Shown: in pieces, positions 1 through 64,000 of the stretch
Numbering within the stretch: the stretch's first letter is position 1
Layout: each line of letters begins with the position of its first letter
NCBI GenBank assembly: GCA_040386275.1
Contig: JAZKFU010000008.1
Location: 176,219 to 240,218 of the forward strand
Direction: 5' to 3'
Source: Patescibacteria group bacterium
Lineage (GTDB): Bacteria; Patescibacteriota; Minisyncoccia; Phycocordibacterales; UBA918
Length of the DNA stretch: 64,000 nt
The notes under the pieces: generated by a model
What the model saw: only the letters and a program-made list of their open reading frames with translations
Told to the model about the DNA's origin: nothing
Database searches by the model: none
Translations under genes and position numbers: made by a program

Positions 1-144
1 TGCCATCATACAATCGTTTTTCTATCTCAATGATGATGTTGGTGAGTTCTGTGGGTGTAGCACCAGCACGCCGTAGAGAACGGCGTAACTTTTCAATTTT
101 AAAGTACTCGGTACTTCCATCTGCTTTGGTTACCGTGATAGACA

Positions 145-1206
145 CTACAAGATGATACCACCTCCAATACACCTTTCACCTCGGTATAATACACAGGACT
201 GACCAGAAGCAATGGCTTCACTTTGTTGGGTTACTGTAAGAGTGATAGTAGTGTCGTCACTTTTTTCTACGGTTACCGTAAAGGGTTTTTGGCGATACCG
301 ACTTTGGGCTTGAAGCTCCTCTCCGATTTTTAATGTATCGGTAGTGACACACTGAATAAGCGTAATGGTTGATTGTGGTAATAGTATCGGTGCTGTTTCT
401 GAAACAGTGATGGTGTTGTGTACAGTATCTTTAGCTATTACATAGAGTGGCGCGCGATTGGGATTATGGTCATTAAGTATATAGCCTTGTCGTTGCCCGA
501 TGGTGTACACAAACGCTCCCTTATGCGTTCCAATTACTTCCCCCGATTCATTGAGCACACTACCCTCTTTCAAATCTATGTAATGTGATAGGAAATCAGG
601 AATATCAATGTGACCCAAAAAACATACACCCTGACTATCACGTTTGGTAGCCGTCAGTAACCCCGCAGCTAAAGCCTCTGCCCGAATCACATCCTTGGTG
701 CTGTTACCAACTGGAAATAATACTTCCTCTAAAATAGGTTTTGGTAGCGTCCAAAGAAAGTACGTCTGATCTTTCTGAGTATCCACTCCACGATGCATCT
801 CAACTCCTACTGTGCCCTGTATAGTCTGCGCGTAATGACCTGTTGCAATATAATCAGTGCCACGTTCTTTTGCAAAACGATAAAAAGCTCCAAACTTTAC
901 CTCCTTGTTACACATCACATCAGGGTTTGGGGTAAGACCCGCGCGGTAACTTTCAATAAAATAGTGTGCTACTGCATCCCTATATTCTGCTTCCGCATCA
1001 CAGGTAAGAAATGGAATTCCTAGTTTGGCTGCCACACGCATTGCGTCTAACCGTTCTTGTTCCCAGTTACATACCAAAAAATCCGGGTGCCAGACCTTGA
1101 TAAATACTCCGGTCACGGCGTACCCCTCTCGCTGTAGCCGTAACGCTGCAACCGAAGAGTCTACTCCGCCCGAGAGACCAACAAATACTTTTTTACCGTT
1201 CGTCAT
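145..1206 (-). CDS. mnmA: tRNA-specific 2-thiouridylase MnmA
   Basis: 353 aa; N-terminal PP-loop SGGVDSS; length and overall similarity typical of MnmA/TrmU. Confidence 0.88.
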   Translation of the reverse strand: MTNGKKVFVGLSGGVDSSVAALRLQREGYAVTGVFIKVWHPDFLVCNWEQERLDAMRVAAKLGIPFLTCDAEAEYRDAVAHYFIESYRAGLTPNPDVMCNKEVKFGAFYRFAKERGTDYIATGHYAQTIQGTVGVEMHRGVDTQKDQTYFLWTLPKPILEEVLFPVGNSTKDVIRAEALAAGLLTATKRDSQGVCFLGHIDIPDFLSHYIDLKEGSVLNESGEVIGTHKGAFVYTIGQRQGYILNDHNPNRAPLYVIAKDTVHNTITVSETAPILLPQSTITLIQCVTTDTLKIGEELQAQSRYRQKPFTVTVEKSDDTTITLTVTQQSEAIASGQSCVLYRGERCIGGGIIL

Positions 1207-1229
1207 ATGAGCAAAAGAATACCATAGTG

Positions 1230-1284
1230 TTGACTTATTGTGAAATATTATGTTTAATATAACCGAAACAGTAAGGAGGTCCCA
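1230..1284 (+). promoter_or_regulatory. putative sigma70-type promoter and strong RBS for the small ORF at 1285
   Basis: ttgact at 1230-1235, AT-rich -10 candidates (tttaat/taatat) about 17-19 bp downstream, aaggagg 6 nt before the ATG at 1285. Confidence 0.3.
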
Positions 1285-1572
1285 ATGTCAGATGCCCCAA
1301 AAGTTGACTCAAAGATCCACAAACGTTTTCAGGACGTCGGAACCCTGATTACAAAACGAAATGAATTGGTTGAAGCACGTGCAGCTTCTTATTCCGCTTC
1401 ATTTTCATATGCAAATAATCGTGTAGGTGAAGCTGGCCGTTTTAACATTGAACTCGAAATGGATGAGCAAGAAAAGGTGAAAGAATTATTCATCTTGATA
1501 ATTGATGATAAGTTGCGGAAGATTGATGACCAACTGAGGAATCAAGGATTGGGTTCTCTCATTGAAGAATGA
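1285..1572 (+). CDS. hypothetical small protein (95 aa)
   Basis: ORF preceded by strong SD (aaggagg) and followed by a hairpin terminator; no recognisable domain. Confidence 0.5.
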   Translation: MSDAPKVDSKIHKRFQDVGTLITKRNELVEARAASYSASFSYANNRVGEAGRFNIELEMDEQEKVKELFILIIDDKLRKIDDQLRNQGLGSLIEE

Positions 1573-1579
1573 ATGCATC

Positions 1580-1607
1580 AAGGCGGGTTTAACACCCCGC
1601 CTTTTGT
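1580..1607 (+). terminator. rho-independent terminator
   Basis: ggcggg-tttaacac-cccgcc stem-loop followed by ttttgtt. Confidence 0.55.
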
Positions 1608-1608
1608 T

Positions 1609-2619
1609 CTATTTTAGGTAGAGAGCAATATTTTGCCTATGTCCATCAAAATCTTTGGCGTAATAAAATTTCCCGTCATTGCCAGTGATGTAAAACATAT
1701 ACTCAGATGGTGTTGGTTCCAGCACCGCCATGATAGCTTCCATGCCGGGGTTTCCAATGGCGGTTGGTGGTAGCCCGCGATATAGATAGGTGTTATACGG
1801 AGTATCAATTTTTAAATCTTCAGCCGTTAGTTCTTTAAGTGGCTTTTCAAGAATGTATTCCATTGAGGCATCCACTTGTAACGGCATATCAAGCATCAAG
1901 CGATTTTGTAAAATACCGGATACTAATTTCATTGAGTCAGATGAATTGGCTTCACGCTCGATAATGGAAGCGAGAATCACTACGTCGCGTTCTATTAGGT
2001 TACGATTACGCATTACTTCACGTAACGGGGCAATTTTTTCTTCATACATCTCGGTCATCAAAGTAAATAATTCAGTGGGGGTAAATGTTTTAGGGATGCG
2101 GTAGGTTTCAGGGAACAGAATACCTTCTGAGGTGCTTGCTAAATTCATAAATTCTTCCGCGGAAAAGTCCGTTAATTGAGTGCTAGCATTGACTGCAATT
2201 TCTTTTACCGGCTCCCCTTCACGATGAATAAACGGTACTAACAGTGAATTAAAATCACCCCGCACCAAGGCTGCGGCCACCGCGTACACATCATAGGGTT
2301 CAGTAAACACATAGGTACTGGCTTTTACGTCTTCAGGTTCGTATGAGGTAAGGAGCACAAAATATAAAAGTAAATCAGAGCGTACGACGCCCGCTTGTTC
2401 AAACTGTTTGGTAATCGCTGAAATGCTCGAACCGGGTACCACTTCAATTAAAGTGTTGAGGGGGAAATCAGCTGGTGGTGTTGCGAGGTGTTGTAGGTAA
2501 AAAAATCCGCCAATAAGGAGCACGATGACAAACAAAAGAAACAGCGACCCAAAAGATTTCTTTTTTGGTTGTGGTTCCCCGACAGTGCCTGATACGTACG
2601 AAAATTGATTACTAGACAT
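1609..2619 (-). CDS. mltG: endolytic murein transglycosylase MltG (YceG-like)
   Basis: 336 aa; N-terminal TM anchor; C-terminal YNTYLYRGLPPTAIGNPG motif characteristic of the YceG/MltG family. Confidence 0.8.
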   Translation of the reverse strand: MSSNQFSYVSGTVGEPQPKKKSFGSLFLLFVIVLLIGGFFYLQHLATPPADFPLNTLIEVVPGSSISAITKQFEQAGVVRSDLLLYFVLLTSYEPEDVKASTYVFTEPYDVYAVAAALVRGDFNSLLVPFIHREGEPVKEIAVNASTQLTDFSAEEFMNLASTSEGILFPETYRIPKTFTPTELFTLMTEMYEEKIAPLREVMRNRNLIERDVVILASIIEREANSSDSMKLVSGILQNRLMLDMPLQVDASMEYILEKPLKELTAEDLKIDTPYNTYLYRGLPPTAIGNPGMEAIMAVLEPTPSEYMFYITGNDGKFYYAKDFDGHRQNIALYLK

Positions 2620-2625
2620 ACGTGA

Positions 2626-3951
2626 TTACATTGGTAAACCAGTCGGCAGATTAGCCGGTGCTTCTTTACGAGTTGAAGGGATACGAGCGAGACCAGGAGT
2701 CATAACGGTACTACTAGGGAGATGGAATACTGTCGCTAGTTCTTCCACCGACATAATCTGGATTTTCATTGAAGGATTGATTGATGTTCCATGCATCGGT
2801 TGTCGCATTTTATAGTGTTCTACTTCTTCTTTTTTGAGTCGCAATTTTTTCTTGCCTGAATAATCTTGGAACATGTTGTAGTCGTAATCAGTACGCCAGG
2901 CTACCCCAAGTTGGTTGCGACCAATCATATCGTACTGTGAAAAAGAGCGAATTAACGGACTAATCACGTTACCATCAAACGTGCCTTTCTTGGTAATATA
3001 AACCCAACGAATTCCTACTTCGTACGCGTATTTGCCCATGTGTCGTTCCATGGCTTCAATGACATTTCGCTCACCGGTTGTAAGTCGGGGTTGACTTTCA
3101 AGTTCTGCCGGACCAGTTTTATCATGTTCTCGACCCATGAGTTTATCGATTTTATCTTGAATAGCGTGTTCCCACGAGTCATGACCTTGGATGTGTCCAT
3201 TTTTGAAGGTCTTCTTAATATGTGGGATACACAGAAATTGAATCCAAATCCGTTCGTGAGGCTTAATGGTGCCGATATGTTCTATCATCGGTGCCATCGG
3301 ATCCAATTTAAATTCTTCTTTCGGCAGTTTGTCCATTCCAAAATCAATGTACGTTTTAATCGGAAATACCTCGTCCCCTTTTTGACGCATATGCAACGCA
3401 AACAAATCGTACTTTGAGTGATCAGGAATGATTTCAGCTGTGTAGTCAATTTCTTCTTCCACTACTTCTACACCTGGGTACTGCGCGTACAGTTGCGCTT
3501 CCACCGCATTTTTTACTTTCTTGGTGGGACAGTTGATATACAAACGAACATCACCTCCAATCGAAACGATTTCCAGTGACATAATAAGCGGATGCTTGCC
3601 GTCAATATAGGTTTGCCAGAGGTTATCTGATGATTGTGCGTTGTGTACTTGAGCTAGTACGTTTTCCATTGCTTCGGGAGATTTAAAAATTTCTGCCGGA
3701 ATTTTTATCCGGAGCGTAGATCGTCCTTGGCTAATGCGAAACTTTTTGTGTACGTACTCCATCCATTTTTCGTAGAGTAACCAAAACAGTACTACGGGTA
3801 GCCAAATCGGAGTAATGGCTATCATGATAGAAATAATTGGCGTAGCGTCTACACCCATCGCGGAAAAAGTGTACTGCATCACAAAGAACCCTGTTATCAA
3901 TAACAGTGGTGCTGCAATAATTCCAATCAATACTTTAAAGAGATCGCCCAT
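2626..3951 (-). CDS. hypothetical membrane protein (two N-terminal TM helices, large cytoplasmic domain)
   Basis: 441 aa ORF 7 nt downstream of mltG on the same strand; no recognisable catalytic motif. Confidence 0.45.
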   Translation of the reverse strand: MGDLFKVLIGIIAAPLLLITGFFVMQYTFSAMGVDATPIISIMIAITPIWLPVVLFWLLYEKWMEYVHKKFRISQGRSTLRIKIPAEIFKSPEAMENVLAQVHNAQSSDNLWQTYIDGKHPLIMSLEIVSIGGDVRLYINCPTKKVKNAVEAQLYAQYPGVEVVEEEIDYTAEIIPDHSKYDLFALHMRQKGDEVFPIKTYIDFGMDKLPKEEFKLDPMAPMIEHIGTIKPHERIWIQFLCIPHIKKTFKNGHIQGHDSWEHAIQDKIDKLMGREHDKTGPAELESQPRLTTGERNVIEAMERHMGKYAYEVGIRWVYITKKGTFDGNVISPLIRSFSQYDMIGRNQLGVAWRTDYDYNMFQDYSGKKKLRLKKEEVEHYKMRQPMHGTSINPSMKIQIMSVEELATVFHLPSSTVMTPGLARIPSTRKEAPANLPTGLPM

Positions 3952-4250
3952 AATTGTGATGTAATTGTACCTTATAGTACGCCGATTTGTCTCTGCTATT
4001 CACCAAATACTACAAAATTAATACAGTATTGTTTTTTAGAAATTATCTCAATTTTGTGTCCAGAGGCGAGGGCATTTCTAGGCGTGTAAGAAAAATTTTT
4101 TGAGCCGTACATTGGTACGGTGAAATAAATTTTATCGCAACTTGTCCAGCGATTTTCCCAAGTGAAGAAAAAATCGGGACAGAAATTCAGAATTGTCGCT
4201 ACGCTCTGTTCTTCATTCCACAACGAAATGCTCCGTCTATGGATACAAAA

Positions 4251-5357
4251 TTAGTCGGCTAGAGTGTAGGTTCCATTACTCAATCGTTTAAACAAGTTTG
4301 CGTCCTGAAGATTTACGACAATGGTATTATCCTTCACGTATCGTTCTTTACGAACTTTATCAATTAATTCTTCACGTGATAGTGGACCATCGTTAGCGAG
4401 AATTTCTCGGAGTACATCTTTTACTACGCCGGCAGTGTAGCCCCATTCAGTCAACGCGTAGAGTCCACGACCAACCAGTACAAATCGCGCGTCTTTAATG
4501 AGTTCGTTGTGTGTAGTTGCTACGTGGGCTTTATGTTTAAAAAGTTCCTTAATAGATTCTGACACTTCTTTAAAGTGCATCGGTGAACCATGACGCTTAA
4601 CTGCGAGGTACGCGTAATCACGAATTCCTTTTACGCGCACATTTGGACTGTCACTTGGACCCCAATCACCAAGTGGATTTTGGGCAATTTGTTTTGAAAT
4701 TGAAAGCCATCGCTTGAGGGTTTGATCATCATGCTTGTCAGCAATTTCAATTAATTCAGCGCGGAAGCGGTTAAGAATTTCTTGTTCAGACACCAAATCA
4801 TCACGATTGAGTGTGCCGTGTACATTTTTGAGTGCACGCTCTACGGTTTCGGCTACTTTCTTTTCGGTAAACCAACGGTGGGCGTAGAGAGGATTTTCTT
4901 TGCCTTTGTAAAACGCGTCACCTACTACTAAGATGAAGTAAAGGTGATTACGAGTTGATTCGTCTGGTGCGAGATTATCAAGCAGTACGTGTTCAGCGAC
5001 CACACCACCACCAAGTTGGTTGATGAGATCATGGAGTTCAGCGAACAAGTCAGCGTGTTCAGCGTACACGGGAGATTTTTGAATTGACGCAATACCGTAG
5101 TTTTCGATTTGACGAACTCGTTCCCGAGTGATGCCATATGATTGTCCGATAGCTTCCAGCGTAAAAGTCTCGTTATCAGCGCCAAGGCCATAACGTTTTG
5201 TAAGGACATCACGTGCCCGTTCAGGCAGTGCTGCGAGTAGTTTTTTTGTTACTTGTTTTGGTTTGAACGTAATCATACTTGGTGCTAAAGCTTGATAATT
5301 AAGAGTTTCCTCAAAGTGAGTATGTATATTTATATCATGGCATTTACTAAACGTCAA
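4251..5357 (-). CDS. sigma-70 region 4-like HTH protein with C-terminal HARE-HTH (RpoE-delta/Mrr-type winged helix)
   Basis: N-terminal LTKRYGLGADNETFTLEAIGQSYGITRERVRQIE matches sigma70 region 4.2; C-terminal MHFKEVSESIKE...ARFVLVGRGLYALTEWGY matches the HARE-HTH pattern. Confidence 0.5.
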   Translation of the reverse strand: MTFSKCHDINIHTHFEETLNYQALAPSMITFKPKQVTKKLLAALPERARDVLTKRYGLGADNETFTLEAIGQSYGITRERVRQIENYGIASIQKSPVYAEHADLFAELHDLINQLGGGVVAEHVLLDNLAPDESTRNHLYFILVVGDAFYKGKENPLYAHRWFTEKKVAETVERALKNVHGTLNRDDLVSEQEILNRFRAELIEIADKHDDQTLKRWLSISKQIAQNPLGDWGPSDSPNVRVKGIRDYAYLAVKRHGSPMHFKEVSESIKELFKHKAHVATTHNELIKDARFVLVGRGLYALTEWGYTAGVVKDVLREILANDGPLSREELIDKVRKERYVKDNTIVVNLQDANLFKRLSNGTYTLAD

Positions 5358-5370
5358 ATGCTTTGTCCTC

Positions 5371-8214
5371 TTATTGTAATAACAAATTGAGGATTCGTCC
5401 TGGTACGTAAATAACTTTTTTGAGGGTTCCGCTCAGTAATTTTTCTTGTAATAACGGGTTATCTTGGACAGCATTTAACGCTTCTCCTTCCGTAGCGTCC
5501 GGGGCAATGGTGATATTCCCTCGTAATTTACCGTTAATTTGCACGCCAATAACGACAGTTTCATCAATAGCGAGCGTCATATCGGCTACGGGGAAGGTTT
5601 CGGTGTGGACAGAACAAGTGTGTCCAAGCTGAGTCCAGATTTCTTCAGTCAAATGAGGTGCAAACGGAGCGAGAATCCGAACAAATAACTCATATGAGGC
5701 TTTGGTAATACTGCCCTTTTCAGCCAGGTTTACCAAAATCATCATCGCGGAAATAGCGGTGTTATATTTGAATTCCAGAATATCAGTCCCTACTTTTGCG
5801 ATAGTTTTATGGAGCTGGCGAGTAAGTTCTGTTGGTTCAGAATCACCAATATGGTCTACCAGTCCATACACCCGCTCCAAGAACCGTCGCACGCCAGCAA
5901 TGCCTCCAAAGTCCCACGGGTAGCTACTATCAGCGTACGGACCCATAAACGCCAGATAGATTTTTACTGTATCAGCACCAACAAGTGCTACTTGTGCATC
6001 GGGGTCAACCACGTTGCCTTTACTCTTACTCATTTTGTTACCGTCCGGACCCAAAATCATGCCGTGATTCACACGTTGCTTATATGGTTCACTTTCAGTG
6101 ACGAGACCTAAGTCAAAGAGCGCCTTTTGCCAAAATCGTGAATAGAGTAAGTGCATGGTGGTGTGTTCAGCGCCACCAAAATACATATCAATCGGCATCC
6201 ATTCCTTTTGCGCTTCAAGGGAGGCAAGACCTCCTTCGTTTTTGTTATCAAGGTAGCGCAAGAAATACCACGATGAATCAACAAACGTATCCATGGTTTC
6301 TACTTCAGGAGTCCACCCCGAACCAAAGATTTCTTCAGTTCGTTTTTTAAGCGCTTCACTTTTAGCGAGAGGTGCAACCCCGGTTGGTTTAAAATCTACA
6401 TCCTCTGGCAGTACCCACGGTAAATGTTCTTTGGGAACAATATGCGCTTCTCCTGTTGGAGAATAGACAATCGGAATCGGCACGCCCCAATACCGTTGCC
6501 GACCAATAGACCAATCACGCAACCGAAAGGTTGAGGTCATCTCACCGCCCACCTTGGCAACAATTTTTTCTTTAGCCTCTTCCGAATCCATCCCATCAAA
6601 TTCATCGGAGTTTATTAAATATCCATCGCCTGTAATGGCTGATTCTTTTTGTAGCATTTGCCACACTTGTTTTTGGTGGTCAGGAGTTAGTTTTGCAAGC
6701 ACTTCTTTCTCGTCTACCCAAACAAGTGTATGTATTGCTGATTCTGATTCTGGTATGACACCTTGTTCGTTTAGATTCTCAACTTCACCTAAAAATGCGT
6801 ACGTGTGGGCACAACGGTTTTGTTGCTTGTGTGAAGCACAGTATTTAGCAGCAGTAATCCATTTTAATTTTGAAACAATAGTTACTCTGTTGAGAGCTGC
6901 TTCCTCATTCATTTCCGCCAACGCTGCTTCTTCCGGAGTTTGTCCATTTTCAATACCACCCATGATTGCAGTAGTTATACCCTCAAGAGTGCCGTGCCAA
7001 TTAAGGAGTGCGAATTTACCGGTACTTTTGTCTCTGAGATGAATAATAACGGTGTCGCGTTTTACTTCTTTAAATTCCGGTCTTGGTGGATTCTTTGAAT
7101 CATCTGCGCAAGGGACGATAACTTGTTTAATCGGCAATCCAAACTTAGTAGCAAAGGCGTAATCTCGCTCATCGTGCGCGGGTACAGCCATAATAGCGCC
7201 GGTGCCATAACCGCCTAGTACATAATCAGCCACATACACAGGAATCTGTTCCCCGCTGGCTGGATTGGTCGCTGTTATACCAGAGAGTACCACCCCGGTT
7301 TTCTCTTTAGTGGCGTCGAGTCTATCCTGTTCATCCTTTTGCGTAGCTGTTTTTACATATGCATCAACGTCCGCTAAGTTCGAGGTCTCGCCTCGAACTT
7401 CTGATTTGCTGAGTAACGGGTGTTCGGGGGCAAGTACTAAGTACGTAGCGCCAAATAATGTGTCAGGTCGAGTGGTAAATACCGTTACAACATCGCCAGT
7501 TGAGAGGGTGAAGTTTATTTTTGCTCCCTTACTGCGACCAATCCATTGGCGTTGCGCTTCTTTGATATGGTCTGGCCAGGCTACGGTGTCTAAATCATCA
7601 ATTAATCTATCTGCATAGTCGGTGATTTTCATCATCCACTGTGGCATTTCGCGTTTTTCAATCACATCACCCGATCGCTCACAGGTGCCATCGGTTAACA
7701 CTTGTTCATTGGCAACCGCCGTATTACATCCCGGACACCAGTTCACAATACCTTTACCTCGATAGGCAATACTTTTTTCGAAAAATTGGGTAAACATCCA
7801 CTGCGTCCATTTGTAGTAGTCTTGATCGGTTGAATTAGTAGTTTTGTCCCAACTAAACATGTTACCCATGCGTTCGAGCTGTTCACGCATAAAGGCCATA
7901 TTTTCATAGGTCCAATCTTTGGGATTGAGGTTACGTTTAATAGCAGCATTTTCAGCCGGAAGACCAAAGGCATCAAATCCAATCGGATACAGTACCTGGT
8001 GACCACTCATACGTTTATAGCGCGCGTAAATATCGGGTACAGCAAACGCATACCAGTGGCCAATATGTAAATTGCCTGAAGGGTACGGCCATTCTACGAG
8101 GACGTAGGACTTTGGCTTTGATCGATCGCGCTCCCCTACATTGTATATACCTGATTCTTTCCAAATGGCTTGCCATTTCTTTTCTATCTCACCAGAATCA
8201 AATTTTTTGTGCAT
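5371..8214 (-). CDS. leuS: leucyl-tRNA synthetase (947 aa) with an internal Nudix-like insertion
   Basis: HIGH motif (PYPSGNLHIGH), KMSKS (KMSKSKGNVVDP), TTRPDT CP1 motif at residues 247-252, RLRDWSIGRQRYWG; extra ~135 aa with a Nudix-box-like GGIENGQTPEEAALAEMNEEAAL between the CP1 hinge and the catalytic core. Confidence 0.9.
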   Translation of the reverse strand: MHKKFDSGEIEKKWQAIWKESGIYNVGERDRSKPKSYVLVEWPYPSGNLHIGHWYAFAVPDIYARYKRMSGHQVLYPIGFDAFGLPAENAAIKRNLNPKDWTYENMAFMREQLERMGNMFSWDKTTNSTDQDYYKWTQWMFTQFFEKSIAYRGKGIVNWCPGCNTAVANEQVLTDGTCERSGDVIEKREMPQWMMKITDYADRLIDDLDTVAWPDHIKEAQRQWIGRSKGAKINFTLSTGDVVTVFTTRPDTLFGATYLVLAPEHPLLSKSEVRGETSNLADVDAYVKTATQKDEQDRLDATKEKTGVVLSGITATNPASGEQIPVYVADYVLGGYGTGAIMAVPAHDERDYAFATKFGLPIKQVIVPCADDSKNPPRPEFKEVKRDTVIIHLRDKSTGKFALLNWHGTLEGITTAIMGGIENGQTPEEAALAEMNEEAALNRVTIVSKLKWITAAKYCASHKQQNRCAHTYAFLGEVENLNEQGVIPESESAIHTLVWVDEKEVLAKLTPDHQKQVWQMLQKESAITGDGYLINSDEFDGMDSEEAKEKIVAKVGGEMTSTFRLRDWSIGRQRYWGVPIPIVYSPTGEAHIVPKEHLPWVLPEDVDFKPTGVAPLAKSEALKKRTEEIFGSGWTPEVETMDTFVDSSWYFLRYLDNKNEGGLASLEAQKEWMPIDMYFGGAEHTTMHLLYSRFWQKALFDLGLVTESEPYKQRVNHGMILGPDGNKMSKSKGNVVDPDAQVALVGADTVKIYLAFMGPYADSSYPWDFGGIAGVRRFLERVYGLVDHIGDSEPTELTRQLHKTIAKVGTDILEFKYNTAISAMMILVNLAEKGSITKASYELFVRILAPFAPHLTEEIWTQLGHTCSVHTETFPVADMTLAIDETVVIGVQINGKLRGNITIAPDATEGEALNAVQDNPLLQEKLLSGTLKKVIYVPGRILNLLLQ

Positions 8215-8352
8215 ACAATGGTATTACGCGTGTTAGGAATAGATTCACATTATGTCTTTAGTTTCTTAAATAGTCAAAGACGCTCCATAAAAATGAAGCG
8301 TCGTAGTTTTACCGTTGTTCGTGTATGCACGAATCTATTGTATGAGTTGTAG

Positions 8353-8454
8353 TTACGCAAGTGCCCTCATAATCAGAATACTGCCGGCTGCCACCAGCAA
8401 TAGTATACTCCAGGTCGAGATGTCGATATTGCGTAACCGTTTAAACACCCGCAT
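8353..8454 (-). CDS. small hydrophobic peptide (33 aa), not in the ORF track
   Basis: ATG preceded by agggagg SD at optimal spacing; translates to MRVFKRLRNIDISTWSILLLVAAGSILIMRALA, which includes a single predicted TM helix. Confidence 0.4.
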   Translation of the reverse strand: MRVFKRLRNIDISTWSILLLVAAGSILIMRALA

Positions 8455-8569
8455 GGCGCACCTCCCTCTTTGTACCAGCCTTACTTTATTTTACAATATC
8501 AGTATTATTTGTAAATAGAAAACAAGCGTTTGTATATTAAAATAACCACTAGTGGGTTCGAGTGACTTT

Positions 8570-8938
8570 TTATACGATAAGTTCTTTTACACGCTTTACT
8601 AACTCATCAAGACTAGTGTGCGCTTTTACAATGTAGTCTTCGAGCTTTGCTTCATGAGCATGACCAATATTGGCCACGTCATCCATGGCGGAAAGTACAA
8701 CTACGTGAGCGGTTTGGCCCCACGGGTCTTGGCGGAGACGTCGTAACATTTCGTGCCCATCCATAATCGGCATCATCAAGTCCATTAAAATTAAATCTGG
8801 TTTTTCAGCTACGGCAAATTCTAAACCAGTTGCACCATCAGGAGCAGCAGACACATTAAACCCACCTTCAGTTAATGCTTCAACCATTGCCTCTCGTAGG
8901 TCCGGTTCATCTTCAACAATTAGAATATGCTTACTCAT
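8570..8938 (-). CDS. receiver-only response regulator (CheY-like)
   Basis: MSKHILIVEDEPDLRE...LILMDLMMP...; start set at the internal Met preceding the REC domain; no output domain. Confidence 0.75.
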   Translation of the reverse strand: MSKHILIVEDEPDLREAMVEALTEGGFNVSAAPDGATGLEFAVAEKPDLILMDLMMPIMDGHEMLRRLRQDPWGQTAHVVVLSAMDDVANIGHAHEAKLEDYIVKAHTSLDELVKRVKELIV

Positions 8939-9016
8939 TGTCGAAAGTATACCACAGCTTTTACGCTGCAATATATACAATGATTCACATGAGAACGTGA
9001 TGAAAGATGATACGAT

Positions 9017-10288
9017 ATGATTATGGAGGTTTCGATTAGTGATACCACAGCCCATCGATTACGAAATATTTTTATACTAGTGGTTTTTACCATTATTTTT
9101 GCCAGTGTCACGGCTATGGGCACGGTATTTTTGATACCCTATAGTTTAATTTGGCAAACCGCAATCTTCTTTTTCCTACTCCTTTTATACTTGGGATTGT
9201 ATGGTTCACCTGACGAAGAGCTTAAAAAAAATCATGAGGGTCAAATTCATGCCTCGCGAGAGTTGTATGCTACTTTGTATAAACAAAGCCCGGTTCCCTA
9301 CCTCACCCTGGATGAAAAAGGTAAGGTCACAACCTGTAACCAAGCCGCATTACGGCTACTACAAACAAACTCTGAAACTATTTTTGGCACTACCATTATT
9401 GATCGGTTAAGTAATCCGGACGACAATGTGTTGTCAGTTACTTTGGGTAAACTACAAGCCAATGTTTCGTTTTTTGATACTGAATTTGAAATCACAACCT
9501 ATACTGACGAAAAGCGCTGGGTGTCAGTGTCGTTGTTTGTAAATGAGACGTTTAACCAACGATTAGTTTCATTAGTTGATATGACGCATCGTAAACAAAT
9601 TGATACCGCTAAAACAGAATTCGTGGCCTTGGCTACTCACCAATTACGAACCCCCATTGCGGCGATTCGCTGGAACGTTGAATTGCTGGAACGATCATTG
9701 CGAACCGTAACGAACGACAAGCAGAAGAATTACATTGATAAAATAACGCGCAACGTCAGTCGTATGCTCGCTTTAATCAACGACTTTTTAAGTGTTTCAA
9801 AATTGGAAACGGGGACTTTTGCTACCACGTACGAAACCATTAGTGTTCGAGAATATATGGAAGCGATTATTGACGAGTACCAGCAAGCAGTGACCGAAAA
9901 GCAAATTAACCTTATTCGTTCGTTTGAGCCGGCTGATTTGCAGATGAGTACTGATACCCGGTTATTCCACATTATTACCAGTAACTTGCTCTCAAACGCG
10001 GTGAAATACGTTCAAAATAACGCCACTATTCAAGTGAGTTATGTTGTATCAAATAATGCCCTGGTTTTTACATTGGCTGATACGGGTATTGGTATTCCGA
10101 CCGAACAATTAGAACGATTGTTCACCAAATTCTTCCGGGCGAGTAATGCCTTGCTCCATCGGGCGGAAGGTACTGGGTTAGGGTTATATATTGTGAAGGA
10201 ATCAGTTGAGATATTGGGCGGTATTATTGAAGTAAATTCAATTGAAAATCAAGGCACCACCTTTGTGGTCACTATCCCTATTCCGTAA
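9017..10288 (+). CDS. membrane sensor histidine kinase (TM + PAS-like + HisKA + HATPase_c)
   Basis: H-box THQLRTPIAAIRWNVELLE, G-boxes GTGLGLYIVKESVEILGG; N-terminal TM helices; divergent from the response regulator gene. Confidence 0.8.
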   Translation: MIMEVSISDTTAHRLRNIFILVVFTIIFASVTAMGTVFLIPYSLIWQTAIFFFLLLLYLGLYGSPDEELKKNHEGQIHASRELYATLYKQSPVPYLTLDEKGKVTTCNQAALRLLQTNSETIFGTTIIDRLSNPDDNVLSVTLGKLQANVSFFDTEFEITTYTDEKRWVSVSLFVNETFNQRLVSLVDMTHRKQIDTAKTEFVALATHQLRTPIAAIRWNVELLERSLRTVTNDKQKNYIDKITRNVSRMLALINDFLSVSKLETGTFATTYETISVREYMEAIIDEYQQAVTEKQINLIRSFEPADLQMSTDTRLFHIITSNLLSNAVKYVQNNATIQVSYVVSNNALVFTLADTGIGIPTEQLERLFTKFFRASNALLHRAEGTGLGLYIVKESVEILGGIIEVNSIENQGTTFVVTIPIP

Positions 10289-10299
10289 ACTATAGACAT

Positions 10300-10338
10300 A
10301 AAAAAAACACCTGGCTCACGGAACCAGGTGTTTTTTAG
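10300..10338. terminator. bidirectional rho-independent terminator
   Basis: acacctgg...ccaggtgt stem flanked by A-run upstream and T-run downstream, between convergent genes. Confidence 0.6.
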
Positions 10339-10348
10339 TAAGACGTAC

Positions 10349-11242
10349 TTATTTAGTTACGCGATCAAAACAGTATTCACCGGCTTTGTATGACCAATTA
10401 TCTGGGTTTTTAATAGGCATTGATGCATCACGGGTCATTCCAAATTCTCCTTCTGGATTAATGCTATCCGCTGAAAAGGTGGCGCATAGCCGAAAGCCTT
10501 TGTCAGTTGATTCATATTTGTAGGCTGGGCGTCCTTCTGGTGCTTGCGGGATATCAAATTCTCCATAGATATCCTCAAGTGTTGTTGGGGTAGTGCTGCT
10601 GGTAATCAGTTGGTCTTGTAATCGCCACTGGATGTTTTGTAAATCATTGACTTGTTTTTCATCAAGCTTTAATTCTCGCACTGAATTAGGGGTGTCGATA
10701 TGGGCAAAGCCAATTGCAAGAACTACAAAAGCGGCAATCATTGCTCCATACCCATACATCACTGACTTACTCTCATTTTTAAGCCAAAATCCGCGAGCAT
10801 CCAAAATGTAATAGTGAAAAGCTGCTCCTACTACCACAAGTACCCCGAGCGCTTTAAAAATAAATCGTTGCGTCATATCACCTTCGAGGAAGGCCATAAT
10901 CACTGCCACCAAGTCACCCAGTAATATTCCCCCCCCTACTAAAAGGGATAAGTAGACGAGCCATTTTGTTAAAGCGAGATACGAACTATTTTTTTCTTTA
11001 CGACGTAGTTGGTTTACTAAACGTGTGAGAATAATATAAGTTGGTAAAAATACTATCACCATTGCAATGCCTAGCCGCACCGCGTCAGTAGCTGACTCGA
11101 TAGCCCAGTACCCTTCCGTAGCATCGGGGAAGCGTAAGTTAATAACGCCAAATAATAAACTGAGTAAAAATCCTAACGATAGGTATAAACTAATAAGTGA
11201 GCCTAACTGCAACACAAAATGTTTTGGTGTTTGATTTTCCAT
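10349..11242 (-). CDS. hypothetical multi-pass membrane protein (possibly DUF5671-like)
   Basis: 297 aa; 4-5 predicted TM helices in the N-terminal half, hydrophilic C-terminus. Confidence 0.45.
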   Translation of the reverse strand: MENQTPKHFVLQLGSLISLYLSLGFLLSLLFGVINLRFPDATEGYWAIESATDAVRLGIAMVIVFLPTYIILTRLVNQLRRKEKNSSYLALTKWLVYLSLLVGGGILLGDLVAVIMAFLEGDMTQRFIFKALGVLVVVGAAFHYYILDARGFWLKNESKSVMYGYGAMIAAFVVLAIGFAHIDTPNSVRELKLDEKQVNDLQNIQWRLQDQLITSSTTPTTLEDIYGEFDIPQAPEGRPAYKYESTDKGFRLCATFSADSINPEGEFGMTRDASMPIKNPDNWSYKAGEYCFDRVTK

Positions 11243-11305
11243 AGCTATAAGTATACTCCTATTTTATAAAAATATGCCCCCTACCAAGGAGTGGTAGAGG
11301 GCATA

Positions 11306-12190
11306 TCAGTTGAAGGTAAAACGACCAATCACTGAAGCGTGATCAGAGGGTGCCTGTAGATCAGGCTTGAGGTACACGGCATTTTCGGCCAAACGAGGGC
11401 AGGCCATAACAAAATCAGCCTCAGGTTCTTGTTCCCACTTTGAGTAATGGTTGGTTCGCGTACGCACAACATCAAACTGATGATTGAGGACGATTCCTCC
11501 TTCACTGCCGAACAATGACTTGGCGCGCAAATCTTCAAGCGCACGCAAATCCGAACGGTAGTTGAGGTCTCCCAACACAATTAAGCGGGTATCTTTGGCG
11601 GTTGCTGAGAGCACCCGCCCTACATGCCAGTCGATACCTTGGTTCTGCGTAAACCGCTCTGGCATGTCGATTTTACCGTGTCGTGACCAAAATCCATGAA
11701 GGTTGGTAACAACAATTTTTTCGCCGGAGGGTATTTGCAACGAAACTGATAACGCTGCTTTTCCGGCGGGAGTCCCGCCTTCATGCTCGGTGTTGAACTG
11801 ATTACGGCGACCATACACAAAGTCGCTTCTAAAAAAATCAACTACACAGCGAGTATGCACAAACAACGCTTGTCCGTACAAACTCTCATAGGCACACCCT
11901 TCCAGATCGTGTACCCCTTGCAAGTGGGCAGCGAAATATGAAGTGTATGTCGGCCCAAGCAAGCTTTTTAACTCATCATACAGATGAAGTCGAATCGGAT
12001 GCGTGCGCTTACCCGGATCATTCGGCATGAACAATGTCGGTGCCTCAGGCTTTTGGGCGTTGTGCACCTCTTGAAACGCAATCACATCCGGTGACTTTTC
12101 CGCCACCAGTGTTTTTACGTATTCATGAAAGTGCGGTCGGCCACCACTTTCAGTGTTGAAGGTGATGGCGACGAACGTTTTATCGGACAC
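11306..12190 (-). CDS. endonuclease/exonuclease/phosphatase (EEP) family protein
   Basis: DVIAFQEV N-terminal motif, GDLNYR and C-terminal SDH motif typical of the EEP fold. Confidence 0.6.
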   Translation of the reverse strand: MSDKTFVAITFNTESGGRPHFHEYVKTLVAEKSPDVIAFQEVHNAQKPEAPTLFMPNDPGKRTHPIRLHLYDELKSLLGPTYTSYFAAHLQGVHDLEGCAYESLYGQALFVHTRCVVDFFRSDFVYGRRNQFNTEHEGGTPAGKAALSVSLQIPSGEKIVVTNLHGFWSRHGKIDMPERFTQNQGIDWHVGRVLSATAKDTRLIVLGDLNYRSDLRALEDLRAKSLFGSEGGIVLNHQFDVVRTRTNHYSKWEQEPEADFVMACPRLAENAVYLKPDLQAPSDHASVIGRFTFN

Positions 12191-12309
12191 AGGGTACTCC
12201 TTTCACATGAGAAGATCAAAACTAGCTGTAGTATAAACTACAAACTACATCACTCGCAATTGTAGACAAGGTTTGTTTATAGTTACACAATGCGGTACCA
12301 TAGAAGTAT

Positions 12310-12579
12310 ATGAAATCAGAAGATCTTAAACGAGCTCCCAAATTATTCTGCGAAAGTATCAACATCGGTTACACACCCGAGTTCTTTATAATGGCTTTAA
12401 GTTCAGGCAGTCAAAATCAAATTTATTCTCTAACCCCACAACACGCCAAGCGTCTCCAGCAGTATATTACGCACCAGCTTAATGAGTACGAAAATGAACA
12501 TGGTTCAGTGAAAGCTGATTGGAGTCCGACGATTGTGAGTCCGGTGCAGAGAGCTAATCCCCCAATGGAAGGTAGTTAG
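12310..12579 (+). CDS. hypothetical protein (89 aa)
   Basis: ORF only. Confidence 0.3.
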   Translation: MKSEDLKRAPKLFCESINIGYTPEFFIMALSSGSQNQIYSLTPQHAKRLQQYITHQLNEYENEHGSVKADWSPTIVSPVQRANPPMEGS

Positions 12580-12584
12580 CCGAA

Positions 12585-12700
12585 CTTTCAGAATTGGCGA
12601 ACTACTGCGTTAGCCTGCGTAAAATAATCCTCACCGTACAAAAAGTACGGCTCGTCATATTTTACTAGTCTGCCTTGTATTTCATCCAATTCTGAAAGTT
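12585..12700 (-). repeat. dispersed ~90-nt element, copy E1 (reverse orientation), overlapping a 58-bp local direct repeat
   Basis: reverse complement gacgagccgtactttttgtacggtgaggattattttacgcaggctaacgcag matches the consensus seen at 13741, 17535, 27325 and 57779. Confidence 0.6.
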
Positions 12701-12837
12701 CTAAACCATACTTTGATTACTCATACAACTAATTTTTGAGGCAATTTTTTCTTATATTTGGAAAATCGCTGGACCGCTGCGAAAGATGTTCTTGCGCTTC
12801 TAGCACTGCACTCAATTTAAAATTCCTTACCCTATAT

Positions 12838-12895
12838 AAAGTACGGCTCGTCATATTTTACTTGTCTGCCTTGTATTTCATTCAATTCTGAAAGT
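12838..12895 (-). repeat. 58-bp direct repeat copy E2 (about 92 percent identical to 12642-12699), partial copy of the dispersed element
   Basis: aaagtacggctcgtcatattttact(a/t)gtctgccttgtatttcat(c/t)caattctgaaagt present twice, 196 bp apart. Confidence 0.6.
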
Positions 12896-12999
12896 CCAAA
12901 TCTATTACTTGGGTACTTCAAATTGTTTACTACTGATTGATTTACATAATGTAGATATGTGATATAAAAATTGGTAGAAACATCCTTGTGGGGAGGTAC

Positions 13000-13470
13000 A
13001 TGATGTCGACTGCTCTTTGGACTATTGGTTTTATCGTGTTTGTTTTACTGGTTCGATTGATGATGAGACGAGTCGCACTGTCTCGGCTCTACTCCTCGAA
13101 TCTGTTCAAGTTTTTGCAATCAGATGAATGGAAATCAATTCAAGACTGCTATGATGCCGGCTTTCGAAAGAAAAGTACAGCAAGGATACTGGAGTTTTTC
13201 TACCAGCAGAAGCGTCTTGAAGTGCGGTTACCAGATCATAGGTTCAACTGCGAAGCTTGTGGCGTACATATTGCTGACCGAGTCATACGTGACCCAAATT
13301 TCAATTATGATGATCTCCCCAAAAATCTGACATTGGAGGAACTCAAAAAATCATTTTTGAAACCTTTGAAGACAATATGTTCGATACCTACAATATGGGG
13401 TACTTTGAGTTTCGAACAGTTAACAGAGGAGGTCAGCCTCGCCGACAACAGCAAGAACGTTTTAAATTGA
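13000..13470 (+). CDS. hypothetical membrane-anchored protein
   Basis: gggagg SD 3-6 nt before ATGATG at 13000; N-terminal TM helix; the ORF-track start at 12988 is a GTG upstream of the SD. Confidence 0.45.
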   Translation: MMSTALWTIGFIVFVLLVRLMMRRVALSRLYSSNLFKFLQSDEWKSIQDCYDAGFRKKSTARILEFFYQQKRLEVRLPDHRFNCEACGVHIADRVIRDPNFNYDDLPKNLTLEELKKSFLKPLKTICSIPTIWGTLSFEQLTEEVSLADNSKNVLN

Positions 13471-13504
13471 AGCAAGTTCTGGTCAATGCATGACCCCAAA
13501 ACAA

Positions 13505-13535
13505 AAGTGCGACCCCACCAGGGTCGCACTTAAAT
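13505..13535. terminator. hairpin terminator
   Basis: gtgcgaccc-cacca-gggtcgcac perfect stem, AT-rich flanks. Confidence 0.45.
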
Positions 13536-13740
13536 TTTATATACATTTCTCACCAAGATTACTTTAAAAAAGCTAGCTTCAACTCGGACAGCTAATATAC
13601 TCTAAAGGATTTCTTAAAATTGATTAGATTCAAGTGAGAAAGCGTATAGCTTTCGCAAGACCATTTGAGATTATTTTATTTTTATTAAAAATAAAATAAT
13701 TCATATGGTGTACAGCTCATGTAAGGAGGCGTGAGTAAAA

Positions 13741-13815
13741 AAATTAGGAGACGTACTTATTGTACGTTGACGATTATTTTGCGAGCTGCAACGCAGAAGC
13801 TAACGATTTTTAGGA
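13741..13815 (+). repeat. dispersed ~90-nt element, copy A
   Basis: gacgtacttattgtacgttgacgattattttgcgagctgcaacgcagaagc: hairpin plus conserved tail. Confidence 0.55.
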
Positions 13816-13818
13816 ATT

Positions 13819-14916
13819 CTAGATTAGGAATTCGATTACGTCTCCATCTTTCACAATATACTCCTTCCCTTCCGTCCGCATCTTTCCCTGTTCTTTGGCT
13901 ACTGCTTTACTACCCGCGGCTACTAAATCTTCAAAGGTGATGACTTGGGCGCGGATGTATTTTTTCTCAAAATCAGTGTGAATGGCGGCGGCTGCGCGGG
14001 GGCCGGTGCTACCAATGGGAACGGTCCAGGCACGAGTTTCTTTTTCACCGGTGGTGAAGTAACTCATAAGCCCTAAACGGTCGTAACAAGCGCGAATTAA
14101 GCTTCCTACACCACTATCTTGAGCGCCGTACTCTCTCCGGAAGTCATTTTTTTCATCTTCACTTAAGTCACGAAGCTCATGCTCCATCCCGGCATCAACC
14201 ACGACGTATTCACTGCCCGATTCTTCAAAAAATTCAACCAGGTCTTGCCACCGACTATCGTTTTGTTCATCCAGGTTAAAGGCGTCAGTTTTTTTGTTGC
14301 AGATGTATAAAAACGGCTTCATCGTTAACAGGTGCAGGGCTTTAACGGCTTTGATTTCTTCCACCGTCATGGATAGTGTATTCGCCAGCTGACCTTCACG
14401 TAAATGTGGTAACAACCGCACGAGCACATCACGTTCAAGGATGGCATCTTTGTCTCCCTTTTTCGCATCACGTTCAACATTCCCCAAACGCTTTTCTACG
14501 GTTTCGGTATCTGCAAATACCAATTCTAAGTTAATCACTTCAATATCACCCAACGGATCAACTCCTCCAGATACGTGGTGAATATCACTATCTTCAAAAA
14601 TACGTACTACTTGCGCAATCATGTCCGTCTCACGGATGTTAGCGAGGAATTTATTTCCCAGTCCTTCACCGGTTGAAGCTCCTTTCACCAACCCTGCAAT
14701 ATCAACAAACTCCACCACAGCTGGGATGATTTTGTCTGTTCCGGAAATTTTTGCCAAGGTGGCTAAACGACTATCTGGTACGGCAACCACACCCACGGTT
14801 GGGTCAATGGTCGCAAACGGGTAGTTTGCAATTAAAACCTCATTTTTAGTGAGGGCGGTAAAGAGCGTTGATTTACCAACGTTTGGGAGTCCAACAATTC
14901 CAACTGAAAGTGACAT
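13819..14916 (-). CDS. ychF: ribosome-binding ATPase YchF (Obg-family GTPase)
   Basis: MSLSVGIVGLPNVGKSTLF G1 motif, DIAGLV, C-terminal TGS domain; start set at the conserved Met rather than the longer ORF. Confidence 0.85.
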   Translation of the reverse strand: MSLSVGIVGLPNVGKSTLFTALTKNEVLIANYPFATIDPTVGVVAVPDSRLATLAKISGTDKIIPAVVEFVDIAGLVKGASTGEGLGNKFLANIRETDMIAQVVRIFEDSDIHHVSGGVDPLGDIEVINLELVFADTETVEKRLGNVERDAKKGDKDAILERDVLVRLLPHLREGQLANTLSMTVEEIKAVKALHLLTMKPFLYICNKKTDAFNLDEQNDSRWQDLVEFFEESGSEYVVVDAGMEHELRDLSEDEKNDFRREYGAQDSGVGSLIRACYDRLGLMSYFTTGEKETRAWTVPIGSTGPRAAAAIHTDFEKKYIRAQVITFEDLVAAGSKAVAKEQGKMRTEGKEYIVKDGDVIEFLI

Positions 14917-15061
14917 AGTATAAAAATGATTTAAGAAAGCGTGGCGGGAATAAACCAACCACGCTTCTGACACATGACCTGTCGAGTCTTGGGGAAGATG
15001 AGCGACAGATCAAACGTCAGGCCTGATTTATACCACACTAGTACCGATAATAAAAGCCTCA

Positions 15062-15904
15062 TTAGAACAACGGCGCAACGTATTCACAGAATTCAATTTC
15101 GGAAACATCCTTTTCTAATTTTTCTGCAAAGTACGCTTTGACTGAGTCTCGATTACCAATGGCATCAATTAACTTAGCCTCTACCGCTTTTTCTCCAATG
15201 ACTGTACTACCGTCGGCGAGCTTGTTCACCTCTTCTTCTGAAAGATTTCGGTTCTTCGACACCAATTTCACAAACTCATTTTTTATCGTATCCAACTGTC
15301 CTTGGAAGTAGGTCCGATCTGATTCACTTAACGGTTTATTAGGGTCGCCAGCATCTTTAAATTCGCCCGTTGTTAAGGGGACATAGGTCAGACCTTCTTC
15401 TTCGTTTTTCTTTGATTCTTCTACGTATGACATCGTTACTCCAATACTCCCGACATCAGACATTGCTGAGGCAAAGATTCTATCAGCCGCTGAAGCCACC
15501 ATATATCCACCTGATGCCCCAATATCGCCAATTAACGCTACGTTTGGTAACTCAAGCGCACTAATCTGTTTGGCGATATCTTCGGCTGCTACTGGAGTAC
15601 CGCCCGGTGAATTCACTTCAAAGAGCACACCTTCAATAAACAACTCATCATCAGAGACCAACTTCAAAAAATCTCGCACGTCCTTAGGGGTAACGGCAAA
15701 TTCAGGATAGAGCGCTCCTGTTCCCCACGGCATAATCACGCCTTCAATCGGCATTACTGCAATATTACACTCCCCATCACTTACTGAGCTATAGCCGAAA
15801 CTAAAAAACATAATAATGACACCCAGTAACACCAGCGTCAGGATTACTCCAAACACTTTTAACAACACACTCGCGAGTTCACGTCCAAAAGATATAGTAG
15901 GCAT
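15062..15904 (-). CDS. sppA: signal peptide peptidase SppA (S49 family, 36K type)
   Basis: N-terminal TM; GDIGASGGYMVASAADRIFA catalytic-serine region typical of S49/ClpP-fold peptidases. Confidence 0.75.
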   Translation of the reverse strand: MPTISFGRELASVLLKVFGVILTLVLLGVIIMFFSFGYSSVSDGECNIAVMPIEGVIMPWGTGALYPEFAVTPKDVRDFLKLVSDDELFIEGVLFEVNSPGGTPVAAEDIAKQISALELPNVALIGDIGASGGYMVASAADRIFASAMSDVGSIGVTMSYVEESKKNEEEGLTYVPLTTGEFKDAGDPNKPLSESDRTYFQGQLDTIKNEFVKLVSKNRNLSEEEVNKLADGSTVIGEKAVEAKLIDAIGNRDSVKAYFAEKLEKDVSEIEFCEYVAPLF

Positions 15905-15927
15905 TAGAAACGATTATACTATAGATA

Positions 15928-16323
15928 CTACCAGTTAAGATAGGTTATCGTACACTGCAACGTCGTCGCTATACTCACCCACACCAAATACGGAATATTT
16001 ATATAGGTTACCCAGGGAGCGTAGGGATAAATGACATACATCAGCCACACTAATGTTCCTAAAACCAAGAATATATCTATCGCTGCCAAAAGATTATTTT
16101 GCAATCCAAACTGAATGGGTGTAAAAATAGCGTTAAAAAATAAATTGAGCACAAACGGTGCAGCTACCCATAACGGAATTTCTCCCTGATAGATTTTGTA
16201 AAACACATACCCAAAGGAAATGGCGATAAGCGTATACAGTACCGACCAAATTGGACCAAACACCCATGATGGCGGCGCCCACTCTGGTTTAATTAAAGTC
16301 GCGTACCATTGTTGTGTATTCAT
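15928..16323 (-). CDS. tspO: TspO/MBR family tryptophan-rich sensory protein
   Basis: WYATLIKPEWAPPSWVFGPIWSVLYTLIA matches the TspO signature; multi-TM, Trp-rich; somewhat short at 131 aa. Confidence 0.75.
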   Translation of the reverse strand: MNTQQWYATLIKPEWAPPSWVFGPIWSVLYTLIAISFGYVFYKIYQGEIPLWVAAPFVLNLFFNAIFTPIQFGLQNNLLAAIDIFLVLGTLVWLMYVIYPYAPWVTYINIPYLVWVSIATTLQCTITYLNW

Positions 16324-16360
16324 AGCGCCAGTATATCACGAAGGAAATTTTGAAAATTAA

Positions 16361-16397
16361 AAACGGGCGCCTCTTGTATGAAGAGGCGCCCGTCAAA
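16361..16397 (-). terminator. rho-independent terminator for the lipoprotein gene
   Basis: gggcgcctctt...aagaggcgccc stem; T-run on the minus strand. Confidence 0.6.
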
Positions 16398-16401
16398 TTG
16401 T

Positions 16402-16758
16402 TTAGTAGTACACCACCCTGCGTCCGCGACTCTGTTTGTAGGTGAAGTACATGTCCCAGTCGTGTTGAAACTGGTAGATCTTCACCCGACCGTGACGATA
16501 GGAATCGTATTCTCCCCGATCACGGATAGCCGTCATGGGAACGTACGAACAGCCAGCCGGCAAGTTCATTCCTTCCCGATGGTTGTCGAGGTAATCGTAC
16601 AGGCCAGCCATCGTCGTGCACGCGAGAACCGATTCACCTCGCGGAAACATTTTCTGCGCCCGCGATGGCTTGTTCGAGTAGACGGTCGTTGTCTCGATGT
16701 AGACATCGCCCACACAGCCCGACACTGCAAACATCATAAGTAGAAAGAGAACTTTCAT
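16402..16758 (-). CDS. small lipoprotein
   Basis: MKVLFLLMMFAVSGC signal peptide with lipobox VSGC; start set at this Met. Confidence 0.5.
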   Translation of the reverse strand: MKVLFLLMMFAVSGCVGDVYIETTTVYSNKPSRAQKMFPRGESVLACTTMAGLYDYLDNHREGMNLPAGCSYVPMTAIRDRGEYDSYRHGRVKIYQFQHDWDMYFTYKQSRGRRVVYY

Positions 16759-16837
16759 CACCGTTTCCTCCAATAAATCCAACCAATATAATACATCAAA
16801 TATCAAAAAAGTCAACCAATTGGCTGACTTTTTCTAC

Positions 16838-17416
16838 TTATATTCCCTTTCGTCCCATCACTTCCATTTCTCTTAGCCACTTCTCTCGACAGATACCATC
16901 AACTTTTTCACAGGGCCCGTAGGCAGAAACTGCAGTGCGCAATCCAGCAAACTCGAGGATTCCGTATTGAATTTCATTGGTAAAGTCACCAAAGTTCCAC
17001 CAGGTCTTAAACGGAGAGTGCGAACCAGACAAAATAATCACCCGAGCCGTTCGTCCTTTAAGGTGTTTTTCAATACGCTTGGTTTCTTTATTAAAATTAA
17101 ACGCAAAACCTGGTAACCAAAAACGATCAAACAAGCCTTTAAGAATAGCTGGCATCGTACACCACCAGTTCGGGTAGACAATCATAATGTGATCAGCGTC
17201 GCGAAATTTGTTTTGCAAATCAAGCAAATCTGGTTCCAAGTGTTGAATCTCTTTGTACCCTTTGTGCAAAATGGGGTCAAAATTAAGTTCACCAATATTA
17301 ACCCGCACCACAGTGTGTCCCGCATCTTCAGCTCCGGCTTGATAATGATCTGCTGCATTCCCACTAAACGAATCTTTGTCCGGGTGCCCACACAACACGA
17401 GAATTTTCTTTGACAT
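16838..17416 (-). CDS. flavodoxin-like fold NAD(P)H dehydrogenase (quinone) family protein
   Basis: MSKKILVLCGHPDKDSFSGNAADHYQAGAEDAGHTVVRVNIGELNFDPIL matches Flavodoxin_2/NQO-like proteins. Confidence 0.65.
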   Translation of the reverse strand: MSKKILVLCGHPDKDSFSGNAADHYQAGAEDAGHTVVRVNIGELNFDPILHKGYKEIQHLEPDLLDLQNKFRDADHIMIVYPNWWCTMPAILKGLFDRFWLPGFAFNFNKETKRIEKHLKGRTARVIILSGSHSPFKTWWNFGDFTNEIQYGILEFAGLRTAVSAYGPCEKVDGICREKWLREMEVMGRKGI

Positions 17417-17534
17417 AATTAAACCAAGTATAACGCAACAGTGCGCAGACAAAGTCCACGCACTGTTGATTACTCTTATCTTCAAATCAATTTTTTAATT
17501 TTAGTGTTCAAGTAGACATTCAGAAACGAGTGCA

Positions 17535-17630
17535 GTGCTAGGAGCGCAAGAATAATTTTATGTAGACGTACTTCTTGTACGGCGGAATAAAATTTTCGTA
17601 GCAGCGACAACGCAATGTGCCGTTTGTGGA
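17535..17630 (+). repeat. dispersed ~90-nt element, copy D
   Basis: gctaggagcg...atgtagacgtacttcttgtacggcggaataaaattttcgtagcagcgacaacgcaatgtgccg. Confidence 0.55.
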
Positions 17631-17643
17631 TGTCGTCTCTACT

Positions 17644-17958
17644 TTAGCGTCTTATAGATCCATTGGGATTGAATTTGCCCTGACTGCCCATCTGCATCTT
17701 CATCATCTTCTCCTTCATTTCTGGGGTCATGGCGCCCATGATTTCTTGCTGGTACTTCGGTAAGACCTTCATTGCTGCTGTCATTTGATTATTACCGTTA
17801 CTTTTAAGCTCGGCTTGCATTTCTTTGGCGATTTTTTCGAACAAAGCCGGGTCTTTTTCCAACATGGTCATGATCATTTCTTGTTGATCAGCGGGCACAT
17901 TTTTCATTTGTGACTGAATCACCTTCTTTACTGCAAAATTTTTTATTTTTCCAAACAT
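17644..17958 (-). CDS. hypothetical Met-rich small protein
   Basis: 104 aa, many MxxM/MKM motifs; no domain recognised. Confidence 0.35.
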   Translation of the reverse strand: MFGKIKNFAVKKVIQSQMKNVPADQQEMIMTMLEKDPALFEKIAKEMQAELKSNGNNQMTAAMKVLPKYQQEIMGAMTPEMKEKMMKMQMGSQGKFNPNGSIRR

Positions 17959-18028
17959 ATAGTCAGAATTTTACCATACTCTCCTTATTATTTCAGAAAA
18001 TCTAAAGTATAGACAAATCAGTAAAAAA

Positions 18029-19657
18029 GTGTTATTATTCCGCCATTATTCAATAGTAGTTATATGTATGGCATTTTTGAGCAACTTATTTGACCGAGCG
18101 ATTACCTTTATTAGTTTTATAATTTTTGGTGTGTTATTTAAGACACTTCTACGAACTGCTATCACATTATTGGTGGTAGCGTTTGCGGTGTACTTCCTTT
18201 TCTTTGCTGGTGAGGCAGTAACTGATGAACAAACAGCGGAAACGAAACTTCTGACCGTAGTGGTTGAGAGTGCGGCCAATACCAGTGGCGACAGTACCTT
18301 TACGGCTGTTGGAACACTGCAAGCTGTATCTGAAGCTAAACTCCAAACGGAGTCAGGTGGACGAATTATCGGTGTTTACACTGAACTTGGTGCCAATGTG
18401 CGAGCGGGCTCTATTATTGCACGTCTGGAAGGGTCATCTGAAAGCGCACAGCTCTTGCAAGCGCAAGGAGCGTATGAAGCAGCGATTGCTGGTTCTGCTC
18501 AAGGTGATGTAGGAAAAAATGAAGCTGAAAATGCCAAACGTGCTGCCCAAAACGCTGCAGTAACTACGTACAAAAATGCCTACACGTCTGTCTCGGGCGT
18601 AGTATTTACCTCACTTGATAAATTCTTTGCCAATCCAAACTCACAAGTTCCTGGAGTACGTATTAGTAAGGCCAATACATCGTTCCAAAATATGGAACGA
18701 GTGAACCTGCAAACTACCCTTCCCGCCTGGCAATCAAAAGCCAACTCGCTTACCACTACTAGTAACCTTAACGGCGCTTTAACTGAAGCTGAAATAACTA
18801 CAAAGAAAGTATTGGCTATGGTTGATGATTTTATCATCGGCTTTAACAATGAAGACGCAAACATCCAATACACTGCCGCTGATTATATTCGCTTTACTAG
18901 TGAATTTAATGCACTGCGTGGTCAACTCGTAGGGATTCTGTCGAGTATAGATGCTGCTCGTACTGGCCTCGCTAATGCCGACGAAGCTATCAAGCGAGCA
19001 TCAATTGCAGGTTCAGGCAGTCAGGTATCAAGTGCCGACGCTCAAATCAAAATCGCCCTTGGTTCACTTCGGGCCGCTCAAGCTAACTACGAAAAAACTT
19101 TGGTTCGCTCACCAATTAACGGTGTGGTAAACGCGCTCTACCTAAAAACAGGTGAATACGCTGCGCCTTCTGCGCCAGCGGCTATTATTGCAAACAACAA
19201 CCAAGGTCTTGAAGTTTCAACCTCAGTTAGTCAAGAAGAAAGTGCGCTCATTAAAATTGGCGATCAAGTACGCATTGATAAAGTAGCGAACGGTACAATC
19301 GCAGCCATTGGTGGCTCGATTGATCCAACGACGGGTAAAGTAGCGGTTAAAATTAGCGTCGACGAAAACAACACTCTACAAAACGGTTCAACCGTTTCAG
19401 TAGTATTCACGACAGCGACGAGTTCAGATACATCTGAAGTGAGTATCCCCCTTTCTGCAGTTAAAATGACCGGTAGTGGGCCGATTGTGTTTACTGTTGA
19501 TGCAGACACCAATACCCTCATTTCAAACCCAGTCGTGCTCGGGAACATCCGTGGTGATGTGGTGGTAGTCACTGAAGGAATCAACCGCGATACTCCAATC
19601 GTTACTGATGGACGTGGACTTAAAGAAGGAGCAGAAGTAACAATCGAAACTAAATAA
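18029..19657 (+). CDS. efflux RND periplasmic adaptor (membrane fusion protein, HlyD family)
   Basis: N-terminal TM, long coiled-coil region, TLVRSPINGVVNALYLKTGEYAAP beta-barrel motif; immediately upstream of the RND pump. Confidence 0.75.
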   Translation: MLLFRHYSIVVICMAFLSNLFDRAITFISFIIFGVLFKTLLRTAITLLVVAFAVYFLFFAGEAVTDEQTAETKLLTVVVESAANTSGDSTFTAVGTLQAVSEAKLQTESGGRIIGVYTELGANVRAGSIIARLEGSSESAQLLQAQGAYEAAIAGSAQGDVGKNEAENAKRAAQNAAVTTYKNAYTSVSGVVFTSLDKFFANPNSQVPGVRISKANTSFQNMERVNLQTTLPAWQSKANSLTTTSNLNGALTEAEITTKKVLAMVDDFIIGFNNEDANIQYTAADYIRFTSEFNALRGQLVGILSSIDAARTGLANADEAIKRASIAGSGSQVSSADAQIKIALGSLRAAQANYEKTLVRSPINGVVNALYLKTGEYAAPSAPAAIIANNNQGLEVSTSVSQEESALIKIGDQVRIDKVANGTIAAIGGSIDPTTGKVAVKISVDENNTLQNGSTVSVVFTTATSSDTSEVSIPLSAVKMTGSGPIVFTVDADTNTLISNPVVLGNIRGDVVVVTEGINRDTPIVTDGRGLKEGAEVTIETK

Positions 19658-19659
19658 AT

Positions 19660-22600
19660 ATGCATTCTCTCTGGTTATTTTTTCTCCATAAGCGAGAATT
19701 TAGTATTTTGTTGATGCTTGCCCTGATTGGGTTGGGTGCCTATGCCGCTATTATTATTCCTAAAGAATCATTTCCTGAAGTAATCGTGCCAGTTGGTATT
19801 GTAACGACAGTCTATCCTGGTGCTTCAGCGGCGGATATAGAGGAATTGATTACCAACAAGCTCGAAGACGCGATAGCCAACGTCGAAGACATCGAAAACT
19901 TGACCTCAACGTCACGTGATGATGTTTCAACAATTAACGTTGAGTTCGCGGCGAGTGCTGACATTGATAAATCAATTCAAAAATTAAAAGACGCAGTTGA
20001 TAGTGCCAAAAGTGAACTGCCTAGTGATGCAAATGATCCGTTTGTATCGGAAGTAGACTTTTCGAACCAACCAATTTTGATTGTAGCGATTTCGTCTGAC
20101 CTCTCACCTACCGCCTTTACCGCGCTCGGAGAAGACATTAAAGATGAACTTACTACTATTAACGGAGTGTCTGAAGTGCAGATTTCAGGAACGCGCGCCC
20201 GACAAATTCAAGTCCTCGTTAAAGAAGAGGCGTTAACTGGATTTGGTATTAGTATCAACGAAGTTACTCAAGCCCTAGGCCAAGCCAACCTTACTGTACC
20301 CGTTGGGACCGTTTCAACCGAAGGCATTGAATACGCGGTTCGTTTTGAAGGCAAGCTTAATACCGTAGAAGATATTAAGAGTGTGCCGGTTAAATCAAAT
20401 AACGGCCAAGTGATTTACATTCGTGACCTCGCGGACGTTACTGATGGAGTAAGTCGTGAATCATCTATTTCACGCGTCTCAGTTGATGGTGTGCCATCTG
20501 AAACGTCAATGACGTTAACTATTTACAAAAAAGCCGGCGGGGATGTCACTGACGTGACCGACCCGGTACTCGCCAAAATTGAAGAACTCAAAAAAGATGA
20601 GGGATTACTCAGTGACTCTCAAGTTCTCGTAGTATTTGACCAAGGCAAGCAAGTCCGGAAAGACCTTTCTGAATTGATTAAAGCCGGTCTTGAAACTGTA
20701 GTGCTTGTTGTTCTTGTGCTCTTGCTCACGATTGGATGGCGCGAATCATTGGTAGCGGCGCTGTCTATTCCGCTATCATTTGTGATTGCCTTTATTGGTC
20801 TCTATGCGTCTGGGAATACCATTAACTTCATCTCGCTGTTTGCGTTGATTCTCTCGGTCGGTATTCTGGTGGACTCGGGAATTGTAGTAACCGAAGCGAT
20901 TCACACGCGACTCCGCAAAACGGGTAACGCTATGCAAGCAGCCGAACGTTCTATTCGTGAATACGCCTGGCCATTAATCGCCGGAACTATGACGACCGTA
21001 GCGGTGTTTGCTCCCCTCTTTTTCCTCTCGGGAGTAACCGGTGAATTTATTTCATCTATTCCGTTTACGATTATCTTCGTGTTGATTGCGTCTATCTTTG
21101 TGGCATTAGGTCTAGTGCCATTGATTGCGATTTACCTTACGAGCAACGCGCATTCAAACCGCTTTGAAGAAAAGCAAGAAGAATACACCGAAAAAGCGCA
21201 ACTCTGGTACCGGACTAAATTGGTTAATTTCCTTAAGAGTAAAGTACAACAACGCGTGTTGTTATGGAGTTTGTTCCTAGGCTTGATTTTTGCCTTTGCC
21301 CTGCCAGCAACAGGATTACTTAAAGTAATCTTTTTCCCACCAGAAAACGTTGATGCGCTCTATATTGAGATTGAAACCGCGCAAGGTACACCGGTGACCG
21401 ATACTGACTTAGTAGTACGTGAAGTGGAAGAAATCCTCTATGATAAAGAGTACATTCAATCATTTACCACAACAGCTGGTTCAGGTTCTGCCTTTACCGG
21501 CAGTACTAACGCAGGTGGAAAATTTGCGAATATTACCGTTGAACTCAAACCAGAACGAGAGCAATCTAGTATTGATCTCGCGGTTGAACTCCGAAAAGAA
21601 TTTGCCGACATCAAAGGTGGTACCGTTAAAATTGTAGAACAACAAAACGGTCCCCCAACCGGAGCGCCGGTGTTTATCAAACTTAGTGGTGAAAGTCTCG
21701 CTGACCTACTCCTCGTTTCTGACCGCGCTGAAGAACTTCTCAAAGATATCGAAGGTACACGCGATGTAGAAGCTAGTAGTAAAAGTAACGCCACTGAATT
21801 TGTTCTCACTATCGACAAGGGTAAAGCAAGCACCTTGGGTGTTCCCCCATCAGCAGTCGGTGGTGTACTGCGTAGTGCAGTATTCGGCGTAGAAGCTACT
21901 ACCATCAACCAGGAAGGTGAAGATATTGATGTTATTGTTCGATTAGGTGTTGACCGCAACACCCTTGATAGTTCAGCGACGCCAAAAATTACCATTGATA
22001 CGTTGCGTAACCTAACCGTTACTTCAATTCGTGGTGAAAGCGTCCCACTGAGTAGTATTACCGCCGAAACCTTAGCCTCAGCCAACGCCGCGATTAATCA
22101 CGAAGACAAAAAACGTCAAGTGACCGTCGGAGCCTTCACCGAAGAAGGAGTAGTAGCCGGTGAAGTGGTAAATCAATTTAAAGCTCGTGTTGGTGAACTA
22201 GAAGCTCCAGCTGGTGTAGAGATTGGGTACGGTGGTGAAGCGGAAAACGTAAACCAATCATTTACCGAAATGTTTATCGCTTTGGCTGTGGGGTTACTCT
22301 TGATGCTCGCGATCCTCGTACTGTCATTTAACTCAATTCGTTACTCACTGTACCTTTTGCTCGTCGTTCCCTACTCGCTCATTGGAGTGTTTGCCGGGCT
22401 CGCCATGACAGGTTTAGCACTTTCCTTCACCTCACTCTTAGGAGTGATTGCCCTAGCAGGAGTTATCATCAACCACAACATCATTTTGATGGACTCGATG
22501 ATTACGCATAAGGGTGCGCAAAAGGAAGATGAGTCTCTCATTGACCAAGTAGCTGACGCTTCTGTATCACGATTCCGTCCGATTATGCTCACCACTATCA

Positions 22601-22836
22601 CAACGGTAGTTGGTATGATTCCATTATCACGGATTTCTGACTTCTGGAGCCCGCTCGCATTTGCGATTATGTTCGGACTAACCTTTGCCATGATTCTGAC
22701 GCTAGTACTCGTGCCAACACTGTACTACCGAAATGAATTAGCAAAACAAAACCCGGTAAAGAAACAATGGTTCTTTATCCGCTGGCCAAAGTACCTCTAC
22801 CAAAAGGTTAAAGGTCGAAACATAACGACCGTCTAA
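19660..22836 (+). CDS. RND family efflux transporter permease (AcrB-like)
   Basis: 1058 aa; 12-TM architecture with two large periplasmic loops; N-terminus typical of AcrB/CzcA. Confidence 0.85.
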   Translation: MHSLWLFFLHKREFSILLMLALIGLGAYAAIIIPKESFPEVIVPVGIVTTVYPGASAADIEELITNKLEDAIANVEDIENLTSTSRDDVSTINVEFAASADIDKSIQKLKDAVDSAKSELPSDANDPFVSEVDFSNQPILIVAISSDLSPTAFTALGEDIKDELTTINGVSEVQISGTRARQIQVLVKEEALTGFGISINEVTQALGQANLTVPVGTVSTEGIEYAVRFEGKLNTVEDIKSVPVKSNNGQVIYIRDLADVTDGVSRESSISRVSVDGVPSETSMTLTIYKKAGGDVTDVTDPVLAKIEELKKDEGLLSDSQVLVVFDQGKQVRKDLSELIKAGLETVVLVVLVLLLTIGWRESLVAALSIPLSFVIAFIGLYASGNTINFISLFALILSVGILVDSGIVVTEAIHTRLRKTGNAMQAAERSIREYAWPLIAGTMTTVAVFAPLFFLSGVTGEFISSIPFTIIFVLIASIFVALGLVPLIAIYLTSNAHSNRFEEKQEEYTEKAQLWYRTKLVNFLKSKVQQRVLLWSLFLGLIFAFALPATGLLKVIFFPPENVDALYIEIETAQGTPVTDTDLVVREVEEILYDKEYIQSFTTTAGSGSAFTGSTNAGGKFANITVELKPEREQSSIDLAVELRKEFADIKGGTVKIVEQQNGPPTGAPVFIKLSGESLADLLLVSDRAEELLKDIEGTRDVEASSKSNATEFVLTIDKGKASTLGVPPSAVGGVLRSAVFGVEATTINQEGEDIDVIVRLGVDRNTLDSSATPKITIDTLRNLTVTSIRGESVPLSSITAETLASANAAINHEDKKRQVTVGAFTEEGVVAGEVVNQFKARVGELEAPAGVEIGYGGEAENVNQSFTEMFIALAVGLLLMLAILVLSFNSIRYSLYLLLVVPYSLIGVFAGLAMTGLALSFTSLLGVIALAGVIINHNIILMDSMITHKGAQKEDESLIDQVADASVSRFRPIMLTTITTVVGMIPLSRISDFWSPLAFAIMFGLTFAMILTLVLVPTLYYRNELAKQNPVKKQWFFIRWPKYLYQKVKGRNITTV

Positions 22837-22840
22837 CAAT

Positions 22841-22873
22841 AAAAAACCGCAGGCAATCGCCGGCGGTTTTTTT
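22841..22873. terminator. bidirectional terminator
   Basis: aaccgcaggcaatcgccggcggttttttt; A-run before and T-run after. Confidence 0.55.
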
Positions 22874-22884
22874 ATATGTACAGT

Positions 22885-23385
22885 TTATTTTTTAAGATAC
22901 TTCATCACCCCGTTAACAACCAATAGCGCGACAACCAGTGCTGTGACATACCACACCAAGAACATACTCATAGTTATGTTTATGTCGAGCATCCCAACCA
23001 CGGTAGTGAGGATTCCTAATGTATACCAACTCCCCGCTTGAATCCCCGGCCCCATGGTACTAGGCATGATGCGCTTGGTCATGAGGATGGAATTGAGTAA
23101 CAAGACAAAGGCTACGAGTAATTGCGCCCAGAGGTACGTAGCGACTGAAGCTACATCAACCGTCGAGAGAGCCGATAGAATCAAATATCCCGTAGTAACA
23201 AAGATCAATGCTAACGCAATCTTTAACACCACATACACAACACCCATCATTTTTCGTTCACCGGGATCAATCGTACCGTCTGCAATCGCTACAAAAAAAT
23301 TACTAATAGCTAATGTTGAACCTCCCATCCCTAACGCAATTCCCGTCCCCTGCAATATAATTGCCAGCATAATTAACAGTTCCAT
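22885..23385 (-). CDS. hypothetical polytopic membrane protein
   Basis: 166 aa, 5 predicted TM helices. Confidence 0.4.
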   Translation of the reverse strand: MELLIMLAIILQGTGIALGMGGSTLAISNFFVAIADGTIDPGERKMMGVVYVVLKIALALIFVTTGYLILSALSTVDVASVATYLWAQLLVAFVLLLNSILMTKRIMPSTMGPGIQAGSWYTLGILTTVVGMLDINITMSMFLVWYVTALVVALLVVNGVMKYLKK

Positions 23386-23465
23386 AGCTATATAGTAGCC
23401 TACACCAAGCCCTCCTGTGCAGCCGCACTGTTTATTACCTAAATTTGATATACTAAAGTATCACT

Positions 23466-24170
23466 ATGACACACTACAAACACTTATTTTTCGACATGGA
23501 CATGACCATCGCTCCCTCACGGCAACCGATACTGCCCGAGATGTTCGAGTTACTCAGTAACGCCACCCAGGACATAGTAATAGTTTCAGGCCAAGAAGTA
23601 TCAAAAATTCAATGGCAAAGTAATAACCTACCCGCTATTGTGCTCGGGCAAAATGGAAACCACGCTATTGATACTGCAGGCAACGAACTCTGGAACATTC
23701 CGCTTGAACCGCATCATCGTGATCAGATACTCGACCATATAAGTGAAATTGTTGAACTGCTTGACCATGAACTCAATCACGACTGGAACCCAATTGAAGA
23801 TAGAGGGGCCCAAATTACCTTTAGTCCGGTTGGTAACACCGCACCAGTAGAGGTCAAAAAAACCTACGACCCAGATCGCAAAAAACGTGAGTCGCTACTG
23901 GCTCAAATTCCCTTTGCGTCCGAAGACTTAATTGTAAAAATCGGTGGCTCGACTAGCCTCGACTATATTCATAAAGACCGTCATAAAGGCACTAATGTGC
24001 AAAAATTAATTGATTGGATGGGCTGGAACAAAGACGAATGTATTTACTACGGTGACGGTCTTTTCACTGGTGGCAACGACGAAGCTGTTATCGGTGTAAT
24101 TGATACCGTACTGGTGGAAGATCATATTGATACCTATAATCGCCTGAAAAATCTCCTTTCAGAAACCTAG
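23466..24170 (+). CDS. HAD-superfamily hydrolase
   Basis: motif I FFDMDMT (DxDxT) and motif IV YYGDGLFTGGNDE. Confidence 0.5.
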   Translation: MTHYKHLFFDMDMTIAPSRQPILPEMFELLSNATQDIVIVSGQEVSKIQWQSNNLPAIVLGQNGNHAIDTAGNELWNIPLEPHHRDQILDHISEIVELLDHELNHDWNPIEDRGAQITFSPVGNTAPVEVKKTYDPDRKKRESLLAQIPFASEDLIVKIGGSTSLDYIHKDRHKGTNVQKLIDWMGWNKDECIYYGDGLFTGGNDEAVIGVIDTVLVEDHIDTYNRLKNLLSET

Positions 24171-24246
24171 GAACACCCCGTATCTTTACCAGCTATAGAA
24201 TGGGTGTAGACTATGATCAGAATGCAAACAAAGGAGGGACACGACC

Positions 24247-24894
24247 ATGAAAGTAGTTCTTGCCGCTCTTGCGCTCACCTGTTCCTTGCTGTTTTCTCTG
24301 CCTACGCGGGCAGAAGAAACACTCAACAAGCTCCATCTCATTATCTCATGGGATATGAGTGGGAGTATGCGTACCAACGGACCCGTTGACTGGACCCGGG
24401 CCGGTGCTGACTTCTTTAACGAGTATTTTTCCAACTACCATCATCGATGCCAGGTAGTAACGGTAGATATGATATCGTGGGGACTACAGTCACTGCCACC
24501 AGTTCATATCGAGCTGAAGTCGCGCGACGAAAGCGACTTGCTCGCCGACTACGCGAGTAAACTCACCCGCTTCAAGCATGACGGCACTAGTCCTCGAGTT
24601 GGAATGCTGTATGCCAATAGCTATGTTGCCCCGGGGTATAACAAAACGGTCATTCTCTTCGTTAGTGACTCAGGTATAAACGGTGAAGGCAATTCCGAAC
24701 TTTGGCACCTCGTTGAACCAACTACCGAGTTCTACGGAATTTCGTTGAGCGATAGTCTGTCTCGCAACTATGTTGCGAACCACATTGTCCCGCAACACGG
24801 AAGGCATTTCCACGCTGAGACCGAAAGTCACTTCCGGGACATCCTGACAATGATCCTCGACGACCTTGGGCAAGATAATTGCCCGACCAGTTAA
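24247..24894 (+). CDS. secreted von Willebrand factor A-like protein (paralog 1)
   Basis: signal peptide MKVVLAALALTCSLLFSLPTRA; MIDAS-like DMSGSM. Confidence 0.55.
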   Translation: MKVVLAALALTCSLLFSLPTRAEETLNKLHLIISWDMSGSMRTNGPVDWTRAGADFFNEYFSNYHHRCQVVTVDMISWGLQSLPPVHIELKSRDESDLLADYASKLTRFKHDGTSPRVGMLYANSYVAPGYNKTVILFVSDSGINGEGNSELWHLVEPTTEFYGISLSDSLSRNYVANHIVPQHGRHFHAETESHFRDILTMILDDLGQDNCPTS

Positions 24895-25023
24895 CACTAC
24901 CGCATCCCATGTCTATCTGGGGTGCGGTTTTACGTTACCTCTATGCACCCTTTTTTCTTTACAGTACAGCAATACAGGAATACTCTAACAAATGGGAGGT
25001 TCACACGAGTAACGGAGACCATA

Positions 25024-25665
25024 ATGATGAAAAAGTTTCTCATCATAATTATCCTAACTGTGTTGACCATGTTCTCTACCAATACAAGCAAAGCCCAGGA
25101 CGCTACGGCACTCATCGTCATCGCTGCGGATCAGAGTGAGAGTATGTTCCAGAGTAAGCATAGCGATATCCAGCGCGATGGATTTATCACTGCCTTTGCG
25201 AACTACGTGGCCGACTGCAACAATCTACAGGTGGACTATATTGCCTGGGGTGACTCAACGTCAGTTCCGGTCTCAGCCCGGCTTATCAACGAAAAAGCCG
25301 TTGTCGACTACGCAATGGCGCTTTGGCCAGTGAGCCACTATATTCTAAGCACCACCAACCACTCGCTTGGACTGCGTGCTGCACTCAAACAGCTTGCGGC
25401 GTCAGACGCACAACAAAAGGTGCTCGTCTTCACCACCGACGGTGTATCCAATGAATCCCGAAATTGGGATCTAGGGCGAACAATACCAGCCGATGTAATG
25501 GTGTACACCATTTCACTCGGTACTGAAGAAATCAGTAACTTCGTACAGAAACATATCCAGCCAGCAACCGGCGGGGTCCACTTCCACGCGAACAATGCTG
25601 ATGAATTGACGGCAAAACTGGAGGAAGTTTTTGCCGCCGCCAAGACCGACTTGTGTCTAAGTTAG
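25024..25665 (+). CDS. secreted von Willebrand factor A-like protein (paralog 2)
   Basis: signal peptide MMKKFLIIIILTVL; MIDAS-like DQSESM; colinear similarity to the upstream paralog (W.D shared; HFHAE vs HFHAN; C-terminal Cys); start at the Met after ggag. Confidence 0.55.
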   Translation: MMKKFLIIIILTVLTMFSTNTSKAQDATALIVIAADQSESMFQSKHSDIQRDGFITAFANYVADCNNLQVDYIAWGDSTSVPVSARLINEKAVVDYAMALWPVSHYILSTTNHSLGLRAALKQLAASDAQQKVLVFTTDGVSNESRNWDLGRTIPADVMVYTISLGTEEISNFVQKHIQPATGGVHFHANNADELTAKLEEVFAAAKTDLCLS

Positions 25666-25981
25666 ATAAGATGAACCCCTGCCAGTGATGGCGGGGGTTT
25701 TTATAGGAGTTTGCTTGCTTAGGGTCCAATGTGGTCACGAGTTACTAAGTATATTTGTTCACTTTGTTTCAAATCTACTAACAGCTCTCGACCCCGACCC
25801 TAGCGGACTTGTCCTGACGGTCACAAATTCGCTGATGCTCATAAGTGCCGCGGGACACAGCTCGTTCGTGACAAAGTCACATCACTCCGCTGTTCAAGTC
25901 CGCCCGCAATGTGCGCAGGCACATTGCTTAAGGTCCACGAACAAAAAATGGCACAACGCAGTGTGCTCATTTTTGTATTCG

Positions 25982-26054
25982 TGGACCCTAGCGGACTTGA
26001 ACCGCTCACCTCTTCCATGCCATGGAAGCGCTCTACCGGATGAGCTAAGGGCCC
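25982..26054 (-). tRNA. tRNA-Ala (anticodon GGC)
   Basis: cloverleaf GGGCCCTTAGCTCATCCGGTAGAGCGCTTCCATGGCATGGAAGAGGTGAGCGGTTCAAGTCCGCTAGGGTCCA; G3:U70 Ala identity pair; 7-nt anticodon loop ATGGCAT. Confidence 0.8.
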
Positions 26055-26102
26055 GAAATTGGACTGGCTGATTATAGCGGTTTGTGTTGATACAAGCAAG
26101 AA

Positions 26103-26137
26103 AAATAAGGATACCCTGCTGGGTATCCTTATTTTTC
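26103..26137. terminator. bidirectional terminator
   Basis: aaggataccc-tgct-gggtatcctt perfect 10-bp stem followed by attttt. Confidence 0.65.
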
Positions 26138-26153
26138 AACTTTTATAAATAGA

Positions 26154-26423
26154 TTAACGTACAATAACTTTGTCACCGACTACTTGGTAGTCGTCAGCGG
26201 ATTCGAGTAACATAACTCCACTGCGCATATGAATGTTTGGAGCAGTTGCAATAGCCGTCTGCCAATCATTTGCAGTAACTGATTTAACATCTCCCGCCGC
26301 ATCTACATAGGCGTACGTAGCCGCTTGTGTAGATTGAGCGTATACAACGAAAGCAAACATCAATACTACAAGTGCGATAATAGGAACGATAACTGGTAGT
26401 ACATAATTTGATAGCGTTTTCAT
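26154..26423 (-). CDS. hypothetical membrane-anchored small protein
   Basis: 89 aa, single N-terminal TM. Confidence 0.4.
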   Translation of the reverse strand: MKTLSNYVLPVIVPIIALVVLMFAFVVYAQSTQAATYAYVDAAGDVKSVTANDWQTAIATAPNIHMRSGVMLLESADDYQVVGDKVIVR

Positions 26424-26575
26424 AGATTTAAATATTATTTAATAGAAATCAGGTCAATACGGATTCAACTATGTGTATTTTGAAACATACTGAAATCATG
26501 CATTGCCCCACAATGTTATTATATTATAATAACAAATATTTGAAAAGACCTTTTATAAATTATTTGTTAATAGCG

Positions 26576-27223
26576 CTAGGCTACCTTTTTCGCTGCTCGT
26601 TTGGCAACCGTTGCCTTTTTACTCACCTTCTTTTTAGCTTTAGCCTTCTCGATTGCCGGGGTAACTTTCTTTGGCTTCCGAGTTTTAACTACAATATCCT
26701 CCCCTGCTTCTTCAACTGACTTAGTACCAACAATCGGTAATGCCTCAACAAGTTTTTCAGACGCTTTAATCAGCGCTAAAATTTGATTTATTTTCTCTTC
26801 TACAACACCAAGTTGCTTAACAAGTAGTTTGTAGTCAGGCGGGACAAACGCAGCGGGACTTGGTCGCTCCATAGTTCGGCCTACCATTTCGTTTGGTGTA
26901 AATCGATCTCGAGAAGTGTTGCTGTTTGTTGGGGCTTCATTTTTTGCAGCGAAACAATCACGACATAGTACGGGCTTCTTTCCATCAGGTCGGAACGGTA
27001 CTTCACATGACTTACCACAGGTAGTACAGGTAGCATTGTATAGAGTCACATCTTTCTTCTCTCGATCATTAGAGAATGATGGTCGGTTGTTGCCAAATGA
27101 AGGGCGTCCAGCACCTTCAAAACGCTTCTTTGGAGCATATTTACCCGCATCACTAAAGGGACGTCCACCAAGGTCTGGTTTGCGATTACGTAAACCGCCT
27201 GGTTCAAAGTTTTTCATATACAA
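26576..27223 (-). CDS. zinc-ribbon protein with R/G-rich N-terminus and Lys-rich histone-H1-like C-terminal tail
   Basis: CTTCGKSCEVPFRPDGKKPVLCRDCF (CxxC-x16-CxxC); C-terminus KAKAKKKVSKKATVAKRAAKKVA. Confidence 0.5.
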   Translation of the reverse strand: MYMKNFEPGGLRNRKPDLGGRPFSDAGKYAPKKRFEGAGRPSFGNNRPSFSNDREKKDVTLYNATCTTCGKSCEVPFRPDGKKPVLCRDCFAAKNEAPTNSNTSRDRFTPNEMVGRTMERPSPAAFVPPDYKLLVKQLGVVEEKINQILALIKASEKLVEALPIVGTKSVEEAGEDIVVKTRKPKKVTPAIEKAKAKKKVSKKATVAKRAAKKVA

Positions 27224-27324
27224 AGATTATATCACGAAAAGCAAATAATTCAACCCCACAGTATGGTGAGATGTTCAGTACGTTTTTACAATCAACGCAG
27301 ACAATATGAGGTGTTTTTTAAAAT

Positions 27325-27425
27325 CGAGCAGATGCGCGACGACAAGTAAAATAATGATGAGCCGTACTCCTTGTACGGTGAATTATTATTTTGCGCAGGC
27401 AACAAAGCAGGTGCCGATTTTTAGA
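27325..27425 (+). repeat. dispersed ~90-nt element, copy B (followed by a partial second copy to about 27490)
   Basis: gatgcgcgacgacaagtaaaataatgatgagccgtactccttgtacggtgaattattattttgcgcaggcaacaaagcaggtgccg. Confidence 0.6.
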
Positions 27426-27432
27426 AACAACG

Positions 27433-28071
27433 CTAGGAGCGACCTTCTTTATCTAGGACAAATCTCACAACTTGGACGATGTAGACGAATATAAACAAAT
27501 AAATAATCGCATCCCCTATCGGCTTCATGTATGTCTCGACAATCGAATAGTCACTTAACGCAAAGTACCCAATACTCATTAAGGCTGTGTTCCAGATAAT
27601 CAATCCCGCAAGTGAATACGCCACAAACTTTTTAAAATTCATCCGCACACTCCCCGCTGGGATAGAAATCACCGAGCGCACACCGGGAATCATCCGGCCG
27701 AAAAATACCGCGGGGATTTCATACTTCACAAAGTAATCTGTCGCCTTATGAAAATCTTTTCCGGAAATCGCAACGTACCCCCCGTACTTTCGAAAAAATT
27801 TCTCTAGCTTTGCCGCCGGTGCAAACCACCCGAGCGCAAACCAAAACAACGTACCCAAAAACGAACCAACACTCGCGGTAATTAGCGCAAGGACAAAGTT
27901 CAGTTCCCCTTTAGCCACCGAGTGGCCCACAAACGGCAATACTACTTCAGACGGAATCGGCGGAAAGATATTTTCTGCCACCATCAAAATAAACACGCCC
28001 CAATACCCATTTTGGGAAATAAAGTTAATTACTGCTTCAGCCATATAGTGGATACAGTATACAAGTCTCAT
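27433..28071 (-). CDS. DedA family membrane protein
   Basis: ENIFPPIPSEVVLPFVGH DedA signature; multi-TM. Confidence 0.7.
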   Translation of the reverse strand: MRLVYCIHYMAEAVINFISQNGYWGVFILMVAENIFPPIPSEVVLPFVGHSVAKGELNFVLALITASVGSFLGTLFWFALGWFAPAAKLEKFFRKYGGYVAISGKDFHKATDYFVKYEIPAVFFGRMIPGVRSVISIPAGSVRMNFKKFVAYSLAGLIIWNTALMSIGYFALSDYSIVETYMKPIGDAIIYLFIFVYIVQVVRFVLDKEGRS

Positions 28072-28397
28072 CCCTATCTACCAAATAACAAGAGAATCAA
28101 TAGACATGCAAAAAGGCCAAGGAGTAATCCCTGGCCTTTTGTTCGATTCAGTTTCTATTCTGTGAAAATGTAAACAAAATCAATTTTGGTTCGCGAGAAT
28201 GCATTCTGCGCGGGTGGTATGGACATAGCCGTACCGATCAATGTAGTACACGTTAGTCTTCTGCATGCTTTTTCTCCTTGGTTATAAAAACCCAAGGAGA
28301 CACCTTTACCTTACATAATATATAGGTCGTTTCAAATCGAAAGAACTGCCTCCTCAGAACTGTATTTAACAACAGTATAGACATTTTTGCAAGCCAA

Positions 28398-28430
28398 AGA
28401 AAACCGCGCCAGTTGTTGGCGCGGGTTATT
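28398..28430 (-). terminator. rho-independent terminator
   Basis: aaccgcgcca-gttgt-tggcgcggtt stem; T-run on the minus strand. Confidence 0.55.
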
Positions 28431-28441
28431 CATAATTATAT

Positions 28442-28762
28442 TTATTTGACCAATCTCAGATGTGCAGGCCCATCTTTGATCACGGCCGTCATTGCCGGTG
28501 GAACCGGATCGATGTACCGTGCCCACTTTTTCACGTGCCCTTGATGGAATTCAGAAATGGCATGCAGACCAGTCAACCTCCAGCCCTCGGCGTAGTCTTG
28601 GGTTTTTTCAAATTCACCGTCGAAGTAATCGCACACACTTTTTTCGCTTGCGCTAGCCGTGGTAAAAATTGTCACCATGTGTGAACGGAGAGGATACTTT
28701 CTTTTATCCGTTTTCTCTTTAACGGTTTTGGCTATTGGTCTCGAAATGGTATATACCGTCAT
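28442..28762 (-). CDS. hypothetical protein (106 aa)
   Basis: ORF with downstream terminator; no domain recognised. Confidence 0.4.
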   Translation of the reverse strand: MTVYTISRPIAKTVKEKTDKRKYPLRSHMVTIFTTASASEKSVCDYFDGEFEKTQDYAEGWRLTGLHAISEFHQGHVKKWARYIDPVPPAMTAVIKDGPAHLRLVK

Positions 28763-28870
28763 ACCCGATCCTTTCCCTTATTAGCAACTTTCTACCGATA
28801 GAGTATCGTGCAGATAATAATTGTCAATCATTGAGGCACTGATGTCTCACTACTGAACAATTACAATACA

Positions 28871-29398
28871 TTAATCATCAGACGTCGGTGCACCAGATAC
28901 TTCTTCCTGCTGGCGCTTTTTTCGTTCTTCCTCATCAGGGTCATCGGTACCCGAAATAGTAGCTACAGCAACCCGACGATTCACGTGTGGAATTCGAGGA
29001 ATGATGATTGATGCAAACGTAGCCACCACGGCTATTTGGTAGTATCCAAACCCAATCGCCATACCAATAGCGCCCGCAAACCAAATACTCGCAGCTGTGG
29101 TCAAATTACGCACGGTGAGGCCATCTTTTAAAATCAACCCAGCTCCTAGGAACCCGATACCCGACACAACTTGGGCCGCAATACGAGATTGTGACGCCGG
29201 GTCAACCGTCATGGACATAAAAGTAAACAACATCGCCCCAGAAATCACAAACGAGTGCGTACTAATCCCAGCATCCTTCCCCCGCGACTCCCGTTCAATC
29301 CCAATCAAAGTCCCCAAAACAATAGCAATAAACAAATCAAATGAAAAAGTCACCGTAGTCGGGTCGATATAAATAAGCGAAGACAAATTTTCAAACAT
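28871..29398 (-). CDS. MgtC/SapB family membrane protein
   Basis: LGTLIGIERESRGKDAGISTH matches the MgtC N-terminal signature. Confidence 0.75.
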   Translation of the reverse strand: MFENLSSLIYIDPTTVTFSFDLFIAIVLGTLIGIERESRGKDAGISTHSFVISGAMLFTFMSMTVDPASQSRIAAQVVSGIGFLGAGLILKDGLTVRNLTTAASIWFAGAIGMAIGFGYYQIAVVATFASIIIPRIPHVNRRVAVATISGTDDPDEEERKKRQQEEVSGAPTSDD

Positions 29399-29477
29399 AG
29401 GGAGAATTTATAGCAGAAAATTTAAGTCAGATCAAATATTATTAAATAATACTTATATATTTAAAACTCGAATTTAA

Positions 29478-30113
29478 CTAAATAAACAAATGAAAGTCGT
29501 GGTGTAAGGTTATTGCTGTATTATTTAAATAAACTTTTTTTAAATTTAAATTAATTTTTAAAACACCAACTGTTTTCTTTTTATGACAATTTGGACACAA
29601 TGCCCATAAGTTAGAGATTTCTTCCCCTCCACCATTTGCTTTTGGAATAATATGATCAATATCAATACTATACCGATTTTTGCCATTTCCATCTTTCCAT
29701 TCTATGGACCATCCACACACCTGACAAGAATAATCTTCTAATTTAGAAACAATCTTTTTTTGATTTCTATTCTCAATTCTAATTTTTACAATATGTTTCT
29801 TATGTGATGGTGCAGTTGTAATAAAAGCTTGAGCTTTTTTTATAAGTGCAGCTTTATTTCGTACTGTAATTTTTTCACCTTCAAATGTTTCAAGATCATC
29901 ATATTCAGTAAGTGCATACACTCCTATGTCAACACGCTTAAAATTAAAACCTCGGTAGAGCTCTCTATATAACACTCCACGAATACCCGCTTTCCAATCT
30001 TTTGCGTCCATTGCGTCTGGATAAAATTTTGTGATGTGATTGTAAATATAAGTTAGTGGAGCAGCCCCTCCATTTTCTTTTATAACTTTAACAATAGCTT
30101 GTATTTTAGTCAT
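29478..30113 (-). CDS. HNH endonuclease with N-terminal winged-helix (HARE-HTH-like) DNA-binding domain
   Basis: C-terminal CQVCGW...DIDHIIPKANGGGEEISNLWALCPNCH HNH motif; N-terminal ...IRGVLYRE...RVDIGVYALTE. Confidence 0.7.
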   Translation of the reverse strand: MTKIQAIVKVIKENGGAAPLTYIYNHITKFYPDAMDAKDWKAGIRGVLYRELYRGFNFKRVDIGVYALTEYDDLETFEGEKITVRNKAALIKKAQAFITTAPSHKKHIVKIRIENRNQKKIVSKLEDYSCQVCGWSIEWKDGNGKNRYSIDIDHIIPKANGGGEEISNLWALCPNCHKKKTVGVLKINLNLKKVYLNNTAITLHHDFHLFI

Positions 30114-30121
30114 AAGTTTAA

Positions 30122-31048
30122 TTACTTTATTAAATCAACAAATCTAATTACTTTATTTATTTTCCAATCAATAATTTTTGAATAAATACCGTTATGTTTG
30201 TGCATTCTATTGTAAATACACCCCTCGCACTCATATTCCTCGATTTTATCTAACTCCTCAGTCTGTTCACCAAACAACTTAAATTGCCCAGGTATTGCCT
30301 CAACTTCATGAAAACAAGTCATAGGAACTACATAACGCAATCCATCCATCTGAATAATGTTCCAACTAATTATCTCAGCAAATTCCTCCTGAACCTTCAG
30401 TGATGGTTTCTGGGAGAACTTCGTCTCATAGTAATCAATGAGTGTATAGAGTAGATTTTCTCGAGCAATCAATACATTGTCGCCTTGCCACTCATACCCA
30501 TAACTTGCCTTGAACGCCTCCCGCGCCCAATTTAGCCAATCTTTCTTGTTGTCACAGTAACGAGAAACCACTTTCAACTTCCGGTCTAAAAAACCTACTC
30601 GCCCTGAAATACTGATGAGTGCTCCATGCGCAGTGGGGTTGTATCTAGTGACTATGAATGGCGCTTCTCCACAAGTAATCTCAAGTTTTAGTTCACGGAC
30701 ATACTCCTGCCAATTTTTTTTGTTTGGTTGAGAGCTTTCTAGTGCCTTGTTCATCTGCTCAATAGTCTTGAGTGGTGTAAAGACTTCGGCTTTCTCTTTT
30801 GTTCGATGTCGTTGTTCTTCCAGACTCTTTGCAGCACGAGGCTGAATGAGTAGTCGATACATACCCGTAACCAACTCTGGCTTTATTTGTTTATCCGGGG
30901 CAAATGCTCTCCCATATTGTCCATATGAATCAGTTGCCCAGATAATATTCTTTTTTGTTGTATGGTCGGTGAGAAGAATATCAAGCAAACAACCCTGGCG
31001 ACGAAGGGTGCTTTCCTTGATGTCGATGTCATATGAGGTCGCCACCAT
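30122..31048 (-). CDS. hypothetical protein coupled to the upstream 1323-aa fusion gene
   Basis: 308 aa; its ATG lies 4 nt after the stop of the upstream gene; contains an AEVFTP motif resembling MTase motif X and a possible degenerate CGEAPF; function not assignable. Confidence 0.4.
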   Translation of the reverse strand: MVATSYDIDIKESTLRRQGCLLDILLTDHTTKKNIIWATDSYGQYGRAFAPDKQIKPELVTGMYRLLIQPRAAKSLEEQRHRTKEKAEVFTPLKTIEQMNKALESSQPNKKNWQEYVRELKLEITCGEAPFIVTRYNPTAHGALISISGRVGFLDRKLKVVSRYCDNKKDWLNWAREAFKASYGYEWQGDNVLIARENLLYTLIDYYETKFSQKPSLKVQEEFAEIISWNIIQMDGLRYVVPMTCFHEVEAIPGQFKLFGEQTEELDKIEEYECEGCIYNRMHKHNGIYSKIIDWKINKVIRFVDLIK

Positions 31049-31051
31049 AGT

Positions 31052-34000
31052 TTATGTCATCAGCTTTACGTTTGTTTCTATGAAGTCAATTTCAGTCTTA
31101 TCTAAAGAGTACTTCTTGTATAACTGCTGATCAATTTCAGCAACTGTTTTTGACCAGTCGATATCTGATTTCTTAGTAAAATCTTGCATTGGAACATTAG
31201 ACCAAACACTTTTTGAATTATCTTGTGTTACTTTGAGGGTACCCAGAAGTGAACGATTGAACTTTGTCTTTAGATATTTAATACAGTTTTGCGCTTCACT
31301 ATTTGTTTCGAAAGAACCAATTTGTAAAAATGAGTAAGTGCAGCCTGTTCGAGGCCCAGCAACAATTGGTGTACTCAGAACTTCTCCTAACGTACCGCTG
31401 CCATTTGATTTTGCTAACAGTACTTTCCACTTATTTAACTTAGAGTCATTTACTATAGATTCACTAATGTAACGTTCCGTTCGCTTATTACCCTTTTCAA
31501 GACCTAAAATTTTTATATCCGTATCAGAATTCTGATTTTTTGCGAACACTTTTGGAAACCTTTCAAAATAATTTGGAGCAATACGTAAATCATTTGGATA
31601 TTTTTTGTCCAACACAACATTTAATTTAGTTTCCCCTCTTGGTCCTACAATTGAGCTAAATCTATTACTACCTATTTTTGATAAGACACTCCTCAATTCT
31701 TTATACGGAACAAACGTACCGCCCAGTCCACCAGTTGGTTTATTTTTATTCCACACCGTTATACAAACACCACCCTTAATGTCGACACCGGAGAAGATCT
31801 TTTGTGAATTTGGTTCGTACAAAGCAATGCTTAGATGTGGATCATTAAGCATTTGTCTATTCCACTCTTTAGGGGTAGCACCTGCATTGAAAAGAAAACG
31901 AGCAGGATGAATCAGTGAGACATAGTCAGGACCAAGACTTTTCGCTGCATCAAAAAACAGGTGGTAGACCGGCGTTGCAAAATTTGTCTCAGTATTTATT
32001 TGGTAGGGAGGATTCCCTACCACTGCTTTGAATTTCATATCATTTGGTAGCTTAAATTTTTCTAGTAATTCATTTTTGAGTTCATAGTCTGTAAAACAAT
32101 CTTTCTGCTGTAGCTTTTGCACCAAGTCATTGATATAGACAATGTTCGGCTTGTAACTCTCGTTATAACCAGCGAGCGTACGCTTGGTTATACTCTGTGC
32201 CATCGGGCTTTTACAAAGTACGTATATATGGTTACTGAGTACGTCTGCCCATATTTTATGAGCTTCTCGCTCCTCTAGCTTTTTACTCGCAACAAGCTTC
32301 CGTGAATATACATTGTACGCCGCTAGTAGCGGATACAGACCTGATTTAGAGTTAATTTCAAGTATTTTAGCATCTTCCTGACTCCATACGCTAGTGTCGA
32401 CGCCCTTACTTACCCAAATTGGCTTTCCAGTCTTTTTATCCACTTCACCACTGCTAAAGTTGTGACCACCAAATGCAAGAGTGAGGTGTTTATTAACTAC
32501 ATTCCATGGAGTAAGGACTGTTTCCTTGTCAGGGTTTTTAAAGGTGCTGAAAATATCTGCAATAGCCTGTACTCGTTCAGTTGGTAATAAATCATCACAA
32601 TCAAATGCTTTAGCACGAATGCTATGAGCTACTCCCTTAAAGACATCTTCGTCATAGTATTTTGTAAAATCACGGAACTGAGCTTTTGTCAGCCCGGCAG
32701 GCATAAACTCTTGCCATGATTCTTCATCCACTAAATTAATGAACTTACTGAGAGTAATGTCTTCCCGAATCGAAACATTAGCTCCATATACCAGCATCGG
32801 CATACGAATACTAACTGCCCGTAAGATACTTACTGCTGTTTGCTTTTGCCTACGTGCTTCTTTGAGTTTATTTAACGCTTCTTTCTGCTCCTCTGTCAGT
32901 ACTTCACCTTTTTTCTTTTTGCGTTCCGCTTCTTCCGCTTGCTTAGTCTTGAGATCATCCATTCCTAACTCATTGATCTTTATCTCATTTACACGCTCGG
33001 TTGATGATTTACCAACTAATTCTTTTAGCTGATTGAATTTCGCTATATCTAACTCATCAAGTTTCAATAGCTCATCGTTATAAAGTTTAGGATCATCAAA
33101 ACCATTTCGACTCACGCGCTCTATGATGGCTTTTTTAAGCTGACCCAGCATCATACTTACGTCATATAGCTTCATACTGCCACCTTCAGCAGCCAAAATC
33201 GGACAGAAATTAAGGAACCGCTCCATCGCTTCTTTCTGCTCGGGTGTATTTATCTTGCCAGATTTGTGGTTAAGCTCTATCGCTTCAGCAACAAGCTTTA
33301 GTGTTCGGTCAGGTGCAAAATCAAATACATAGCCCTGGGTCTTTATCTTCCCTTCAATTTTGGCTGGTGTCTGACAACGAAACGCTGTTTGCAAATACGT
33401 AGTAGCGGAATTAGTATCCGACATCATAAATACAGCGGTCCACTCTTTGATAGAGGCTCCTGTAGTGAGCCTCTGTCCTGTGAGAGTAATGGTGAAGTCG
33501 TTGTTCTTGATAGCTGTCGTTACACGATTTTTTGCATCACTGTCCTCCTCATCGTCATGATTGTTACCAGAAATATTTACGATACCAAACTTGCCGAAAA
33601 CGGAATGTTTCTTTAATAGATTCTCCATCGCCTCAATTGTTTTTACCCGATTAGGCAACAACCATAGCGAGTGTTTATTGAAATTACGATACTCTTCAGT
33701 CGCATAGGGAAACTTTGTTGGCAGCGTGTTGTTTACCAGAAGATCTAAAAACTTCTTTACCATTGACTCGTGCACAAACCGAGCTGGCGAATCAGCATCA
33801 TCTTCTGCAATCCTAAAAAACTCATGAAATTTAAATGCTCCGTCAAGTGAATCATGGAAACCTTCACCAAAAGTACCGATATGATTCGCATAGGTATCAA
33901 TATCGTATGTAAAGATATTTAACGCAGGTAACTCTGCATATGGATTTGGAACACCTGGATTTTGTTCGTCCCAGTTTAGCTTTGCTTCTTGCTCCATTAC

Positions 34001-35023
34001 ATAGTCCCAGGTGTAAATGTCCTCCTCTTCATGTTTGTGCAGAATATTAAATGGTGTACCAGACAGTTGTAATGTAAAGTTGGTTGGGATTTTAGAAAAT
34101 GTGGTATCGCCTAGATTACTTTGTGTCCCCTCGTGTGCTTCATCTACAATGACCATATCCCATATGGTGTCGAAAACTTGATCGTTCTTATCGAAACCCC
34201 TTGCTTCGGACCCTGAAGATTCATCAGCAACTACCCGCTTCGAGAGTCGCAGATCCTGAATTGAAGCAAAGTACACAAATGATTTACCGCTTTCCAACAA
34301 AACACCAATATTTTCACCTTTTGACTTTGAAGCATATTCATACCCAGCCCCAGCTAAAACCTTGTTGAAATCATCGTACCAGTCAACACTTACACTGGGT
34401 CGATGGGTAACGATAAGTACTCGCTTCATCTTAATTTCCTTAGCAACTTGCATGGCAGCAGATGTTTTGCCGAAACGCATCTTAGCATTCCAAAGAAAGT
34501 GTTTTCGCTTTTTCGCTATTGCTGTGCTTGTCTTTCTGATAGCCTCAAGCTGATTAGGACGGAAAGAAAATTCTGCTGTGGATTTAGCACTTTTTTCTTT
34601 AGTCGATAGAGCTGTTCTCCCCTCCTTTACTGCTTGAATTGCATTTTTAGCAACTGCCAAATTAACTTCAAACCATTCTGACCGAGTATTTCTTACACTC
34701 TCAGTCTTACGCTCATAACCTGATCGAATAAGTAGCTGGTGAACTTCATGATCTGAAAAACAATCACCCTCATTCATAACTGCAAGTTCTACATATTCAA
34801 GCTTATACGGAATATCAGCAGTTTTAGTTTGAGCTTTAATTCTTTCGTGTGCAGCGATTTCGATATCTTGCTGTGTAGGTTCGAGTGAACTTGTAGTCGC
34901 TTTACCAATTTTCAGGCGTCCTTCATGGGACCTGAGAGGAATTGAGTATACGTAAACAATACCGTATGAAAAAGTTTCATGAATATTATTAATAACAGCA
35001 TGATTCGGTACCCCTTTAGACAT
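31052..35023 (-). CDS. large restriction/defence fusion protein: GIY-YIG/T5orf172-like N-terminus, SF2 DEAH helicase (ResIII-like) and N6-adenine DNA methyltransferase-like domain (NPPY)
   Basis: GIVYVY...LKIGKATT at residues 21-44; Walker A RFGKTSAAM at 183-191; DEAH at 294-297 (nt 34133-34144 verified); motif VI QTAFRCQ at about 545; coiled-coil K/E-rich linker; VVGNPPYQ at 1001-1008 (nt 32003-32014 verified); downstream NGSGTLG at about 1207. Confidence 0.7.
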   Translation of the reverse strand: MSKGVPNHAVINNIHETFSYGIVYVYSIPLRSHEGRLKIGKATTSSLEPTQQDIEIAAHERIKAQTKTADIPYKLEYVELAVMNEGDCFSDHEVHQLLIRSGYERKTESVRNTRSEWFEVNLAVAKNAIQAVKEGRTALSTKEKSAKSTAEFSFRPNQLEAIRKTSTAIAKKRKHFLWNAKMRFGKTSAAMQVAKEIKMKRVLIVTHRPSVSVDWYDDFNKVLAGAGYEYASKSKGENIGVLLESGKSFVYFASIQDLRLSKRVVADESSGSEARGFDKNDQVFDTIWDMVIVDEAHEGTQSNLGDTTFSKIPTNFTLQLSGTPFNILHKHEEEDIYTWDYVMEQEAKLNWDEQNPGVPNPYAELPALNIFTYDIDTYANHIGTFGEGFHDSLDGAFKFHEFFRIAEDDADSPARFVHESMVKKFLDLLVNNTLPTKFPYATEEYRNFNKHSLWLLPNRVKTIEAMENLLKKHSVFGKFGIVNISGNNHDDEEDSDAKNRVTTAIKNNDFTITLTGQRLTTGASIKEWTAVFMMSDTNSATTYLQTAFRCQTPAKIEGKIKTQGYVFDFAPDRTLKLVAEAIELNHKSGKINTPEQKEAMERFLNFCPILAAEGGSMKLYDVSMMLGQLKKAIIERVSRNGFDDPKLYNDELLKLDELDIAKFNQLKELVGKSSTERVNEIKINELGMDDLKTKQAEEAERKKKKGEVLTEEQKEALNKLKEARRQKQTAVSILRAVSIRMPMLVYGANVSIREDITLSKFINLVDEESWQEFMPAGLTKAQFRDFTKYYDEDVFKGVAHSIRAKAFDCDDLLPTERVQAIADIFSTFKNPDKETVLTPWNVVNKHLTLAFGGHNFSSGEVDKKTGKPIWVSKGVDTSVWSQEDAKILEINSKSGLYPLLAAYNVYSRKLVASKKLEEREAHKIWADVLSNHIYVLCKSPMAQSITKRTLAGYNESYKPNIVYINDLVQKLQQKDCFTDYELKNELLEKFKLPNDMKFKAVVGNPPYQINTETNFATPVYHLFFDAAKSLGPDYVSLIHPARFLFNAGATPKEWNRQMLNDPHLSIALYEPNSQKIFSGVDIKGGVCITVWNKNKPTGGLGGTFVPYKELRSVLSKIGSNRFSSIVGPRGETKLNVVLDKKYPNDLRIAPNYFERFPKVFAKNQNSDTDIKILGLEKGNKRTERYISESIVNDSKLNKWKVLLAKSNGSGTLGEVLSTPIVAGPRTGCTYSFLQIGSFETNSEAQNCIKYLKTKFNRSLLGTLKVTQDNSKSVWSNVPMQDFTKKSDIDWSKTVAEIDQQLYKKYSLDKTEIDFIETNVKLMT

Positions 35024-35054
35024 ACAGAAAGAGTAGCATTTTTAACCCTTTTTC

Positions 35055-35345
35055 TCAATTTATGACTTTGTATTGCAATAGTAGATAAAGAGTAGCCACA
35101 TTCTGCATAATAATCAACGGTATCCCTACCTGAAAGTACCATTTTCGGGTTTTGTGGCGAAGCAGGATCATTGCGAGGTAAATCCCTAGGCTACCGCCAG
35201 CAGCGGCTAGGAAGAATAATACGCCTTCTGGGGTACGTTCTATGTTGCCGCCAGCTATGGATTTACGTTTGTCGTTAGCCATGACTAAAAAGGCAAAGAT
35301 GTTAATGACGGCCAGGATTGCTAGCAATATATTTTCTATAGCCAT
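35055..35345 (-). CDS. DUF1294-like small membrane protein
   Basis: ANDKRKSIAGGNIERTPEGVLFFLAAAGGSLGIYLAMILLRHKTRKWYF resembles the DUF1294 family. Confidence 0.5.
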   Translation of the reverse strand: MAIENILLAILAVINIFAFLVMANDKRKSIAGGNIERTPEGVLFFLAAAGGSLGIYLAMILLRHKTRKWYFQVGIPLIIMQNVATLYLLLQYKVIN

Positions 35346-35348
35346 AGA

Positions 35349-35906
35349 TTAGGACAATTTCACACTATCGCTCACTAGGGGCTTTAGGTATTGCTGGTAT
35401 CTGGCGTCAGTTAGGGTTAGCTTGTAGTTGATGCGGTTGATTATTATTTTATAGGTTTTGCCGGCTTTACCGCGGATAGTGGTCTGGATGCGGAAGGTGG
35501 CGGTTTTGCCGGCGGGAATTTTGGCGTAGAGGAGGGTACCGAGAGTTACTTGGGAGACGCCTTCTCCACGGACGGTGACGTCAGCTGTGGTGATGACGCC
35601 TTCACCAGTGCCTTCGATTTGATACATGAAGCCAGTTGGTTTTTTGCCAGAGGCTATGGAGAGCGGGAGAAATACATCGGATTTTTTGGCAGTGATTTCT
35701 ACTGTAATCAGGAACTTTCCGAGTGCTTTGTCTTTCTCCCCTTCTACTTTGACTCGTTCAAAGCGAGCTTGGTCTTTGCCTTGCTTAACCGTGATGTTTT
35801 CATCTTTTCCTTCAGCTTTGTTGGCTATTACAAGCTCGTCTTGTAGGCGCTTTAGTTGTATTGCTAGGTCTTTTAAAAATTGTTTACCCTGAGGTGTTTT
35901 TGCCAT
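35349..35906 (-). CDS. hypothetical protein
   Basis: ORF in the AT-rich island; likely start at the internal Met (MAKTPQGKQ). Confidence 0.35.
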   Translation of the reverse strand: MAKTPQGKQFLKDLAIQLKRLQDELVIANKAEGKDENITVKQGKDQARFERVKVEGEKDKALGKFLITVEITAKKSDVFLPLSIASGKKPTGFMYQIEGTGEGVITTADVTVRGEGVSQVTLGTLLYAKIPAGKTATFRIQTTIRGKAGKTYKIIINRINYKLTLTDARYQQYLKPLVSDSVKLS

Positions 35907-35995
35907 ATCTATAATTATAGGATATAGACTAATGGGTATTTGGGAGTTTGTACCATAAAAAAACGTCACCCCAGGGTATGGGATGACGTCAGTGG

Positions 35996-36973
35996 TTAGG
36001 ACTGAAGGACTAATTCTCGGTGGATCATTTGATTCACTACCAACTGCTTACTGAGCGCGTATTTGCCACACTGGGCATACAGCTGGGCTATACGAGGTAA
36101 ATCGTCCTTTAGATGTTCGTACCCATCAGTAACTTCGGCTAGTTCGTTTAGCTTGTCATGCCGTCGTGTCGCCGAAGTGATCCCCTCTGGCACTACTTCA
36201 TTACGCTCTAGCCAATCTTGTACTCGATTTATACAAGACTGGTAGTCTGCGAGCGTTTTGTTGACGAGAGATGCTCCATCAATCATATACAGCGTGTAGT
36301 TCGGAAAAGAACGTTCAAACGCTGTGATGATGAATTCTAACCGTGCGGTGGGCAGTTGGTATAACCAACGGTTCCCGGACGGGTTCGTGAGCTGTACCTG
36401 TTGTATCAAGAGCCGACGGTTCTCCATCACGGAAAAACTTACGGTCATGACATGCTTTTGACGATGATAGACAAGGAACGCAAACACGCCGTCGATGAAG
36501 GTGCGTGCGTACTTGGAATAGCCAAATTGATTGTAGCCAGTAGTGTAGTCCAACCGCAGTTCAAACTCAGGCGGTAAACCAAGAGAGTACGAGCGTATGC
36601 CGTTGTAGACATCCACGAGTTCGTTCCAAGTACCTTTTCCCACGCCCCAACGCCACCATGAGCTTTGGATTTTTCGAACTACTTCGTGGTTTGGATCCTT
36701 TTCAAAGACCTCATCAACTGTCCGATCCATGATTTTGGCACTCGAGAACCTCATTTTGCAGAGATCCTCAAAGGTAAAGTCAGACAGCTCATTAAGTGGC
36801 AGTTCATGGAACTGACTATAAAAGTCAAAGGAAGAATAATAGGCTTCGATGTACTGCTTACTCCTGGCCAACTTTTCAGTGACATTTTCAATTGACCGCA
36901 CTGGGTTGGTGACATACTCTTCACGAACCTTGTGGAGGTCTGAGGTGAGTACGGAAAGTTCTAGACCAATCAT
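35996..36973 (-). CDS. hypothetical protein (island-encoded)
   Basis: ORF; likely start MIGLELSV; divergent from the PD-(D/E)xK gene. Confidence 0.4.
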   Translation of the reverse strand: MIGLELSVLTSDLHKVREEYVTNPVRSIENVTEKLARSKQYIEAYYSSFDFYSQFHELPLNELSDFTFEDLCKMRFSSAKIMDRTVDEVFEKDPNHEVVRKIQSSWWRWGVGKGTWNELVDVYNGIRSYSLGLPPEFELRLDYTTGYNQFGYSKYARTFIDGVFAFLVYHRQKHVMTVSFSVMENRRLLIQQVQLTNPSGNRWLYQLPTARLEFIITAFERSFPNYTLYMIDGASLVNKTLADYQSCINRVQDWLERNEVVPEGITSATRRHDKLNELAEVTDGYEHLKDDLPRIAQLYAQCGKYALSKQLVVNQMIHRELVLQS

Positions 36974-37091
36974 GGCATTCTCCTGGGCTAAGTTTCTGGG
37001 GTGGATTATACTATGGATTTGGTATTTGTATAGAGTTGAAGTTTGTACCCTTTTGAAGCATTTTAAAATTTTGATTGGTATAATTGGATTC

Positions 37092-37568
37092 ATGAATAAT
37101 ATACATTTCACCCATGAGTTGGTTAAAGGTAAGATTGCTGAATTAATATTTGCCCAAATGATTCGTAGTACTGGAGTGCACACCATCCTTGAATTTGGAT
37201 ATGAAAAAACATTACCTTCTCTTGCTCAAATGCATCCTCGCAGTGAGTCTTCTGCTGAAACAATGGAGATCATTAAACGAGCTCCAGATTTTACAATTAT
37301 CAACCATAAATCAAAAGAGGTACATTTGATTGAAGTGAAGTATATGAAAGAAGTAAAGCCGGCAGTAGTGATGCGTGCTGCTCGTAATATTGAGAAGTCA
37401 TGGAAACAAGCGGCTTTATTTGTTGCTTCACCGACCGGTTTTTACTTTGACCAAATCGATAAAATTATAAAAAACAAAGGACAAATTTCTGAATTTAAAC
37501 ATAATAATATTACGCCTAAAACGCAGAAGGAGTATTTGAAGTTATTGAATGAGTTTATTGCGATTTAG
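37092..37568 (+). CDS. PD-(D/E)xK nuclease-fold protein
   Basis: PDFTIINHKSKEVHLIEVKY fits the D...(E/D)xK core; start at MNNIHF rather than the long upstream extension that overlaps the divergent gene. Confidence 0.45.
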   Translation: MNNIHFTHELVKGKIAELIFAQMIRSTGVHTILEFGYEKTLPSLAQMHPRSESSAETMEIIKRAPDFTIINHKSKEVHLIEVKYMKEVKPAVVMRAARNIEKSWKQAALFVASPTGFYFDQIDKIIKNKGQISEFKHNNITPKTQKEYLKLLNEFIAI

Positions 37569-37654
37569 AGCAGATTCGAGAAGATTCGAACCTTACAGGT
37601 TCAGTACCCGTTGTCGCTAGATTAGTGCGCTTCGCTTCTAATCTAGCTGGCAAC

Positions 37655-37706
37655 AGCTTCGAATCTTCACGCAATGTGTCGTAACACATTGCTTCGGGTC
37701 CACCAT
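37655..37706 (+). repeat. inverted duplicate of the tRNA-Ala(TGC) 3' end (T-arm and acceptor) interrupted by a 9-bp-stem hairpin
   Basis: ttcgaatcttc-[acgcaatgtgtcgtaacacattgcttc]-gggtccacca; the corresponding tRNA sequence is TTCGAATCTTCTCGGGTCCACCA. Confidence 0.55.
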
Positions 37707-37730
37707 AGCCTGCAAGCTTTGCTTGCTAAA

Positions 37731-37768
37731 TCAAAAAACAACCACTAGTAAGTGGTTGTTTTTTGATT
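37731..37768. terminator. bidirectional terminator downstream of tRNA-Ala(TGC)
   Basis: aacaaccact-agta-agtggttgtt 10-bp stem with A-run and T-run flanks. Confidence 0.65.
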
Positions 37769-37773
37769 TGCTA

Positions 37774-37849
37774 TGGTGGACCCGAGAAGATTCGAACTCC
37801 CTGCCTCTTCAGTGCAAATGAAGCGCTCTACCAAGTGAGCTACGGGCCC
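37774..37849 (-). tRNA. tRNA-Ala (anticodon TGC), CCA encoded
   Basis: GGGCCCGTAGCTCACTTGGTAGAGCGCTTCATTTGCACTGAAGAGGCAGGGAGTTCGAATCTTCTCGGGTCCACCA; G3:U70; anticodon loop TTTGCAC. Confidence 0.85.
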
Positions 37850-37917
37850 TGGACCAGTACCTGGGTACTGATAGGTGGGGGTATAATACGCAGTTTAGGG
37901 CGTTAAGTCAAGATAAC

Positions 37918-38538
37918 TTATTGGATAGTAGCTAGTTTCCAGGGGGTGGTGGCGTCTACTGAAGTGGCTGATCCGATAGTTAGTTTTCCGTTACTCCACA
38001 TGGCGGTTTGGGCGGTTTGGGCGTTACTTACTAGTTTGGCACCATCAACCGTTACGTACTGAATGATTTGGTTTTCTACGTCGTAGATAAAGTTGGTGCA
38101 TGAGTCAACTTCTGAGTGTTGTTCGCAGTAGTACACAAAGTTGGCATCATCTGAGGCCATGTATTTAGGGATGGCTTGGTGAACACCTTGGTTAGCAAAT
38201 GATTTTGCGGTTTCAGCGTCTACAGTGGCTAGTTGGGCTGAAAGGAGGACAGCGGCACCATTCACGTTAGCCATTAAGCGGCCGTCTTTATACATCACAT
38301 CTTCATTCATGGTACTGGTGTCTGTTTCGGTTGGTGCTACGACTTCAGTCACTGGTTCGACTTCGTTCATTGATACTTCATTAGCAACTGGTACTTCGTA
38401 GATAACACTTTCTACGGGGCCTGGTTGAGACAGGGTTGATAGACCAAAAATAATAAAGCCGGCGGTAAACCCGGAAACGTATGATAATAATACTAATACT
38501 GCTTTTTCGTGCTTGGTGCCTTCGATGTTTAGATTCAT
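37918..38538 (-). CDS. hypothetical membrane-anchored protein
   Basis: start set at MNLNIEG..., preceding a TM helix (AVLVLLSYVSGFTAGFIIFGL); the longer ORF would overlap the upstream gene. Confidence 0.4.
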   Translation of the reverse strand: MNLNIEGTKHEKAVLVLLSYVSGFTAGFIIFGLSTLSQPGPVESVIYEVPVANEVSMNEVEPVTEVVAPTETDTSTMNEDVMYKDGRLMANVNGAAVLLSAQLATVDAETAKSFANQGVHQAIPKYMASDDANFVYYCEQHSEVDSCTNFIYDVENQIIQYVTVDGAKLVSNAQTAQTAMWSNGKLTIGSATSVDATTPWKLATIQ

Positions 38539-38560
38539 ATGGTAATAATTATACGGCAGA

Positions 38561-38893
38561 TTATTGACGATAGGTACGTCGTCTTTTACTTTCAGTGGAT
38601 AAAGTAAAAATGGTGTCACTGTGTTTGGCGAGATCAAAATCAAGCGCCGAAAGTTTTTTAAGTTCACCGGTCGTGAGTGATACTTTGACCGTGCCGTATT
38701 TCATTGTGATATCGGGATGATGATCAAGGACTTCCGCGTGCACGGCCAAACGGTTTACAAAAATTAAGCCTTCGATGTAGTTACGAAAACGAAATTCTCG
38801 ACTGATGGCAGTGCCTTTGGTGTTGAGTTCCCAGGCGGCATCAAGTGTTGCGAGATTGGTTTTGATAGATTTTTGCGTCAGAGCTTTGTTCAT
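38561..38893 (-). CDS. pterin-4a-carbinolamine dehydratase (PCD/DCoH family)
   Basis: EGLIFVNRLAVHAEVLDHHPDI with the family HHPD signature. Confidence 0.7.
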   Translation of the reverse strand: MNKALTQKSIKTNLATLDAAWELNTKGTAISREFRFRNYIEGLIFVNRLAVHAEVLDHHPDITMKYGTVKVSLTTGELKKLSALDFDLAKHSDTIFTLSTESKRRRTYRQ

Positions 38894-38894
38894 A

Positions 38895-39863
38895 TTACAC
38901 GCGGGCGGTTTTTACCAAATGGTCAATCAAGCCAGAGAACGATAAACCAACTGCTTCGGCAGCTTTAGGGAATAATGACTGAGAGGTTAAGCCAGGCAAG
39001 GTATTTACTTCAAGGAAGTACACTTCCCCATCGCGAATCATAAAGTCCGAGCGGGAGTATTGGGTGAGACCAAGGGCGGTGTGCACTTTGGTGGCGATAT
39101 CAGCAATTATTTCTTTTTCGGTGAATGAAAACCGGCCCGGCACGAGTTCGGTAGTAGCGCCCGAGTATTTTACATCCGCCGCAAAAAAGTCGTGGCTGTC
39201 AGGTGGGATGATTTCAATCGCAGGCAGTACGTAGACTGACTGGTCGCGGAAATTTTCTAAGACGGCACAGGTAGCTTCACGTCCACGAATACGTTCTTCA
39301 ATCATAAACTCATGATCGGCTTTGGCCATTTCTAGCAACGCAGCATTTAAAAGATCACTGTCATTGACCATGATCACGCCGTGTGAGGAGCCACTGCTCG
39401 TGGGCTTCAATACATATTCCGGACCAAATGATTGTTTAATGTGGCGGGCTAAGTCATCAATATCCTCGAGCATGCCGGGAGTAATTTTGATGTGCTTGGG
39501 GGTTTTGATGGCGTGGGGTGCTATGGCGCGTTTGGTGGTGTCTTTGTTAAAGGCGACACTCGAGGGAAACGAGTTACTGCCGGTAAAGGGGATATGGAGG
39601 CGTTCACAGATGCGCTGAATGGTGCCGTCTTCCCCGTAGGAGCCGTGCATGGCAATAAACACTACGTCAGCTGTCGCTAAGGCTACTTCGGGTTTTTTAA
39701 CGAGGCCATTACTGAGCCATTCACCGGTTTTTGAGACGGTAATATCCATGACCGTATACCCGAGCTTCGACAGTGCGTCACTCACCCCTTTACCCGTCGC
39801 AAAAGAGACCTCGTATTCCGAGCTTGGTCCTCCTTTTACTACCGCTACCCGAGTGGCTAACAT
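38895..39863 (-). CDS. ddl: D-alanine--D-alanine ligase
   Basis: 322 aa ATP-grasp; N-terminal VAVVKGGPSSEYEVS, C-terminal EVNTLPGLT motif. Confidence 0.85.
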   Translation of the reverse strand: MLATRVAVVKGGPSSEYEVSFATGKGVSDALSKLGYTVMDITVSKTGEWLSNGLVKKPEVALATADVVFIAMHGSYGEDGTIQRICERLHIPFTGSNSFPSSVAFNKDTTKRAIAPHAIKTPKHIKITPGMLEDIDDLARHIKQSFGPEYVLKPTSSGSSHGVIMVNDSDLLNAALLEMAKADHEFMIEERIRGREATCAVLENFRDQSVYVLPAIEIIPPDSHDFFAADVKYSGATTELVPGRFSFTEKEIIADIATKVHTALGLTQYSRSDFMIRDGEVYFLEVNTLPGLTSQSLFPKAAEAVGLSFSGLIDHLVKTARV

Positions 39864-39893
39864 AGTGATATTTTAGCATACCCCGGCGCGGAG

Positions 39894-40757
39894 TTAGTTA
39901 CTTTTCGCTTCCACTTTCGGTGGATGACCGTATACGCCAGAGAGTAAATCCATATCTTTGTTTGAAGTGGTCAGTAATTCAATGTTTTTTTCAACGAGCG
40001 CCGTCAAGACTGAGTTTCCGAGCGCATCGTGTTCTACTGATTCATAGAGTCGGCGAAAGGCCTCCATATCTTTGATAAAGCAGTGGCCACCGGCGCCACG
40101 ACCGGAACTGTGCATCGGACTCATATGACTGTCGCCGATACGTTTATCGTGCACCAAGGCCTCTTTTAGCGTGTCCCAGTCAGCATTCATACCGCTCGCT
40201 AGGTCATAGACCATATTCATAAAAATCACTTTCGTAAACAAGAAACAGTTGCCGGCGTATTTCAGTAACTCAGCCTCGGTCGAGGACATGACTTTGCTAT
40301 AGGGTGCTTCAGGGAGGATGGAAAGGATGGTTTGTGCGTGCTCGAGTGTTTCGGGGTTGGTATTGGGCACACCGATAATATTTCGCGCGGGGTGAGCTGT
40401 GTCGTACGCGGCGGTAGCTTCAACTAAAAATTCTGGACTATGGATAACAGTAATTGCAGGAAATTCTGTTTGCAAAGCTACCGTAGTGCCGGGGAGCAAC
40501 GTGGATTTAATCACCGCAATCTTCCCGTCTCCGACAAGAGTCAACGCGTCACGCACAATGGAGTAATCAAAGCCGTCAGGTGTGGTTGGGGTTGGTACCG
40601 CGATAAACACCACGTCACAGGTTTTGATCTGGTCTTTATTATTAATATATTGTTCTTCAAGCGCGTACCGTACGACGGTGTAGTCTCGATTTTCAAATTC
40701 ATTTGCGTAGTGTCTACCAATCCAACCCTGTCCGATAAAGCCAATGGATATATTCAT
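39894..40757 (-). CDS. short UDP-glucose/GDP-mannose dehydrogenase family protein (NAD-binding plus central domain only)
   Basis: IGFIGQGWIG Rossmann motif, NPEFL, catalytic-Cys motif GGHCFIKD (compare GGSCFPKD); lacks the C-terminal UDP-sugar-binding domain. Confidence 0.55.
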   Translation of the reverse strand: MNISIGFIGQGWIGRHYANEFENRDYTVVRYALEEQYINNKDQIKTCDVVFIAVPTPTTPDGFDYSIVRDALTLVGDGKIAVIKSTLLPGTTVALQTEFPAITVIHSPEFLVEATAAYDTAHPARNIIGVPNTNPETLEHAQTILSILPEAPYSKVMSSTEAELLKYAGNCFLFTKVIFMNMVYDLASGMNADWDTLKEALVHDKRIGDSHMSPMHSSGRGAGGHCFIKDMEAFRRLYESVEHDALGNSVLTALVEKNIELLTTSNKDMDLLSGVYGHPPKVEAKSN

Positions 40758-40804
40758 ATTTCAATTTGTTATAGTTCATTTTAACAAATTTTTGAACATA
40801 ATAG

Positions 40805-42040
40805 TTACTGCAACGCTCGTTTGCGACTGGTGTTGCGGTAGTAATTAATAGCAAAACGGTGGGATTCGGCGTTCGCGAGGAGGATTTCTAGTTTATGTTG
40901 CTTAAGCAACATCGCTGGTCCCATCAAACGGCTGGCCTTGTGCCGTTCGTCTTTAACTACCGCCACGACCGGAATCGACATATTAAATTCTTTTAAGACG
41001 CTTTCGATGGCGTTTTTTTGGATGATGTTACCGTCTGCGACGATTATCTGCGGAAATGGCCACTCGTCGTGCTCTAATCGGCGCCTGAGGACCTCGCGTA
41101 GGGCGCCTGGATCGTTGGCATCCGTGATGGTTTTGATTTTGAATTTGCGGTATTCGTTTTTATTGGTTTCCCCACCTTCTACGACGGTCATTACCCCCAC
41201 CATATCTTTCCCCGCCATGTGGGCAATGTCATAGGCTTCGATGCGGAGGTTTTTTTCGTCACGGTAGACATGGTTTTCGGTTTTAATAAGGGCGATGTCT
41301 TGGATGTGTGTGAGAGCAAACATTTTCTTTTTGAGTTTCCCAGCCTCTTCAAACTGTTCGAGTTTGGCGGCTTTCATCATGTCGCGTTCAAGTTCATTAA
41401 GTATAGTGTGCTTTTTACCCTCAAAAAACAGTTTAATGTGACGGATGGTGCGAAGATATTCTGTGCGATTACTCACGCTCGGATACAATCCAATCTGCCG
41501 GTTAAAGTCGATTTTACCGCGGGCTAACTTTGAAACTTGTGCATCGACTGAGTCTTTAGTGTCATAGAATTGAAACAGCTTACGCACGATTTTAATGGCT
41601 TCTCGAAAGAGTGAGCCGCTGGGGAACGGGCCAAAGTGGTATTTGATTTCATCACTGCTGTATTTTTCAGTCAGGTCTTTACCTCGCACGACGAGCACGC
41701 GTGGCCATTCTTCGTTGGTGATGATGAGATGGTTATAAGATTTGTCGTCTTTGCTTTTGGTGTTGTATTTTGGTTTGTGACTGCGAATGAGGTTGGTTTC
41801 CAAAATGAGCGCTTCAAGCACACTATCAGTCGCAGTGTGTTCTACGGTTTTAGCAAGGGCGACCATTTGCTCAATCAATGGAGAGCGTTTCTCGATAATG
41901 TCATTGGCAAAATAACTACGCACCCGATTACGCAGTGAGGTGGCTTTACCTATGTATAGAATCTCTTTTCGGGCACCCAAAAAGAAATACACTCCGGGTG
42001 TATCGGGTAGTTTTAGTTTGGCGAGTTTCTCTTTTTCCAT
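40805..42040 (-). CDS. uvrC: excinuclease ABC subunit C, short form
   Basis: GIY-YIG GVYFFLGARKEILYIGKATSLRNRVRSYF, UvrBC-interacting region and RNase H-like endonuclease domain; no C-terminal HhH2; start at MEKEKL. Confidence 0.75.
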   Translation of the reverse strand: MEKEKLAKLKLPDTPGVYFFLGARKEILYIGKATSLRNRVRSYFANDIIEKRSPLIEQMVALAKTVEHTATDSVLEALILETNLIRSHKPKYNTKSKDDKSYNHLIITNEEWPRVLVVRGKDLTEKYSSDEIKYHFGPFPSGSLFREAIKIVRKLFQFYDTKDSVDAQVSKLARGKIDFNRQIGLYPSVSNRTEYLRTIRHIKLFFEGKKHTILNELERDMMKAAKLEQFEEAGKLKKKMFALTHIQDIALIKTENHVYRDEKNLRIEAYDIAHMAGKDMVGVMTVVEGGETNKNEYRKFKIKTITDANDPGALREVLRRRLEHDEWPFPQIIVADGNIIQKNAIESVLKEFNMSIPVVAVVKDERHKASRLMGPAMLLKQHKLEILLANAESHRFAINYYRNTSRKRALQ

Positions 42041-42094
42041 AGGTTTGGATAGCGTACCACAATCTCGCCTTAGTGGCTTTTTTAGCAATTTAGA

Positions 42095-42430
42095 TTAGTC
42101 CCGACGCTTTTCCCAAATATCGTTAATATCAGAAACGAGATTCCGCAGGGAGGCTTCACTGTCGATGCTGGATGACTTGGTAGGGTTCGCTATGGCTCTG
42201 ATGCCGGACTCAAGACGAAGTTCTAATTGTTGTAGTAGCTCTTTTTTATCATTTCGAGACAAGACTGCGATAATTTGATTGAGCTTTAAACCCGTAACGC
42301 CCAGAGCTGAGGTTAGACGATTACACGCATCTTCATGCTGAACGGACAAACGTTCAAACGAACTCACAACGGTGGTTGCTTCTGCACTTAAGGGTTTTTC
42401 TTCTAGATTTATGATGTTTTCTTGTGACAT
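42095..42430 (-). CDS. hypothetical protein
   Basis: ORF only. Confidence 0.3.
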   Translation of the reverse strand: MSQENIINLEEKPLSAEATTVVSSFERLSVQHEDACNRLTSALGVTGLKLNQIIAVLSRNDKKELLQQLELRLESGIRAIANPTKSSSIDSEASLRNLVSDINDIWEKRRD

Positions 42431-42523
42431 AGAAATATTATACCAGAGAGGCTAGGAATATTCGACACGGCAAAACAAAGCCGCCCCAGTCATAACTGAC
42501 GGGACGGTATAAGGTGGTTTATA

Positions 42524-42862
42524 TTAGTATTCTTCCCAATTTTCAACAAACAGACAGTGCTGTAGCCAAGAACTCATGGTAAGCCAGACCGCCACAAACA
42601 TAGCGCCGGCGGACAATACAAGTGAGGTAACGAGAGGGATATACCCCGTGTGCAAGAGCAGAATATCCAACAGACACACAAGCAAACCAACGAGGGCCGA
42701 GAAACAGGTCTTACAGAGCTGTGTACGTTGCCAGCTATGAAAGGTAAAGGGGTTTTGAGTGTTCACTGCGATGATAACTATTGCAAGAATCGCATGTGAG
42801 ATCAGGGTGGTAATGGACCAAAAAACCAATACCAAGTACGCGTATTCGTAGACTGTAGTCAT
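42524..42862 (-). CDS. hypothetical membrane protein
   Basis: 112 aa, 3-4 TM helices. Confidence 0.35.
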   Translation of the reverse strand: MTTVYEYAYLVLVFWSITTLISHAILAIVIIAVNTQNPFTFHSWQRTQLCKTCFSALVGLLVCLLDILLLHTGYIPLVTSLVLSAGAMFVAVWLTMSSWLQHCLFVENWEEY

Positions 42863-42910
42863 GACTGTCTCCTAGTGTCCAAGAACTCTCTTTCAATTAT
42901 AATCATGTAA

Positions 42911-42947
42911 AACCGCCCCGGTCAAATAATGACGGGGCGGATTTTCG
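42911..42947 (-). terminator. rho-independent terminator
   Basis: ccgccccg-gtcaaataatgac-ggggcgg stem; T-run on the minus strand. Confidence 0.55.
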
Positions 42948-43223
42948 TTAGGCAGCGAATCGATAGACGGTGTTCTTCACTCGCTCGTGACGCCGCATCA
43001 CGAGCACAATGGCGGCAAGATCACGTGGATGCACGCCGATTGATCCGGCCCAGGTGAAGATAATTTCGCGACGCTCGGCGCGGGTTGAGAATTCCGCCAG
43101 CGGAATGTTTTCCTCCCAGACAGTTACTGCCGTCGTGGCACAAAGGGCTTTGGCGTCTGCCCTACCACCCTGTTGCCTAAGATTGTAGACCGTGAGTCCT
43201 TGCGTAGGTCTTCCTAGTGACAT
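42948..43223 (-). CDS. hypothetical protein (91 aa)
   Basis: ORF with downstream terminator; locally higher GC; no domain recognised. Confidence 0.35.
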   Translation of the reverse strand: MSLGRPTQGLTVYNLRQQGGRADAKALCATTAVTVWEENIPLAEFSTRAERREIIFTWAGSIGVHPRDLAAIVLVMRRHERVKNTVYRFAA

Positions 43224-43295
43224 TTTTGTACTCCCTTTTTCGGAGGGAACTATACAATACTAATAAATACTTAGCAATATCCACGGAATTTAAAA

Positions 43296-43340
43296 ATTTC
43301 CCCAGTAATTACCGGGGGAAATTTCTAATCTATTAATTTG
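43296..43340 (-). terminator. rho-independent terminator downstream of uvrA
   Basis: aaatttcccc...ggggaaattt 10-bp stem; T-run on the minus strand. Confidence 0.55.
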
Positions 43341-43363
43341 ATGGACTAATTCTATCCAATATT

Positions 43364-46015
43364 CTACAAATGAAGTTTCAAATACTTACCGGTGTATGAA
43401 TTAGGATTCTCGGCTACTTGCTCTGGAGTACCTTTTGCTACTACTGTTCCCCCACCGGCTCCGCCTTCAGGTCCGATATCAATGACGTAGTCAGCTGATT
43501 TAATGACATCAAGACTGTGCTCAATTACCATCACGGTATTGCCTTGATTGACGAGCTCTTGCAGGATTTCGATGAGTTTCTTTACGTCTTCATAGTGCAG
43601 TCCAATGGTTGGCTCATCAAGGAGGTAGATGGTTTTTTGCGTGTGGGGTCGGTAGAGTTCAGAGGCAATTTTTACGCGTTGAGCTTCACCTCCGGAAAGA
43701 GTGGTCGCACTTTGACCAAGCTTAAGATACGACAACCCTACATCAAGCAAGGACTTCAGTCGTTCTTCAATAGCGGGCACTTCATGGAAAAAGGTATACG
43801 CTTCTTCAATGGTCATCTCGAGTACCTGGTGGATGTTTTTCTTGCGGTAGGTCACTTCAAGGGTTTCTTTCGTGAAGCGCTTTCCTTCACAGACATCACA
43901 CTCGACAAACACGGTTGGCAAGAAGTGCATCTCGACTGCAATCACCCCGTTCCCCTGACAGGCTTCACAGCGACCACCTTTGACGTTGAATGAGAATCGT
44001 CCTGGCTTCCACCCACGTGCTTTGGCTTCACTACTATTGGCGAACATATCACGAATGTGTGAGAAGGCACCGGTGTAAGTAGCGGGGTTACTGCGCGGCG
44101 TACGGCCAATCGGTGACTGGTCAATCAAGATAGAACGACCGAGGTATTCAGTTCCGGTAAATTCGGCACAGTTATAGGTTTTGGCAGTGCGGAATTTTTT
44201 CTCCAGTCGGCCTTTGAGGTTACGGTCGACAATCTCGTACATAAACGTTGATTTCCCCGAACCCGATACTCCCGTCACACAGATAAGACGCCCCAGCGGG
44301 ATATCGATGTTGAGGTTTTTAATGTTAAAGGCTTTTCCACCTTTGATTTTAATAGAACCTTTTTCACCGGTACGCCGTTCTGGTACGGCAATCTTTTTAG
44401 TACCACGCAAATAATCTAACGTCACTGAGCCTGAGGGATTGGTTTTAGCGGAGAGTAGTTCTTCGAGGTAGCCGGCGACCACTACTTCGCCTCCGTGAAT
44501 ACCGGCTCCCGGTCCAATATCAACGAGGTAGTCTGCAGCGTAAATCGTGTCTTCATCGTGTTCAACCACGATAATGGTATTCCCTAAATCGCGGAGTTCA
44601 GACAGGGTTTTAATCAAACGGTCGTTATCCCGTTGGTGAAGGCCAATGGTTGGCTCATCAAGCACATAGAGCGCACCCACCAGACCAGAACCCAGCTGTG
44701 ACGCGAGACGGATACGTTGGGCCTCTCCACCAGATAGGGTGTTGGCTCGACGATCAAGCGTAAGGTATTCAATACCAACGTTATTCATAAATTCTAGGCG
44801 GTCAATAATCTCGCGCAACGCAGGCCAGGCAATTTCATGTTGCTTAGGACTTAGTTTCAAATCATCAATAAACTTCGTAGCGTCTTTCACCGTCATCGCG
44901 GTGAAGCCTACTATATTGATACCTAAATCTTTTTTACCATCTCCGCCAAGATACACACGCATCGCCTCGGGACGTAAACGAGCCCCCTGACAGGTCGGAC
45001 ACACATCGGATTGGAAAATACCAACCACCCCGAGTCCATTACATTCAGGACAGGCACCGTACGGTGAGTTAAACGAAAACAATCTAGGCTCAACTTCCGG
45101 GAACGACGAACCATCCACTGGACAGATAAATTTAGCCGACAAAGTACGCACTTCCCCGCCAGGGCTTTCGATTTTAACCAGACCACTCGCGACCGAAAGC
45201 GCCACTTCAACCGCCTCACTTAACCGTTCGTGAGAACCTTTTGGGTCATCGGTAAATTCACTGACATAAATTTCATCAATCAACACATCAATGTCGTGGC
45301 GTTTGGTTTTGGTGAGAATAATTTTTTCCCGGAGCTGTTTAATTTCACCGTCAATTTTAACGGTTTCAAAACCTTTCCCGAGTAAATCGTACAATAGTTG
45401 GTAGTATTCACCTTTACGCCCTACTACTACGGGCGCAAAAATAGACACCCGGCCTTTGCTCACTTGAATACCAAGGACTTTTTCAGACTCCTTTTTAGTT
45501 GCGGCTACTACCTCTTTACTTTCAATTGATTTAAGAATGATGCCTAAAATTTCATCTTGGGAGAGTTTTTGAATCGGCACATCAACATCAAGACAGTATG
45601 GCTGTCCCACCCGTGCGTAGAGGATACGGAGGTAGTCGTAGATTTCGGTAATGGTCGCAACCGTTGATCGTGGATTACGAGAAGCGGATTTTTGATCAAT
45701 GGAAATAGCCGGCGAGAGACCACTAATTTCATCCACATCCGGCTTTTGCATTTTATTTAAAAACTGGCGGGCATACGGCGACAGTGATTCAACGTAGCGA
45801 CGTTGACCCTCGGCAAAAATAGTATCAAAAGCAAGTGATGACTTTCCTGACCCTGATGGACCCGTAATGGCAATCATTTTTCCACGCGGCATTTCAACAG
45901 TGATGTCTTTAAGATTGTGAGTGCGGGCACCACGTACAATAATCTTGTTTTCGCGCTCTGAAGTTTTTGCCTGTGTTTTATCGGTATTTATTTTTCTTTC
46001 GGGTATTTTTGCCAT
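43364..46015 (-). CDS. uvrA: excinuclease ABC subunit A
   Basis: 883 aa; two ABC ATPase modules ([22 protein letters not shown]), zinc-finger Cys clusters, signature LSGGE. Confidence 0.9.
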
Positions 46016-46095
46016 GGTTTATAACATAGTTACACCACCAGATGATGCTGGTGGTCGGTACACTGATTATAACTGAGAAACATCGTATCGTACAG

Positions 46096-47439
46096 TTATT
46101 TTGTTTTGGGTGGCTGAATGGGGAACGTCATGACAATTTGCGTGCCCACGCCTTGAATTGACTCTACACCAATGGTCCCACCCATCAGTTCAATTAGTTC
46201 TTTGGTGATCCACATTCCTAAGCCAGTGCCCGTGGTAGCACTACTTTCTGCGTCTTTGGTACGGAAGAACGGTGCAAAGAGTTTCTTTTGATCTTCTGCT
46301 GAAATACCAGCCCCAGTATCTTTTACCCGCACTTCAACATACGAATGTTCTTTATGGGTAGCAATGGTAACCACTCCTTTATCGGTGTACTTAATTGAAT
46401 TACTAATGATGTTAGTGAGGATTTGATGCGTGCGCTTTGGGTCTGCAAAAATTGTCTGAGAAGTATTTGTGTCGTCCCACACTAATTGACATTGCTTTTG
46501 AGTGGCTACCGGGGTAAATTCGGCCACTACATCGCGAACAACAGTATGCACGTCAATTGTTTCAGGATGGATTTCGAGCTTACCTGATTGCAAACGCGCG
46601 ATATCTAACAAGTCACTCACGATAGTAATTAACCGTTCAGAAGATACTTCTATTCGTGAGGCTTGTTCTTTATAGGTATCTTCAACTACATGTTCTTTTA
46701 ACATGCTCGCATAGCCTCTGATAGCAGTTAACGGGGCGCGTAGCTCGTGCGCTATCATATGCGTAAAAAGGTCTTTGGTTTCGATGGCTTGTCTTGCTTC
46801 TGTATAGAGATAACGATAGTCAGTCAATTTAATGTGCCAGATAGCTAACAACAGAAGGAATATGTAGATAAAAAACAAATGCCAGTAGGCGGCAAACTCT
46901 CGGTCAGCAAAAAGCTGATCTACGGCGGCTAAGGATGATTTAGTATAAATGAAAAACTCACTTCCCTCTGCGCTTGTAAACGCACGGTAGCCATACCAAA
47001 AGCGGCTACCTGATTCCATCGACTCAAAAATTATTGATTCACTGTTAAACAAACGAGCGCTACTAAAAGGTTCAACATTTTCTTCAATTTCACCGAGATT
47101 TTTGCTATCACGCGCGACAAGAGAAATGATGCCTTGAGGAGTAGCTTGTAGTAGTTTTACATCAATAATGTCTGGGTTTTGCTCGGCGAGTGACTGCATT
47201 TGCGTTTCAATAATTCCTAAATCTACGTTGGTGGCAACTGACAAAGACACCAACGCATCGTGCATGATGCCTACTTTGTCTTTTTGTAATCTATCTTGAT
47301 TATACGTTCCTACTTCGAGAAATTTTTGTCCGGTATACAAAAACAACAGCGGAATTACAAACAGCAACATCAGGGCAAACAGCACTTGGGGGTGCTGTTT
47401 GATATAGGTAACCGCTGATAGTAGCTTTTGTGTAGACAT
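46096..47439 (-). CDS. membrane sensor histidine kinase
   Basis: two TM helices flanking a periplasmic domain; H-box HELRAPLTAIRGYASML; GTGLGMWITKELIELMGG. Confidence 0.8.
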   Translation of the reverse strand: MSTQKLLSAVTYIKQHPQVLFALMLLFVIPLLFLYTGQKFLEVGTYNQDRLQKDKVGIMHDALVSLSVATNVDLGIIETQMQSLAEQNPDIIDVKLLQATPQGIISLVARDSKNLGEIEENVEPFSSARLFNSESIIFESMESGSRFWYGYRAFTSAEGSEFFIYTKSSLAAVDQLFADREFAAYWHLFFIYIFLLLLAIWHIKLTDYRYLYTEARQAIETKDLFTHMIAHELRAPLTAIRGYASMLKEHVVEDTYKEQASRIEVSSERLITIVSDLLDIARLQSGKLEIHPETIDVHTVVRDVVAEFTPVATQKQCQLVWDDTNTSQTIFADPKRTHQILTNIISNSIKYTDKGVVTIATHKEHSYVEVRVKDTGAGISAEDQKKLFAPFFRTKDAESSATTGTGLGMWITKELIELMGGTIGVESIQGVGTQIVMTFPIQPPKTK

Positions 47440-47443
47440 GCAT

Positions 47444-50161
47444 TTATGGCTGTGGCTCTGGTACTTCTATCGTTTTACGGCCGATGAAGTTTAATCCAAA
47501 TAACATAAGTATTAACCCAATCGCCATAGTTGATACCCCGAGGATGACATTAATCGCCGCGCTCGAGAACAACCGTGAGTCATCACCCGTAGTAATCGTA
47601 GCTGGTGAATCAACAACTATGCCATCAAACGCTTCTGCTCGCTTTACGAAGGCAAAACGTGCACTTTTAGCGACAATTTTCCCGGCATTGTCAGTCACAC
47701 CTATATAGACCTCATGTTCCCCATCCTCGAGTTCTTTATCAAGTCGATAGTTCCAACTACCATCACTGTCAGTTTTTATCGTCACAATAATCGGCGTACT
47801 ATAAATATAGAGCGTAATGAAACTGTTAGGTAAGGCGTAGCCTGATAGTAACGCGGCAGCGACGGGTTTTGTGCCGGTGGCTACAATGCCGCCTGTATCT
47901 GCTGCGGTGATGGATTTAACCTTAAGGATATCTTCACGGACCACCCCAGTTTCTTTTGGTGATTCGTAGGCAATAAGTACTTCAGGAGTCGCGTCAAGTG
48001 GATCGTACCCACTTTGAATTTCTACACCATCAAGAAATCCGTCATTGTCGGAGTCAGCCACAAAGGGATTGGTACGGTACAAACGAACTTCGTCGTAGTC
48101 AGAAATTAAGTCTTTATCAAAGTCTTCAGACGCTTTTTGTTTCGTGCGTTCGGTAATCAGTGTATTGGTGCGCTCGACGTTTTCTTTGGTACGGGCAATC
48201 ATGCTGTCGAGATAGGTTGCAATATCATTTTGTTCACCTTTTGTATCATCGGTTACTGAACCTTTAAGAGCAGTAATTGTTTCAGTAATTTTAGCAATTG
48301 CTTCTGTATCTTCCATACGTAATGAAACCGACAGCTTATCAAGCTCAAGCGCTAGTTGTTTTTCAATATCGTCATCAATACTGACAGGTGGTTGTGGGGG
48401 TGGTGTTATAAGTGTAGTTGGAGCGACAGCAGTTCGCGGTACTGGAACAGCAGTGGAAGTGGTAGCGACCGTGGACGAAGGGGTACTAGCAATGGTTTTG
48501 ATTGGTTCCAGTGCAATAGACTTGAGGGTTTCGATTTGTGTCGTCTCGATTGGTGTTGGAGCCACCGTCACAATGTTTTTGAAAATTACGCCAGCTCGCA
48601 CAAAATCATATTCACCAAAACTATTTTGTACTACCGCTTTTAGCGCGTATTCTCCATCAGGAAAGATGCTGGTGTCCATACGGTAAATCCAGGTGGCGGG
48701 ACCACTTTTAATAGCGGTCCCGAGCGGACTAAAGCGAAGTGCATTTTTGGGCTGGATTGATAAAACAACACTATTAGCACCAGCTACCTCAATCGAAAGT
48801 CCAACCACACCTTTTAGCGGTGTCGGTGCGAGGACATTAATTTTTACCGGTGGCTTGAGTTCAGTTATAACGGTAGTGGTTGCAACAATGGGATTAAGTA
48901 CGGCTGTGCTACTCGCTAATGTTGTGGTGGTAGTCGCGGTAGTCGGAGCAGCAATTTTATTAACCGTTGCAAACAAACCAGAAACCGAATCGGTATCTCG
49001 ATTGGCTACTGCCCTAATACGATAGGCTCCTAATGGTAGTGACCCTGAATTCCAGGTTCGTCGCCAATTGCCCGTGGCAACCAACTCAGCGTTACCGATG
49101 GGGTACGTTCTATTGGTAGCAGTGTGAATTGCTTCGAGCGCTACAGAATCAGCATTTTCAGTTCTTACGTATAAAATAAACGAATCAACTGATTGCGTTA
49201 CATTAGGCACGACCGAAATAATTCGAATACCCGACACTACGGTTGTGCTTGCTGTTGGTGTGAGGTTATTTGGGTTTACAATTGTGCTGGTAGTTGAAGC
49301 GATTGTGTTACTAACGGTAGTAGTTACGGGCGTAGTCGCTAATTTAGTAATACGGTTGGGAGACACATGATCATATCCACCATAGTAATTAGTAACAACT
49401 ACACGTACGCGATAGGTACCAGCGTCCAGCACCCGAGTATCAAACGGATGCGTCCAGGTGGTGTCTGAAGTTTTATTCATTGAAAGGTATGAGGTAGCAA
49501 CTAGTCCATCGTCAGCTCGAATGAGCTGCATTCTCACTTGTTGCGCATAGGGTACGGTTACATTCACTGGAACGGTGCCTTCAAGATTTTCGGTATTACC
49601 TTCCACATTTACTACCGGGATAGGTCTACGATCTACTAAGTTGGCACATTGGGTGTTGGTGTAATTATCAAGCAACGTACAATCAACGAGCGGCAGAAGG
49701 TCAGTCGTCGAACTCGCCAGTTGAGTTAACTGGGCGGTTTGTGTCAGCGTGTTTAATCCACCTTGGGCACTAAAAAGCGAAAACCAAATTCCAAAACAGG
49801 CAATCAGCACACCTACCCCACGCGAAACCAAACTCATGGTGGTGGCTGTTTTCTCGGATAGTTGAAACTGTGGTATCTGTCGCAATAATACAAAACTTGG
49901 TGGCGGCGGTAGACGAAGGGGCGTCCGGTTACGAAACGATACTACCGTAGGCACTTCAGTCTCAATAAAGACCAGTTGTTTTTTAGTGTGGGTTTTGGGT
50001 ACGGTTACGGTTACCTTTTTTACTGCCTTTACCCTGACTTTTTTAATTTTTGGTAGGGCTGGTTCTGGAGAAACAAGTTTTTTAACCACGCGTTTAGGCG
50101 TTTTTGGTACCTCCTTAGCTTGAGCCAGCTTTTTACTCACCGTCATAGTGTCAGTATACAT
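47444..50161 (-). CDS. large surface protein (Lys-rich N-terminus, TM, Thr-rich Ig-like repeats, TSP3-like Ca-binding motif, C-terminal TM)
   Basis: 905 aa; DSDNDGFLDGVE Ca-binding-like motif; T/V-rich beta-rich repeats; TM near residue 110 and a second TM close to the C-terminus. Confidence 0.5.
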   Translation of the reverse strand: MYTDTMTVSKKLAQAKEVPKTPKRVVKKLVSPEPALPKIKKVRVKAVKKVTVTVPKTHTKKQLVFIETEVPTVVSFRNRTPLRLPPPPSFVLLRQIPQFQLSEKTATTMSLVSRGVGVLIACFGIWFSLFSAQGGLNTLTQTAQLTQLASSTTDLLPLVDCTLLDNYTNTQCANLVDRRPIPVVNVEGNTENLEGTVPVNVTVPYAQQVRMQLIRADDGLVATSYLSMNKTSDTTWTHPFDTRVLDAGTYRVRVVVTNYYGGYDHVSPNRITKLATTPVTTTVSNTIASTTSTIVNPNNLTPTASTTVVSGIRIISVVPNVTQSVDSFILYVRTENADSVALEAIHTATNRTYPIGNAELVATGNWRRTWNSGSLPLGAYRIRAVANRDTDSVSGLFATVNKIAAPTTATTTTTLASSTAVLNPIVATTTVITELKPPVKINVLAPTPLKGVVGLSIEVAGANSVVLSIQPKNALRFSPLGTAIKSGPATWIYRMDTSIFPDGEYALKAVVQNSFGEYDFVRAGVIFKNIVTVAPTPIETTQIETLKSIALEPIKTIASTPSSTVATTSTAVPVPRTAVAPTTLITPPPQPPVSIDDDIEKQLALELDKLSVSLRMEDTEAIAKITETITALKGSVTDDTKGEQNDIATYLDSMIARTKENVERTNTLITERTKQKASEDFDKDLISDYDEVRLYRTNPFVADSDNDGFLDGVEIQSGYDPLDATPEVLIAYESPKETGVVREDILKVKSITAADTGGIVATGTKPVAAALLSGYALPNSFITLYIYSTPIIVTIKTDSDGSWNYRLDKELEDGEHEVYIGVTDNAGKIVAKSARFAFVKRAEAFDGIVVDSPATITTGDDSRLFSSAAINVILGVSTMAIGLILMLFGLNFIGRKTIEVPEPQP

Positions 50162-50198
50162 CCCCGCCTGTCGGTAAAGGTGCTTATTTCAACACACT

Positions 50199-50621
50199 TT
50201 ACTTGGCAGTACTTTTGGCGAGTCGGCGTACTTCAGCGATTAATTCATTTAAATCAGTCATCGCTTTGATGCGGTAGGCGCTAGCACCGAGCTCAATGGC
50301 TTTTGATCGTTCATTATCGCCACTTTTATTAGAAAATATTATCACGGGTGTAGCCTTCACCTGTTCATCGGCTTTTAACTCAGCCAATACCTCAAACCCA
50401 TCTTTACCTGGTAGCATCAAGTCAAGTACAATAACTTGCGGGTCAAATTGTTTTGCTAAATCGAGAGCTTGTAATCCATCATTACTAAACATGTGCGGGC
50501 AATGACTATTAGAGAGCTTTACGGAAAGCATATTACGAAGTAGTGGATCATCTTCAACCACCAGTACGCGCACCACTGCTACGTCTTCAAATACTGGTGT
50601 CAAGGGTGCATAGATAGCCAT
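50199..50621 (-). CDS. receiver-only response regulator
   Basis: VLVVEDDPLLRN...VIVLDLMLPGKDG; no output domain. Confidence 0.75.
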   Translation of the reverse strand: MAIYAPLTPVFEDVAVVRVLVVEDDPLLRNMLSVKLSNSHCPHMFSNDGLQALDLAKQFDPQVIVLDLMLPGKDGFEVLAELKADEQVKATPVIIFSNKSGDNERSKAIELGASAYRIKAMTDLNELIAEVRRLAKSTAK

Positions 50622-50627
50622 AAAATA

Positions 50628-51053
50628 TTAGGTAAGGTTATTAGTAGTAGTAGACAGCGCTTCAACGATTTTAGCTATTACTTCATCCGGTGCAAAATTG
50701 GCTTTGATAATATAATCTCGAATCCCTAGTTTTTGGATTCTTTCAATTTCAATAGATTGACCAGAATTTGATATTACGATTACGGGTAATTGTGGCGTTA
50801 TCTGTTTACTGGCTAACACGTCGAGAATTTGATACCCCGTTAATCCGGGTAAATGGATATCGAGCAGTAATAAATCGGGCAACGTTTTTTCGATAGACGC
50901 CAAACACTCTTCTCCGTTTACAAAATGCGCGACAATTACTCCCTGCATTTCTAATTTTTGAATAATAACACTTGCCAAAAAGGTATCGTCTTCTGCAAGG
51001 TAAATGGTTTTATTTGTCAGGGTAAATTCATGCATAGTAATATTGTATACCAA
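50628..51053 (-). CDS. receiver-only response regulator
   Basis: IYLAEDDTFLAS...LLLLDIHLPGLTG; no output domain. Confidence 0.75.
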   Translation of the reverse strand: MVYNITMHEFTLTNKTIYLAEDDTFLASVIIQKLEMQGVIVAHFVNGEECLASIEKTLPDLLLLDIHLPGLTGYQILDVLASKQITPQLPVIVISNSGQSIEIERIQKLGIRDYIIKANFAPDEVIAKIVEALSTTTNNLT

Positions 51054-51060
51054 ATACTGA

Positions 51061-51894
51061 CTATACGCTCCCGGTATGGTGCTTAAACGTTAGGGTAAAG
51101 GTGCTCCCCAGACCTTCACGGCTCTCAAATCGAACGGTACCACCAAGAGAATCCATGATTTTAGACACAATATATAAACCCAGTCCATAGCCGTCAGCAT
51201 CAACTTTTTTGGCATTTTCGGCCCGAGAAAACCGTTTGAAGATTTTATCTTCATGCGCAATCGGTATACCGATACCAGTATCTTCTACTGTGACAATAAC
51301 AGATTCATCAACTACCTTGACACGCACTGTTACGGTTCCACCGGCAAGGGTGTATTTAATGGCGTTATCAATAATATTTACAAGCACATCTTTTACTGAA
51401 GAAGCGTCGGCTAACACAATCGCAGGAGTCGGAGCAAGATCTACCAAGACACGAACGTTGTGTTCAGTGGCTTTATTGATAAATTCATCACACGACTCTT
51501 TAACGAGTACATTAATATTGATAGGCAGGGCGGGCTTGAGTTCGGTTTGTAGCTCCAAATGTTCAACTTCAAGGAGGTTATTAACGAGCTTTACTAAGCG
51601 TACAGTACTTTGCTGGGCCAACGAGACAACGTCTCGTTGCCTGGGATTAAGTTCACCCAAATCTCCATCGAGCAACATCTGTTGCGACCAACGTAAGGCC
51701 GAGAGTGGAGTTCTGATTTGGTGGGCAGCGATTGATATAAATTCTGATTTCTGGGTGTCGAGGGTTTCTAGTTTGATATTAGCCCGGCGTAACTGCAAAT
51801 CACGCTGTACTAAGAGACGGGCGCTTTTATCCATTGAATCAACAATCGCGTTTAAGCGATAGATTTCATTTTCTAATTCTTTTACCCTATCCAT
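51061..51894 (-). CDS. soluble histidine kinase (HisKA + HATPase_c)
   Basis: H-box AAHQIRTPLSALRW; G-box GYGLGLYIVSKIMDSLGG; no TM segments. Confidence 0.75.
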   Translation of the reverse strand: MDRVKELENEIYRLNAIVDSMDKSARLLVQRDLQLRRANIKLETLDTQKSEFISIAAHQIRTPLSALRWSQQMLLDGDLGELNPRQRDVVSLAQQSTVRLVKLVNNLLEVEHLELQTELKPALPININVLVKESCDEFINKATEHNVRVLVDLAPTPAIVLADASSVKDVLVNIIDNAIKYTLAGGTVTVRVKVVDESVIVTVEDTGIGIPIAHEDKIFKRFSRAENAKKVDADGYGLGLYIVSKIMDSLGGTVRFESREGLGSTFTLTFKHHTGSV

Positions 51895-51912
51895 AGATTA
51901 CACAGCACTACG

Positions 51913-53115
51913 TTATTCTCCCAAAAGCGTTATTACGACGGTTTCATTATGTAGTTGAGGAGTACATTTATTAATGGAGTATGACGTACCATTAATTGGT
52001 GCTTGTTCAGCATACGTATAGAAGCCGATGATGGGAACGTCTTTTCCAATAACTGCTTGAATGGCTTGAATTTCCTCTCGGGCAGTTTCTTTATCCGCAA
52101 ACAGCGTATTACGTACGTGGCAACTAAAAATGAAAGCTACTTTAGGGGTCGTACCTAAATTTTCCAGCGCTGAGGTTGCGGCGCGGCTCGCTGCGGCTAT
52201 CGCATCTTCTTTTGACCCCACCATTAATTGTACTTGGGAACCTTCAAGCACTTCACCACCGCAGACAATAGAACCATCCTCAGTTACAGCAAACGGAGCG
52301 CGCAAAAGAAACTCCTCACTATGTGTATCTTTAATTCCAAGCGGGTAGGACAGAGCCACTTCTCCTAACATTACTTCTCGAAGATTGGAGATTTCCTGTA
52401 CACCTAAATACCGTTCATACAACGAGACGGCGGGCTTATGATTTATTTCATGAATGGTGGTGCCAACAGACTTCGTTATGATTTGTGGTGCGCCAACTAC
52501 ATTCCAGCCATGATTCACTCCTACAGAGTATTTAAAATTCCCCGAGAACCCCACCCCCACTACGGCATCAGTTTGAACTTCAGCACCAAAAAATTGATGG
52601 GTTTCCACTAATTTTCCATTATCACCAGCTGACCCTCCAACCACCGGGAAATTCTGACCAAGAACGGAAGTAACCCCCCGCAATACCGCTGAGCCGTTCC
52701 CTTTTAATCCGTCTGCAAACATCATGACGAGTTCGGGATTATGGGCTTGGAGTTGCGTGGCGAGAGCACTTCCCGCCGAAGTTGAGTCAGCTGTCAAATT
52801 CGGAGCGATAGCAGTGGTACAGGTAAGCGTATCGGAAGCAAGCACCATAATAGCTACGGAATCCCGCATAGTAGGGCCTGCTTTAGTAATTTCTCCGGCG
52901 GTTGAAGCGCCAACCACTTTCACCATATCGCCTACGACTGAGGTTACACCTTTAAGAACAGCCGTATGATCAAATGAACTTGAAGCAAACACAAACGCAA
53001 TATGTGCAGGCATTGCACTCTGAGCCAGTAGCTCTTGCAGGGCTTGATTCACCGCATTCACTCCCGCAACAAAACTATCCGCATCAGAACTCGTTCCAAT
53101 TCCAATTGATACCAT
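51913..53115 (-). CDS. FIST domain sensory protein
   Basis: 400 aa; two-lobed FIST N/C pattern (FVFASSSFD..., VVGASTAGEI..., GFYTYAEQAPING...HNETVVITLL). Confidence 0.55.
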   Translation of the reverse strand: MVSIGIGTSSDADSFVAGVNAVNQALQELLAQSAMPAHIAFVFASSSFDHTAVLKGVTSVVGDMVKVVGASTAGEITKAGPTMRDSVAIMVLASDTLTCTTAIAPNLTADSTSAGSALATQLQAHNPELVMMFADGLKGNGSAVLRGVTSVLGQNFPVVGGSAGDNGKLVETHQFFGAEVQTDAVVGVGFSGNFKYSVGVNHGWNVVGAPQIITKSVGTTIHEINHKPAVSLYERYLGVQEISNLREVMLGEVALSYPLGIKDTHSEEFLLRAPFAVTEDGSIVCGGEVLEGSQVQLMVGSKEDAIAAASRAATSALENLGTTPKVAFIFSCHVRNTLFADKETAREEIQAIQAVIGKDVPIIGFYTYAEQAPINGTSYSINKCTPQLHNETVVITLLGE

Positions 53116-53149
53116 AGGATTATATTACTTATTAATACCGTAAGTATAG

Positions 53150-53195
53150 CAAACAAAAACCCCCGCTCTGTGAGGAATCGGGGATTTATAGGTAA
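53150..53195 (-). terminator. rho-independent terminator downstream of uvrB
   Basis: cccccgctctgtgaggaatcggggg stem; tttttgtttg on the minus strand. Confidence 0.5.
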
Positions 53196-55337
53196 TTAAA
53201 ACAACCCTTTCTTCTTCTTGACTTTGATACCCGTGGACTGTTCTTCAAAAAAAGCAATTTCATCACGAATAATAGCTGCGGTTTCAAAATCGAGAATGGC
53301 TACCGCGTCTTCCATTTGCTGACGTTTTTCTTTAAGGACTTTAGCGGGGTTACGTTTAAAGAGTTCTACGTCGACCTTAAGCAAAGTTTCTACTGTTTCG
53401 TCGTGTTCGGTGCGCATCTGATCGGTAATTGATTTAATGTCTTTGGCGATAGTAGTCGGAGTAATGCCATGTTTGGTATTATGAGCAACTTGAATCGCGC
53501 GACGACGATTAGTTTCATTTATGGCGTACGTTAACGCATCAGTCATTTCATCCGCATACAGAATCACGCGACCCAACACGTTACGAGCAGCACGACCAAT
53601 CGTTTGAATTAACGCCGTCTCACTGCGAAGGAACCCAGCCTTATCAGCATCAAGAATCGCTACTAGCTCCACTTCCGGTAGGTCAAGCCCTTCACGCAGT
53701 AAGTTTACCCCCACTAAACAATCAAACTTCCCTTTACGAAAATCAGTTAAGATTTCGATTCGTTCAATAGTTTTAATATCACTGTGAATATACTTGGTGT
53801 TTATTTTCTTCTCCGTTAAAAATTCAGCCAAGTCTTCAGCCATTTTTTTTGTTAGCGTAGTTGTAAGCACTCGACCTCCGCCCGCTATGACCCGCTCTGC
53901 TTCGGCGATAAAGTCTTTAATCTGCCCTGGGTAGTCGCCAATTTGATTTACTTTCCGTAAATCAATTTCCGGATCAATTAACCCCGTTGGGCGAATAATT
54001 TGTTCAACCACAGCACCTTTTTCAAGACAAAGATTAAGGTCAAAACCTTTAATCCACTCTGACCGAATGGATTTAACTTCCCCGGCCTTTTGCACAGGCG
54101 GACAGGCCATAGGACAACATAGTTCGTATTCTAATCGTCCTGGAGTAGCTGAGGTGTAGATTCGTTGTCCTACGCGTTCATCAAATTCAGCGTATTTAAG
54201 CGGCCGGTTATCAACGGCCGACGGTAATCGAAAGCCGAATTCAACCAGCGTGTCTTTACGACTACGATCGCCCGCATACATACCATTTAATTGCGGCAAC
54301 GTTACGTGCGACTCATCAATAATGGTGAGAAAATCTGGTTTTCCTTCAGGTGTGTGAGGGAAATATGATAACAGCGTAAACGGTGCTTCGCCGGGTTTAC
54401 GACGATCAAAGTGTCGCGAATAATTTTCAATCCCGTTACAGTAACCAATCTCACGCATCATCGCTAAGTCGTGATTGGTGCGCCGACGCAACCGCTCTGA
54501 TTCAAGCAACTTGCCTTCTTTTTTAAATTTCTTTAATTGTTCATCGAGCTCAAGTTTTATATCTTCAATGGCAACTTTCCGCTCATCTTCTGGTGTCACA
54601 AAGTGTTTGGCTGGAAATAAGAAAAAGACTTCCGGTTCCTCAATAATGGCGCGACTAACACTATCAATTTTGGTAATTGATGAAATGACATTTCCTGAAA
54701 AGCCCAGACGATAAATCATCCGTTCGTTGGTGGGCATGATTTCAATGGTATTTCCGACCGCCCGGAAATGACCAGGCAATAAATCAGCGTTGGTTCGTTC
54801 AAAGTACATATCAATCAAGATACGCAGTAACTCCATCCGCGTCGTTTCAAACCCGCGTTTAATCTGTAAATGTTTCTTTAAATATTGGGCTGGCGAACCC
54901 AATCCATAAATACATGATACTGAAGCCACAATAATCACGTCTTTTCGCGTTAACAACGCTTGGGTTGACGCGTGCCGCAATCGGTCAATCTCTTCGTTTA
55001 CCTGCGATTCCTTTTCAATAAACGTGTCTGAGGTTGGCATGTACGCCTCTGGCTGGTAGTAGTCGTAATACGACACAAAGTAATGCACGGCATTATTAGG
55101 AAAAAAGTCCCGGTATTCTTGCGCGAGCTGAGCCGCCAGGGTTTTATTGTGAGCAATAACAAGCGTCGGTTTTTGAATCTGCTGAATCACATTCGCCCCG
55201 GTAAACGTCTTTCCTGACCCAGTAACACCTAAAAGTGTCTGGTGTTTTTGCCCAGCCCGTACCCCCGCCACCAACTGTTCAATCGCCTTAGGCTGATCCC
55301 CCGCTGGTGTTTTTTCCGTAGAAATCTCAAATTGCAT
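53196..55337 (-). CDS. uvrB: excinuclease ABC subunit B
   Basis: MQFEISTEKTPAGDQPKAIEQL N-terminus, Walker A GVTGSGKT, helicase motifs, C-terminal UVR domain AAIIRDEIAFFEEQ; start at the internal Met. Confidence 0.9.
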   Translation of the reverse strand: MQFEISTEKTPAGDQPKAIEQLVAGVRAGQKHQTLLGVTGSGKTFTGANVIQQIQKPTLVIAHNKTLAAQLAQEYRDFFPNNAVHYFVSYYDYYQPEAYMPTSDTFIEKESQVNEEIDRLRHASTQALLTRKDVIIVASVSCIYGLGSPAQYLKKHLQIKRGFETTRMELLRILIDMYFERTNADLLPGHFRAVGNTIEIMPTNERMIYRLGFSGNVISSITKIDSVSRAIIEEPEVFFLFPAKHFVTPEDERKVAIEDIKLELDEQLKKFKKEGKLLESERLRRRTNHDLAMMREIGYCNGIENYSRHFDRRKPGEAPFTLLSYFPHTPEGKPDFLTIIDESHVTLPQLNGMYAGDRSRKDTLVEFGFRLPSAVDNRPLKYAEFDERVGQRIYTSATPGRLEYELCCPMACPPVQKAGEVKSIRSEWIKGFDLNLCLEKGAVVEQIIRPTGLIDPEIDLRKVNQIGDYPGQIKDFIAEAERVIAGGGRVLTTTLTKKMAEDLAEFLTEKKINTKYIHSDIKTIERIEILTDFRKGKFDCLVGVNLLREGLDLPEVELVAILDADKAGFLRSETALIQTIGRAARNVLGRVILYADEMTDALTYAINETNRRRAIQVAHNTKHGITPTTIAKDIKSITDQMRTEHDETVETLLKVDVELFKRNPAKVLKEKRQQMEDAVAILDFETAAIIRDEIAFFEEQSTGIKVKKKKGLF

Positions 55338-55401
55338 GACTATCCAGTATACCCCGCCCCCCATAATATAAAAAGCCACCCCACCCCCGCCACCATTTCA
55401 C

Positions 55402-55463
55402 ACAAGTACGAGGTTAAACCTCGTACTTGTGCACTCTAAGTCCGAGGTTTAACCTCGAACTTG
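55402..55463. repeat. REP-like palindromes (two tandem copies) upstream of the transposase gene
   Basis: acaagtacgaggtt-aa-acctcgtacttgt perfect inverted repeat at 55402-55430; degenerate copy gtccgaggtttaacctcgaacttg at 55439-55463. Confidence 0.7.
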
Positions 55464-55486
55464 TTGTATCCTTAATTTAAATATCT

Positions 55487-56080
55487 ATGGGAAATAGATT
55501 ATTTACTTTTTCAAGTAATGAAATCTACCACTGTTATAATCGCGGTGTAGATAAACGTACTATATTTGAGGACCAGCAAGATTTTATATATTTTTTAAAA
55601 CTTTTAAGAAATTTTAATACCTCAAAAGTATATGGAAATTTAAGATTATCTCTCAATAAAGAGCCCATAAATCCTCCAGTAACAATACTTACGTATTGCT
55701 TACTTCCAAATCACTTCCATATAGTAATACGTAATAATAGTGACGAGGGAGGATTATCAAAATATATTCAACGAGTTGTAGGCGGTTACACGATGTATTT
55801 TAATCAAAAACATAAAAGAAGTGGTGCTTTGTTTCAAGGAACGTTTAAAGCAAAACATATTGAAACAGATTTGTATTTACGTCATATTTTAGCCTACGTA
55901 CGGTATAACAATATTGTTCACGATGTAGAAGACAAAAATTTGTACCGGAGCTCATTAAATACAAAAGACGACTTAGTACGAGGTTTAACCACAGACCTAG
56001 GAGAAGAAAATATGTTGGAAGTAGTTAAAATTATAAAAGAAATCAGAAGTACGAGGTTAAACCTCGTACTTGAGGAGTAA
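55487..56080 (+). CDS. tnpA: IS200-like / REP-associated tyrosine transposase (HUH Y1 family)
   Basis: YHCYNRGVDKRTIFEDQQDFIYFLKLL, HUH motif LLPNHFHIVI, catalytic-Tyr region AYVRYNNIV; the C-terminal 10 codons read through the right REP. Confidence 0.75.
   Translation: MGNRLFTFSSNEIYHCYNRGVDKRTIFEDQQDFIYFLKLLRNFNTSKVYGNLRLSLNKEPINPPVTILTYCLLPNHFHIVIRNNSDEGGLSKYIQRVVGGYTMYFNQKHKRSGALFQGTFKAKHIETDLYLRHILAYVRYNNIVHDVEDKNLYRSSLNTKDDLVRGLTTDLGEENMLEVVKIIKEIRSTRLNLVLEE
56045..56075. repeat. REP-like palindrome (right flank, inside the tnpA 3' end); a partial extra copy lies at 55974-55990
   Basis: agaagtacgaggttaaacctcgtacttgagg. Confidence 0.7.
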
Positions 56081-56087
56081 ATATAAA

Positions 56088-56128
56088 AATTGACGATGGG
56101 GCGCTTATGCCCCATCGTCTTTTATTTT
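56088..56128. terminator. bidirectional terminator
   Basis: gacgatggggc-gcttat-gccccatcgtc 11-bp stem; A-run before and ttttatttt after. Confidence 0.65.
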
Positions 56129-56394
56129 GCTTTTGTCCAGCCATATGACTGCAACACTAGACTGAACCGCACTTCTTTTTCTGAAGTTGGAGCTTCTGAA
56201 CTGTGCTCCATCCGTACGTTGATGAGACCGGTAAAAGGATCTGCGATTACTCCTACCACCTTGTGCGGTAACTCATAATCGGCTTCTTTGGGAAGAATCG
56301 CGACACGTGTACCCAATTCAGGGGGAACGATGAATTTTGACGTAAGTAATAGGTCTTCACCCGCAACCGTCATACGAAGAACAACAGTGTTCAT
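56122..56394 (-). CDS. hypothetical protein (90 aa)
   Basis: ORF only. Confidence 0.35.
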   Translation of the reverse strand: MNTVVLRMTVAGEDLLLTSKFIVPPELGTRVAILPKEADYELPHKVVGVIADPFTGLINVRMEHSSEAPTSEKEVRFSLVLQSYGWTKAK

Positions 56395-56439
56395 GGAATT
56401 TCTCCTCCTACTATTTAATTCCTAAGGTACAGGAATTTG

Positions 56440-57681
56440 TTATTTTTGCAACAATTGGTCACGCAAATTCTTTGTGAAGTTGACGATGAAATTTAGGTTG
56501 TGGATGGAGGCTAGGTGGGGGCCGAGGATTTCGCCAGCGCGGAACAAGTGGGCTACGTAGGCTTTAGTGTAGGTTTGAGCGACGTGGCCGGTTGAGAGTG
56601 GATCAAGGACGGAATGATCGGTTTTATATTTGGCGTTTAAGAGACTAATTTTTTTAGTTACCGGATAGGTAAAGGTACCACACGGAGTAGTTTTCATTTC
56701 ACCGGTTAGTACATAAATTGTTCCCGTGCGACCAATACGAGTGGGAGCGACACAATCAAAGGTGTCACAGCCCATCAGGATGCCTTGGACGATGTCTTCT
56801 GGCTCACCAATACCGAGCAAGTGACGTGGTTTGTCTTCAGGGAGGATTTCGTTAACAACCCGGAGACTATCTCCCAAATCATCTTTAGAAAAGCTACCAC
56901 CAATACCAAAGCCATCAAAGTCCATATCAGATAATGCCCGGGCTGACTCTTGTCGCAAATCTAAAAATTGACCACCTTGAATCACACCATAGAGACCTTG
57001 CTTCTTTAAGGCTTCATAATTATTTTTATGCGCCATAATACTGCGTTTAGCCCAACGATGCGTACGGTCCATTGCTTCTTTTTGGTAGTCACGGTCGGCT
57101 GTAGGGCTGGTACATTCATCAAAGGCAATAATGATGTCAGCCCCAATAGCATGCTGGATATCAATCGAACGTTCAGCAGTAAAGCGATGCATTGAACCAT
57201 CAAGATGTGATGTGAAGGTTACGCCTTCTTCATCGATAATACAAAGCTTGCCGTGATCTTCGGCCACTTTAAGGGAATAGACATTGAGTCCGTGTTTTTC
57301 TACCGCATCACTGACATCGCCCTGCGCAAACTTAGTAACCCCTTTGCCAAAAGCAGCTCCTAAACTAAACACCTGAAAGCCACCGGAATCGGTCATAGTG
57401 GGCATCTGCCAATTGGCGAATTGATGTAATCCACCCGCTTCTTTAATTACATCGTGACCAGGCTGAAGGAATAAGTGGTAGGTATTGGCGAGGGTAACTT
57501 GATTGCCAACGTACTGTTTTAAATCTTCCGGCATCAGACTTTTAACACTTGCTTTGGTTCCCACCACCACAAATGCTGGCGTTTGAATGTCACCATGGAG
57601 CGTCGAAATCACTCCCGCGCGCGCGAGGTTCCCTTTCCCTTTTGCCTCAATCTTAAACGTAACCGGTTTTGTAATAGCCAT
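56440..57681 (-). CDS. tgt: queuine tRNA-ribosyltransferase
   Basis: TIM-barrel Tgt motifs: TPAFVVVGTKASVK, LANTYHL, GIGEPED, Zn-site CDTFDCVAPTR; start at MAITKP. Confidence 0.85.
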   Translation of the reverse strand: MAITKPVTFKIEAKGKGNLARAGVISTLHGDIQTPAFVVVGTKASVKSLMPEDLKQYVGNQVTLANTYHLFLQPGHDVIKEAGGLHQFANWQMPTMTDSGGFQVFSLGAAFGKGVTKFAQGDVSDAVEKHGLNVYSLKVAEDHGKLCIIDEEGVTFTSHLDGSMHRFTAERSIDIQHAIGADIIIAFDECTSPTADRDYQKEAMDRTHRWAKRSIMAHKNNYEALKKQGLYGVIQGGQFLDLRQESARALSDMDFDGFGIGGSFSKDDLGDSLRVVNEILPEDKPRHLLGIGEPEDIVQGILMGCDTFDCVAPTRIGRTGTIYVLTGEMKTTPCGTFTYPVTKKISLLNAKYKTDHSVLDPLSTGHVAQTYTKAYVAHLFRAGEILGPHLASIHNLNFIVNFTKNLRDQLLQK

Positions 57682-57778
57682 AAACCCCGATACTATACAC
57701 GAAAACCAAAACAAAAACACAAACCAAATGTTTGTGTTTTTGCCTCTAATCTATTAACTCTAAAATTGTTTAAATTAT

Positions 57779-57865
57779 TCGAGATGCGCGAAGGACAAGT
57801 AAATCATCGTGAGCCGTACTTCTTGTACGGTGAATGAGGATTTGCGCTGGCCGACAAAGCAGATT
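57779..57865 (+). repeat. dispersed ~90-nt element, copy C
   Basis: cgagatgcgcgaaggacaagtaaatcatcgtgagccgtacttcttgtacggtgaatgaggatttgcgctggccgacaaagcag. Confidence 0.6.
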
Positions 57866-57877
57866 GGATGATTTTAA

Positions 57878-58411
57878 CTATTTTACTTCTAGTAACTCGA
57901 TTGAGAATACTAGAGTAGCCTTACCCGGGATTGGACCATAGCCATTGTCTCCATACGCCAAATCTGATGGAATCACCAAAATTCGCTTACCACCTACTTT
58001 CATACCAACTACTCCCTCTTCCCAGCCTTTAATCACACGTCCTTCCCCTAGCGTGAATTCAAACGGTTCACCTCGTTTGTTTGAATTATCAAATTCTTGT
58101 CCGTTGGGTAACGTACCGATGTAATGTACCGATACTGTATCTCCGATTTTTGCTTCAGCTCCACCACCAATCACCACGTCATCGATAATTAATTTTTCCA
58201 CAGTACCATTTTGATTAGTGCCTTCGAGTAATGCATTTCGTAACTCCGTGTTTTGGTCAGCTCCGTCCCCTACCGTCACCACCGCACTTGCTACCTGAGA
58301 ATTCGTATCGTTTACTGCAATAGCCGAAGTCTCGAGATTGATAAGATACAAGGCAAGAGCCATAGACATGATACTCGCTCCAATACCTAGTAATTCAAAT
58401 TTATTAAACAT
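57878..58411 (-). CDS. FKBP-type peptidyl-prolyl cis-trans isomerase (membrane-anchored or secreted)
   Basis: VHYIGTLPNGQEFDNS...GEGRVIKGWEEGVVGMKVGGKRILVIPSDLAYG matches the FKBP_C signature; N-terminal hydrophobic segment. Confidence 0.85.
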   Translation of the reverse strand: MFNKFELLGIGASIMSMALALYLINLETSAIAVNDTNSQVASAVVTVGDGADQNTELRNALLEGTNQNGTVEKLIIDDVVIGGGAEAKIGDTVSVHYIGTLPNGQEFDNSNKRGEPFEFTLGEGRVIKGWEEGVVGMKVGGKRILVIPSDLAYGDNGYGPIPGKATLVFSIELLEVK

Positions 58412-58443
58412 ATACCATTAATTTACTGAGTCATCATACCGTT

Positions 58444-59532
58444 TTATGGGTAAGTTGCAAGAGAAAATGGCAGAATAAGCTTGCCAGACTTGATATTTTC
58501 CTTATAGAGCGGGTTACTGCGTCTCGCGAGGTTTGCCAAAAAGAGCGCGCGTTCTGCCTCAGCCATTAGTGCTGGCTGGGAATGACTATTTTCACTTGAG
58601 ACGGGGACTAACTCATACTGAACACTCTCTGCAAGAAAGGAAAGTTTTACGACTAACCCTTGCTCAACATCAACAGAAAAATACTGATCAAATATAAAAT
58701 TTCCGAGTGAATAAAAAATTGGCGCGCCATTATAAACATCAATATCCTGCACGACATGTGGATGATGCCCAATAATTGCGTCAGCTCCGGCATCAATAAA
58801 TTGCCGAGCATACGATTCTTGCGTAGCGGAATGTTTTAGCATGTACTCCTCCCCCCAGTGAATATAGACCACTTGAAAATCAGTAGTGCTCGCGAGCGCT
58901 TGGAGACTGATTGTAATTTGTTCAGGGGTTATGGGGGTAAACACGCGGTTAAGAGCCAGCACGCCGATAGTGACAGTGCCGTTGGGGATGATGACCGTCG
59001 ACAAGCCATCAACTACTGACGGATGTCCAAATGGAGTAATACCCGCTAACTCAAGTGATTGGCGAGTAAACGAAAATGTCGTGCTCCCGTAATCAAACGA
59101 ATGATTATTTGCTAGAGACATATGAGTAAAGTCAGCTTGGGACAAAGTGGGTAGCAAGTTTTTATCAACTGAAAACGTAGTTACGTATGATGGGGTTTGT
59201 CTATGCTGCTCCAATATTGCTGATTCAAAATTGCCAATCACCGCAACATTATCAGCCCCTAGTAACTCTGGTACATTTTTAAAAGGATACCCAACCCCTC
59301 TAGTTTTCATTAAAAATTCTACATTGCGCGCTAACAGCACATCACCGACAAAGGTGAGCGGTTTGAGAGTAACTAACTCATCTGGTTTTTCGGCCGCATC
59401 AGTAGTAATTACGCCCACTGAACTACTCGGGATAGTGATGGTAGACCAGTGCTCAAATTGAATAAATACAATGTATAGAATTAGTGGGAGCACCACTAAA
59501 AAGAATGGCAATATCGCTAACTTATTTCTCAT
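58444..59532 (-). CDS. CapA/PGA_cap family metallophosphatase-like protein
   Basis: N-terminal TM; IDAGADAIIGHHPHVVQ motif; start at the internal Met to avoid a 70-nt overlap. Confidence 0.65.
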   Translation of the reverse strand: MRNKLAILPFFLVVLPLILYIVFIQFEHWSTITIPSSSVGVITTDAAEKPDELVTLKPLTFVGDVLLARNVEFLMKTRGVGYPFKNVPELLGADNVAVIGNFESAILEQHRQTPSYVTTFSVDKNLLPTLSQADFTHMSLANNHSFDYGSTTFSFTRQSLELAGITPFGHPSVVDGLSTVIIPNGTVTIGVLALNRVFTPITPEQITISLQALASTTDFQVVYIHWGEEYMLKHSATQESYARQFIDAGADAIIGHHPHVVQDIDVYNGAPIFYSLGNFIFDQYFSVDVEQGLVVKLSFLAESVQYELVPVSSENSHSQPALMAEAERALFLANLARRSNPLYKENIKSGKLILPFSLATYP

Positions 59533-59944
59533 GAGCAGCAGTGTTCGTGCCGTGGAAAAATCCCGCTTGTTCTTTATACATGAGGTACCCAATACTCGAG
59601 AGTGCTATTATCACTGAAAGGATTAAGGTAATTAATGATGAATGATTAAGTGTTTGTTGTTTATTTCGTTCAGTAAAACTATGGTCTGACAAATTTACTT
59701 CAATCCCTAATAGCTTGGTAATCTCAGCAGATGATAACCGATCATCAGAGTTAAATACCTTATGTAAGGTATCAACGTGGGTTTCTTTATTGACGGTGTT
59801 TTCTTTAAGTACCATAAGCGCTGTATCAACTTCATTATTATTCCACCGAGCACTTAACAGTACCGACCGGATTTCTTCATCTTTGGCTGTGGGTGGAATT
59901 CCATTTACTTTTAAAAAGGCTTCGACGTTTCGTTTTTCAATCAT
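59522..59944 (-). CDS. hypothetical protein with C-terminal TM anchor
   Basis: 140 aa ORF; TM near the C-terminus. Confidence 0.35.
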   Translation of the reverse strand: MIEKRNVEAFLKVNGIPPTAKDEEIRSVLLSARWNNNEVDTALMVLKENTVNKETHVDTLHKVFNSDDRLSSAEITKLLGIEVNLSDHSFTERNKQQTLNHSSLITLILSVIIALSSIGYLMYKEQAGFFHGTNTAAHEK

Positions 59945-59946
59945 AA

Positions 59947-60999
59947 TTATTTCTTACGTTTCTTGTGGGGTTCTGGATCATCATCCATATACACTCCATA
60001 AATTTCTAGCAGCACCATAAACAAACTAATACACACCGGTCCTAAAATAAACCCAATTGGTCCAAACAGCGATACTCCACCCAACACCGCTACCAGCACC
60101 ACAAACGGATGGATGTTACTACCTCGACTCATGAGATAGGGTCCAATAAAGTTATCGACGATTACAATAGCCAATATTCCCCAAATCATCAACCCAAAGG
60201 CATTGCCCATTGAGCCGACAAAAAACAAATACGCAACAGCAGGAATCATAATGCCCGCAGTGCCTATACCCGGAAGTAGCCCCCCGACAGCAGCAATAGA
60301 TCCCCAGAGAATCGCTCGTTCAATACCAAATATACTAAACCCAACCGCCGCCACGATACCTTGAATAATTGATACGAGTACCGTTCCGGTTGTTACACTA
60401 CGAATTGAATCAGCTACGCGATTAAGAATTTCTTTATCTTCAGCATCTTTGAGTGGACTCACGGACACAAACCAATCAACTAGTTTCTTCCCATCCCGGA
60501 ATAGATAAAACGAACCGAGTAACGCAATAAAGAATGCAAAGACAAATGAAACGGTACCGGCAAAAATCATGCCGATATTATTGGTAAACCACCCGACACT
60601 GGCTTTAAGTTGCTCGGCCACATTAAGATCAAAACCAGGGATGTACGCTTGGATTTTGGCTTCTAGACCGTTGAGAGTATTATCAAGCGGCATTTGGGTG
60701 GTAACATCAATGGTGCGATAGAAAGACAAAAACTCGTGCACTAGTAAGGACGAAATCAGATACACCGGCAAGACCACTACTGCAAACACCACAACCGTAC
60801 TAAAAAAGGCCGCCAGTGAACGATTATTTCGCGAAAAATACTTTAATATAAACTCAAACAGCGGATAACAAATGACGACAATAATCGCAGAAAGTGCCAG
60901 GGCGGTCACAAAGGGAGCAAATATCTGTAACACCAGGTAGCCGACGATACCCAGGGCTCCAAAGAAGAAAGCAAACTCTATTGCTCGAGTGTGGTGCAT
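59947..60999 (-). CDS. AI-2E family transporter (UPF0118/PerM-like)
   Basis: 350 aa, 7-8 TM helices, organisation typical of the AI-2E family. Confidence 0.65.
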   Translation of the reverse strand: MHHTRAIEFAFFFGALGIVGYLVLQIFAPFVTALALSAIIVVICYPLFEFILKYFSRNNRSLAAFFSTVVVFAVVVLPVYLISSLLVHEFLSFYRTIDVTTQMPLDNTLNGLEAKIQAYIPGFDLNVAEQLKASVGWFTNNIGMIFAGTVSFVFAFFIALLGSFYLFRDGKKLVDWFVSVSPLKDAEDKEILNRVADSIRSVTTGTVLVSIIQGIVAAVGFSIFGIERAILWGSIAAVGGLLPGIGTAGIMIPAVAYLFFVGSMGNAFGLMIWGILAIVIVDNFIGPYLMSRGSNIHPFVVLVAVLGGVSLFGPIGFILGPVCISLFMVLLEIYGVYMDDDPEPHKKRKK

Positions 61000-61079
61000 A
61001 ATAATTTAACTATACCAAGCAACGTAGCGTAAGGCTACACTAGTTTTATAATAATGGGTATTACTTTAATTCTCTCTTG

Positions 61080-61628
61080 TTACTCTTGGGCAAGAATTGC
61101 GTCAAGAGTACGTTCAAGTTGTTCTTTAGTCACAACACCACGTATGTGTTCAATGATTTTTCCGTCAGTATCATAAATGACAGTTTCGGGCATGGCATAG
61201 CCATCGATACCGGCGTAGAAGAAGTCGTTAACGTCAGTGATACGTTCAATATTGTTATAGGCAGGTTGCGACGCGAGGTAGCGTTCACTCTGGTACCCCG
61301 TTTCTTTACGATTCATCGCGAGCACCCGCACCCCCTTGTCTTTGTAGCGCAACGCGATGTCATCAAGTACCGGAAATTCAATTTCGGTATAGGGACTCCA
61401 ACTTGCCCATACATTAACAACCAATATCGAATCTTCGTATTTTGATAATGAAATCTGGTTATTTTGGGCATCAAGATAGGTAGCATTACTATCTTCACTA
61501 AACAGAGTTTTGACCGCTTCGTTTTGTGCCCGATCTTTAGCGACTGATCGAATGTAGTAGGTAGCACACGCAACAACGAGCACTACCCCAATAATTATCA
61601 GTAACACAAGGAGGCGCTTTTTTGTCAT
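61080..61628 (-). CDS. TlpA-like thioredoxin-fold protein lacking the CxxC active site
   Basis: N-terminal TM; VVNVWASWSPYTE in place of the canonical WASWCGPC motif. Confidence 0.55.
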   Translation of the reverse strand: MTKKRLLVLLIIIGVVLVVACATYYIRSVAKDRAQNEAVKTLFSEDSNATYLDAQNNQISLSKYEDSILVVNVWASWSPYTEIEFPVLDDIALRYKDKGVRVLAMNRKETGYQSERYLASQPAYNNIERITDVNDFFYAGIDGYAMPETVIYDTDGKIIEHIRGVVTKEQLERTLDAILAQE

Positions 61629-61673
61629 GTCTCTATACTATCACAGGTAACTACCCCACTCTTACTTCAATCT

Positions 61674-62153
61674 TTAACCCTTAATAAACAACTCGTATGA
61701 TTCAGGAGTTTCATCGGCTCCCGCTTCAACGAGATTAAGTGCTACTGGTACACCTTGGAACGTAGCCGCTAGGCTCGCCTGATCACTCGCTTGAGCAGCT
61801 ACTGAAAATCGCTGCTTGGTTGGTTTTTGTTCACAATCAGTCGTGGTGTTAACAACTATAAAGGCAAAGGTAACTTGTTCGGGCATCGATTCTGCCACTC
61901 GTGAATCAGCGGTAAGCAAATCGCAGGCGGTTGGCATCGTGACTTCACCCACAATGGTATGTACACCGTTACGGTAGAAATGTTTTGCTTCGATACGCGT
62001 TATCTGGTAGGGATCAGTGGAGGTGGCAGCGGTAGTAGTGCTCGTTGGTTCCGGTGACTCTAACGCCTGCTTTTGAATATATGACAACCCAAATAATCCG
62101 CCGATAAGTAATAAAAATCCTCCGACAGCCAATGCAATTGATGTTTGTGACAT
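61674..62153 (-). CDS. hypothetical membrane-anchored protein
   Basis: 159 aa, N-terminal TM. Confidence 0.35.
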   Translation of the reverse strand: MSQTSIALAVGGFLLLIGGLFGLSYIQKQALESPEPTSTTTAATSTDPYQITRIEAKHFYRNGVHTIVGEVTMPTACDLLTADSRVAESMPEQVTFAFIVVNTTTDCEQKPTKQRFSVAAQASDQASLAATFQGVPVALNLVEAGADETPESYELFIKG

Positions 62154-62196
62154 AGAAAAAAAGTAATTAGTAATCCTTACTCTCTATTATACACCG

Positions 62197-63915
62197 TTAC
62201 TGTCCCACTTCGCTCCCGACATAGATTTTTACGAGGTTGTCTGGAGTGGCGACATCACTTGAAAGTAAGGCTCCAAACAAGGTTTTACTAAGGGTTAGTG
62301 CCGCTTCTTGGTTTTGGGGATTGTACACAATCACTGTTTTAGCATCCGCCCGGTCTAGTTCACTGCGCAAGGTATCAACCGTGTACCCCAGAGTTTCAAG
62401 ACGTTTACGATTTTTTGCTCCCAAACCCGGTACACCGCTACTATTTATGATTTCTAAGGAAAAAGGCAAATCTTGTACCGTTACATCATCATCGGTAATA
62501 ATATATTCCGGTAACGTGTTATATACAATTTGTTCGGATGAAATTTTAACAGAGGCATCGGGGTTATTAATAGTTACTTCGTACGGACGAGACTTGGTAT
62601 TATTCTCTCCAAAAAACCAGGCGGCACAAAAAAGAAGGAATATAACAACCGCTACAGCCACCACAAACAATCGATAGCGTACCAGGAACCGATACATAAC
62701 TATCACTACTTCGCGGGGAGCTTTGACGGTTCGTAAATTTCTGACCAATTCAGTAATTCCAAAACGAACTGGTCCGGTGACGGTTTGATAGCGTCTAATA
62801 ATTACTGTTTTTGCTGGTATCTCTGTGTGTTTACCATAGACACTAGTGTTCTTTCGCGTGAGGCGTACATTTGGATCAACGCCCGCTAAAATCAACATGC
62901 GTCTAATGTAAATCTTGATAGCAAAACTAAAGAACCAAAATAGTAGCAAGAGTACTAAAATAACTATGGAAATTTGTTTTAGGGGTATGACCCAAAAGTA
63001 CGTGGTGCTAGTAGCAAAGTTTTTTGTATCTTCCCCATACCCTAAGGTGGCAATCGCTTTAAAGCGTCCAATATCATAGGAAGATTTTTCACCGGTCCAG
63101 GTAAAACTAAATTTTCGAATACTATTAGGGAGCACATTGCCAAAGTGGGTTTGATAATTAATCGGAATCACCCCTCGTTTGGTTCCCCACATATTAGTTA
63201 TAGTAATATCACCCTGCGGTTGCAAGTGAACATTACCGGTATTTTCAAATCGAACTTCAAAATCAATCGCTGGTTCTGAATATAAACTTTTGATAGTGGT
63301 AAACTCACGGATTCCACCTTTTTCAATGACGTCACCTGAGATACGAACAAATAATAATGATGTAACAAATTGGGCTGTTTGTACTTGGGCTGCCCCACTA
63401 CTGGTTTCTGGTGGTTTCGTTCCCACGAGAATCGCAGCGTAATGACCACCAGGTGCTGGATTTGCCGTCACCTGCACCATAAACGGTATATTAGCGGTTT
63501 GCTGAGGCGCAATGACGACCGACGTTGAGGACAAAGTTACCCACTCGGCCAAGGTTTGCCCTTTGGTCTCGCTCGCAAAAATTGGAATCAAATCACCTTG
63601 CCCTGATTCACCAGACGGTGCAAAATTTACGACCTGCGGATAGACGGTAATGGGATAGTCATTAACGTTAATAACTCTAATTTCACTACTCCACACCTGA
63701 CTTGGGTTTGCGGTCATCTGAAACAAGGTTGGCGAAACACTTAAGGTTTGCGCTTGACCGGGTGTTTGAGCAAAAACCGTTGTGATCCCGGACAACAAAA
63801 AAAGTATCAGAACAAAAAAACGGAAACTATTTTTTAAGGTTAATGTCATGATCGTATTGTGTAGCGGTGGTACCGTTGCGCACATAGACTGAAACTTCTT
63901 CATGTTCGATATCAA
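62197..63915 (-). CDS. membrane protein with secreted N-terminal domain, central TM helices and C-terminal LytR_C (LCP-associated) domain
   Basis: C-terminal ...VQDLPFSLEIINSSGVPGLGAKNRKRLETLGYTVDTL... resembles LytR_C; signal peptide at the N-terminus; TM helices mid-protein. Confidence 0.45.
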   Translation of the reverse strand: MISNMKKFQSMCATVPPLHNTIMTLTLKNSFRFFVLILFLLSGITTVFAQTPGQAQTLSVSPTLFQMTANPSQVWSSEIRVINVNDYPITVYPQVVNFAPSGESGQGDLIPIFASETKGQTLAEWVTLSSTSVVIAPQQTANIPFMVQVTANPAPGGHYAAILVGTKPPETSSGAAQVQTAQFVTSLLFVRISGDVIEKGGIREFTTIKSLYSEPAIDFEVRFENTGNVHLQPQGDITITNMWGTKRGVIPINYQTHFGNVLPNSIRKFSFTWTGEKSSYDIGRFKAIATLGYGEDTKNFATSTTYFWVIPLKQISIVILVLLLLFWFFSFAIKIYIRRMLILAGVDPNVRLTRKNTSVYGKHTEIPAKTVIIRRYQTVTGPVRFGITELVRNLRTVKAPREVVIVMYRFLVRYRLFVVAVAVVIFLLFCAAWFFGENNTKSRPYEVTINNPDASVKISSEQIVYNTLPEYIITDDDVTVQDLPFSLEIINSSGVPGLGAKNRKRLETLGYTVDTLRSELDRADAKTVIVYNPQNQEAALTLSKTLFGALLSSDVATPDNLVKIYVGSEVGQ

Positions 63916-64000
63916 GTGGTTGATTGCCTCGTTTGTGATAGTACAACACTAAGAGTATTGAGAGTAACAATACTATAATAAACAACACAATGAGGGGCAC

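Follow-up and report, generated by a model that had tools for sequence, protein, structure and literature searches.

A dispersed hairpin element of about 123 nt in Patescibacteria: a candidate family of MITE-like palindromic repeats

The genomes of Patescibacteria are among the smallest and most streamlined of bacteria, and one would not expect dispersed repeats to last in them. A stretch of 64,000 nucleotides from a Kaiserbacteria-like metagenome-assembled genome of this group (contig JAZKFU010000008.1, hereafter the window) carries several copies of a conserved hairpin, which raises the question of what kind of element this is and how it is maintained. An earlier note had listed six sites in the window, and all of them proved to be true members of one family. 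The core pattern, allowing at most one mismatch, was found at four sites (eight strand matches) in the window against 0.03 expected, the copies were linked to one another by independent repeat detection, and a covariance model (R1), built from the copies of other genomes plus four window copies and run with filters off, gave seven matches in 64 kb, namely five recognisable copies and two fragments. The unit had been estimated at about 90 nt. It is longer, with a median of 123 nt, and consists of a long imperfect rod-like hairpin.

The copy nearest to the family consensus was a full-length one on the minus strand at 12581-12703 (R1 score of 100.2 bits; fold of -53.1 kcal/mol, z -8.3). Its 3' end, at the lower coordinate, was located 1-2 nt from the TAG stop codon (12577-12579) of a plus-strand gene of 89 amino acids, and positional counterparts were present in L125-L129 and L184. 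Three further full-length copies were located on the plus strand. The first (17512-17636; 57.1 bits; fold of -45.2 against -26.8 kcal/mol for the complement) had as neighbours a flavodoxin-like gene and a gene of 104 amino acids, with 8 nt between its 3' end and the stop codon of the latter (minus strand), and had a positional counterpart in L125:133-254. The second (27309-27431; 82 bits; -45.9 against -28.1 kcal/mol) ended 2 nt from the stop codon of a VTT/DedA gene (27433-28071, minus strand). The third (57761-57883; 82.7 bits; -41.5 against -18.8 kcal/mol) was placed between tgt and an FKBP gene, and its modelled 3' end overlapped the TAG stop codon of the latter (57878-57880, minus strand). 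Overall, the minimum free energy of the full window copies ranged from -41 to -53 kcal/mol, with z from -4 to -8.

The remaining copies were decayed. The diverged one at 13692-13820 (plus strand; 46.8 bits), whose 3' end touched the stop codon of ychF (minus strand), had the core GGAGACGTAC-TTATT-GTACGTTGA and a change from C-G to A-U in the apical stem. The partial duplicate of the first copy that had been described earlier is real (12786-12899, minus strand; 20.9 bits), but it is a degenerate chimeric fragment with no stable fold (z -0.7), in which a duplicate of half the element (from 12623-12721; 83% over 99 nt) is joined to a piece similar to the 5' arm of the 17512 copy. In addition, a core-only fragment covering model positions 30-95 was newly found at 4081-4141 (plus strand; 32.6 bits); after it comes a module (GTCCAGCGATTTTCC, 4144-4187) of which an inverted copy occurs at 12731-12774. 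A supposed partial tandem copy after position 27425 gave no match with the model and was reduced to a 10-nt word (GCTAGGAGCG), mostly within the next ORF. The window copies were only 60-73% alike, so that nothing points to recent transposition in the host genome.

The most conserved part of the element was the apex and the least conserved part its ends. The sequence-conserved apical stem (GAGCCGUAC-N5-GUACGGUGA) holds a G.U pair and is flanked by tandem G.A, while its loop is free to vary; covarying stems stand between it and a conserved internal loop (..AUGCNAGGCG / CAACRNNGCAG..). The basal stem was paired in every copy, with TAAAAC...GTTTTA as the end consensus of the Kaiserbacteria type. 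The variation of the loop, previously read as covariation-like, is not covariation, and one of the variants cited (aaaaa) is ttttt read from the opposite strand, but compensatory changes in the stems were abundant. Paired cells amounted to 90.4% against 69.4% in shuffles, and the covariation score was 0.513 against 0.142, with slid controls not exceeding 0.12. Five of the seven apical pairs were changed on both sides, in matches that included copies not chosen by the core pattern. The earlier description of the copies as structured is thus upheld by stems that covary, and a MITE-like dispersed hairpin repeat fits the evidence. It must be noted that the two strands are not equivalent: the core-bearing strand gave the better fold in 111 of 113 cases (mean of -59 against -46 kcal/mol), and wobble pairs accumulated solely on this strand, which is not that of the mRNA. 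Finally, the alignment revealed an A-tract and a U-tract around the inner hairpin, the U-tract following the hairpin in copies of the Kaiserbacteria and Paceibacteria type and being absent from those of the Saccharibacteria type.

Seeding by the conserved core (GAGCCGTAC-N5-GTACGGTGA) retrieved more than 117 loci, mostly from Patescibacteria (including Saccharibacteria, Kaiserbacteria and Paceibacteria) and a few from Rokuibacteriota, Bacillota, Treponema and Oxalobacteraceae. The model matched 116 times in the 725 kb of seeded loci, about 18 extra copies that had not been seeded were found, and about 45 nt of sequence were conserved across phyla. Many further copies therefore exist and their stems covary, so that the outcomes named beforehand as contrary to a family (a scan with no further copies and no stem covariation, or fragments of one degraded coding gene) are not what was found. 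With Rfam 15 at the gathering threshold, the window yielded two tRNAs only, and at E-value thresholds of 5, 10 and 0.1 nothing overlapped any copy. A literature search found no published description of the repeat. IMG/VR viral contigs, which could have ferried the element between lineages, yielded no copies.

With regard to gene context, the element abutted the stop codon of an opposite-strand gene in 63 of the 79 intergenic cases (about 80%), and it was antisense to the adjoining gene in these cases, in all six in the window and in seven of the eight true intragenic ones. This placement of the 3' end within a few nt of the stop of a convergent gene was observed across phyla, including large genomes (Janthinobacterium, Rokuibacteriota). 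The copies at 12581 (minus) and 13692 (plus) are 1 kb apart and in opposite orientation, each being antisense to its own neighbour gene; therefore, orientation follows transcription and not replication. As previously proposed, the copies stand next to unrelated genes, given that the commonest neighbouring protein family occurred at no more than 10 of 117 loci; no transposase was enriched near copies in the 117 seeded loci. One Herbaspirillum copy was found 11 nt upstream of the RNase P RNA gene. The possibility that the element is an intrinsic terminator was discarded: only the apical stem of one copy was flagged, with no real T-tail, and three window copies have ordinary terminator-like hairpins farther downstream, past the element (17468-17436, 57746-57708 and 13531-13505), which indicates that it is not the terminator of the gene.

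Copies were also found inside genes. In Saccharibacteria they were in frame within the genes of IleRS, ArgRS (in two genomes, at the same site), a Mur ligase and Fpg, all using one reading frame (..HRT.STA..) and interrupting Pfam domains. The insertion in IleRS was present in L017 and not at that site in the related L099. Gain and loss were likewise seen in the spacer between the FKBP gene and tgt, which is filled by the element in the window and in L121 and L122, holds another hairpin in L118-L120 and does not exist in L123. Copy density differed sharply among related lineages. The relatives carrying ychF gave just 10 matches in 403 kb, eight of them in those with a YchF identity of at least 87%, and the high density was confined to one subclade. 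On the other hand, copies retained at the same site scored 64-89 bits, with an identity of 0.62-0.73 and compensatory changes, despite saturation of four-fold synonymous sites (identity of 0.29-0.36 between the genomes compared). Such retention resembles the effect of constraint acting in place more than that of junk decaying neutrally.

The interpretation that we prefer, giving it about an even chance, is that these palindromic repeats of about 123 bp form a new family, MITE-like and non-autonomous, comparable to ERIC or RPE. It is favoured by the dispersed hairpin, the gain and loss at orthologous sites, the in-frame landings in essential genes, the decayed fragments and the lineage-specific density. 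Bacterial MITEs are 100-200 bp long, form long stem-loops and give in-frame fusions (PMC2229807), and the element agrees with them in size, in its single long stem-loop, in its dispersed non-coding copies, in its filled and empty sites and in the in-frame fusions. The wobble pairs confined to one strand suggest that propagation or continuing constraint would need the fold of that particular strand, and copies would survive mainly where the neighbouring mRNA does not contain the strongly folding strand. Harm would be done by so stable a hairpin right behind a stop codon or within an ORF, and this would explain the antisense orientation of about 80% of the copies relative to the gene at whose stop codon they lie. 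Against a MITE-like repeat stand the lack of a transposase partner and of a clear target-site duplication (flanking direct repeats in 6 of 23 cases at k=5 against 3.6 expected from shuffled partners, and in 4 against 1.5 at k=6; T at +1 in 57% of cases and A at +2 in 48%), the same-site copies kept at saturated divergence and the low similarity among window copies. Conservation of about 45 nt across phyla is also unusual for a MITE, and the conservation pattern is the opposite of that of IS-derived MITEs. The lack of copies in IMG/VR viral contigs also speaks against this reading.

Among known systems, ERIC/IRU (127 bp) resembles the element in being an imperfect palindrome of similar size with one long stem-loop, dispersed near ORF ends, conserved across genera and variable in copy number between lineages, whose orientation relative to transcription matters and for which no transposase is known (PMC2229807). 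However, the two have no sequence similarity, ERIC being hosted by enterobacteria and vibrios and the element by Patescibacteria and a few other phyla, and the antisense position touching the stop codon, with wobble on the non-mRNA strand, also sets the element apart. Hulton et al. in 1991 are said to have found that the central inverted repeat of ERIC is its best conserved part, as is the case here. The RPE of Rickettsia (105-146 bp) are likewise palindromic repeats in the reduced genomes of host-dependent bacteria, both intergenic and inserted in frame into conserved protein genes, where the frame used always stays open (PMC2229807). They are confined to that genus, whereas the element occurs in many Patescibacteria classes and in other phyla; the two are unrelated in sequence, and RPE copies have been reported within RNA genes, while only one copy of the element was seen next to such a gene, that of RNase P RNA. 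The Correia/NEMIS repeats of Neisseria are also hairpin-forming MITEs (107-155 bp) present in transcripts and sometimes fused to ORFs, but they have 24-bp terminal inverted repeats, a TA duplication and an IHF site, and their host range is wholly different. The centre of Correia (..GCCGTACTATTTGTAC..) presumably resembles the core of the element.

A less probable explanation is a cis-element serving the host at gene 3' ends, lying after the stop codon and ahead of the ordinary terminator, and kept by selection. The folding antisense strand with its U-tract could possibly stop antisense or divergent transcription re-entering the gene (in the Kaiserbacteria and Paceibacteria type), or the mRNA-strand form could tune translation termination or mRNA decay, as for REP and ERIC. 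The location next to convergent stop codons across phyla, the same-site retention with compensatory changes and the A-tract/U-tract arrangement are consistent with it, as are the orientation-dependent effects of ERIC on mRNA stability (PMC2229807). It is weakened by the ordinary terminator-like hairpins beyond three window copies, by the Saccharibacteria-type copies inside ORFs with no U-tract, by the close relatives that manage without the element at the same sites and by the decayed copies; moreover, any hairpin would do, which leaves the sequence-conserved core unexplained. More broadly, and equally tentatively, the element may be a structured nucleic acid with a strand-specific function and not passive selfish DNA, selected in place across Patescibacteria and several other phyla, read by some conserved protein as folded template-strand DNA or as antisense RNA, and acting at the stop-codon boundary of genes. 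In genomes whose regulatory machinery is minimal, it could possibly insulate genes against antisense transcription. If the constraint reflects a host function, it would point to a nucleic-acid-binding factor common to much of the group, and if the functional reading is true, the element would be a new class of structured element, beyond a new repeat.

Of the two possibilities raised by the earlier note, a REP/MITE-like repeat or a small RNA family, the MITE-like part held and the second is improbable. It would imply that the well-folding strand is transcribed independently into RNAs of about 120 nt, convergently with the neighbour gene and perhaps from a bidirectional promoter shared with the gene on the other side. 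The G.U pairs and the fold asymmetry favour one strand, covariation is strong, and the conserved internal loops with tandem G.A may be compared to protein-binding RNA motifs. Nevertheless, -10-like hexamers upstream of the hairpin showed no positional enrichment on the sense strand when compared with the opposite one, promoters are hardly possible for the intragenic copies, and the strand that folds better runs antisense to the transcription units around it. Furthermore, a conserved apical stem with a free loop is the reverse of the usual RNA-protein recognition, no Rfam family was matched, and a bidirectional terminator (13505-13531) lies upstream of the 13692-13820 copy on the same strand.

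Equally doubtful is a REPIN-like nature, in which the HUH tyrosine transposase (RAYT) of the window would mobilise the element in the form of folded single-stranded DNA. A RAYT-like gene is indeed present at 55487-56080 (Pfam Y1_Tnp, 26.7 bits against a cut-off of 23; HUH motif NHFHIV; NCBIfam REP_Tyr_transpos, E 6.8e-11 with a score below its cut-off) and stays beside tgt in relatives. REPINs are hairpins of about 100 nt among the extragenic repeats at gene 3' ends, similar to the element, and a single-stranded DNA substrate predicts a strand-specific fold. However, the association put forward for checking earlier does not hold, as this gene is flanked by different short hairpins (AAGTACGAGGTTAAACCTCGTACTT), and the RAYTs of L118 and L121 by others of their own. 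L118-L120 have the RAYT and no element in 21 kb, and a homologue was found in only 2 of the 117 seeded loci, neither flanked by the element. REPs are described as units of 20-40 nt with a GTAG or CGTC tag, two of which stand at the hairpin ends of a REPIN (PMC3733652, PMC3116915). The element does not consist of two such ends because its apex is the most conserved part, and it has no fixed tag, the position that sometimes reads GTAG being also GATG, AATG and others.

A shared hairpin element would be a marker of gene flow in Patescibacteria, and it might also mark recombination hot spots: in the window, a 1.07-kb segment with an orphan gene, located between element copies, was missing from a close relative. 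The element would explain the odd low-complexity insertions seen in aminoacyl-tRNA synthetases of these organisms, would be a recurrent cause of assembly breaks and would offer a testable case of one-strand-specific structural constraint.

Within the window, a search for the core GCCGTAC-N5-GTACGG with at most one mismatch returned four sites (8 strand matches) where 0.03 were expected, and independent repeat detection joined all the copies listed in the earlier note. A covariance model of the element (R1), trained on 87 copies from other genomes plus four from the window and applied to the window with its filters disabled, located copies at 12581-12703 (−, 100 bits), 57761-57883 (+, 83 bits), 27309-27431 (+, 82 bits), 17512-17636 (+, 57 bits) and 13692-13820 (+, 47 bits), its E-values being rough because of a shortened calibration. 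It also recovered a core-only fragment missing from the earlier list (4081-4141, +, 33 bits) and a degenerate, chimeric fragment (12786-12899, −, 21 bits). The dispersed element was thus confirmed and extended by core pattern, repeat detection and model matches. Its unit had been given as about 90 nt; the good window copies each fold into one rod-like hairpin measuring 110-125 nt, at energy z-scores of −4 to −8 relative to shuffled sequence, and the median length over 116 copies was 123 nt. A partial tandem copy described after 27425 found no support. A further short module, consisting of GGTCCAGCGATTTTCC and some 30 nt more, lies inverted at 4144-4187 and 12731-12774, adjoining an element fragment each time, and in the Kaiserbacteria locus L047 it substitutes for the usual 3' arm of the element; the elements seem to be mosaic, made up of interchangeable modules.

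Stem covariation, hinted at in the first reading, is present. In a MAFFT alignment of 91 copies, RNAalifold predicted 22 pairs, of which 15 show compensatory changes. Paired cells amounted to 90.4% compared with 69.4% after column shuffles, cells changed on both sides to 458 against 147, and the covariation score to 0.513 against 0.142; sliding the 3' partner by 1-3 columns lowered this score to at most 0.12. The invariance of the apical stem in this set comes only from selection for the core by the search pattern, and among 48 model matches, which include copies outside that selection, five of the seven apical pairs showed double changes, including C-G to A-U, U-A or G-U. Among the matches listed, 111 of 113 copies folded better on the GAGCCGTAC..GTACGGTGA strand than on its complement, with mean energies of −59 and −46 kcal/mol, respectively. 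G.U outnumbered A.C by about 3 to 1 in the variable pairs, and two wobble positions were themselves kept (G.U in 90 and U.G in 38 of the 91 copies). Given established mutational asymmetries, a coding-strand deamination bias would act opposite to the strand asymmetry observed. Therefore, we read this asymmetry as selection, which may be for the fold of the sense strand, the one bearing the core, or against its complement forming a strong hairpin; on either version we read the palindrome as kept by selection.

Outside the window, the exact 18-base core (GAGCCGTAC-N5-GTACGGTGA) was sought in one genome per species. At least 117 loci carried it, with about 17 chance matches expected, so that further copies in related genomes do exist. 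Clear chance matches were few among those listed, one Streptomyces ORF being an example. According to record titles, whose MAG labels may contain binning errors, the majority of the matches listed belonged to Saccharibacteria, Kaiserbacteria, Paceibacteria, Zambryski-, Uhr-, Vogel-, Yanofsky- and Nomurabacteria, and a minority to Rokuibacteriota, Bacillota or Clostridia MAGs, a Treponema MAG, Myxococcales, Gammaproteobacteria, Janthinobacterium and Herbaspirillum, a list biased, like the invariance of the core, by the exact pattern through which the non-window copies were found. The core-bearing record of Janthinobacterium violaceinigrum strain FT13W carries no MAG label. Nearly all matches share a 5' flanking motif, ..(C)AGAUGCNAGGCG.., and a 3' one, ..CAACRNNGCAGAUG.., and between these and the core the stems are variable in sequence and mutually complementary.

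With regard to position, and with gene calls in the compared loci made by a longest-ORF heuristic, 63 of the 79 intergenic copies among the matches listed had on their 3' side a gene encoded on the opposite strand, whose stop codon lay a few nt from the element end; the distance on the 5' side was variable. The convergent stop codons clustered at −1 to +3 nt from the hairpin base, with a tail reaching −25 nt, and therefore some ORFs terminate within the basal stem. All six assessed window copies obeyed this antisense-to-stop-codon rule, and the same placement was found in Janthinobacterium, Herbaspirillum, Rokuibacteriota and a Clostridia MAG. Past the element, three window copies have an ordinary terminator-like hairpin (17468-17436, 57746-57708 and 13531-13505), so that the element is wedged between stop codon and terminator, and the strand entering the mRNA 3' untranslated region is the weakly folding one. 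The window copies 12581 (−) and 13692 (+), 1 kb apart, are opposite in orientation and each is antisense to its abutting gene; copies 133 and 4652 of L125, a locus from a close relative with a 96% identical YchF, are likewise opposed, each following its own gene. Orientation therefore tracks the gene and not the replication fork, which rules out that it is set by replication. In two further genomes, L039 and L059, element copies flank ribosomal protein S7 on both sides within the rpsL-rpsG-fusA cluster, both antisense to the operon, and thus the element is tolerated in a highly expressed polycistronic unit. Rickettsia palindromic elements (RPEs) have been reported inside the Rickettsia RNase P RNA gene. 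In a Herbaspirillum MAG (L075:2523-2984), a copy of our element lies on the same strand as the RNase P RNA gene (Rfam RF00010, 224 bits), with its end 11 nt upstream of that gene.

The element occupies the FKBP-tgt spacer of the window and of two relatives, L121 and L122 (TGT 88% identical). An unrelated hairpin stands in its place in L118-L120, and in L123 there is no spacer, the genes abutting. This hairpin of L118-L120 (L118:9889-9932) is a 44-nt palindrome (AACACCCTCAAGTATTGCGATT/AATCACAGTACTTGAGGGTGTT) unrelated to the element, and hairpins seem to gather at this position directly behind the stop codon. Around ychF, 403 kb from 80 relatives contained only 10 element matches, eight of them in relatives with a YchF identity of at least 87%; the window, at one copy per 9 kb, therefore owes its high density to its lineage. 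Between the 12581 copy and ychF, the window carries about 1.07 kb (12704-13820 region) that is extra with respect to L125:4598-4778, and which contains the 12786 fragment, an orphan 160-aa ORF (12988-13470) and the inverted 13692 copy. This ORF has its own bidirectional terminator, and the single other contig found to carry it (about 97% DNA identity) is broken by a scaffold gap just where it would be informative; as an orphan with a hydrophobic N-terminus and no family match, the ORF was rejected as a transposase. The segment has the appearance of a gene acquired between copies of the element, which may therefore mark or promote such gain. A further minor difference in gene content between these close relatives is an endonuclease/exonuclease/phosphatase-family gene (11306-12190, −, within window 11266-12292), which has no counterpart in L125, where its flanking sequences are only 41 nt apart.

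In Saccharibacteria the element was found inside long ORFs, assigned by Pfam to IleRS, Mur ligase, ArgRS and Fpg. These intragenic copies interrupt the Pfam domains and are read in one constant frame of the antisense strand (..DALLTHRTSSTARSATP..); the ArgRS insertion occupies the same site in two genomes, and one related IleRS is without the element at the IleRS insertion site and has one elsewhere. Such in-frame insertion in protein genes is like that described for RPEs (PMC2229807). The element fits best as a new family of MITE-like palindromic repeats of bacteria, with ERIC and RPE its nearest counterparts in behaviour, in agreement with the REP/MITE-like repeat proposed in the earlier note, and the literature searched for such a Patescibacteria repeat and for the core sequence contained no relevant description. 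Its cross-phylum conservation, its one-strand fold and its strict antisense-to-stop-codon placement deserve attention.

Six genomes with ychF four-fold synonymous sites saturated with respect to the window (identity 0.29-0.36) have an element copy at the site between ychF and an 89-aa gene. The copies at this site scored 64-89 bits, with 0.62-0.73 identity to the window copy and multiple compensatory differences, e.g., GCCGUAC/GUACGGU to GCCGCAC/GUGCGGU. Positional counterparts were no more alike than paralogues (0.60-0.73; 0.51 for shuffled sequence with the same aligner), and therefore the family consensus is what survives. Either the resident copies are under constraint or the sites are repeatedly re-occupied. 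We consider it unlikely that the element serves a host function, a reading that owes its weight mainly to these filled sites outlasting synonymous saturation.

The small-RNA alternative of the earlier note was not supported: promoter signals showed no positioning upstream of the sense strand, and the apparent enrichment of a conserved upstream promoter vanished with the other strand of the same region as control. A known RNA family was also rejected, Rfam 15 matching none of the copies at gathering or permissive thresholds. The core GAGCCGUA..UACGGU resembles the lower helix of group II intron domain V, G.U pair included; it has no upper helix, no bulge and no GNRA loop, the Rfam intron model has no match, and the likeness is treated as a coincidence. 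An integron attC was discarded because there are no arrays, the three copies around ORF 12988-13470 are mixed in orientation and the consensus lacks RYYYAAC/GTTRRRY ends. Neither a kink-turn (tandem G.A within a continuous helix, no 3-nt bulge), nor phage carriage (no exact core in IMG/VR), nor the streptococcal BOX, RUP or SPRITE repeats guessed from G+C content were retained, the latter because tgt homologues place the window in Kaiserbacteria-like Patescibacteria. Its TGT is 100% identical to a protein encoded on a 282-kb MAG contig labelled 'Patescibacteria group bacterium' at NCBI, and has Candidatus Kaiserbacteria as nearest named relatives.

The window ORF 55487-56080 (+) is a Y1/HUH transposase (Pfam Y1_Tnp, 26.7 bits, cut-off 23) with the motif NHFHIV, and matches the NCBIfam REP-associated tyrosine transposase (RAYT) model with an E-value of 6.8e-11, under the cut-off of that model. 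A short hairpin, AAGTACGAGGTTAAACCTCGTACTT, different from the long element, flanks it, with copies on its left at 55404-55431 and 55438-55463 and, in the 3' end of the ORF, a partial (55975-55995) and a complete one (56047-56073). The order tgt-RAYT-uvrB is common to relatives, the flanking hairpins differing in each, and the RAYTs of L118 and L121 have their own short ones. The window RAYT with its hairpins (55397-56080) is a classic single-copy RAYT/REP arrangement in a Patescibacteria genome. Given that another hairpin flanks the RAYT and that the long element differs from a REPIN in its construction, we do not link the two, and the RAYT association contemplated earlier was not supported. 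A weak relative of the RAYT-flanking hairpin is located at 7376-7407, within a leucyl-tRNA synthetase gene (5371-8214, −) whose 947-aa ORF contains, following the editing domain, an inserted Pfam NUDIX domain (aa 388-515; 34.8 bits, cut-off 21.1).

What the first reader, a model, noticed from the sequence alone, without database searches (positions are those of the whole stretch)
29478..37568. AT-rich accessory island of about 8 kb beside tRNA-Ala(TGC) encoding an apparent multi-gene defence module
From about 29.4 to 37.6 kb the composition turns markedly AT-rich, with long A/T runs in the intergenic spacers, and the gene content switches from housekeeping to defence-like. The genes, in transcription order on the minus strand, are:
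- the 1323-aa fusion gene;
- a 308-aa ORF whose ATG lies 4 nt after the fusion gene's stop;
- a winged-helix HNH endonuclease starting 9 nt after the 308-aa ORF.
Upstream of these lie a DUF1294-like membrane protein, two hypothetical proteins and a divergent PD-(D/E)xK protein. The island abuts tRNA-Ala(TGC) and tRNA-derived repeats, which is typical of horizontally acquired islands. The tightly coupled three-gene core (fusion enzyme, 308-aa protein, HNH) may act as one system.
Basis: partly seen in the sequence, partly recalled or inferred. Interest (0 to 1): 0.8.

Follow-up and report, generated by a model that had tools for sequence, protein, structure and literature searches.

The report
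Two-gene helicase restriction-modification system, plus HNH
A 5.6-kb AT-rich insertion in a Patescibacteria genome carries a two-protein, helicase-driven restriction-modification enzyme whose DNA methylase domain is shared between the two proteins, next to an unrelated stand-alone HNH nuclease; this is a catalogued but unstudied kind of phage defence, not a new three-gene system.

Summary
The AT-rich, accessory part is only 29.4-35.05 kb: GC 0.382 against 0.432, the lowest 5.6-kb stretch in the window. The 35-37.6 kb part has average GC, and its DUF1294 and 206-aa genes are conserved beside this tRNA in relatives that lack the block.

The real unit is two genes, not three.
- The 1323-aa protein has a T5orf172 (GIY-YIG-type) nuclease, an SF2 helicase, a degenerate methylase N-half (N'), an NPPY methylase C-half and a hypervariable target-recognition domain.
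- The 308-aa protein is an AdoMet-binding methylase N-half.

The 308-aa gene sits next to the helicase/methylase genes in 74 of 80 other genomes, in at least five fused or split gene layouts. The 308-aa protein and the fusion's C-terminus together tile single-chain homologs. One such homolog models confidently as a CamA/M.TaqI-like N6-adenine methyltransferase.

PADLOC/REBASE profiles already hold both proteins (Type IIG enzyme; Type II methyltransferase). I read the pair as a Type ISP-like, ATP-dependent R-M enzyme.

The HNH gene is far more AT-rich (GC 0.31). It is absent from all 80 loci and stands alone in the two other genomes checked, so it is probably a separate McrA-like nuclease.

Why there are two N-halves for one C-half is unexplained.

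The parts
31052..35023 (-). 1323-aa R-M fusion protein: nuclease, helicase, N', methylase C-half and TRD
   Evidence: ORF. Pfam: T5orf172, ResIII and Eco57I. PADLOC: REase_MTase_IIG, 3e-54. Thirty homologs keep catalytic residues invariant: K38/G40/R61/D91/H95/E116, G185-K186, D294-E295-H297, S321-G322-T323, Q545/R549 and P1006-Y1007-Q1008, with N1004-P1005 nearly invariant.
34628..34963 (-). T5orf172 (GIY-YIG superfamily) nuclease domain, aa 21-132
   Evidence: Pfam PF10544, 1.2e-4 and 22.9 bits against a cut-off of 20. Invariant KIG, R, D, H and E residues. T5orf172 is a GIY-YIG-type endonuclease domain in phage ICP1 Gp88 (PMC8263062).
33164..34603 (-). SF2 helicase/translocase core, aa ~141-620
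   Evidence: Pfam ResIII 2.9e-17 and SWI2_SNF2. PHROG DNA helicase 1e-26. Walker A GKT, DEAH, SGT and Q..R motifs are invariant. This region is the best conserved, at 77% identity among close homologs.
32099..32662 (-). N': degenerate methyltransferase N-half-like domain, aa ~788-975 (ETVLTP, EINSKSGLY, IYVLCKSP, YINDLV)
   Evidence: hhalign to the C-terminal 190 aa of separate helicase proteins: prob 99.7, E 3.6e-27. Those C-termini against the N-half of single-chain MTases: prob 84, E 7.6e-6, with the motif II acid deleted. T838, P839 and K893 are invariant and G895 nearly invariant.
31754..32044 (-). Methyltransferase C-half with motif IV (FKAVVGNPPYQ), aa 994-1090
   Evidence: Pfam Eco57I 4.5e-22. 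Tiles residues 297 onward of the single-chain homolog P0163. hhalign of fusion 780-1323 to single-chain MTases: E 1e-103.
31229..31753 (-). Hypervariable target-recognition domain, aa ~1091-1265
   Evidence: Identity among 9 close homologs falls to 0.19-0.40 here, against 0.75-0.9 in the helicase (per-segment values).
31055..31228 (-). Conserved C-terminal tail, aa 1266-1323
   Evidence: 65% identity among close homologs and conserved across the whole family. PADLOC's best stretch is 1192-1322.
30122..31048 (-). 308-aa AdoMet-binding methyltransferase N-half (N''): motifs X AEVFTP, I LEITCGEAPF, II SYGYE, III QMDGL
   Evidence: PADLOC MTase_II 2.8e-91. No Pfam hit. More than 8000 homologs and 1601 clusters at 50% identity. 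Tiles P0163 residues 4-296, with beta1-beta3 of the model. Single-chain natural fusions exist.
29478..30113 (-). 211-aa HARE-HTH-like + HNH nuclease: an adjacent gene but a separate module
   Evidence: Pfam HNH 5.8e-14. PDB hits to the EcoKMcrA, TagI and ScoMcrA HNH domains. Found in 0 of 80 R-M loci. GC 0.308. Solitary in two other genomes. The N-terminal domain is shared with HNH_2 proteins that give weak HARE-HTH hits.
29399..35054 (.). AT-rich accessory block (the real extent of the 'island')
   Evidence: GC 0.382, essentially the window minimum. Absent after DUF1294 or the 206-aa gene in relatives L084, L091 and L094/L095.
26055..37773 (.). Larger variable region between tRNA-Ala(ggc) and tRNA-Ala(tgc)
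   Evidence: The two tRNAs are 104 nt apart in relative L096. In L087 the tRNA is followed directly by the AcrB-like gene.

Best explanation
Window 30122-35023(-) encodes a two-polypeptide, ATP-dependent restriction-modification enzyme. It belongs to a widespread family that databases list but nobody has studied biochemically.

The large subunit carries, in order:
- a T5orf172/GIY-YIG-type nuclease;
- an SF2 helicase-like motor;
- a long linker;
- a degenerate methylase N-half (N');
- the NPPY catalytic half of a gamma-class N6-adenine methyltransferase;
- a hypervariable target-recognition domain.

The 308-aa subunit is the AdoMet-binding N-terminal half (motifs X-III) of the same methyltransferase fold.

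Proposed mechanism (inferred):
1. The 308-aa protein docks on the NPPY half to form the active methyltransferase, which marks host copies of an asymmetric site.
2. At unmethylated sites the helicase motor hydrolyses ATP and moves along the DNA.
3. The T5orf172 nuclease then cuts, as in Type ISP and Type III enzymes.

The HNH gene downstream is a separately acquired McrA-like (probably Type IV) nuclease sharing the strand and perhaps the transcript. The whole 5.6-kb block is an insertion in a variable region between two tRNA-Ala genes.
For: Shown:
- Domains.
- Catalytic residues of the nuclease and ATPase and the PYQ of the NPPY motif are invariant in 30 homologs down to 22% identity, N1004-P1005 nearly so.
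- The 308-aa gene is adjacent to the helicase/methylase genes in 74 of 80 loci from CPR, Firmicutes, Bacteroidota, Treponema and plasmids. Five of the six exceptions are truncated contigs.
- Natural rearrangements: separate NPPY+TRD genes start exactly at 'MKFDYVIGNPPYQ'. Single-chain forms join a 308-like half to NPPY+TRD (L073/L069, phage FNU4, S. mitis, Macrococcus).
- A jumbo phage carries only the two methylase halves.
- The 308-aa protein and fusion residues 994-1323 tile the single-chain homolog P0163 end to end, with the junction just before beta4.
- The P0163 model has pLDDT 87.7. It matches CamA, M.BseCI, PglX, MmeI and M.TaqI along its whole length, with E down to 2e-17.
- The 308-aa protein keeps the motif I Glu, the acid at the end of beta2 and the motif III Asp.
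- The TRD is hypervariable.
- The block is absent in relatives and has deviant GC.

Inferred: trans-complementation, the translocation-and-cleavage mechanism, and anti-phage function.
Against: - There is no experimental data for any member that I could find.
- The fusion has its own N-half-like segment directly before NPPY. It may therefore be a complete methylase in cis, leaving the 308-aa protein with another role.
- The analogous DnmA-YeeB-YeeC cluster of B. subtilis showed no restriction or phage defence (PMC9973331).
- There is no sequence-level match to solved Type ISP enzymes.
- The structural evidence comes from a 37-43% identical homolog, not from the window proteins. The 308-aa protein modelled alone gave pLDDT 57.7.
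- The T5orf172 Pfam hit is only just above threshold (22.9 against 20 bits).
Confidence: 0.72

Rival explanations
1. One reading: the fusion, the 308-aa protein and the HNH nuclease form one obligate three-component defence system.
For: The three genes share a strand with 3-nt and 8-nt spacers, and no terminator-like site was found between them. In E. faecium plasmids the pair is likewise followed by another nuclease-type gene, DUF262.
Against: HNH homologs occur in 0 of 80 loci holding the pair. The genes downstream of the pair differ from locus to locus. HNH has GC 0.308, against 0.39-0.40 for the pair. Only 42 homologs were found, and the two full-length ones checked stand alone next to unrelated genes.
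Confidence: 0.05
2. The fusion is a self-sufficient Type ISP/IIG-like enzyme, with its own N' half completing the methylase in cis. The 308-aa half-methylase would then be a regulatory or assembly subunit, for example an AdoMet sensor or a competitor for the NPPY half that sets the balance between methylation and restriction.
For: N' lies directly upstream of NPPY and carries motif X/I/III-like elements. The Pfam Eco57I profile aligns continuously across 931-1077. In L041-type loci a 589-aa methylase has its own FTP and motif I-like elements as well as NPPY, yet a 308-aa homolog is still present.
Against: N' lacks the conserved acid at the end of beta2. In S. mitis-type systems N' ends a helicase protein that has no free C-half to pair with. 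The 308-aa family keeps all AdoMet-binding residues invariant, and it is the half found covalently joined to NPPY in hundreds of single-chain enzymes.
Confidence: 0.2
3. A decayed or non-restricting cluster: the methylase acts as an orphan epigenetic enzyme, and the helicase-nuclease part no longer defends, as proposed for B. subtilis DnmA-YeeB-YeeC.
For: PMC9973331 found no phage protection or restriction by the analogous triad. CPR genomes are reduced.
Against: Both ORFs are full length, and every residue that is invariant for nuclease, ATPase or methylase function in the family is present. The helicase region is the most strongly conserved part. The TRD is diversifying, which is typical of active R-M. 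The V. crassostreae homologs are reported to defend (cited in PMC9973331).
Confidence: 0.1
4. The 308-aa protein is the restriction endonuclease of the system, as some RefSeq records name it.
For: In E. faecium and Lactobacillales plasmids the gene is named 'restriction endonuclease'.
Against: It is homologous over its full length to the N-terminal, beta1-beta3 half of single-chain methyltransferases. It carries methylase motifs X-III. The PADLOC hit is to MTase_II. No nuclease family was hit in Pfam, NCBIfam or PDB.
Confidence: 0.02

Closest known systems
[quoted passage not shown]
   Same: The same N-to-C order in one polypeptide: nuclease, SF2 helicase-like ATPase, linker, gamma-class N6-adenine methyltransferase, TRD. 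Both are expected to act at asymmetric sites with ATP-driven communication. Smith et al. 2012 (PMC3553950) already noted uncharacterised relatives with helicase domains and GIY-YIG nucleases.
   Different: The nuclease is T5orf172/GIY-YIG-type rather than Mrr. There is no detectable sequence match to the solved LlaGI/LlaBIII chains. An obligatory second protein supplies a methylase N-half, and the large chain carries a second, degenerate N-half.
DnmA-YeeB-YeeC cluster (B. subtilis; V. crassostreae)
   Same: The same three activities occur together: a gamma-class m6A methyltransferase, an SF2 helicase and a T5orf172 protein, in a low-GC acquired region (PMC9973331).
   Different: There the three are separate genes and the methylase is MmeI-like and complete. 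Here the nuclease and helicase are fused, the methylase is Eco57I-type and divided, and a 308-aa half-methylase is added.
REBASE/PADLOC 'Type IIG restriction enzyme-methyltransferase' (PDLC03626) with 'Type II methyltransferase' (PDLC03390, PDLC03375)
   Same: The window proteins match these profiles at 3e-54 and 2.8e-91, so annotation pipelines would file the pair as a Type IIG R-M system.
   Different: Type IIG enzymes as characterised (Eco57I, MmeI, BpuSI) have no NTP-dependent motor, whereas this family has an intact SF2 ATPase. The label is a prediction, not a characterisation.
CamA / M.TaqI / M.BseCI gamma-class N6-adenine methyltransferases
   Same: The single-chain homolog of the two window pieces models as this fold over its whole length. 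Motifs run in the order X, I, II, III, IV (NPPY), then the TRD.
   Different: Those enzymes are single chains. Here the fold is cut between beta3 and beta4 into two proteins. Sequence identity to the solved structures is only 10-14%, and sequence profiles do not reach them.
EcoKMcrA / TagI / ScoMcrA (Type IV HNH restriction enzymes) - for the HNH gene only
   Same: The C-terminal HNH domain matches these in PDB, at 1.7e-6 to 2.3e-4, and matches PADLOC mREase_IV. The layout is an N-terminal DNA-reader domain followed by HNH.
   Different: The N-terminal domain is a short HARE-HTH-like winged helix (weak evidence), not the McrA, SRA or SBD readers. Dependence on DNA modification is untested.
Naturally split DNA methyltransferases (M.AquI, M.EcoHK31I alpha/beta) - from my own knowledge, not checked here
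   Same: Two polypeptides assemble into one methyltransferase.
   Different: Those are C5-cytosine enzymes split near the TRD. Here an N6-adenine enzyme is split inside the Rossmann-like sheet, and the C-half is fused to a helicase-nuclease.

Membership tests
Type ISP R-M | Single polypeptide ordered nuclease, SF2 ATPase, methyltransferase, TRD | tested here: met
   Pfam domain order, invariant motifs and a hypervariable C-terminal region.
Type ISP R-M | Mrr-family PD-(D/E)xK nuclease at the N-terminus | tested here: not met
   The N-terminus is T5orf172 (GIY-YIG clan), with no Mrr or PD-(D/E)xK hit.
Type ISP R-M | Self-contained enzyme that needs no second subunit | tested here: not met
   A 308-aa half-methylase gene accompanies the family in 74 of 80 loci.
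Type ISP R-M | Sequence homology to LlaGI/LlaBIII | tested here: not met
   phmmer and a profile search of PDB sequences found no Type ISP chain.
Type ISP R-M | ATP-driven translocation and collision-dependent cleavage | not testable with these tools
   Needs biochemistry.
Type IIG R-M (REBASE/PADLOC) | Match to the REase_MTase_IIG profile, with nuclease and methylase in one chain | tested here: met
   PDLC03626 at 3e-54, in 4 stretches.
Type IIG R-M (REBASE/PADLOC) | No NTP-dependent motor domain | tested here: not met
   ResIII/SF2 core with invariant Walker A and DEAH motifs.
Type III R-M | Mod is a beta-class methylase; Res is an SF2 helicase with a C-terminal PD-(D/E)xK nuclease | tested here: not met
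   The motif order is gamma-class (X-I-II-III-IV-TRD), and the nuclease is an N-terminal T5orf172.
DnmA-YeeB-YeeC-type cluster | Co-occurrence of an m6A gamma-methylase, an SF2 helicase and a T5orf172 domain | tested here: met
   All three are present. The cluster is described in PMC9973331.
DnmA-YeeB-YeeC-type cluster | MmeI-family methylase and three separate genes | tested here: not met
   Only Eco57I was hit in Pfam, with no MmeI family, and the nuclease and helicase are fused. Direct comparison with YeeA/B/C was not possible.
Gamma-class N6-adenine DNA methyltransferase | Motifs X, I, II, III and IV (NPPY) in that order on a class-I MTase fold, followed by a TRD | tested here: met
   The motifs lie across the two proteins. 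They tile a homolog whose model matches CamA and M.TaqI. This is met only by the two proteins together.
tRNA-integrated genomic island | Deviant composition and absence from close relatives | tested here: met
   GC 0.382, essentially the window minimum. Absent in L084, L087, L091 and L094-L096.
tRNA-integrated genomic island | Direct repeat of the tRNA 3' end at the far boundary, with the island abutting the tRNA | tested here: not met
   The repeats lie within about 200 nt of the tRNA. Between the tRNA and the block lie 2.7 kb of average-GC DNA, including the conserved DUF1294 and 206-aa genes.
tRNA-integrated genomic island | Integrase or other mobility gene | tested here: not met
   None was found in 26-38 kb. 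Integrases do flank the system in Firmicutes/Bacteroidota loci.
Type IV McrA-like restriction enzyme (HNH gene) | HNH beta-beta-alpha-metal nuclease | tested here: met
   Pfam HNH at 5.8e-14. PDB hits 6ghc, 6ghs and 5zmm.
Type IV McrA-like restriction enzyme (HNH gene) | N-terminal domain that reads modified DNA | tested here: inconclusive
   No Pfam hit for the N-terminus itself. Homologs sharing it give HARE-HTH hits at E 0.003-0.03, below threshold.

The most novel reading that the evidence does not exclude
The family uses a divided methyltransferase fold as a switch. One NPPY+TRD half can be completed by either of two N-halves. The AdoMet-binding 308-aa half would give a methylating enzyme. 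The degenerate N' half is tethered to the helicase-nuclease and lacks the ribose-binding acid, so it would give a site-bound but non-methylating, restriction-competent state. On this reading, which N-half docks decides between modification and restriction. That would explain why evolution joins the C-half to either N-half but never loses one.
Probability: 0.15. Interest if true: 0.7.

Novelty: new variant of a known kind. Interest (0 to 1): 0.4.

Why it matters
If the model holds, this is an ATP-dependent, Type ISP-like class of R-M enzyme with two unusual features: a GIY-YIG-type nuclease, and a methyltransferase catalytic domain assembled from two polypeptides. The family spans about 1600 protein clusters at 50% identity. 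It occurs in CPR bacteria, gut Firmicutes and Bacteroidota, enterococcal plasmids and phages.

It would offer a natural example of a Rossmann-like methylase split between beta3 and beta4. It also raises a testable puzzle, two N-halves for one C-half, that bears on how such enzymes choose between methylating and cutting.

For genome annotation, the work shows three things:
- 'restriction endonuclease' and 'subunit M' labels on the 308-aa family should read 'methyltransferase N-terminal half';
- the HNH gene should be called separately;
- the island is 5.6 kb, not 8 kb.

For CPR biology it adds one more acquired defence locus, which is not surprising in itself.

Tried and rejected
- AF2 of the 308-aa protein alone, with 45 sequences at 68-90% identity, gave pLDDT 57.7. 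That is too poor for a fold search, so I modelled a single-chain homolog instead.
- Sequence and profile searches of PDB found nothing useful with the 308-aa protein, the fusion, a 30-sequence fusion profile or a single-chain profile.
- NCBIfam gave no family for either R-M protein.
- My first reading was a simple split: the fusion lacks any N-half. I revised it when the helicase proteins of the 2- and 3-gene versions, and the fusion itself, turned out to hold an N-half-like domain N'.
- tmRNA or a known ncRNA as the source of the tRNA-like repeats: ARAGORN and Rfam found nothing.
- att-site reading of the repeats: rejected on position.
- MANTIS preprint (10.64898/2026.09.23.753747), listed by the search: it could not be opened. 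It was absent from the results of the search that required 'T5orf172', and one search counted no 'GIY-YIG' in it. Its title says 'dual ATPase' and its abstract 'BREX-related'. I therefore did not equate it with this one-ATPase system, but I could not exclude a relation.
- The promoter/terminator scan gave fewer promoter-like sites than shuffles and no clear operon boundaries, apart from a hairpin after the 396-aa ORF.
- The 239-aa ORF as a PD-(D/E)xK nuclease: only a sub-threshold TnsA-like hit, E 0.049.

Full report
**Observation**

- HNH, 29478-30113(-);
- a 308-aa ORF, 30122-31048(-);
- a 1323-aa ORF, 31052-35023(-);
- DUF1294, 35055-35345(-);
- 206-aa and 396-aa ORFs;
- a 239-aa ORF on the + strand, which overlaps the 396-aa ORF by 338 nt.

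ARAGORN and Rfam confirm tRNA-Ala(tgc) at 37774-37849(-) and a second tRNA-Ala(ggc) at 25981-26054(-). NCBI names the 308-aa protein's exact match as coming from a Patescibacteria-group MAG, on a 282-kb contig.

The AT-richness is real but narrower than claimed. The stretch 29.45-35.05 kb has GC 0.382, against 0.432 for the window. It is essentially the lowest 5.6-kb stretch of the 64 kb, about 2.9 SD below the mean. By contrast, 35.05-37.77 kb has GC 0.431. Within the block, the HNH gene stands apart at GC 0.308 and GC3 0.184, against 0.39-0.40 for the other two genes.

**Is it an island?**

I scanned metagenomes with the neighbouring D-Ala-D-Ala ligase and retrieved relatives at 59-82% identity. 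All keep the order ...-Ddl-p249-tRNA-Ala(tgc). What follows the tRNA varies:
- In L096 the two tRNA-Ala genes are 104 nt apart and are followed by the w22885/AcrB-like block.
- In L087 the tRNA is followed directly by the AcrB-like gene.
- In L084 (the closest relative), L091 and L094/L095, the 206-aa and DUF1294 genes follow the tRNA at 53-75% identity, but no fusion, 308-aa or HNH gene is present.

In the window the two tRNAs are 11.7 kb apart. The 26.05-37.77 kb interval is therefore a variable region. Within it, the three AT-rich genes are a further insertion beside genes that are conserved in the lineage.

No integrase or transposase lies in the interval.

The 'tRNA-derived repeats' are exact 15-16-nt copies or complements of the tRNA 3' part, within about 200 nt of each tRNA-Ala. 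They sit with a perfect 19-bp hairpin. Related sequence follows the tRNA in relatives. They do not bracket the block and match no Rfam family.

**What the genes are**

The 1323-aa protein has these features:
- Pfam finds T5orf172 (aa 21-132), ResIII/SF2 helicase (152-325) and Eco57I methylase (931-1077).
- PADLOC's REBASE-derived profile 'Type IIG restriction enzyme-methyltransferase' hits it at 3e-54.
- In an alignment of 30 homologs down to 22% identity, these residues are invariant: the T5orf172 KIG/R/D/H/E residues; Walker A GK; DEAH; SGT; the motif VI Q..R; and PYQ of the NPPYQ motif. The N-P of that motif and G895 are nearly invariant.
- T5orf172 is a GIY-YIG-superfamily endonuclease domain (PMC8263062).
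- Among nine close homologs the helicase is about 77% identical, but residues 1081-1200 drop to 19-40%. That is the signature of a diversifying target-recognition domain.

The 308-aa protein has no Pfam, NCBIfam or PDB match. It does hit a PADLOC 'Type II methyltransferase' profile at 2.8e-91. It has more than 8000 close homologs and 1601 clusters at 50% identity.

**Co-occurrence**

A scan of one genome per species with the 308-aa protein gave 80 loci.
- In 74 of them, tblastn finds the helicase/methylase partner directly adjacent.
- Five of the other six are truncated contigs.
- The HNH protein is found in none.

Gene layouts differ between loci:
- fusion then 308 (CPR, as in the window);
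- 308 then fusion (Faecalibacterium; E. faecium plasmids, where an HTH gene precedes the pair and DUF262 follows);
- 308, then a 344-aa NPPY+TRD gene starting 'MKFDYVIGNPPYQ', then a 1110-aa helicase protein;
- 308, then a 589-aa methylase, then a helicase;
- single-chain 620-650-aa methylases (a 308-like half joined to NPPY+TRD) followed by a T5orf172-helicase gene, in S. mitis and Macrococcus.

Phages carry methylase-only versions. Fusobacterium phage FNU4 has a single chain. Tenacibaculum phage PTm1 has the two halves as separate genes with no helicase.

**The 308-aa protein is a methyltransferase half**

Its conserved motifs read as motif X (AEVFTP), motif I (LEITCGEAPF), motif II (SYGYE) and motif III (QMDGL).

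In an alignment with single-chain homologs, the 308-aa protein covers residues 4-296 of P0163 (42% identity). Fusion residues 994-1323 cover residues 297-648 (37% identity).

The AF2 model of P0163 is confident, with pLDDT 87.7 and pTM 0.85. Foldseek matches it along its full length to CamA (E 2e-17), M.BseCI, PglX, MmeI and M.TaqI, all gamma-class N6-adenine methyltransferases.

In the model:
- beta1 to beta3 belong to the 308-like part. E123 lies in beta1, E186 at the end of beta2 and D235 after beta3.
- beta4, with NPPY, is the first element of the fusion-like part.

The 308-aa protein modelled alone is poor, at pLDDT 57.7, as might be expected for half a domain, though its alignment was also shallow.

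The reading of E123, E186 and D235 as AdoMet-binding residues rests on general knowledge of class-I methyltransferases, not on a test here.

**A complication**

The fusion also has its own N-half-like segment, N' (residues ~788-975: ETVLTP, EINSKSGLY, IYVLCKSP, YINDLV), directly upstream of NPPY.
- It is homologous to the C-terminal ~190 aa of the separate helicase proteins (hhalign prob 99.7, E 3.6e-27). Those proteins end right after motif III.
- Those N' C-termini are a distant paralog of the 308-type half (prob 84, E 7.6e-6). They have a 9-residue deletion that removes the acid at the end of beta2.

So every layout has two N-halves and one NPPY+TRD half. The C-half is covalently joined to the 308-type half, to N', or to neither.

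I favour the 308-aa protein as the catalytic AdoMet-binding partner, for two reasons. Its binding residues are invariant, and it is the half fused to NPPY in the single-chain enzymes. A cis-complete fusion with a regulatory 308-aa subunit is not excluded.

**Mechanism**

This part is inferred. The two proteins assemble. The TRD reads an asymmetric site, and the reconstituted methylase marks host DNA. On unmodified sites the SF2 motor hydrolyses ATP, and the T5orf172 nuclease cleaves, by analogy with Type ISP and Type III enzymes.

Smith et al. (PMC3553950) already mentioned uncharacterised relatives with helicase domains and GIY-YIG nucleases.

The analogous DnmA-YeeB-YeeC triad did not defend in B. 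subtilis, but is reported to defend in V. crassostreae (PMC9973331). I found no paper describing this family or its divided methylase. One preprint, on MANTIS, could not be opened.

**The HNH gene**

- It has only 42 homologs.
- The two full-length relatives checked stand alone among unrelated genes.
- Its HNH domain matches EcoKMcrA, TagI and ScoMcrA and PADLOC's Type IV profiles.
- Its N-terminal ~80 aa recur in front of other HNH types. In those homologs it gives sub-threshold HARE-HTH hits.

It is best read as a separately acquired, possibly modification-dependent nuclease that happens to sit 8 nt downstream of the pair.

**Verdict**

The finding is a real, acquired defence locus. It is a two-gene R-M system of a catalogued but unstudied family, plus an independent HNH nuclease, in a 5.6-kb block. 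It is not an 8-kb, three-gene novel module. The divided methylase with two alternative N-halves is the one feature worth following up.

Noticed in passing
window 37570-37773 and 25713-25980 (- strand, downstream of each tRNA-Ala): A structured element follows both tRNA-Ala genes. It has a perfect 19-bp hairpin (37728-37769), a 16-nt exact reverse complement of the tRNA 3' end (37694-37709 against 37770-37785), a second hairpin (GCAATGTGT/ACACATTGC) and a 15-nt direct copy of the T-arm 206 nt away. Relatives share a conserved block, GGGGTCGAGAACACTTAGTAGATT...CTTAGTGATTCGTGACC, after this tRNA. There is no Rfam or tmRNA match.
   Followed up: partly
window 25981-26054 and 37774-37849; L096 12038-12290: tRNA-Ala(tgc) and tRNA-Ala(ggc) are 104 nt apart in relative L096 but 11.7 kb apart in the window. 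The space between them is a hot spot of variable gene content in this lineage.
   Followed up: yes
L056 11088-11510; L061, L063, L065, L066 (e.g. L065 6872-7619): In several Bacteroides/Lachnospiraceae loci, a HEPN gene is inserted between the 308-like gene and the NPPY+TRD gene. In L061-L066 it comes with a nucleotidyltransferase (MNT-type) gene and a 270-aa unknown. This looks like a toxin-antitoxin-like pair nested inside the R-M operon.
   Followed up: partly
L082 (Tenacibaculum phage PTm1) 5573-8005; L083 (Fusobacterium phage FNU4) ~5950-7872: Phages carry the methylase of this family without the helicase-nuclease. PTm1 has two half-genes separated by an HTH gene. FNU4 has a single chain whose annotated start (6232) cuts off the conserved N-terminal part, which is in frame upstream.
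   Followed up: partly
L002 13370-13882: A 47%-identical homolog of the window's 239-aa (+) ORF lies about 2.5 kb downstream of the R-M pair in another CPR-like genome. The window protein has an APDF...IEVKY motif and a sub-threshold TnsA-like hit. It may be a recurrent neighbour of these systems.
   Followed up: no
window 36849-37186: The 239-aa (+) and 396-aa (-) ORFs overlap by 338 nt. Internal starts, MNNIHF... at about 37092 and MIGLEL... at about 36973, would remove the overlap. The 396-aa protein matches no family.
   Followed up: partly
window 35962-35990 (- strand): A strong terminator-like hairpin (12-bp stem plus a T-run) lies right after the 396-aa ORF and overlaps the called GTG start of the 206-aa ORF. 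The 206-aa gene probably starts at the later ATG (MAKTPQGK).
   Followed up: no
L081 (E. faecium plasmid pK195-6b-A) 6699-14180: Conjugative enterococcal plasmids carry the same system in the order HTH regulator, 308-like gene (named 'restriction endonuclease'), 1412-aa fusion, DUF262 protein, unknown. As in the window, a second nuclease-type gene sits downstream, but of a different family.
   Followed up: partly
L001, L002, L011, L018 record titles: Several loci whose R-M proteins are 60-79% identical to the window's are labelled 'uncultured Gammaproteobacteria' MAGs, while the rest of that group are Patescibacteria. This is either mis-binning or recent transfer.
   Followed up: no

Follow-up and report, generated by a model that had tools for sequence, protein, structure and literature searches.

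[quoted passage not shown] Type ISP enzymes are single polypeptides without an accessory subunit, and their nuclease is of the Mrr/PD-(D/E)xK kind. They translocate along double-stranded DNA using ATP, cleave when two enzymes meet head-on, and protect DNA by m6A on one strand. The full LlaBIII enzyme has about 1570 aa and its solved chain 1517 residues, compared with 1323 aa for the present protein. Type IIG and IIL enzymes such as Eco57I and MmeI also fuse a nuclease to an Eco57I-type methyltransferase and a specificity domain, as does the large protein; Type IIG enzymes characterised so far are not known to contain an NTP-dependent motor, and their nucleases are of the PD-(D/E)xK kind. A third relevant system is DnmA (YeeA)-YeeB-YeeC of B. 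subtilis and its Vibrio crassostreae homologues, in which an Eco57I/MmeI-type adenine methyltransferase is encoded together with an SF2 helicase and with a protein of the T5orf172/GIY-YIG kind; it has been put forward as a restriction system resembling Type I that methylates one strand (PMC2731913, PMC9973331). This cluster methylates B. subtilis DNA, and the Vibrio homologues alter phage sensitivity; no phage protection was seen for the B. subtilis genes in the reported assays (PMC9973331).

In the window, the whole 64,000-nucleotide stretch of DNA analysed here, a large gene and a smaller partner gene resemble DnmA-YeeB-YeeC in module type but differ from it in gene organisation. DnmA, YeeB and YeeC are three separate proteins, the methyltransferase being a complete MmeI-like chain, whereas the large protein joins nuclease and motor to a methyltransferase C-half, and the N-half is duplicated as a separate gene (Table 1). 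The 1323-aa open reading frame lies where the original prediction had placed it, and recomputing its motifs, including the DEAH box and NPPY, reproduced their earlier positions. Our preferred reading, held with moderate confidence, is that the two genes encode an ATP-dependent restriction-modification system, most likely working like a Type ISP enzyme.

Table 1 Features of the two-gene locus and the adjoining HNH gene, with positions in the window.
Feature	Position	Strand	Details
Large subunit gene	31052..35023	(-)	1323-aa ORF; T5orf172 nuclease, SF2 motor, helical coupler, gamma-class methyltransferase, specificity domain
T5orf172 / GIY-YIG-clan nuclease module	34628..34963	(-)	Residues 21-132 (Pfam T5orf172); GIVYVY, residues 21-26; LKIGKAT, residues 37-43
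SF2 ATPase motor	33104..34570	(-)	Residues ~152-640; Walker A 34460-34474 (FGKTS, residues 184-188); DEAH 34133-34144 (residues 294-297); motif VI 33371-33391 (QTAFRCQ, residues 545-551)
Helical K/E-rich linker (coupler)	32525..33103	(-)	Residues ~641-833; AF2 secondary structure
Internal K-type methyltransferase N-half	32036..32524	(-)	Residues 834-996; motif X ETVLTPW, motif I LEINSKSGLYPL, motif II position VLCKS, motif III NDL
Methyltransferase C-half and C-terminal specificity domain	31055..32035	(-)	From MKFKAVVGNPPYQ onward; NPPY 32003-32014 (GNPPYQ, residues 1003-1008); NGSGTLG, residues 1207-1213
Partner gene	30122..31048	(-)	308 aa; SAM-binding N-half of Eco57I-type methyltransferase; motif X EVFTP 88-92, motif I LEITCGEAPF 122-131, motif II GYEWQGDN 184-191, motif III QMDG 233-236; no NPPY; C-terminal CxxC/H hairpin
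HNH endonuclease gene	29478..30113	(-)	211 aa; 8 nt past partner; accessory or independent, this locus only

The large protein has more than 8000 database relatives, with about 1000 clusters at 50% identity (E <= 1e-30) and members in at least 573 species genomes that span many phyla. Many plasmids of dairy and clinical Lactobacillales carry relatives, a setting shared with relatives of LlaGI and LlaBIII on plasmids of lactic acid bacteria, and so do phage-like contigs. Conservation was counted over 114 aligned sequences, namely the large protein and 113 diverged cluster representatives (33-56% identical), across which the catalytic positions are near-invariant. Together with the number of relatives, this conservation shows that the motifs are not a chance finding. 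The three modules proposed for the single large chain are borne out by Pfam matches above curated cut-offs (T5orf172, ResIII and Eco57I), and the catalytic residues of all three are kept. NCBIfam gave no match for either the large protein or its partner.

An AlphaFold (AF2) model of residues 130-1323 (pLDDT 84) finds LlaBIII (4xqk; E 4e-19, 1345 aligned columns) and LlaGI (5ffj; E 8e-15) as its best Foldseek matches, over the whole length, in agreement with the earlier suggestion of a Type ISP-like enzyme in which a GIY-YIG nuclease replaces Mrr. Further matches include SauUSI, Snf2-type motors, CamA and the BrxX/PglX methyltransferases. The TM-scores are low (0.27), which probably reflects a different arrangement of the domains. 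At the sequence level no similarity to Type ISP enzymes is detectable, and PDB chains searched by phmmer and hmmsearch gave nothing significant, whether the query was the large protein, an alignment of 40 sequences built on it or the alignment of the partner. Thus, the kinship with Type ISP is one of fold and domain order.

The N-terminal module is of the T5orf172/GIY-YIG type and not Mrr, as had been predicted. Residues 21-132 match Pfam T5orf172 at 22.9 bits against a cut-off of 20, and the active-site Tyr, Arg and Glu of the GIY-YIG superfamily (Y24, R61 and E116) are conserved. Counted over the 114 sequences, about 12 of which do not carry the module, Y24 is present in 99, K38 in 102, G40 in 97, R61 in 93, H95 in 89 and E116 in 96; among 150 cluster representatives, 105 have the module. 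K38 replaces the second Tyr of GIY-YIG, a substitution that is usual for T5orf172. Active nucleases exist among T5orf172 domains, such as ICP1 Odn (PMC8263062).

The SF2 helicase core read from the sequence earlier is indeed complete, with Walker A, DEAH and motif VI all present and near-invariant: GKT and DEAH are retained in 113 of the 114 sequences, Q545 and R549 in every one. Pfam ResIII matches residues 152-325 at 63.5 bits, over its curated cut-off, and SWI2_SNF2 scores 25.9 bits, slightly under its own. The motor also matches SauUSI and Snf2-type remodeller ATPases in Foldseek. A complete SF2 ATPase between nuclease and methyltransferase sets the large protein apart from motor-free Type IIG enzymes, the class to which PADLOC assigns it (REase_MTase_IIG, 182 bits, mainly over the C-terminal domain). 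The K/E-rich helical linker is likewise real; it is nearly all helix in the AF2 model, with long helices near residues 690-738 and a single low-confidence stretch at model residues 548-559, and when Foldseek aligns the full chains it lines up with the coupler of the Type ISP enzymes.

The methyltransferase of the large protein is an ordinary gamma-class enzyme of the Eco57I type. In the model, strands beta1 to beta7 of its Rossmann-like fold follow the order X-I-II-III-IV (NPPY), CamA and BrxX are matched by Foldseek, and Pfam Eco57I aligns to residues 931-1077 (79.4 bits; profile positions 1-171, with residue 931 at profile position 1). NPPY is retained in 112 of the 114 sequences, and PADLOC MTase_II (PDLC03375) matches the C-terminus. 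The original prediction was right that no literal FxGxG lies upstream of NPPY, but a structural motif I (beta1-loop-helix, LEINSKSGLYPL) does occur there, at residues 888-899, the canonical gamma-class position. The proposed beta-class or circularly permuted enzyme is contradicted by this order, and the downstream NGSGTLG belongs to the C-terminal specificity domain and is loosely conserved. We therefore rejected a motif I downstream of motif IV, since its equivalents are found upstream and in the partner.

Unlike its counterpart in Type ISP enzymes, the SAM half within the large protein is atypical in motifs I and II. Strands beta1 to beta3 of this internal N-half are predicted with high confidence. 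In 113 of the 114 sequences a lysine, K893, takes the place of the first Gly of motif I (E-I-N-S-K-S-G), and the motif II position has no acid, being C937 in the large protein and Cys, Ala or Thr across the alignment. The canonical SAM-binding residues, a Gly-rich motif I and an acid at the end of beta2, are missing from the large protein but present in the separate partner. Because of K893 and the absent motif II acid, the large subunit may not methylate alone. The first Gly of motif I is also absent from M.TaqI.

The original prediction described a single-chain system; this does not hold, given the partner gene. It starts 3 nt past the stop of the large gene, and adjoins it in the same orientation in 81 of 85 related loci; no other neighbour of the large gene is conserved. 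It keeps TaqI-like or canonical SAM motifs and is homologous to the N-half of Eco57I-type methyltransferases, which in phages is fused to or paired with NPPY C-halves. PADLOC MTase_II (PDLC03390) scores 304 bits, and a database protein identical to it carries the name 'restriction endonuclease subunit M'. Such obligate pairing of the genes, a departure from Type ISP on genetic evidence, indicates that the large protein and partner together make up a two-gene system. The internal and partner halves amount to two N-halves per C-half. In hhalign comparisons of the partner and large-protein profiles only the motif X region aligned, without significance, so we make no claim that the internal half arose by recent duplication of the partner. 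The stand-alone AF2 model of the partner is poor (pLDDT 63), and a Foldseek search with it gave noise and no fold match.

Two phages encode the same methyltransferase sub-family without the motor, nuclease or internal K-type half. In Tenacibaculum phage PTm1 the two halves are separate genes, gp279 (N-half) and gp277 (C-half), whereas gene 28 of Fusobacterium phage FNU4 joins a partner-type N-half directly to an NPPY C-half. The partner is homologous to gp279 (hmmsearch E 1e-61) and to the N-terminus of FNU4_28 (E 2e-56), and large-protein residues 994-1322 are 32-35% identical to gp277 and the C-terminus of FNU4_28. These phage proteins, themselves uncharacterised, are presumably plain methyltransferases.

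If the two genes work like a Type ISP enzyme, the C-terminal gamma-class methyltransferase and specificity module would read the DNA target by flipping a base into the NPPY pocket. On unmodified DNA, the Snf2-like SF2 motor would hydrolyse ATP and pull double-stranded DNA, and the N-terminal T5orf172/GIY-YIG nuclease would then nick or cut at a distance, probably upon collision of two enzymes. The partner, as the canonical SAM-binding N-half, would be an obligatory subunit for adenine methylation and host protection, a role suggested by the gene architecture alone. An anti-phage function for the whole seems plausible.

Several pieces of evidence raise a further possibility, which we consider tentative, that the NPPY C-half with its specificity module is completed by either of two N-halves, the Rossmann fold serving as a swappable subunit interface: (i) Four relatives (L090, L091, L092 and L093) encode three genes, the partner, a separate C-half that begins just ahead of NPPY, and a nuclease-motor subunit that ends in a K-type N-half and has no NPPY. 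The C-half region of the large protein is 32-44% identical to stand-alone C-half proteins (PTm1 gp277 and positions 6902-7927 of L090), which start at the equivalent MKF..NPPY. (ii) The form with a motor and K-type half but no NPPY recurs in 10 of 150 representatives. (iii) The SAM motifs are kept in the partner, in contrast to the internal half described above. (iv) The least confident segments of the partner model are beta1 to beta3. In such an arrangement, the C-half bound to the SAM-competent partner might form the methyltransferase and, bound to the SAM-poor, motor-linked K-type N-half, might form the target-recognition head for restriction; competition between the two N-halves could conceivably set the balance of modification and restriction, that is, of self and non-self. 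In the fused form found here, the internal N-half would have to give way to the partner, unless the partner acts on a second molecule. Displacement would be costly, however, since the AF2 model shows the internal N-half and the C-half in confident contact; K893 may permit SAM binding, by comparison with M.TaqI; and the partner could bind another site on the large subunit.

It is improbable that the methyltransferase-like module of the large subunit only recognises a sequence or modification state, in a system without protective methylation, so that the enzyme would act like a modification-dependent or otherwise gated nuclease-motor. The atypical motifs I and II of the internal half, the resemblance to SauUSI, a Type IV motor enzyme, in Foldseek and the adjoining Type IV-like nucleases (GmrSD at close relatives, HNH in the window) are consistent with such a reader. 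However, NPPY is nearly always retained, the retention of a SAM-type partner half (81 of 85 loci) is difficult to account for if no methyl group is transferred, and phages have just the two methyltransferase halves, as is usual for anti-restriction methylases.

The HNH gene that follows the partner encodes an HNH domain (Pfam HNH, 52.4 bits), with weak Type IV and PtuB-like matches in PADLOC. We rejected it as a core component, since it is missing from relatives, where this slot is variable and holds GmrSD, DUF4357, DUF2779 or other genes, and the partner alone is conserved. Although the three genes are tightly packed in the window and the original description of T5orf172 was of a domain that binds DNA (cited as background in PMC9973331), it is very unlikely that the HNH protein is the true nuclease of a three-gene system in which the T5orf172 module merely binds DNA, given this absence and the conserved catalytic-type residues Y24, R61 and E116.

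Around the locus, GC dips to 0.38-0.40 from 0.43-0.46 nearby; neighbours of relatives include GmrSD, CBASS-like genes and integrases. A megablast of 24 kb around the large gene against phage and plasmid records gave no match. As anticipated, the locus is not BREX or DISARM: the PADLOC scan of the neighbours matched neither system, with no BrxA/B/C/L, PglX/PglZ or DrmA/B/C among them and the partner as the sole conserved neighbour. A system described in the MANTIS preprint (10.64898/2026.09.23.753747), in which a term search found no mention of GIY-YIG, T5orf172, YeeB or DnmA, is treated here as different and BREX-related.

The enzyme had been called uncharacterised, which is true of the literature but not of annotation tools. 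We found no paper characterising the T5orf172-motor-methyltransferase architecture, which two papers mention only in passing (PMC2731913, PMC3553950), and no biochemical test of any member of the family. In PADLOC the large protein comes out as Type IIG and the partner as MTase_II; NCBI names among relatives include 'restriction endonuclease subunit M' and 'Eco57I restriction-modification methylase domain-containing protein'. The system is mislabelled wherever an annotation pipeline treats the large protein as 'Type IIG' and its partner as a 'Type II methyltransferase' standing on its own.

In the preferred Type ISP-like reading, a large and widespread family hitherto known from automatic labels alone carries the Type ISP design over to another nuclease fold, the second for it, with a methyltransferase whose two halves are separately encoded and whose SAM-binding half is duplicated. 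If the halves do exchange, this would be a new principle that couples modification and restriction to one shared specificity module, unlike the way in which Types I and III divide the work among subunits and unlike Type ISP, and the family would offer a natural split-enzyme scaffold for engineering.

The large minus-strand ORF of the window encodes a 1323-aa product, and on recomputing, all of the motifs in the original prediction lie where it had placed them, including the DEAH box (nt 34133-34144) and the NPPY motif (nt 32003-32014). An HMM check bore out the proposed combination of nuclease, helicase and methyltransferase modules, with Pfam matches to T5orf172, ResIII and Eco57I. The protein is classed by PADLOC as a Type IIG restriction enzyme-methyltransferase (182 bits), and a search of NCBIfam returned no model for it. 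GC content falls locally to 0.38-0.40 at the locus, compared with 0.43-0.46 nearby.

In an alignment of the query with 113 representatives, each 33-56% identical to it (114 sequences in total), the motor residues G185 and K186 (Walker A) and D294 and E295 (DEAH box) are each present in 113 sequences, T187 and H297 in 111, Q545 and R549 of motif VI in all 114, and the NPPY of the methyltransferase in 112. Among the approximately 102 sequences that include the nuclease module, the kept residues are Y24 (99), K38 (102), G40 (97), R61 (93), H95 (89) and E116 (96). This retention of catalytic residues across the nuclease, motor and methyltransferase reflects purifying selection on the catalytic positions of all three modules. 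Active nucleases are possible among T5orf172 domains, an example being ICP1 Odn (PMC8263062).

An AlphaFold2 model of residues 130-1323, generated from a 50-sequence alignment, has a mean pLDDT of 84 and a pTM of 0.67. The closest structures in the PDB identified by Foldseek are the type ISP enzymes LlaBIII (4xqk; E 4e-19, 1345 aligned columns) and LlaGI (5ffj; 8e-15), followed by SauUSI, Snf2/ISWI/Chd1 motors, the CamA adenine methyltransferase and BrxX/PglX. TM-scores of these matches are low (~0.27), as would be expected if the domains are alike but differently arranged, and a sequence-level search of PDB chains with the large protein found no similarity. Together with the T5orf172 match, the two top hits support the reading of a Type ISP-like enzyme with a GIY-YIG nuclease in place of Mrr. 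The suggestion of a beta-class or permuted methyltransferase did not survive, because strands beta1 to beta7 follow the normal order; the modeled domain is gamma-class and not permuted. NGSGTLG, considered as a displaced motif I, was rejected since it falls within the C-terminal domain and shows only loose conservation in the alignment of 114. The internal SAM half is atypical: the first glycine position of motif I is occupied by K893 in 113 of the 114 sequences, and the end of beta2 has Cys, Ala or Thr where an acid is expected.

Features of the system, its surroundings and related loci (L numbers denote loci of relatives in other records).
Feature	Position	Strand	Detail
Large protein	31052-35023	minus	1323 aa
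T5orf172	residues 21-132		Pfam, 22.9 bits (cut-off 20)
ResIII	residues 152-325		Pfam, 63.5 bits
Eco57I	residues 931-1077		Pfam, 79.4 bits
Motif X	residues 834-840		ETVLTPW; motif search and AlphaFold2 model
Motif I	residues 888-899		LEINSKSGLYPL; motif search and AlphaFold2 model
Motif II (beta2)	residues 933-939		IYVLCKS; motif search and AlphaFold2 model
Motif III	residues 965-967		NDL; motif search and AlphaFold2 model
Motif IV	residues 1004-1007		NPPY; motif search and AlphaFold2 model
Partner	30122-31048	minus	308 aa
HNH gene (variable slot)	29478-30113	minus	211 aa
Variable-slot gene	L004 12942-15065		
Variable-slot gene	L006 12990-14693		
Variable-slot gene	L007 6232-7998		
Variable-slot gene	L008 5737-6588		
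Variable-slot gene	L023 12081-13430		
Upstream ORF	35996-37186	minus	396 aa
Upstream ORF	35349-35969	minus	206 aa
Terminator-like hairpin	35962-35990		between the two upstream ORFs
tRNA-Ala (GGC)	25981-26054	minus	flanks region at ~3.5 kb
tRNA-Ala (TGC)	37774-37849	minus	flanks region at ~2.7 kb
Zinc-finger protein	26576-27223	minus	215 aa; treble-clef (Pfam zf_Tbcl_2, 54 bits), very lysine-rich C-terminal tail
Patatin and DncV-like nucleotidyltransferase genes	L007 14140-16156		CBASS-like; ~2 kb downstream of close relative
Lactococcus lactis pCV56A relative	L001 3518-7876		
Open frame upstream of the annotated FNU4_28 ATG	L089 1682-1912		Fusobacterium phage FNU4

The enzyme had been described as single-chain, a view contradicted by the partner gene, which starts 3 nt past the stop codon of the large gene. 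The pairing is obligate: the partner is the sole conserved neighbor of the large gene, and its family is adjacent and co-oriented at 81 of 85 related loci, with the match reaching the end of the available sequence at two of the other four (L011 and L015). The partner is downstream of the large gene in the close clade and upstream of it in the clade of 41-46% identity. The PADLOC 'Type II methyltransferase' model matches the partner with 304 bits and NCBI names it 'restriction endonuclease subunit M'; it is 100% identical to an NCBI protein of a 'Patescibacteria group bacterium' MAG, in keeping with the Patescibacteria-type genome of the window. A Pfam search of the window's partner gave no match. 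Its invariant motifs, EVFTP (X), LEITCGEAPF (I), GYEWQGDN (II, which has the acid) and QMDG (III), are those found in the N-terminal half of gamma-class methyltransferases, and NPPY is absent from its sequence. Motif I resembles that of M.TaqI. Partners on Lactobacillales plasmids are shorter (224-238 aa), with a fully canonical motif I (EPAAGDGNF) and GIE as motif II, and that of L. lactis pCV56A scores above the N6_Mtase cut-off of Pfam, with coverage restricted to profile positions 20-105.

Homologs of both halves occur in phages, fused or split. In Fusobacterium phage FNU4, a single reading frame passes from a partner-like N-half (hmmsearch E 2e-56) straight into KFDVVIGNPPYQ; its C-terminal portion shares 35% identity with the large protein over residues 996-1320, and the match to the Pfam Eco57I profile extends across the join. 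The frame of FNU4_28 is open for ~230 nt upstream of the annotated ATG; this stretch encodes an N-terminal domain of the partner type together with motif X (IAEVFTP) and has no ATG, GTG or TTG, suggesting either a mis-annotated start or a 5'-truncated gene. Tenacibaculum phage PTm1 has the halves on separate genes, with neither motor nor nuclease: gp279 is partner-like, and gp277 starts with MKFDIIVGNPPYQ and covers only Eco57I profile positions 73-171. Four relatives have a three-gene form (MT835780.1, L090; Bifidobacterium longum plasmid p1, L091; and the ENA metagenome contigs L092 and L093), consisting of a partner, a separate C-half whose start lies immediately ahead of NPPY, and a T5orf172-motor-coupler protein with a K-type N-half of its own (..IFTP.., D-L-Y-M-K-S-G) at the end and no NPPY. 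This combination of a motor and a K-type half lacking NPPY was found in 10 of 150 representatives. Window-type large proteins have MKFxAVVGNPPYQ at the very point where stand-alone C-halves start. It follows that two different N-halves are always encoded in this family per NPPY/specificity C-half, a free-standing SAM-type half and a K-type half tied to the nuclease-motor. The two N-halves could conceivably compete for the one C-half, such that the specificity module toggles between serving a methyltransferase and heading the restriction machine. Such competition gains plausibility from the three-gene relatives, but the confident intramolecular packing in the AlphaFold2 model of the fused form speaks against easy exchange, and we consider it rather unlikely.

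The HNH gene begins 8 nt past the partner. It was rejected as a core component because other genes fill this slot in relatives (GmrSD, DUF4357, DUF2779, a PDDEXK-like protein, DUF5655 or a trypsin-like protease), and we treat it as an accessory or independent neighbor. The slot beside the two-gene core is a hot-spot with changing nuclease-like or defense genes; at L009, the large gene and the partner are separated by a Schlafen/AlbA_2 gene. The patatin and DncV-like genes near one relative fit a defense-island setting. Neither ORF just upstream of the system has a significant Pfam or PADLOC match, the 206-aa ORF having a single marginal PADLOC match (E 0.009, 13.7 bits).

The protein database holds more than 8000 relatives of the large protein, the best 120 of which are full-length, 66-88% identical and from many phyla. 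An exhaustive search with residues 130-1323 gave 4533 clusters (50% identity) at E <= 1e-3 and 1009 at E <= 1e-30, and the N-terminus is likewise T5orf172-like in 105 of the 150 best representatives. Scanning a single genome for each species revealed at least 573 loci, including in Patescibacteria, Bacteroidota, Bacillota, Gammaproteobacteria and Spirochaetota. Among the carriers in culture are Lactococcus lactis CV56 (on pCV56A), Levilactobacillus brevis ATCC 367, Treponema berlinense ATCC BAA-909, Thomasclavelia saccharogumia DSM 17460 and Parabacteroides massiliensis SN4. Full-length relatives with ~40-43% identity reside on ~35 plasmids, mostly of Lactobacillales. The lactic acid bacterial proteins, on pCV56A and other Lactobacillales plasmids, are 1450-1490 aa long and have an extension before T5orf172 with weak DUF4145 and HsdR-N-like matches. 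At L092 and L093, the three-gene form lies amid many small ORFs with Phage_VG64 and Phage_YunG-like Pfam matches, and some versions of the system may therefore be phage-borne.

The large protein shares with Type ISP enzymes the order of nuclease, SF2 motor, helical coupler, gamma-class methyltransferase and specificity domain, but the locus departs from that type in two defining features, having neither an Mrr nuclease nor a single chain that suffices. The presence of a motor rules out Type IIG, and the organization of the locus differs from that of the Bacillus subtilis DnmA-YeeB-YeeC cluster. Such large polypeptides, some with GIY-YIG nucleases, have been mentioned in passing (PMC2731913, PMC3553950), and our literature search found no characterization of them. 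The most likely reading, which we favor with some confidence, is an ATP-dependent, Type ISP-like restriction-modification enzyme whose nuclease belongs to the GIY-YIG clan and in which methylation would depend on a SAM-binding half encoded by a separate gene. Such an enzyme would be expected to translocate, cleave at a distance, methylate adenine and defend against phage. Existing tools flag the system as restriction-modification yet mislabel it; it is best placed, as an uncharacterized variant, within the Type ISP/Type I-like group.
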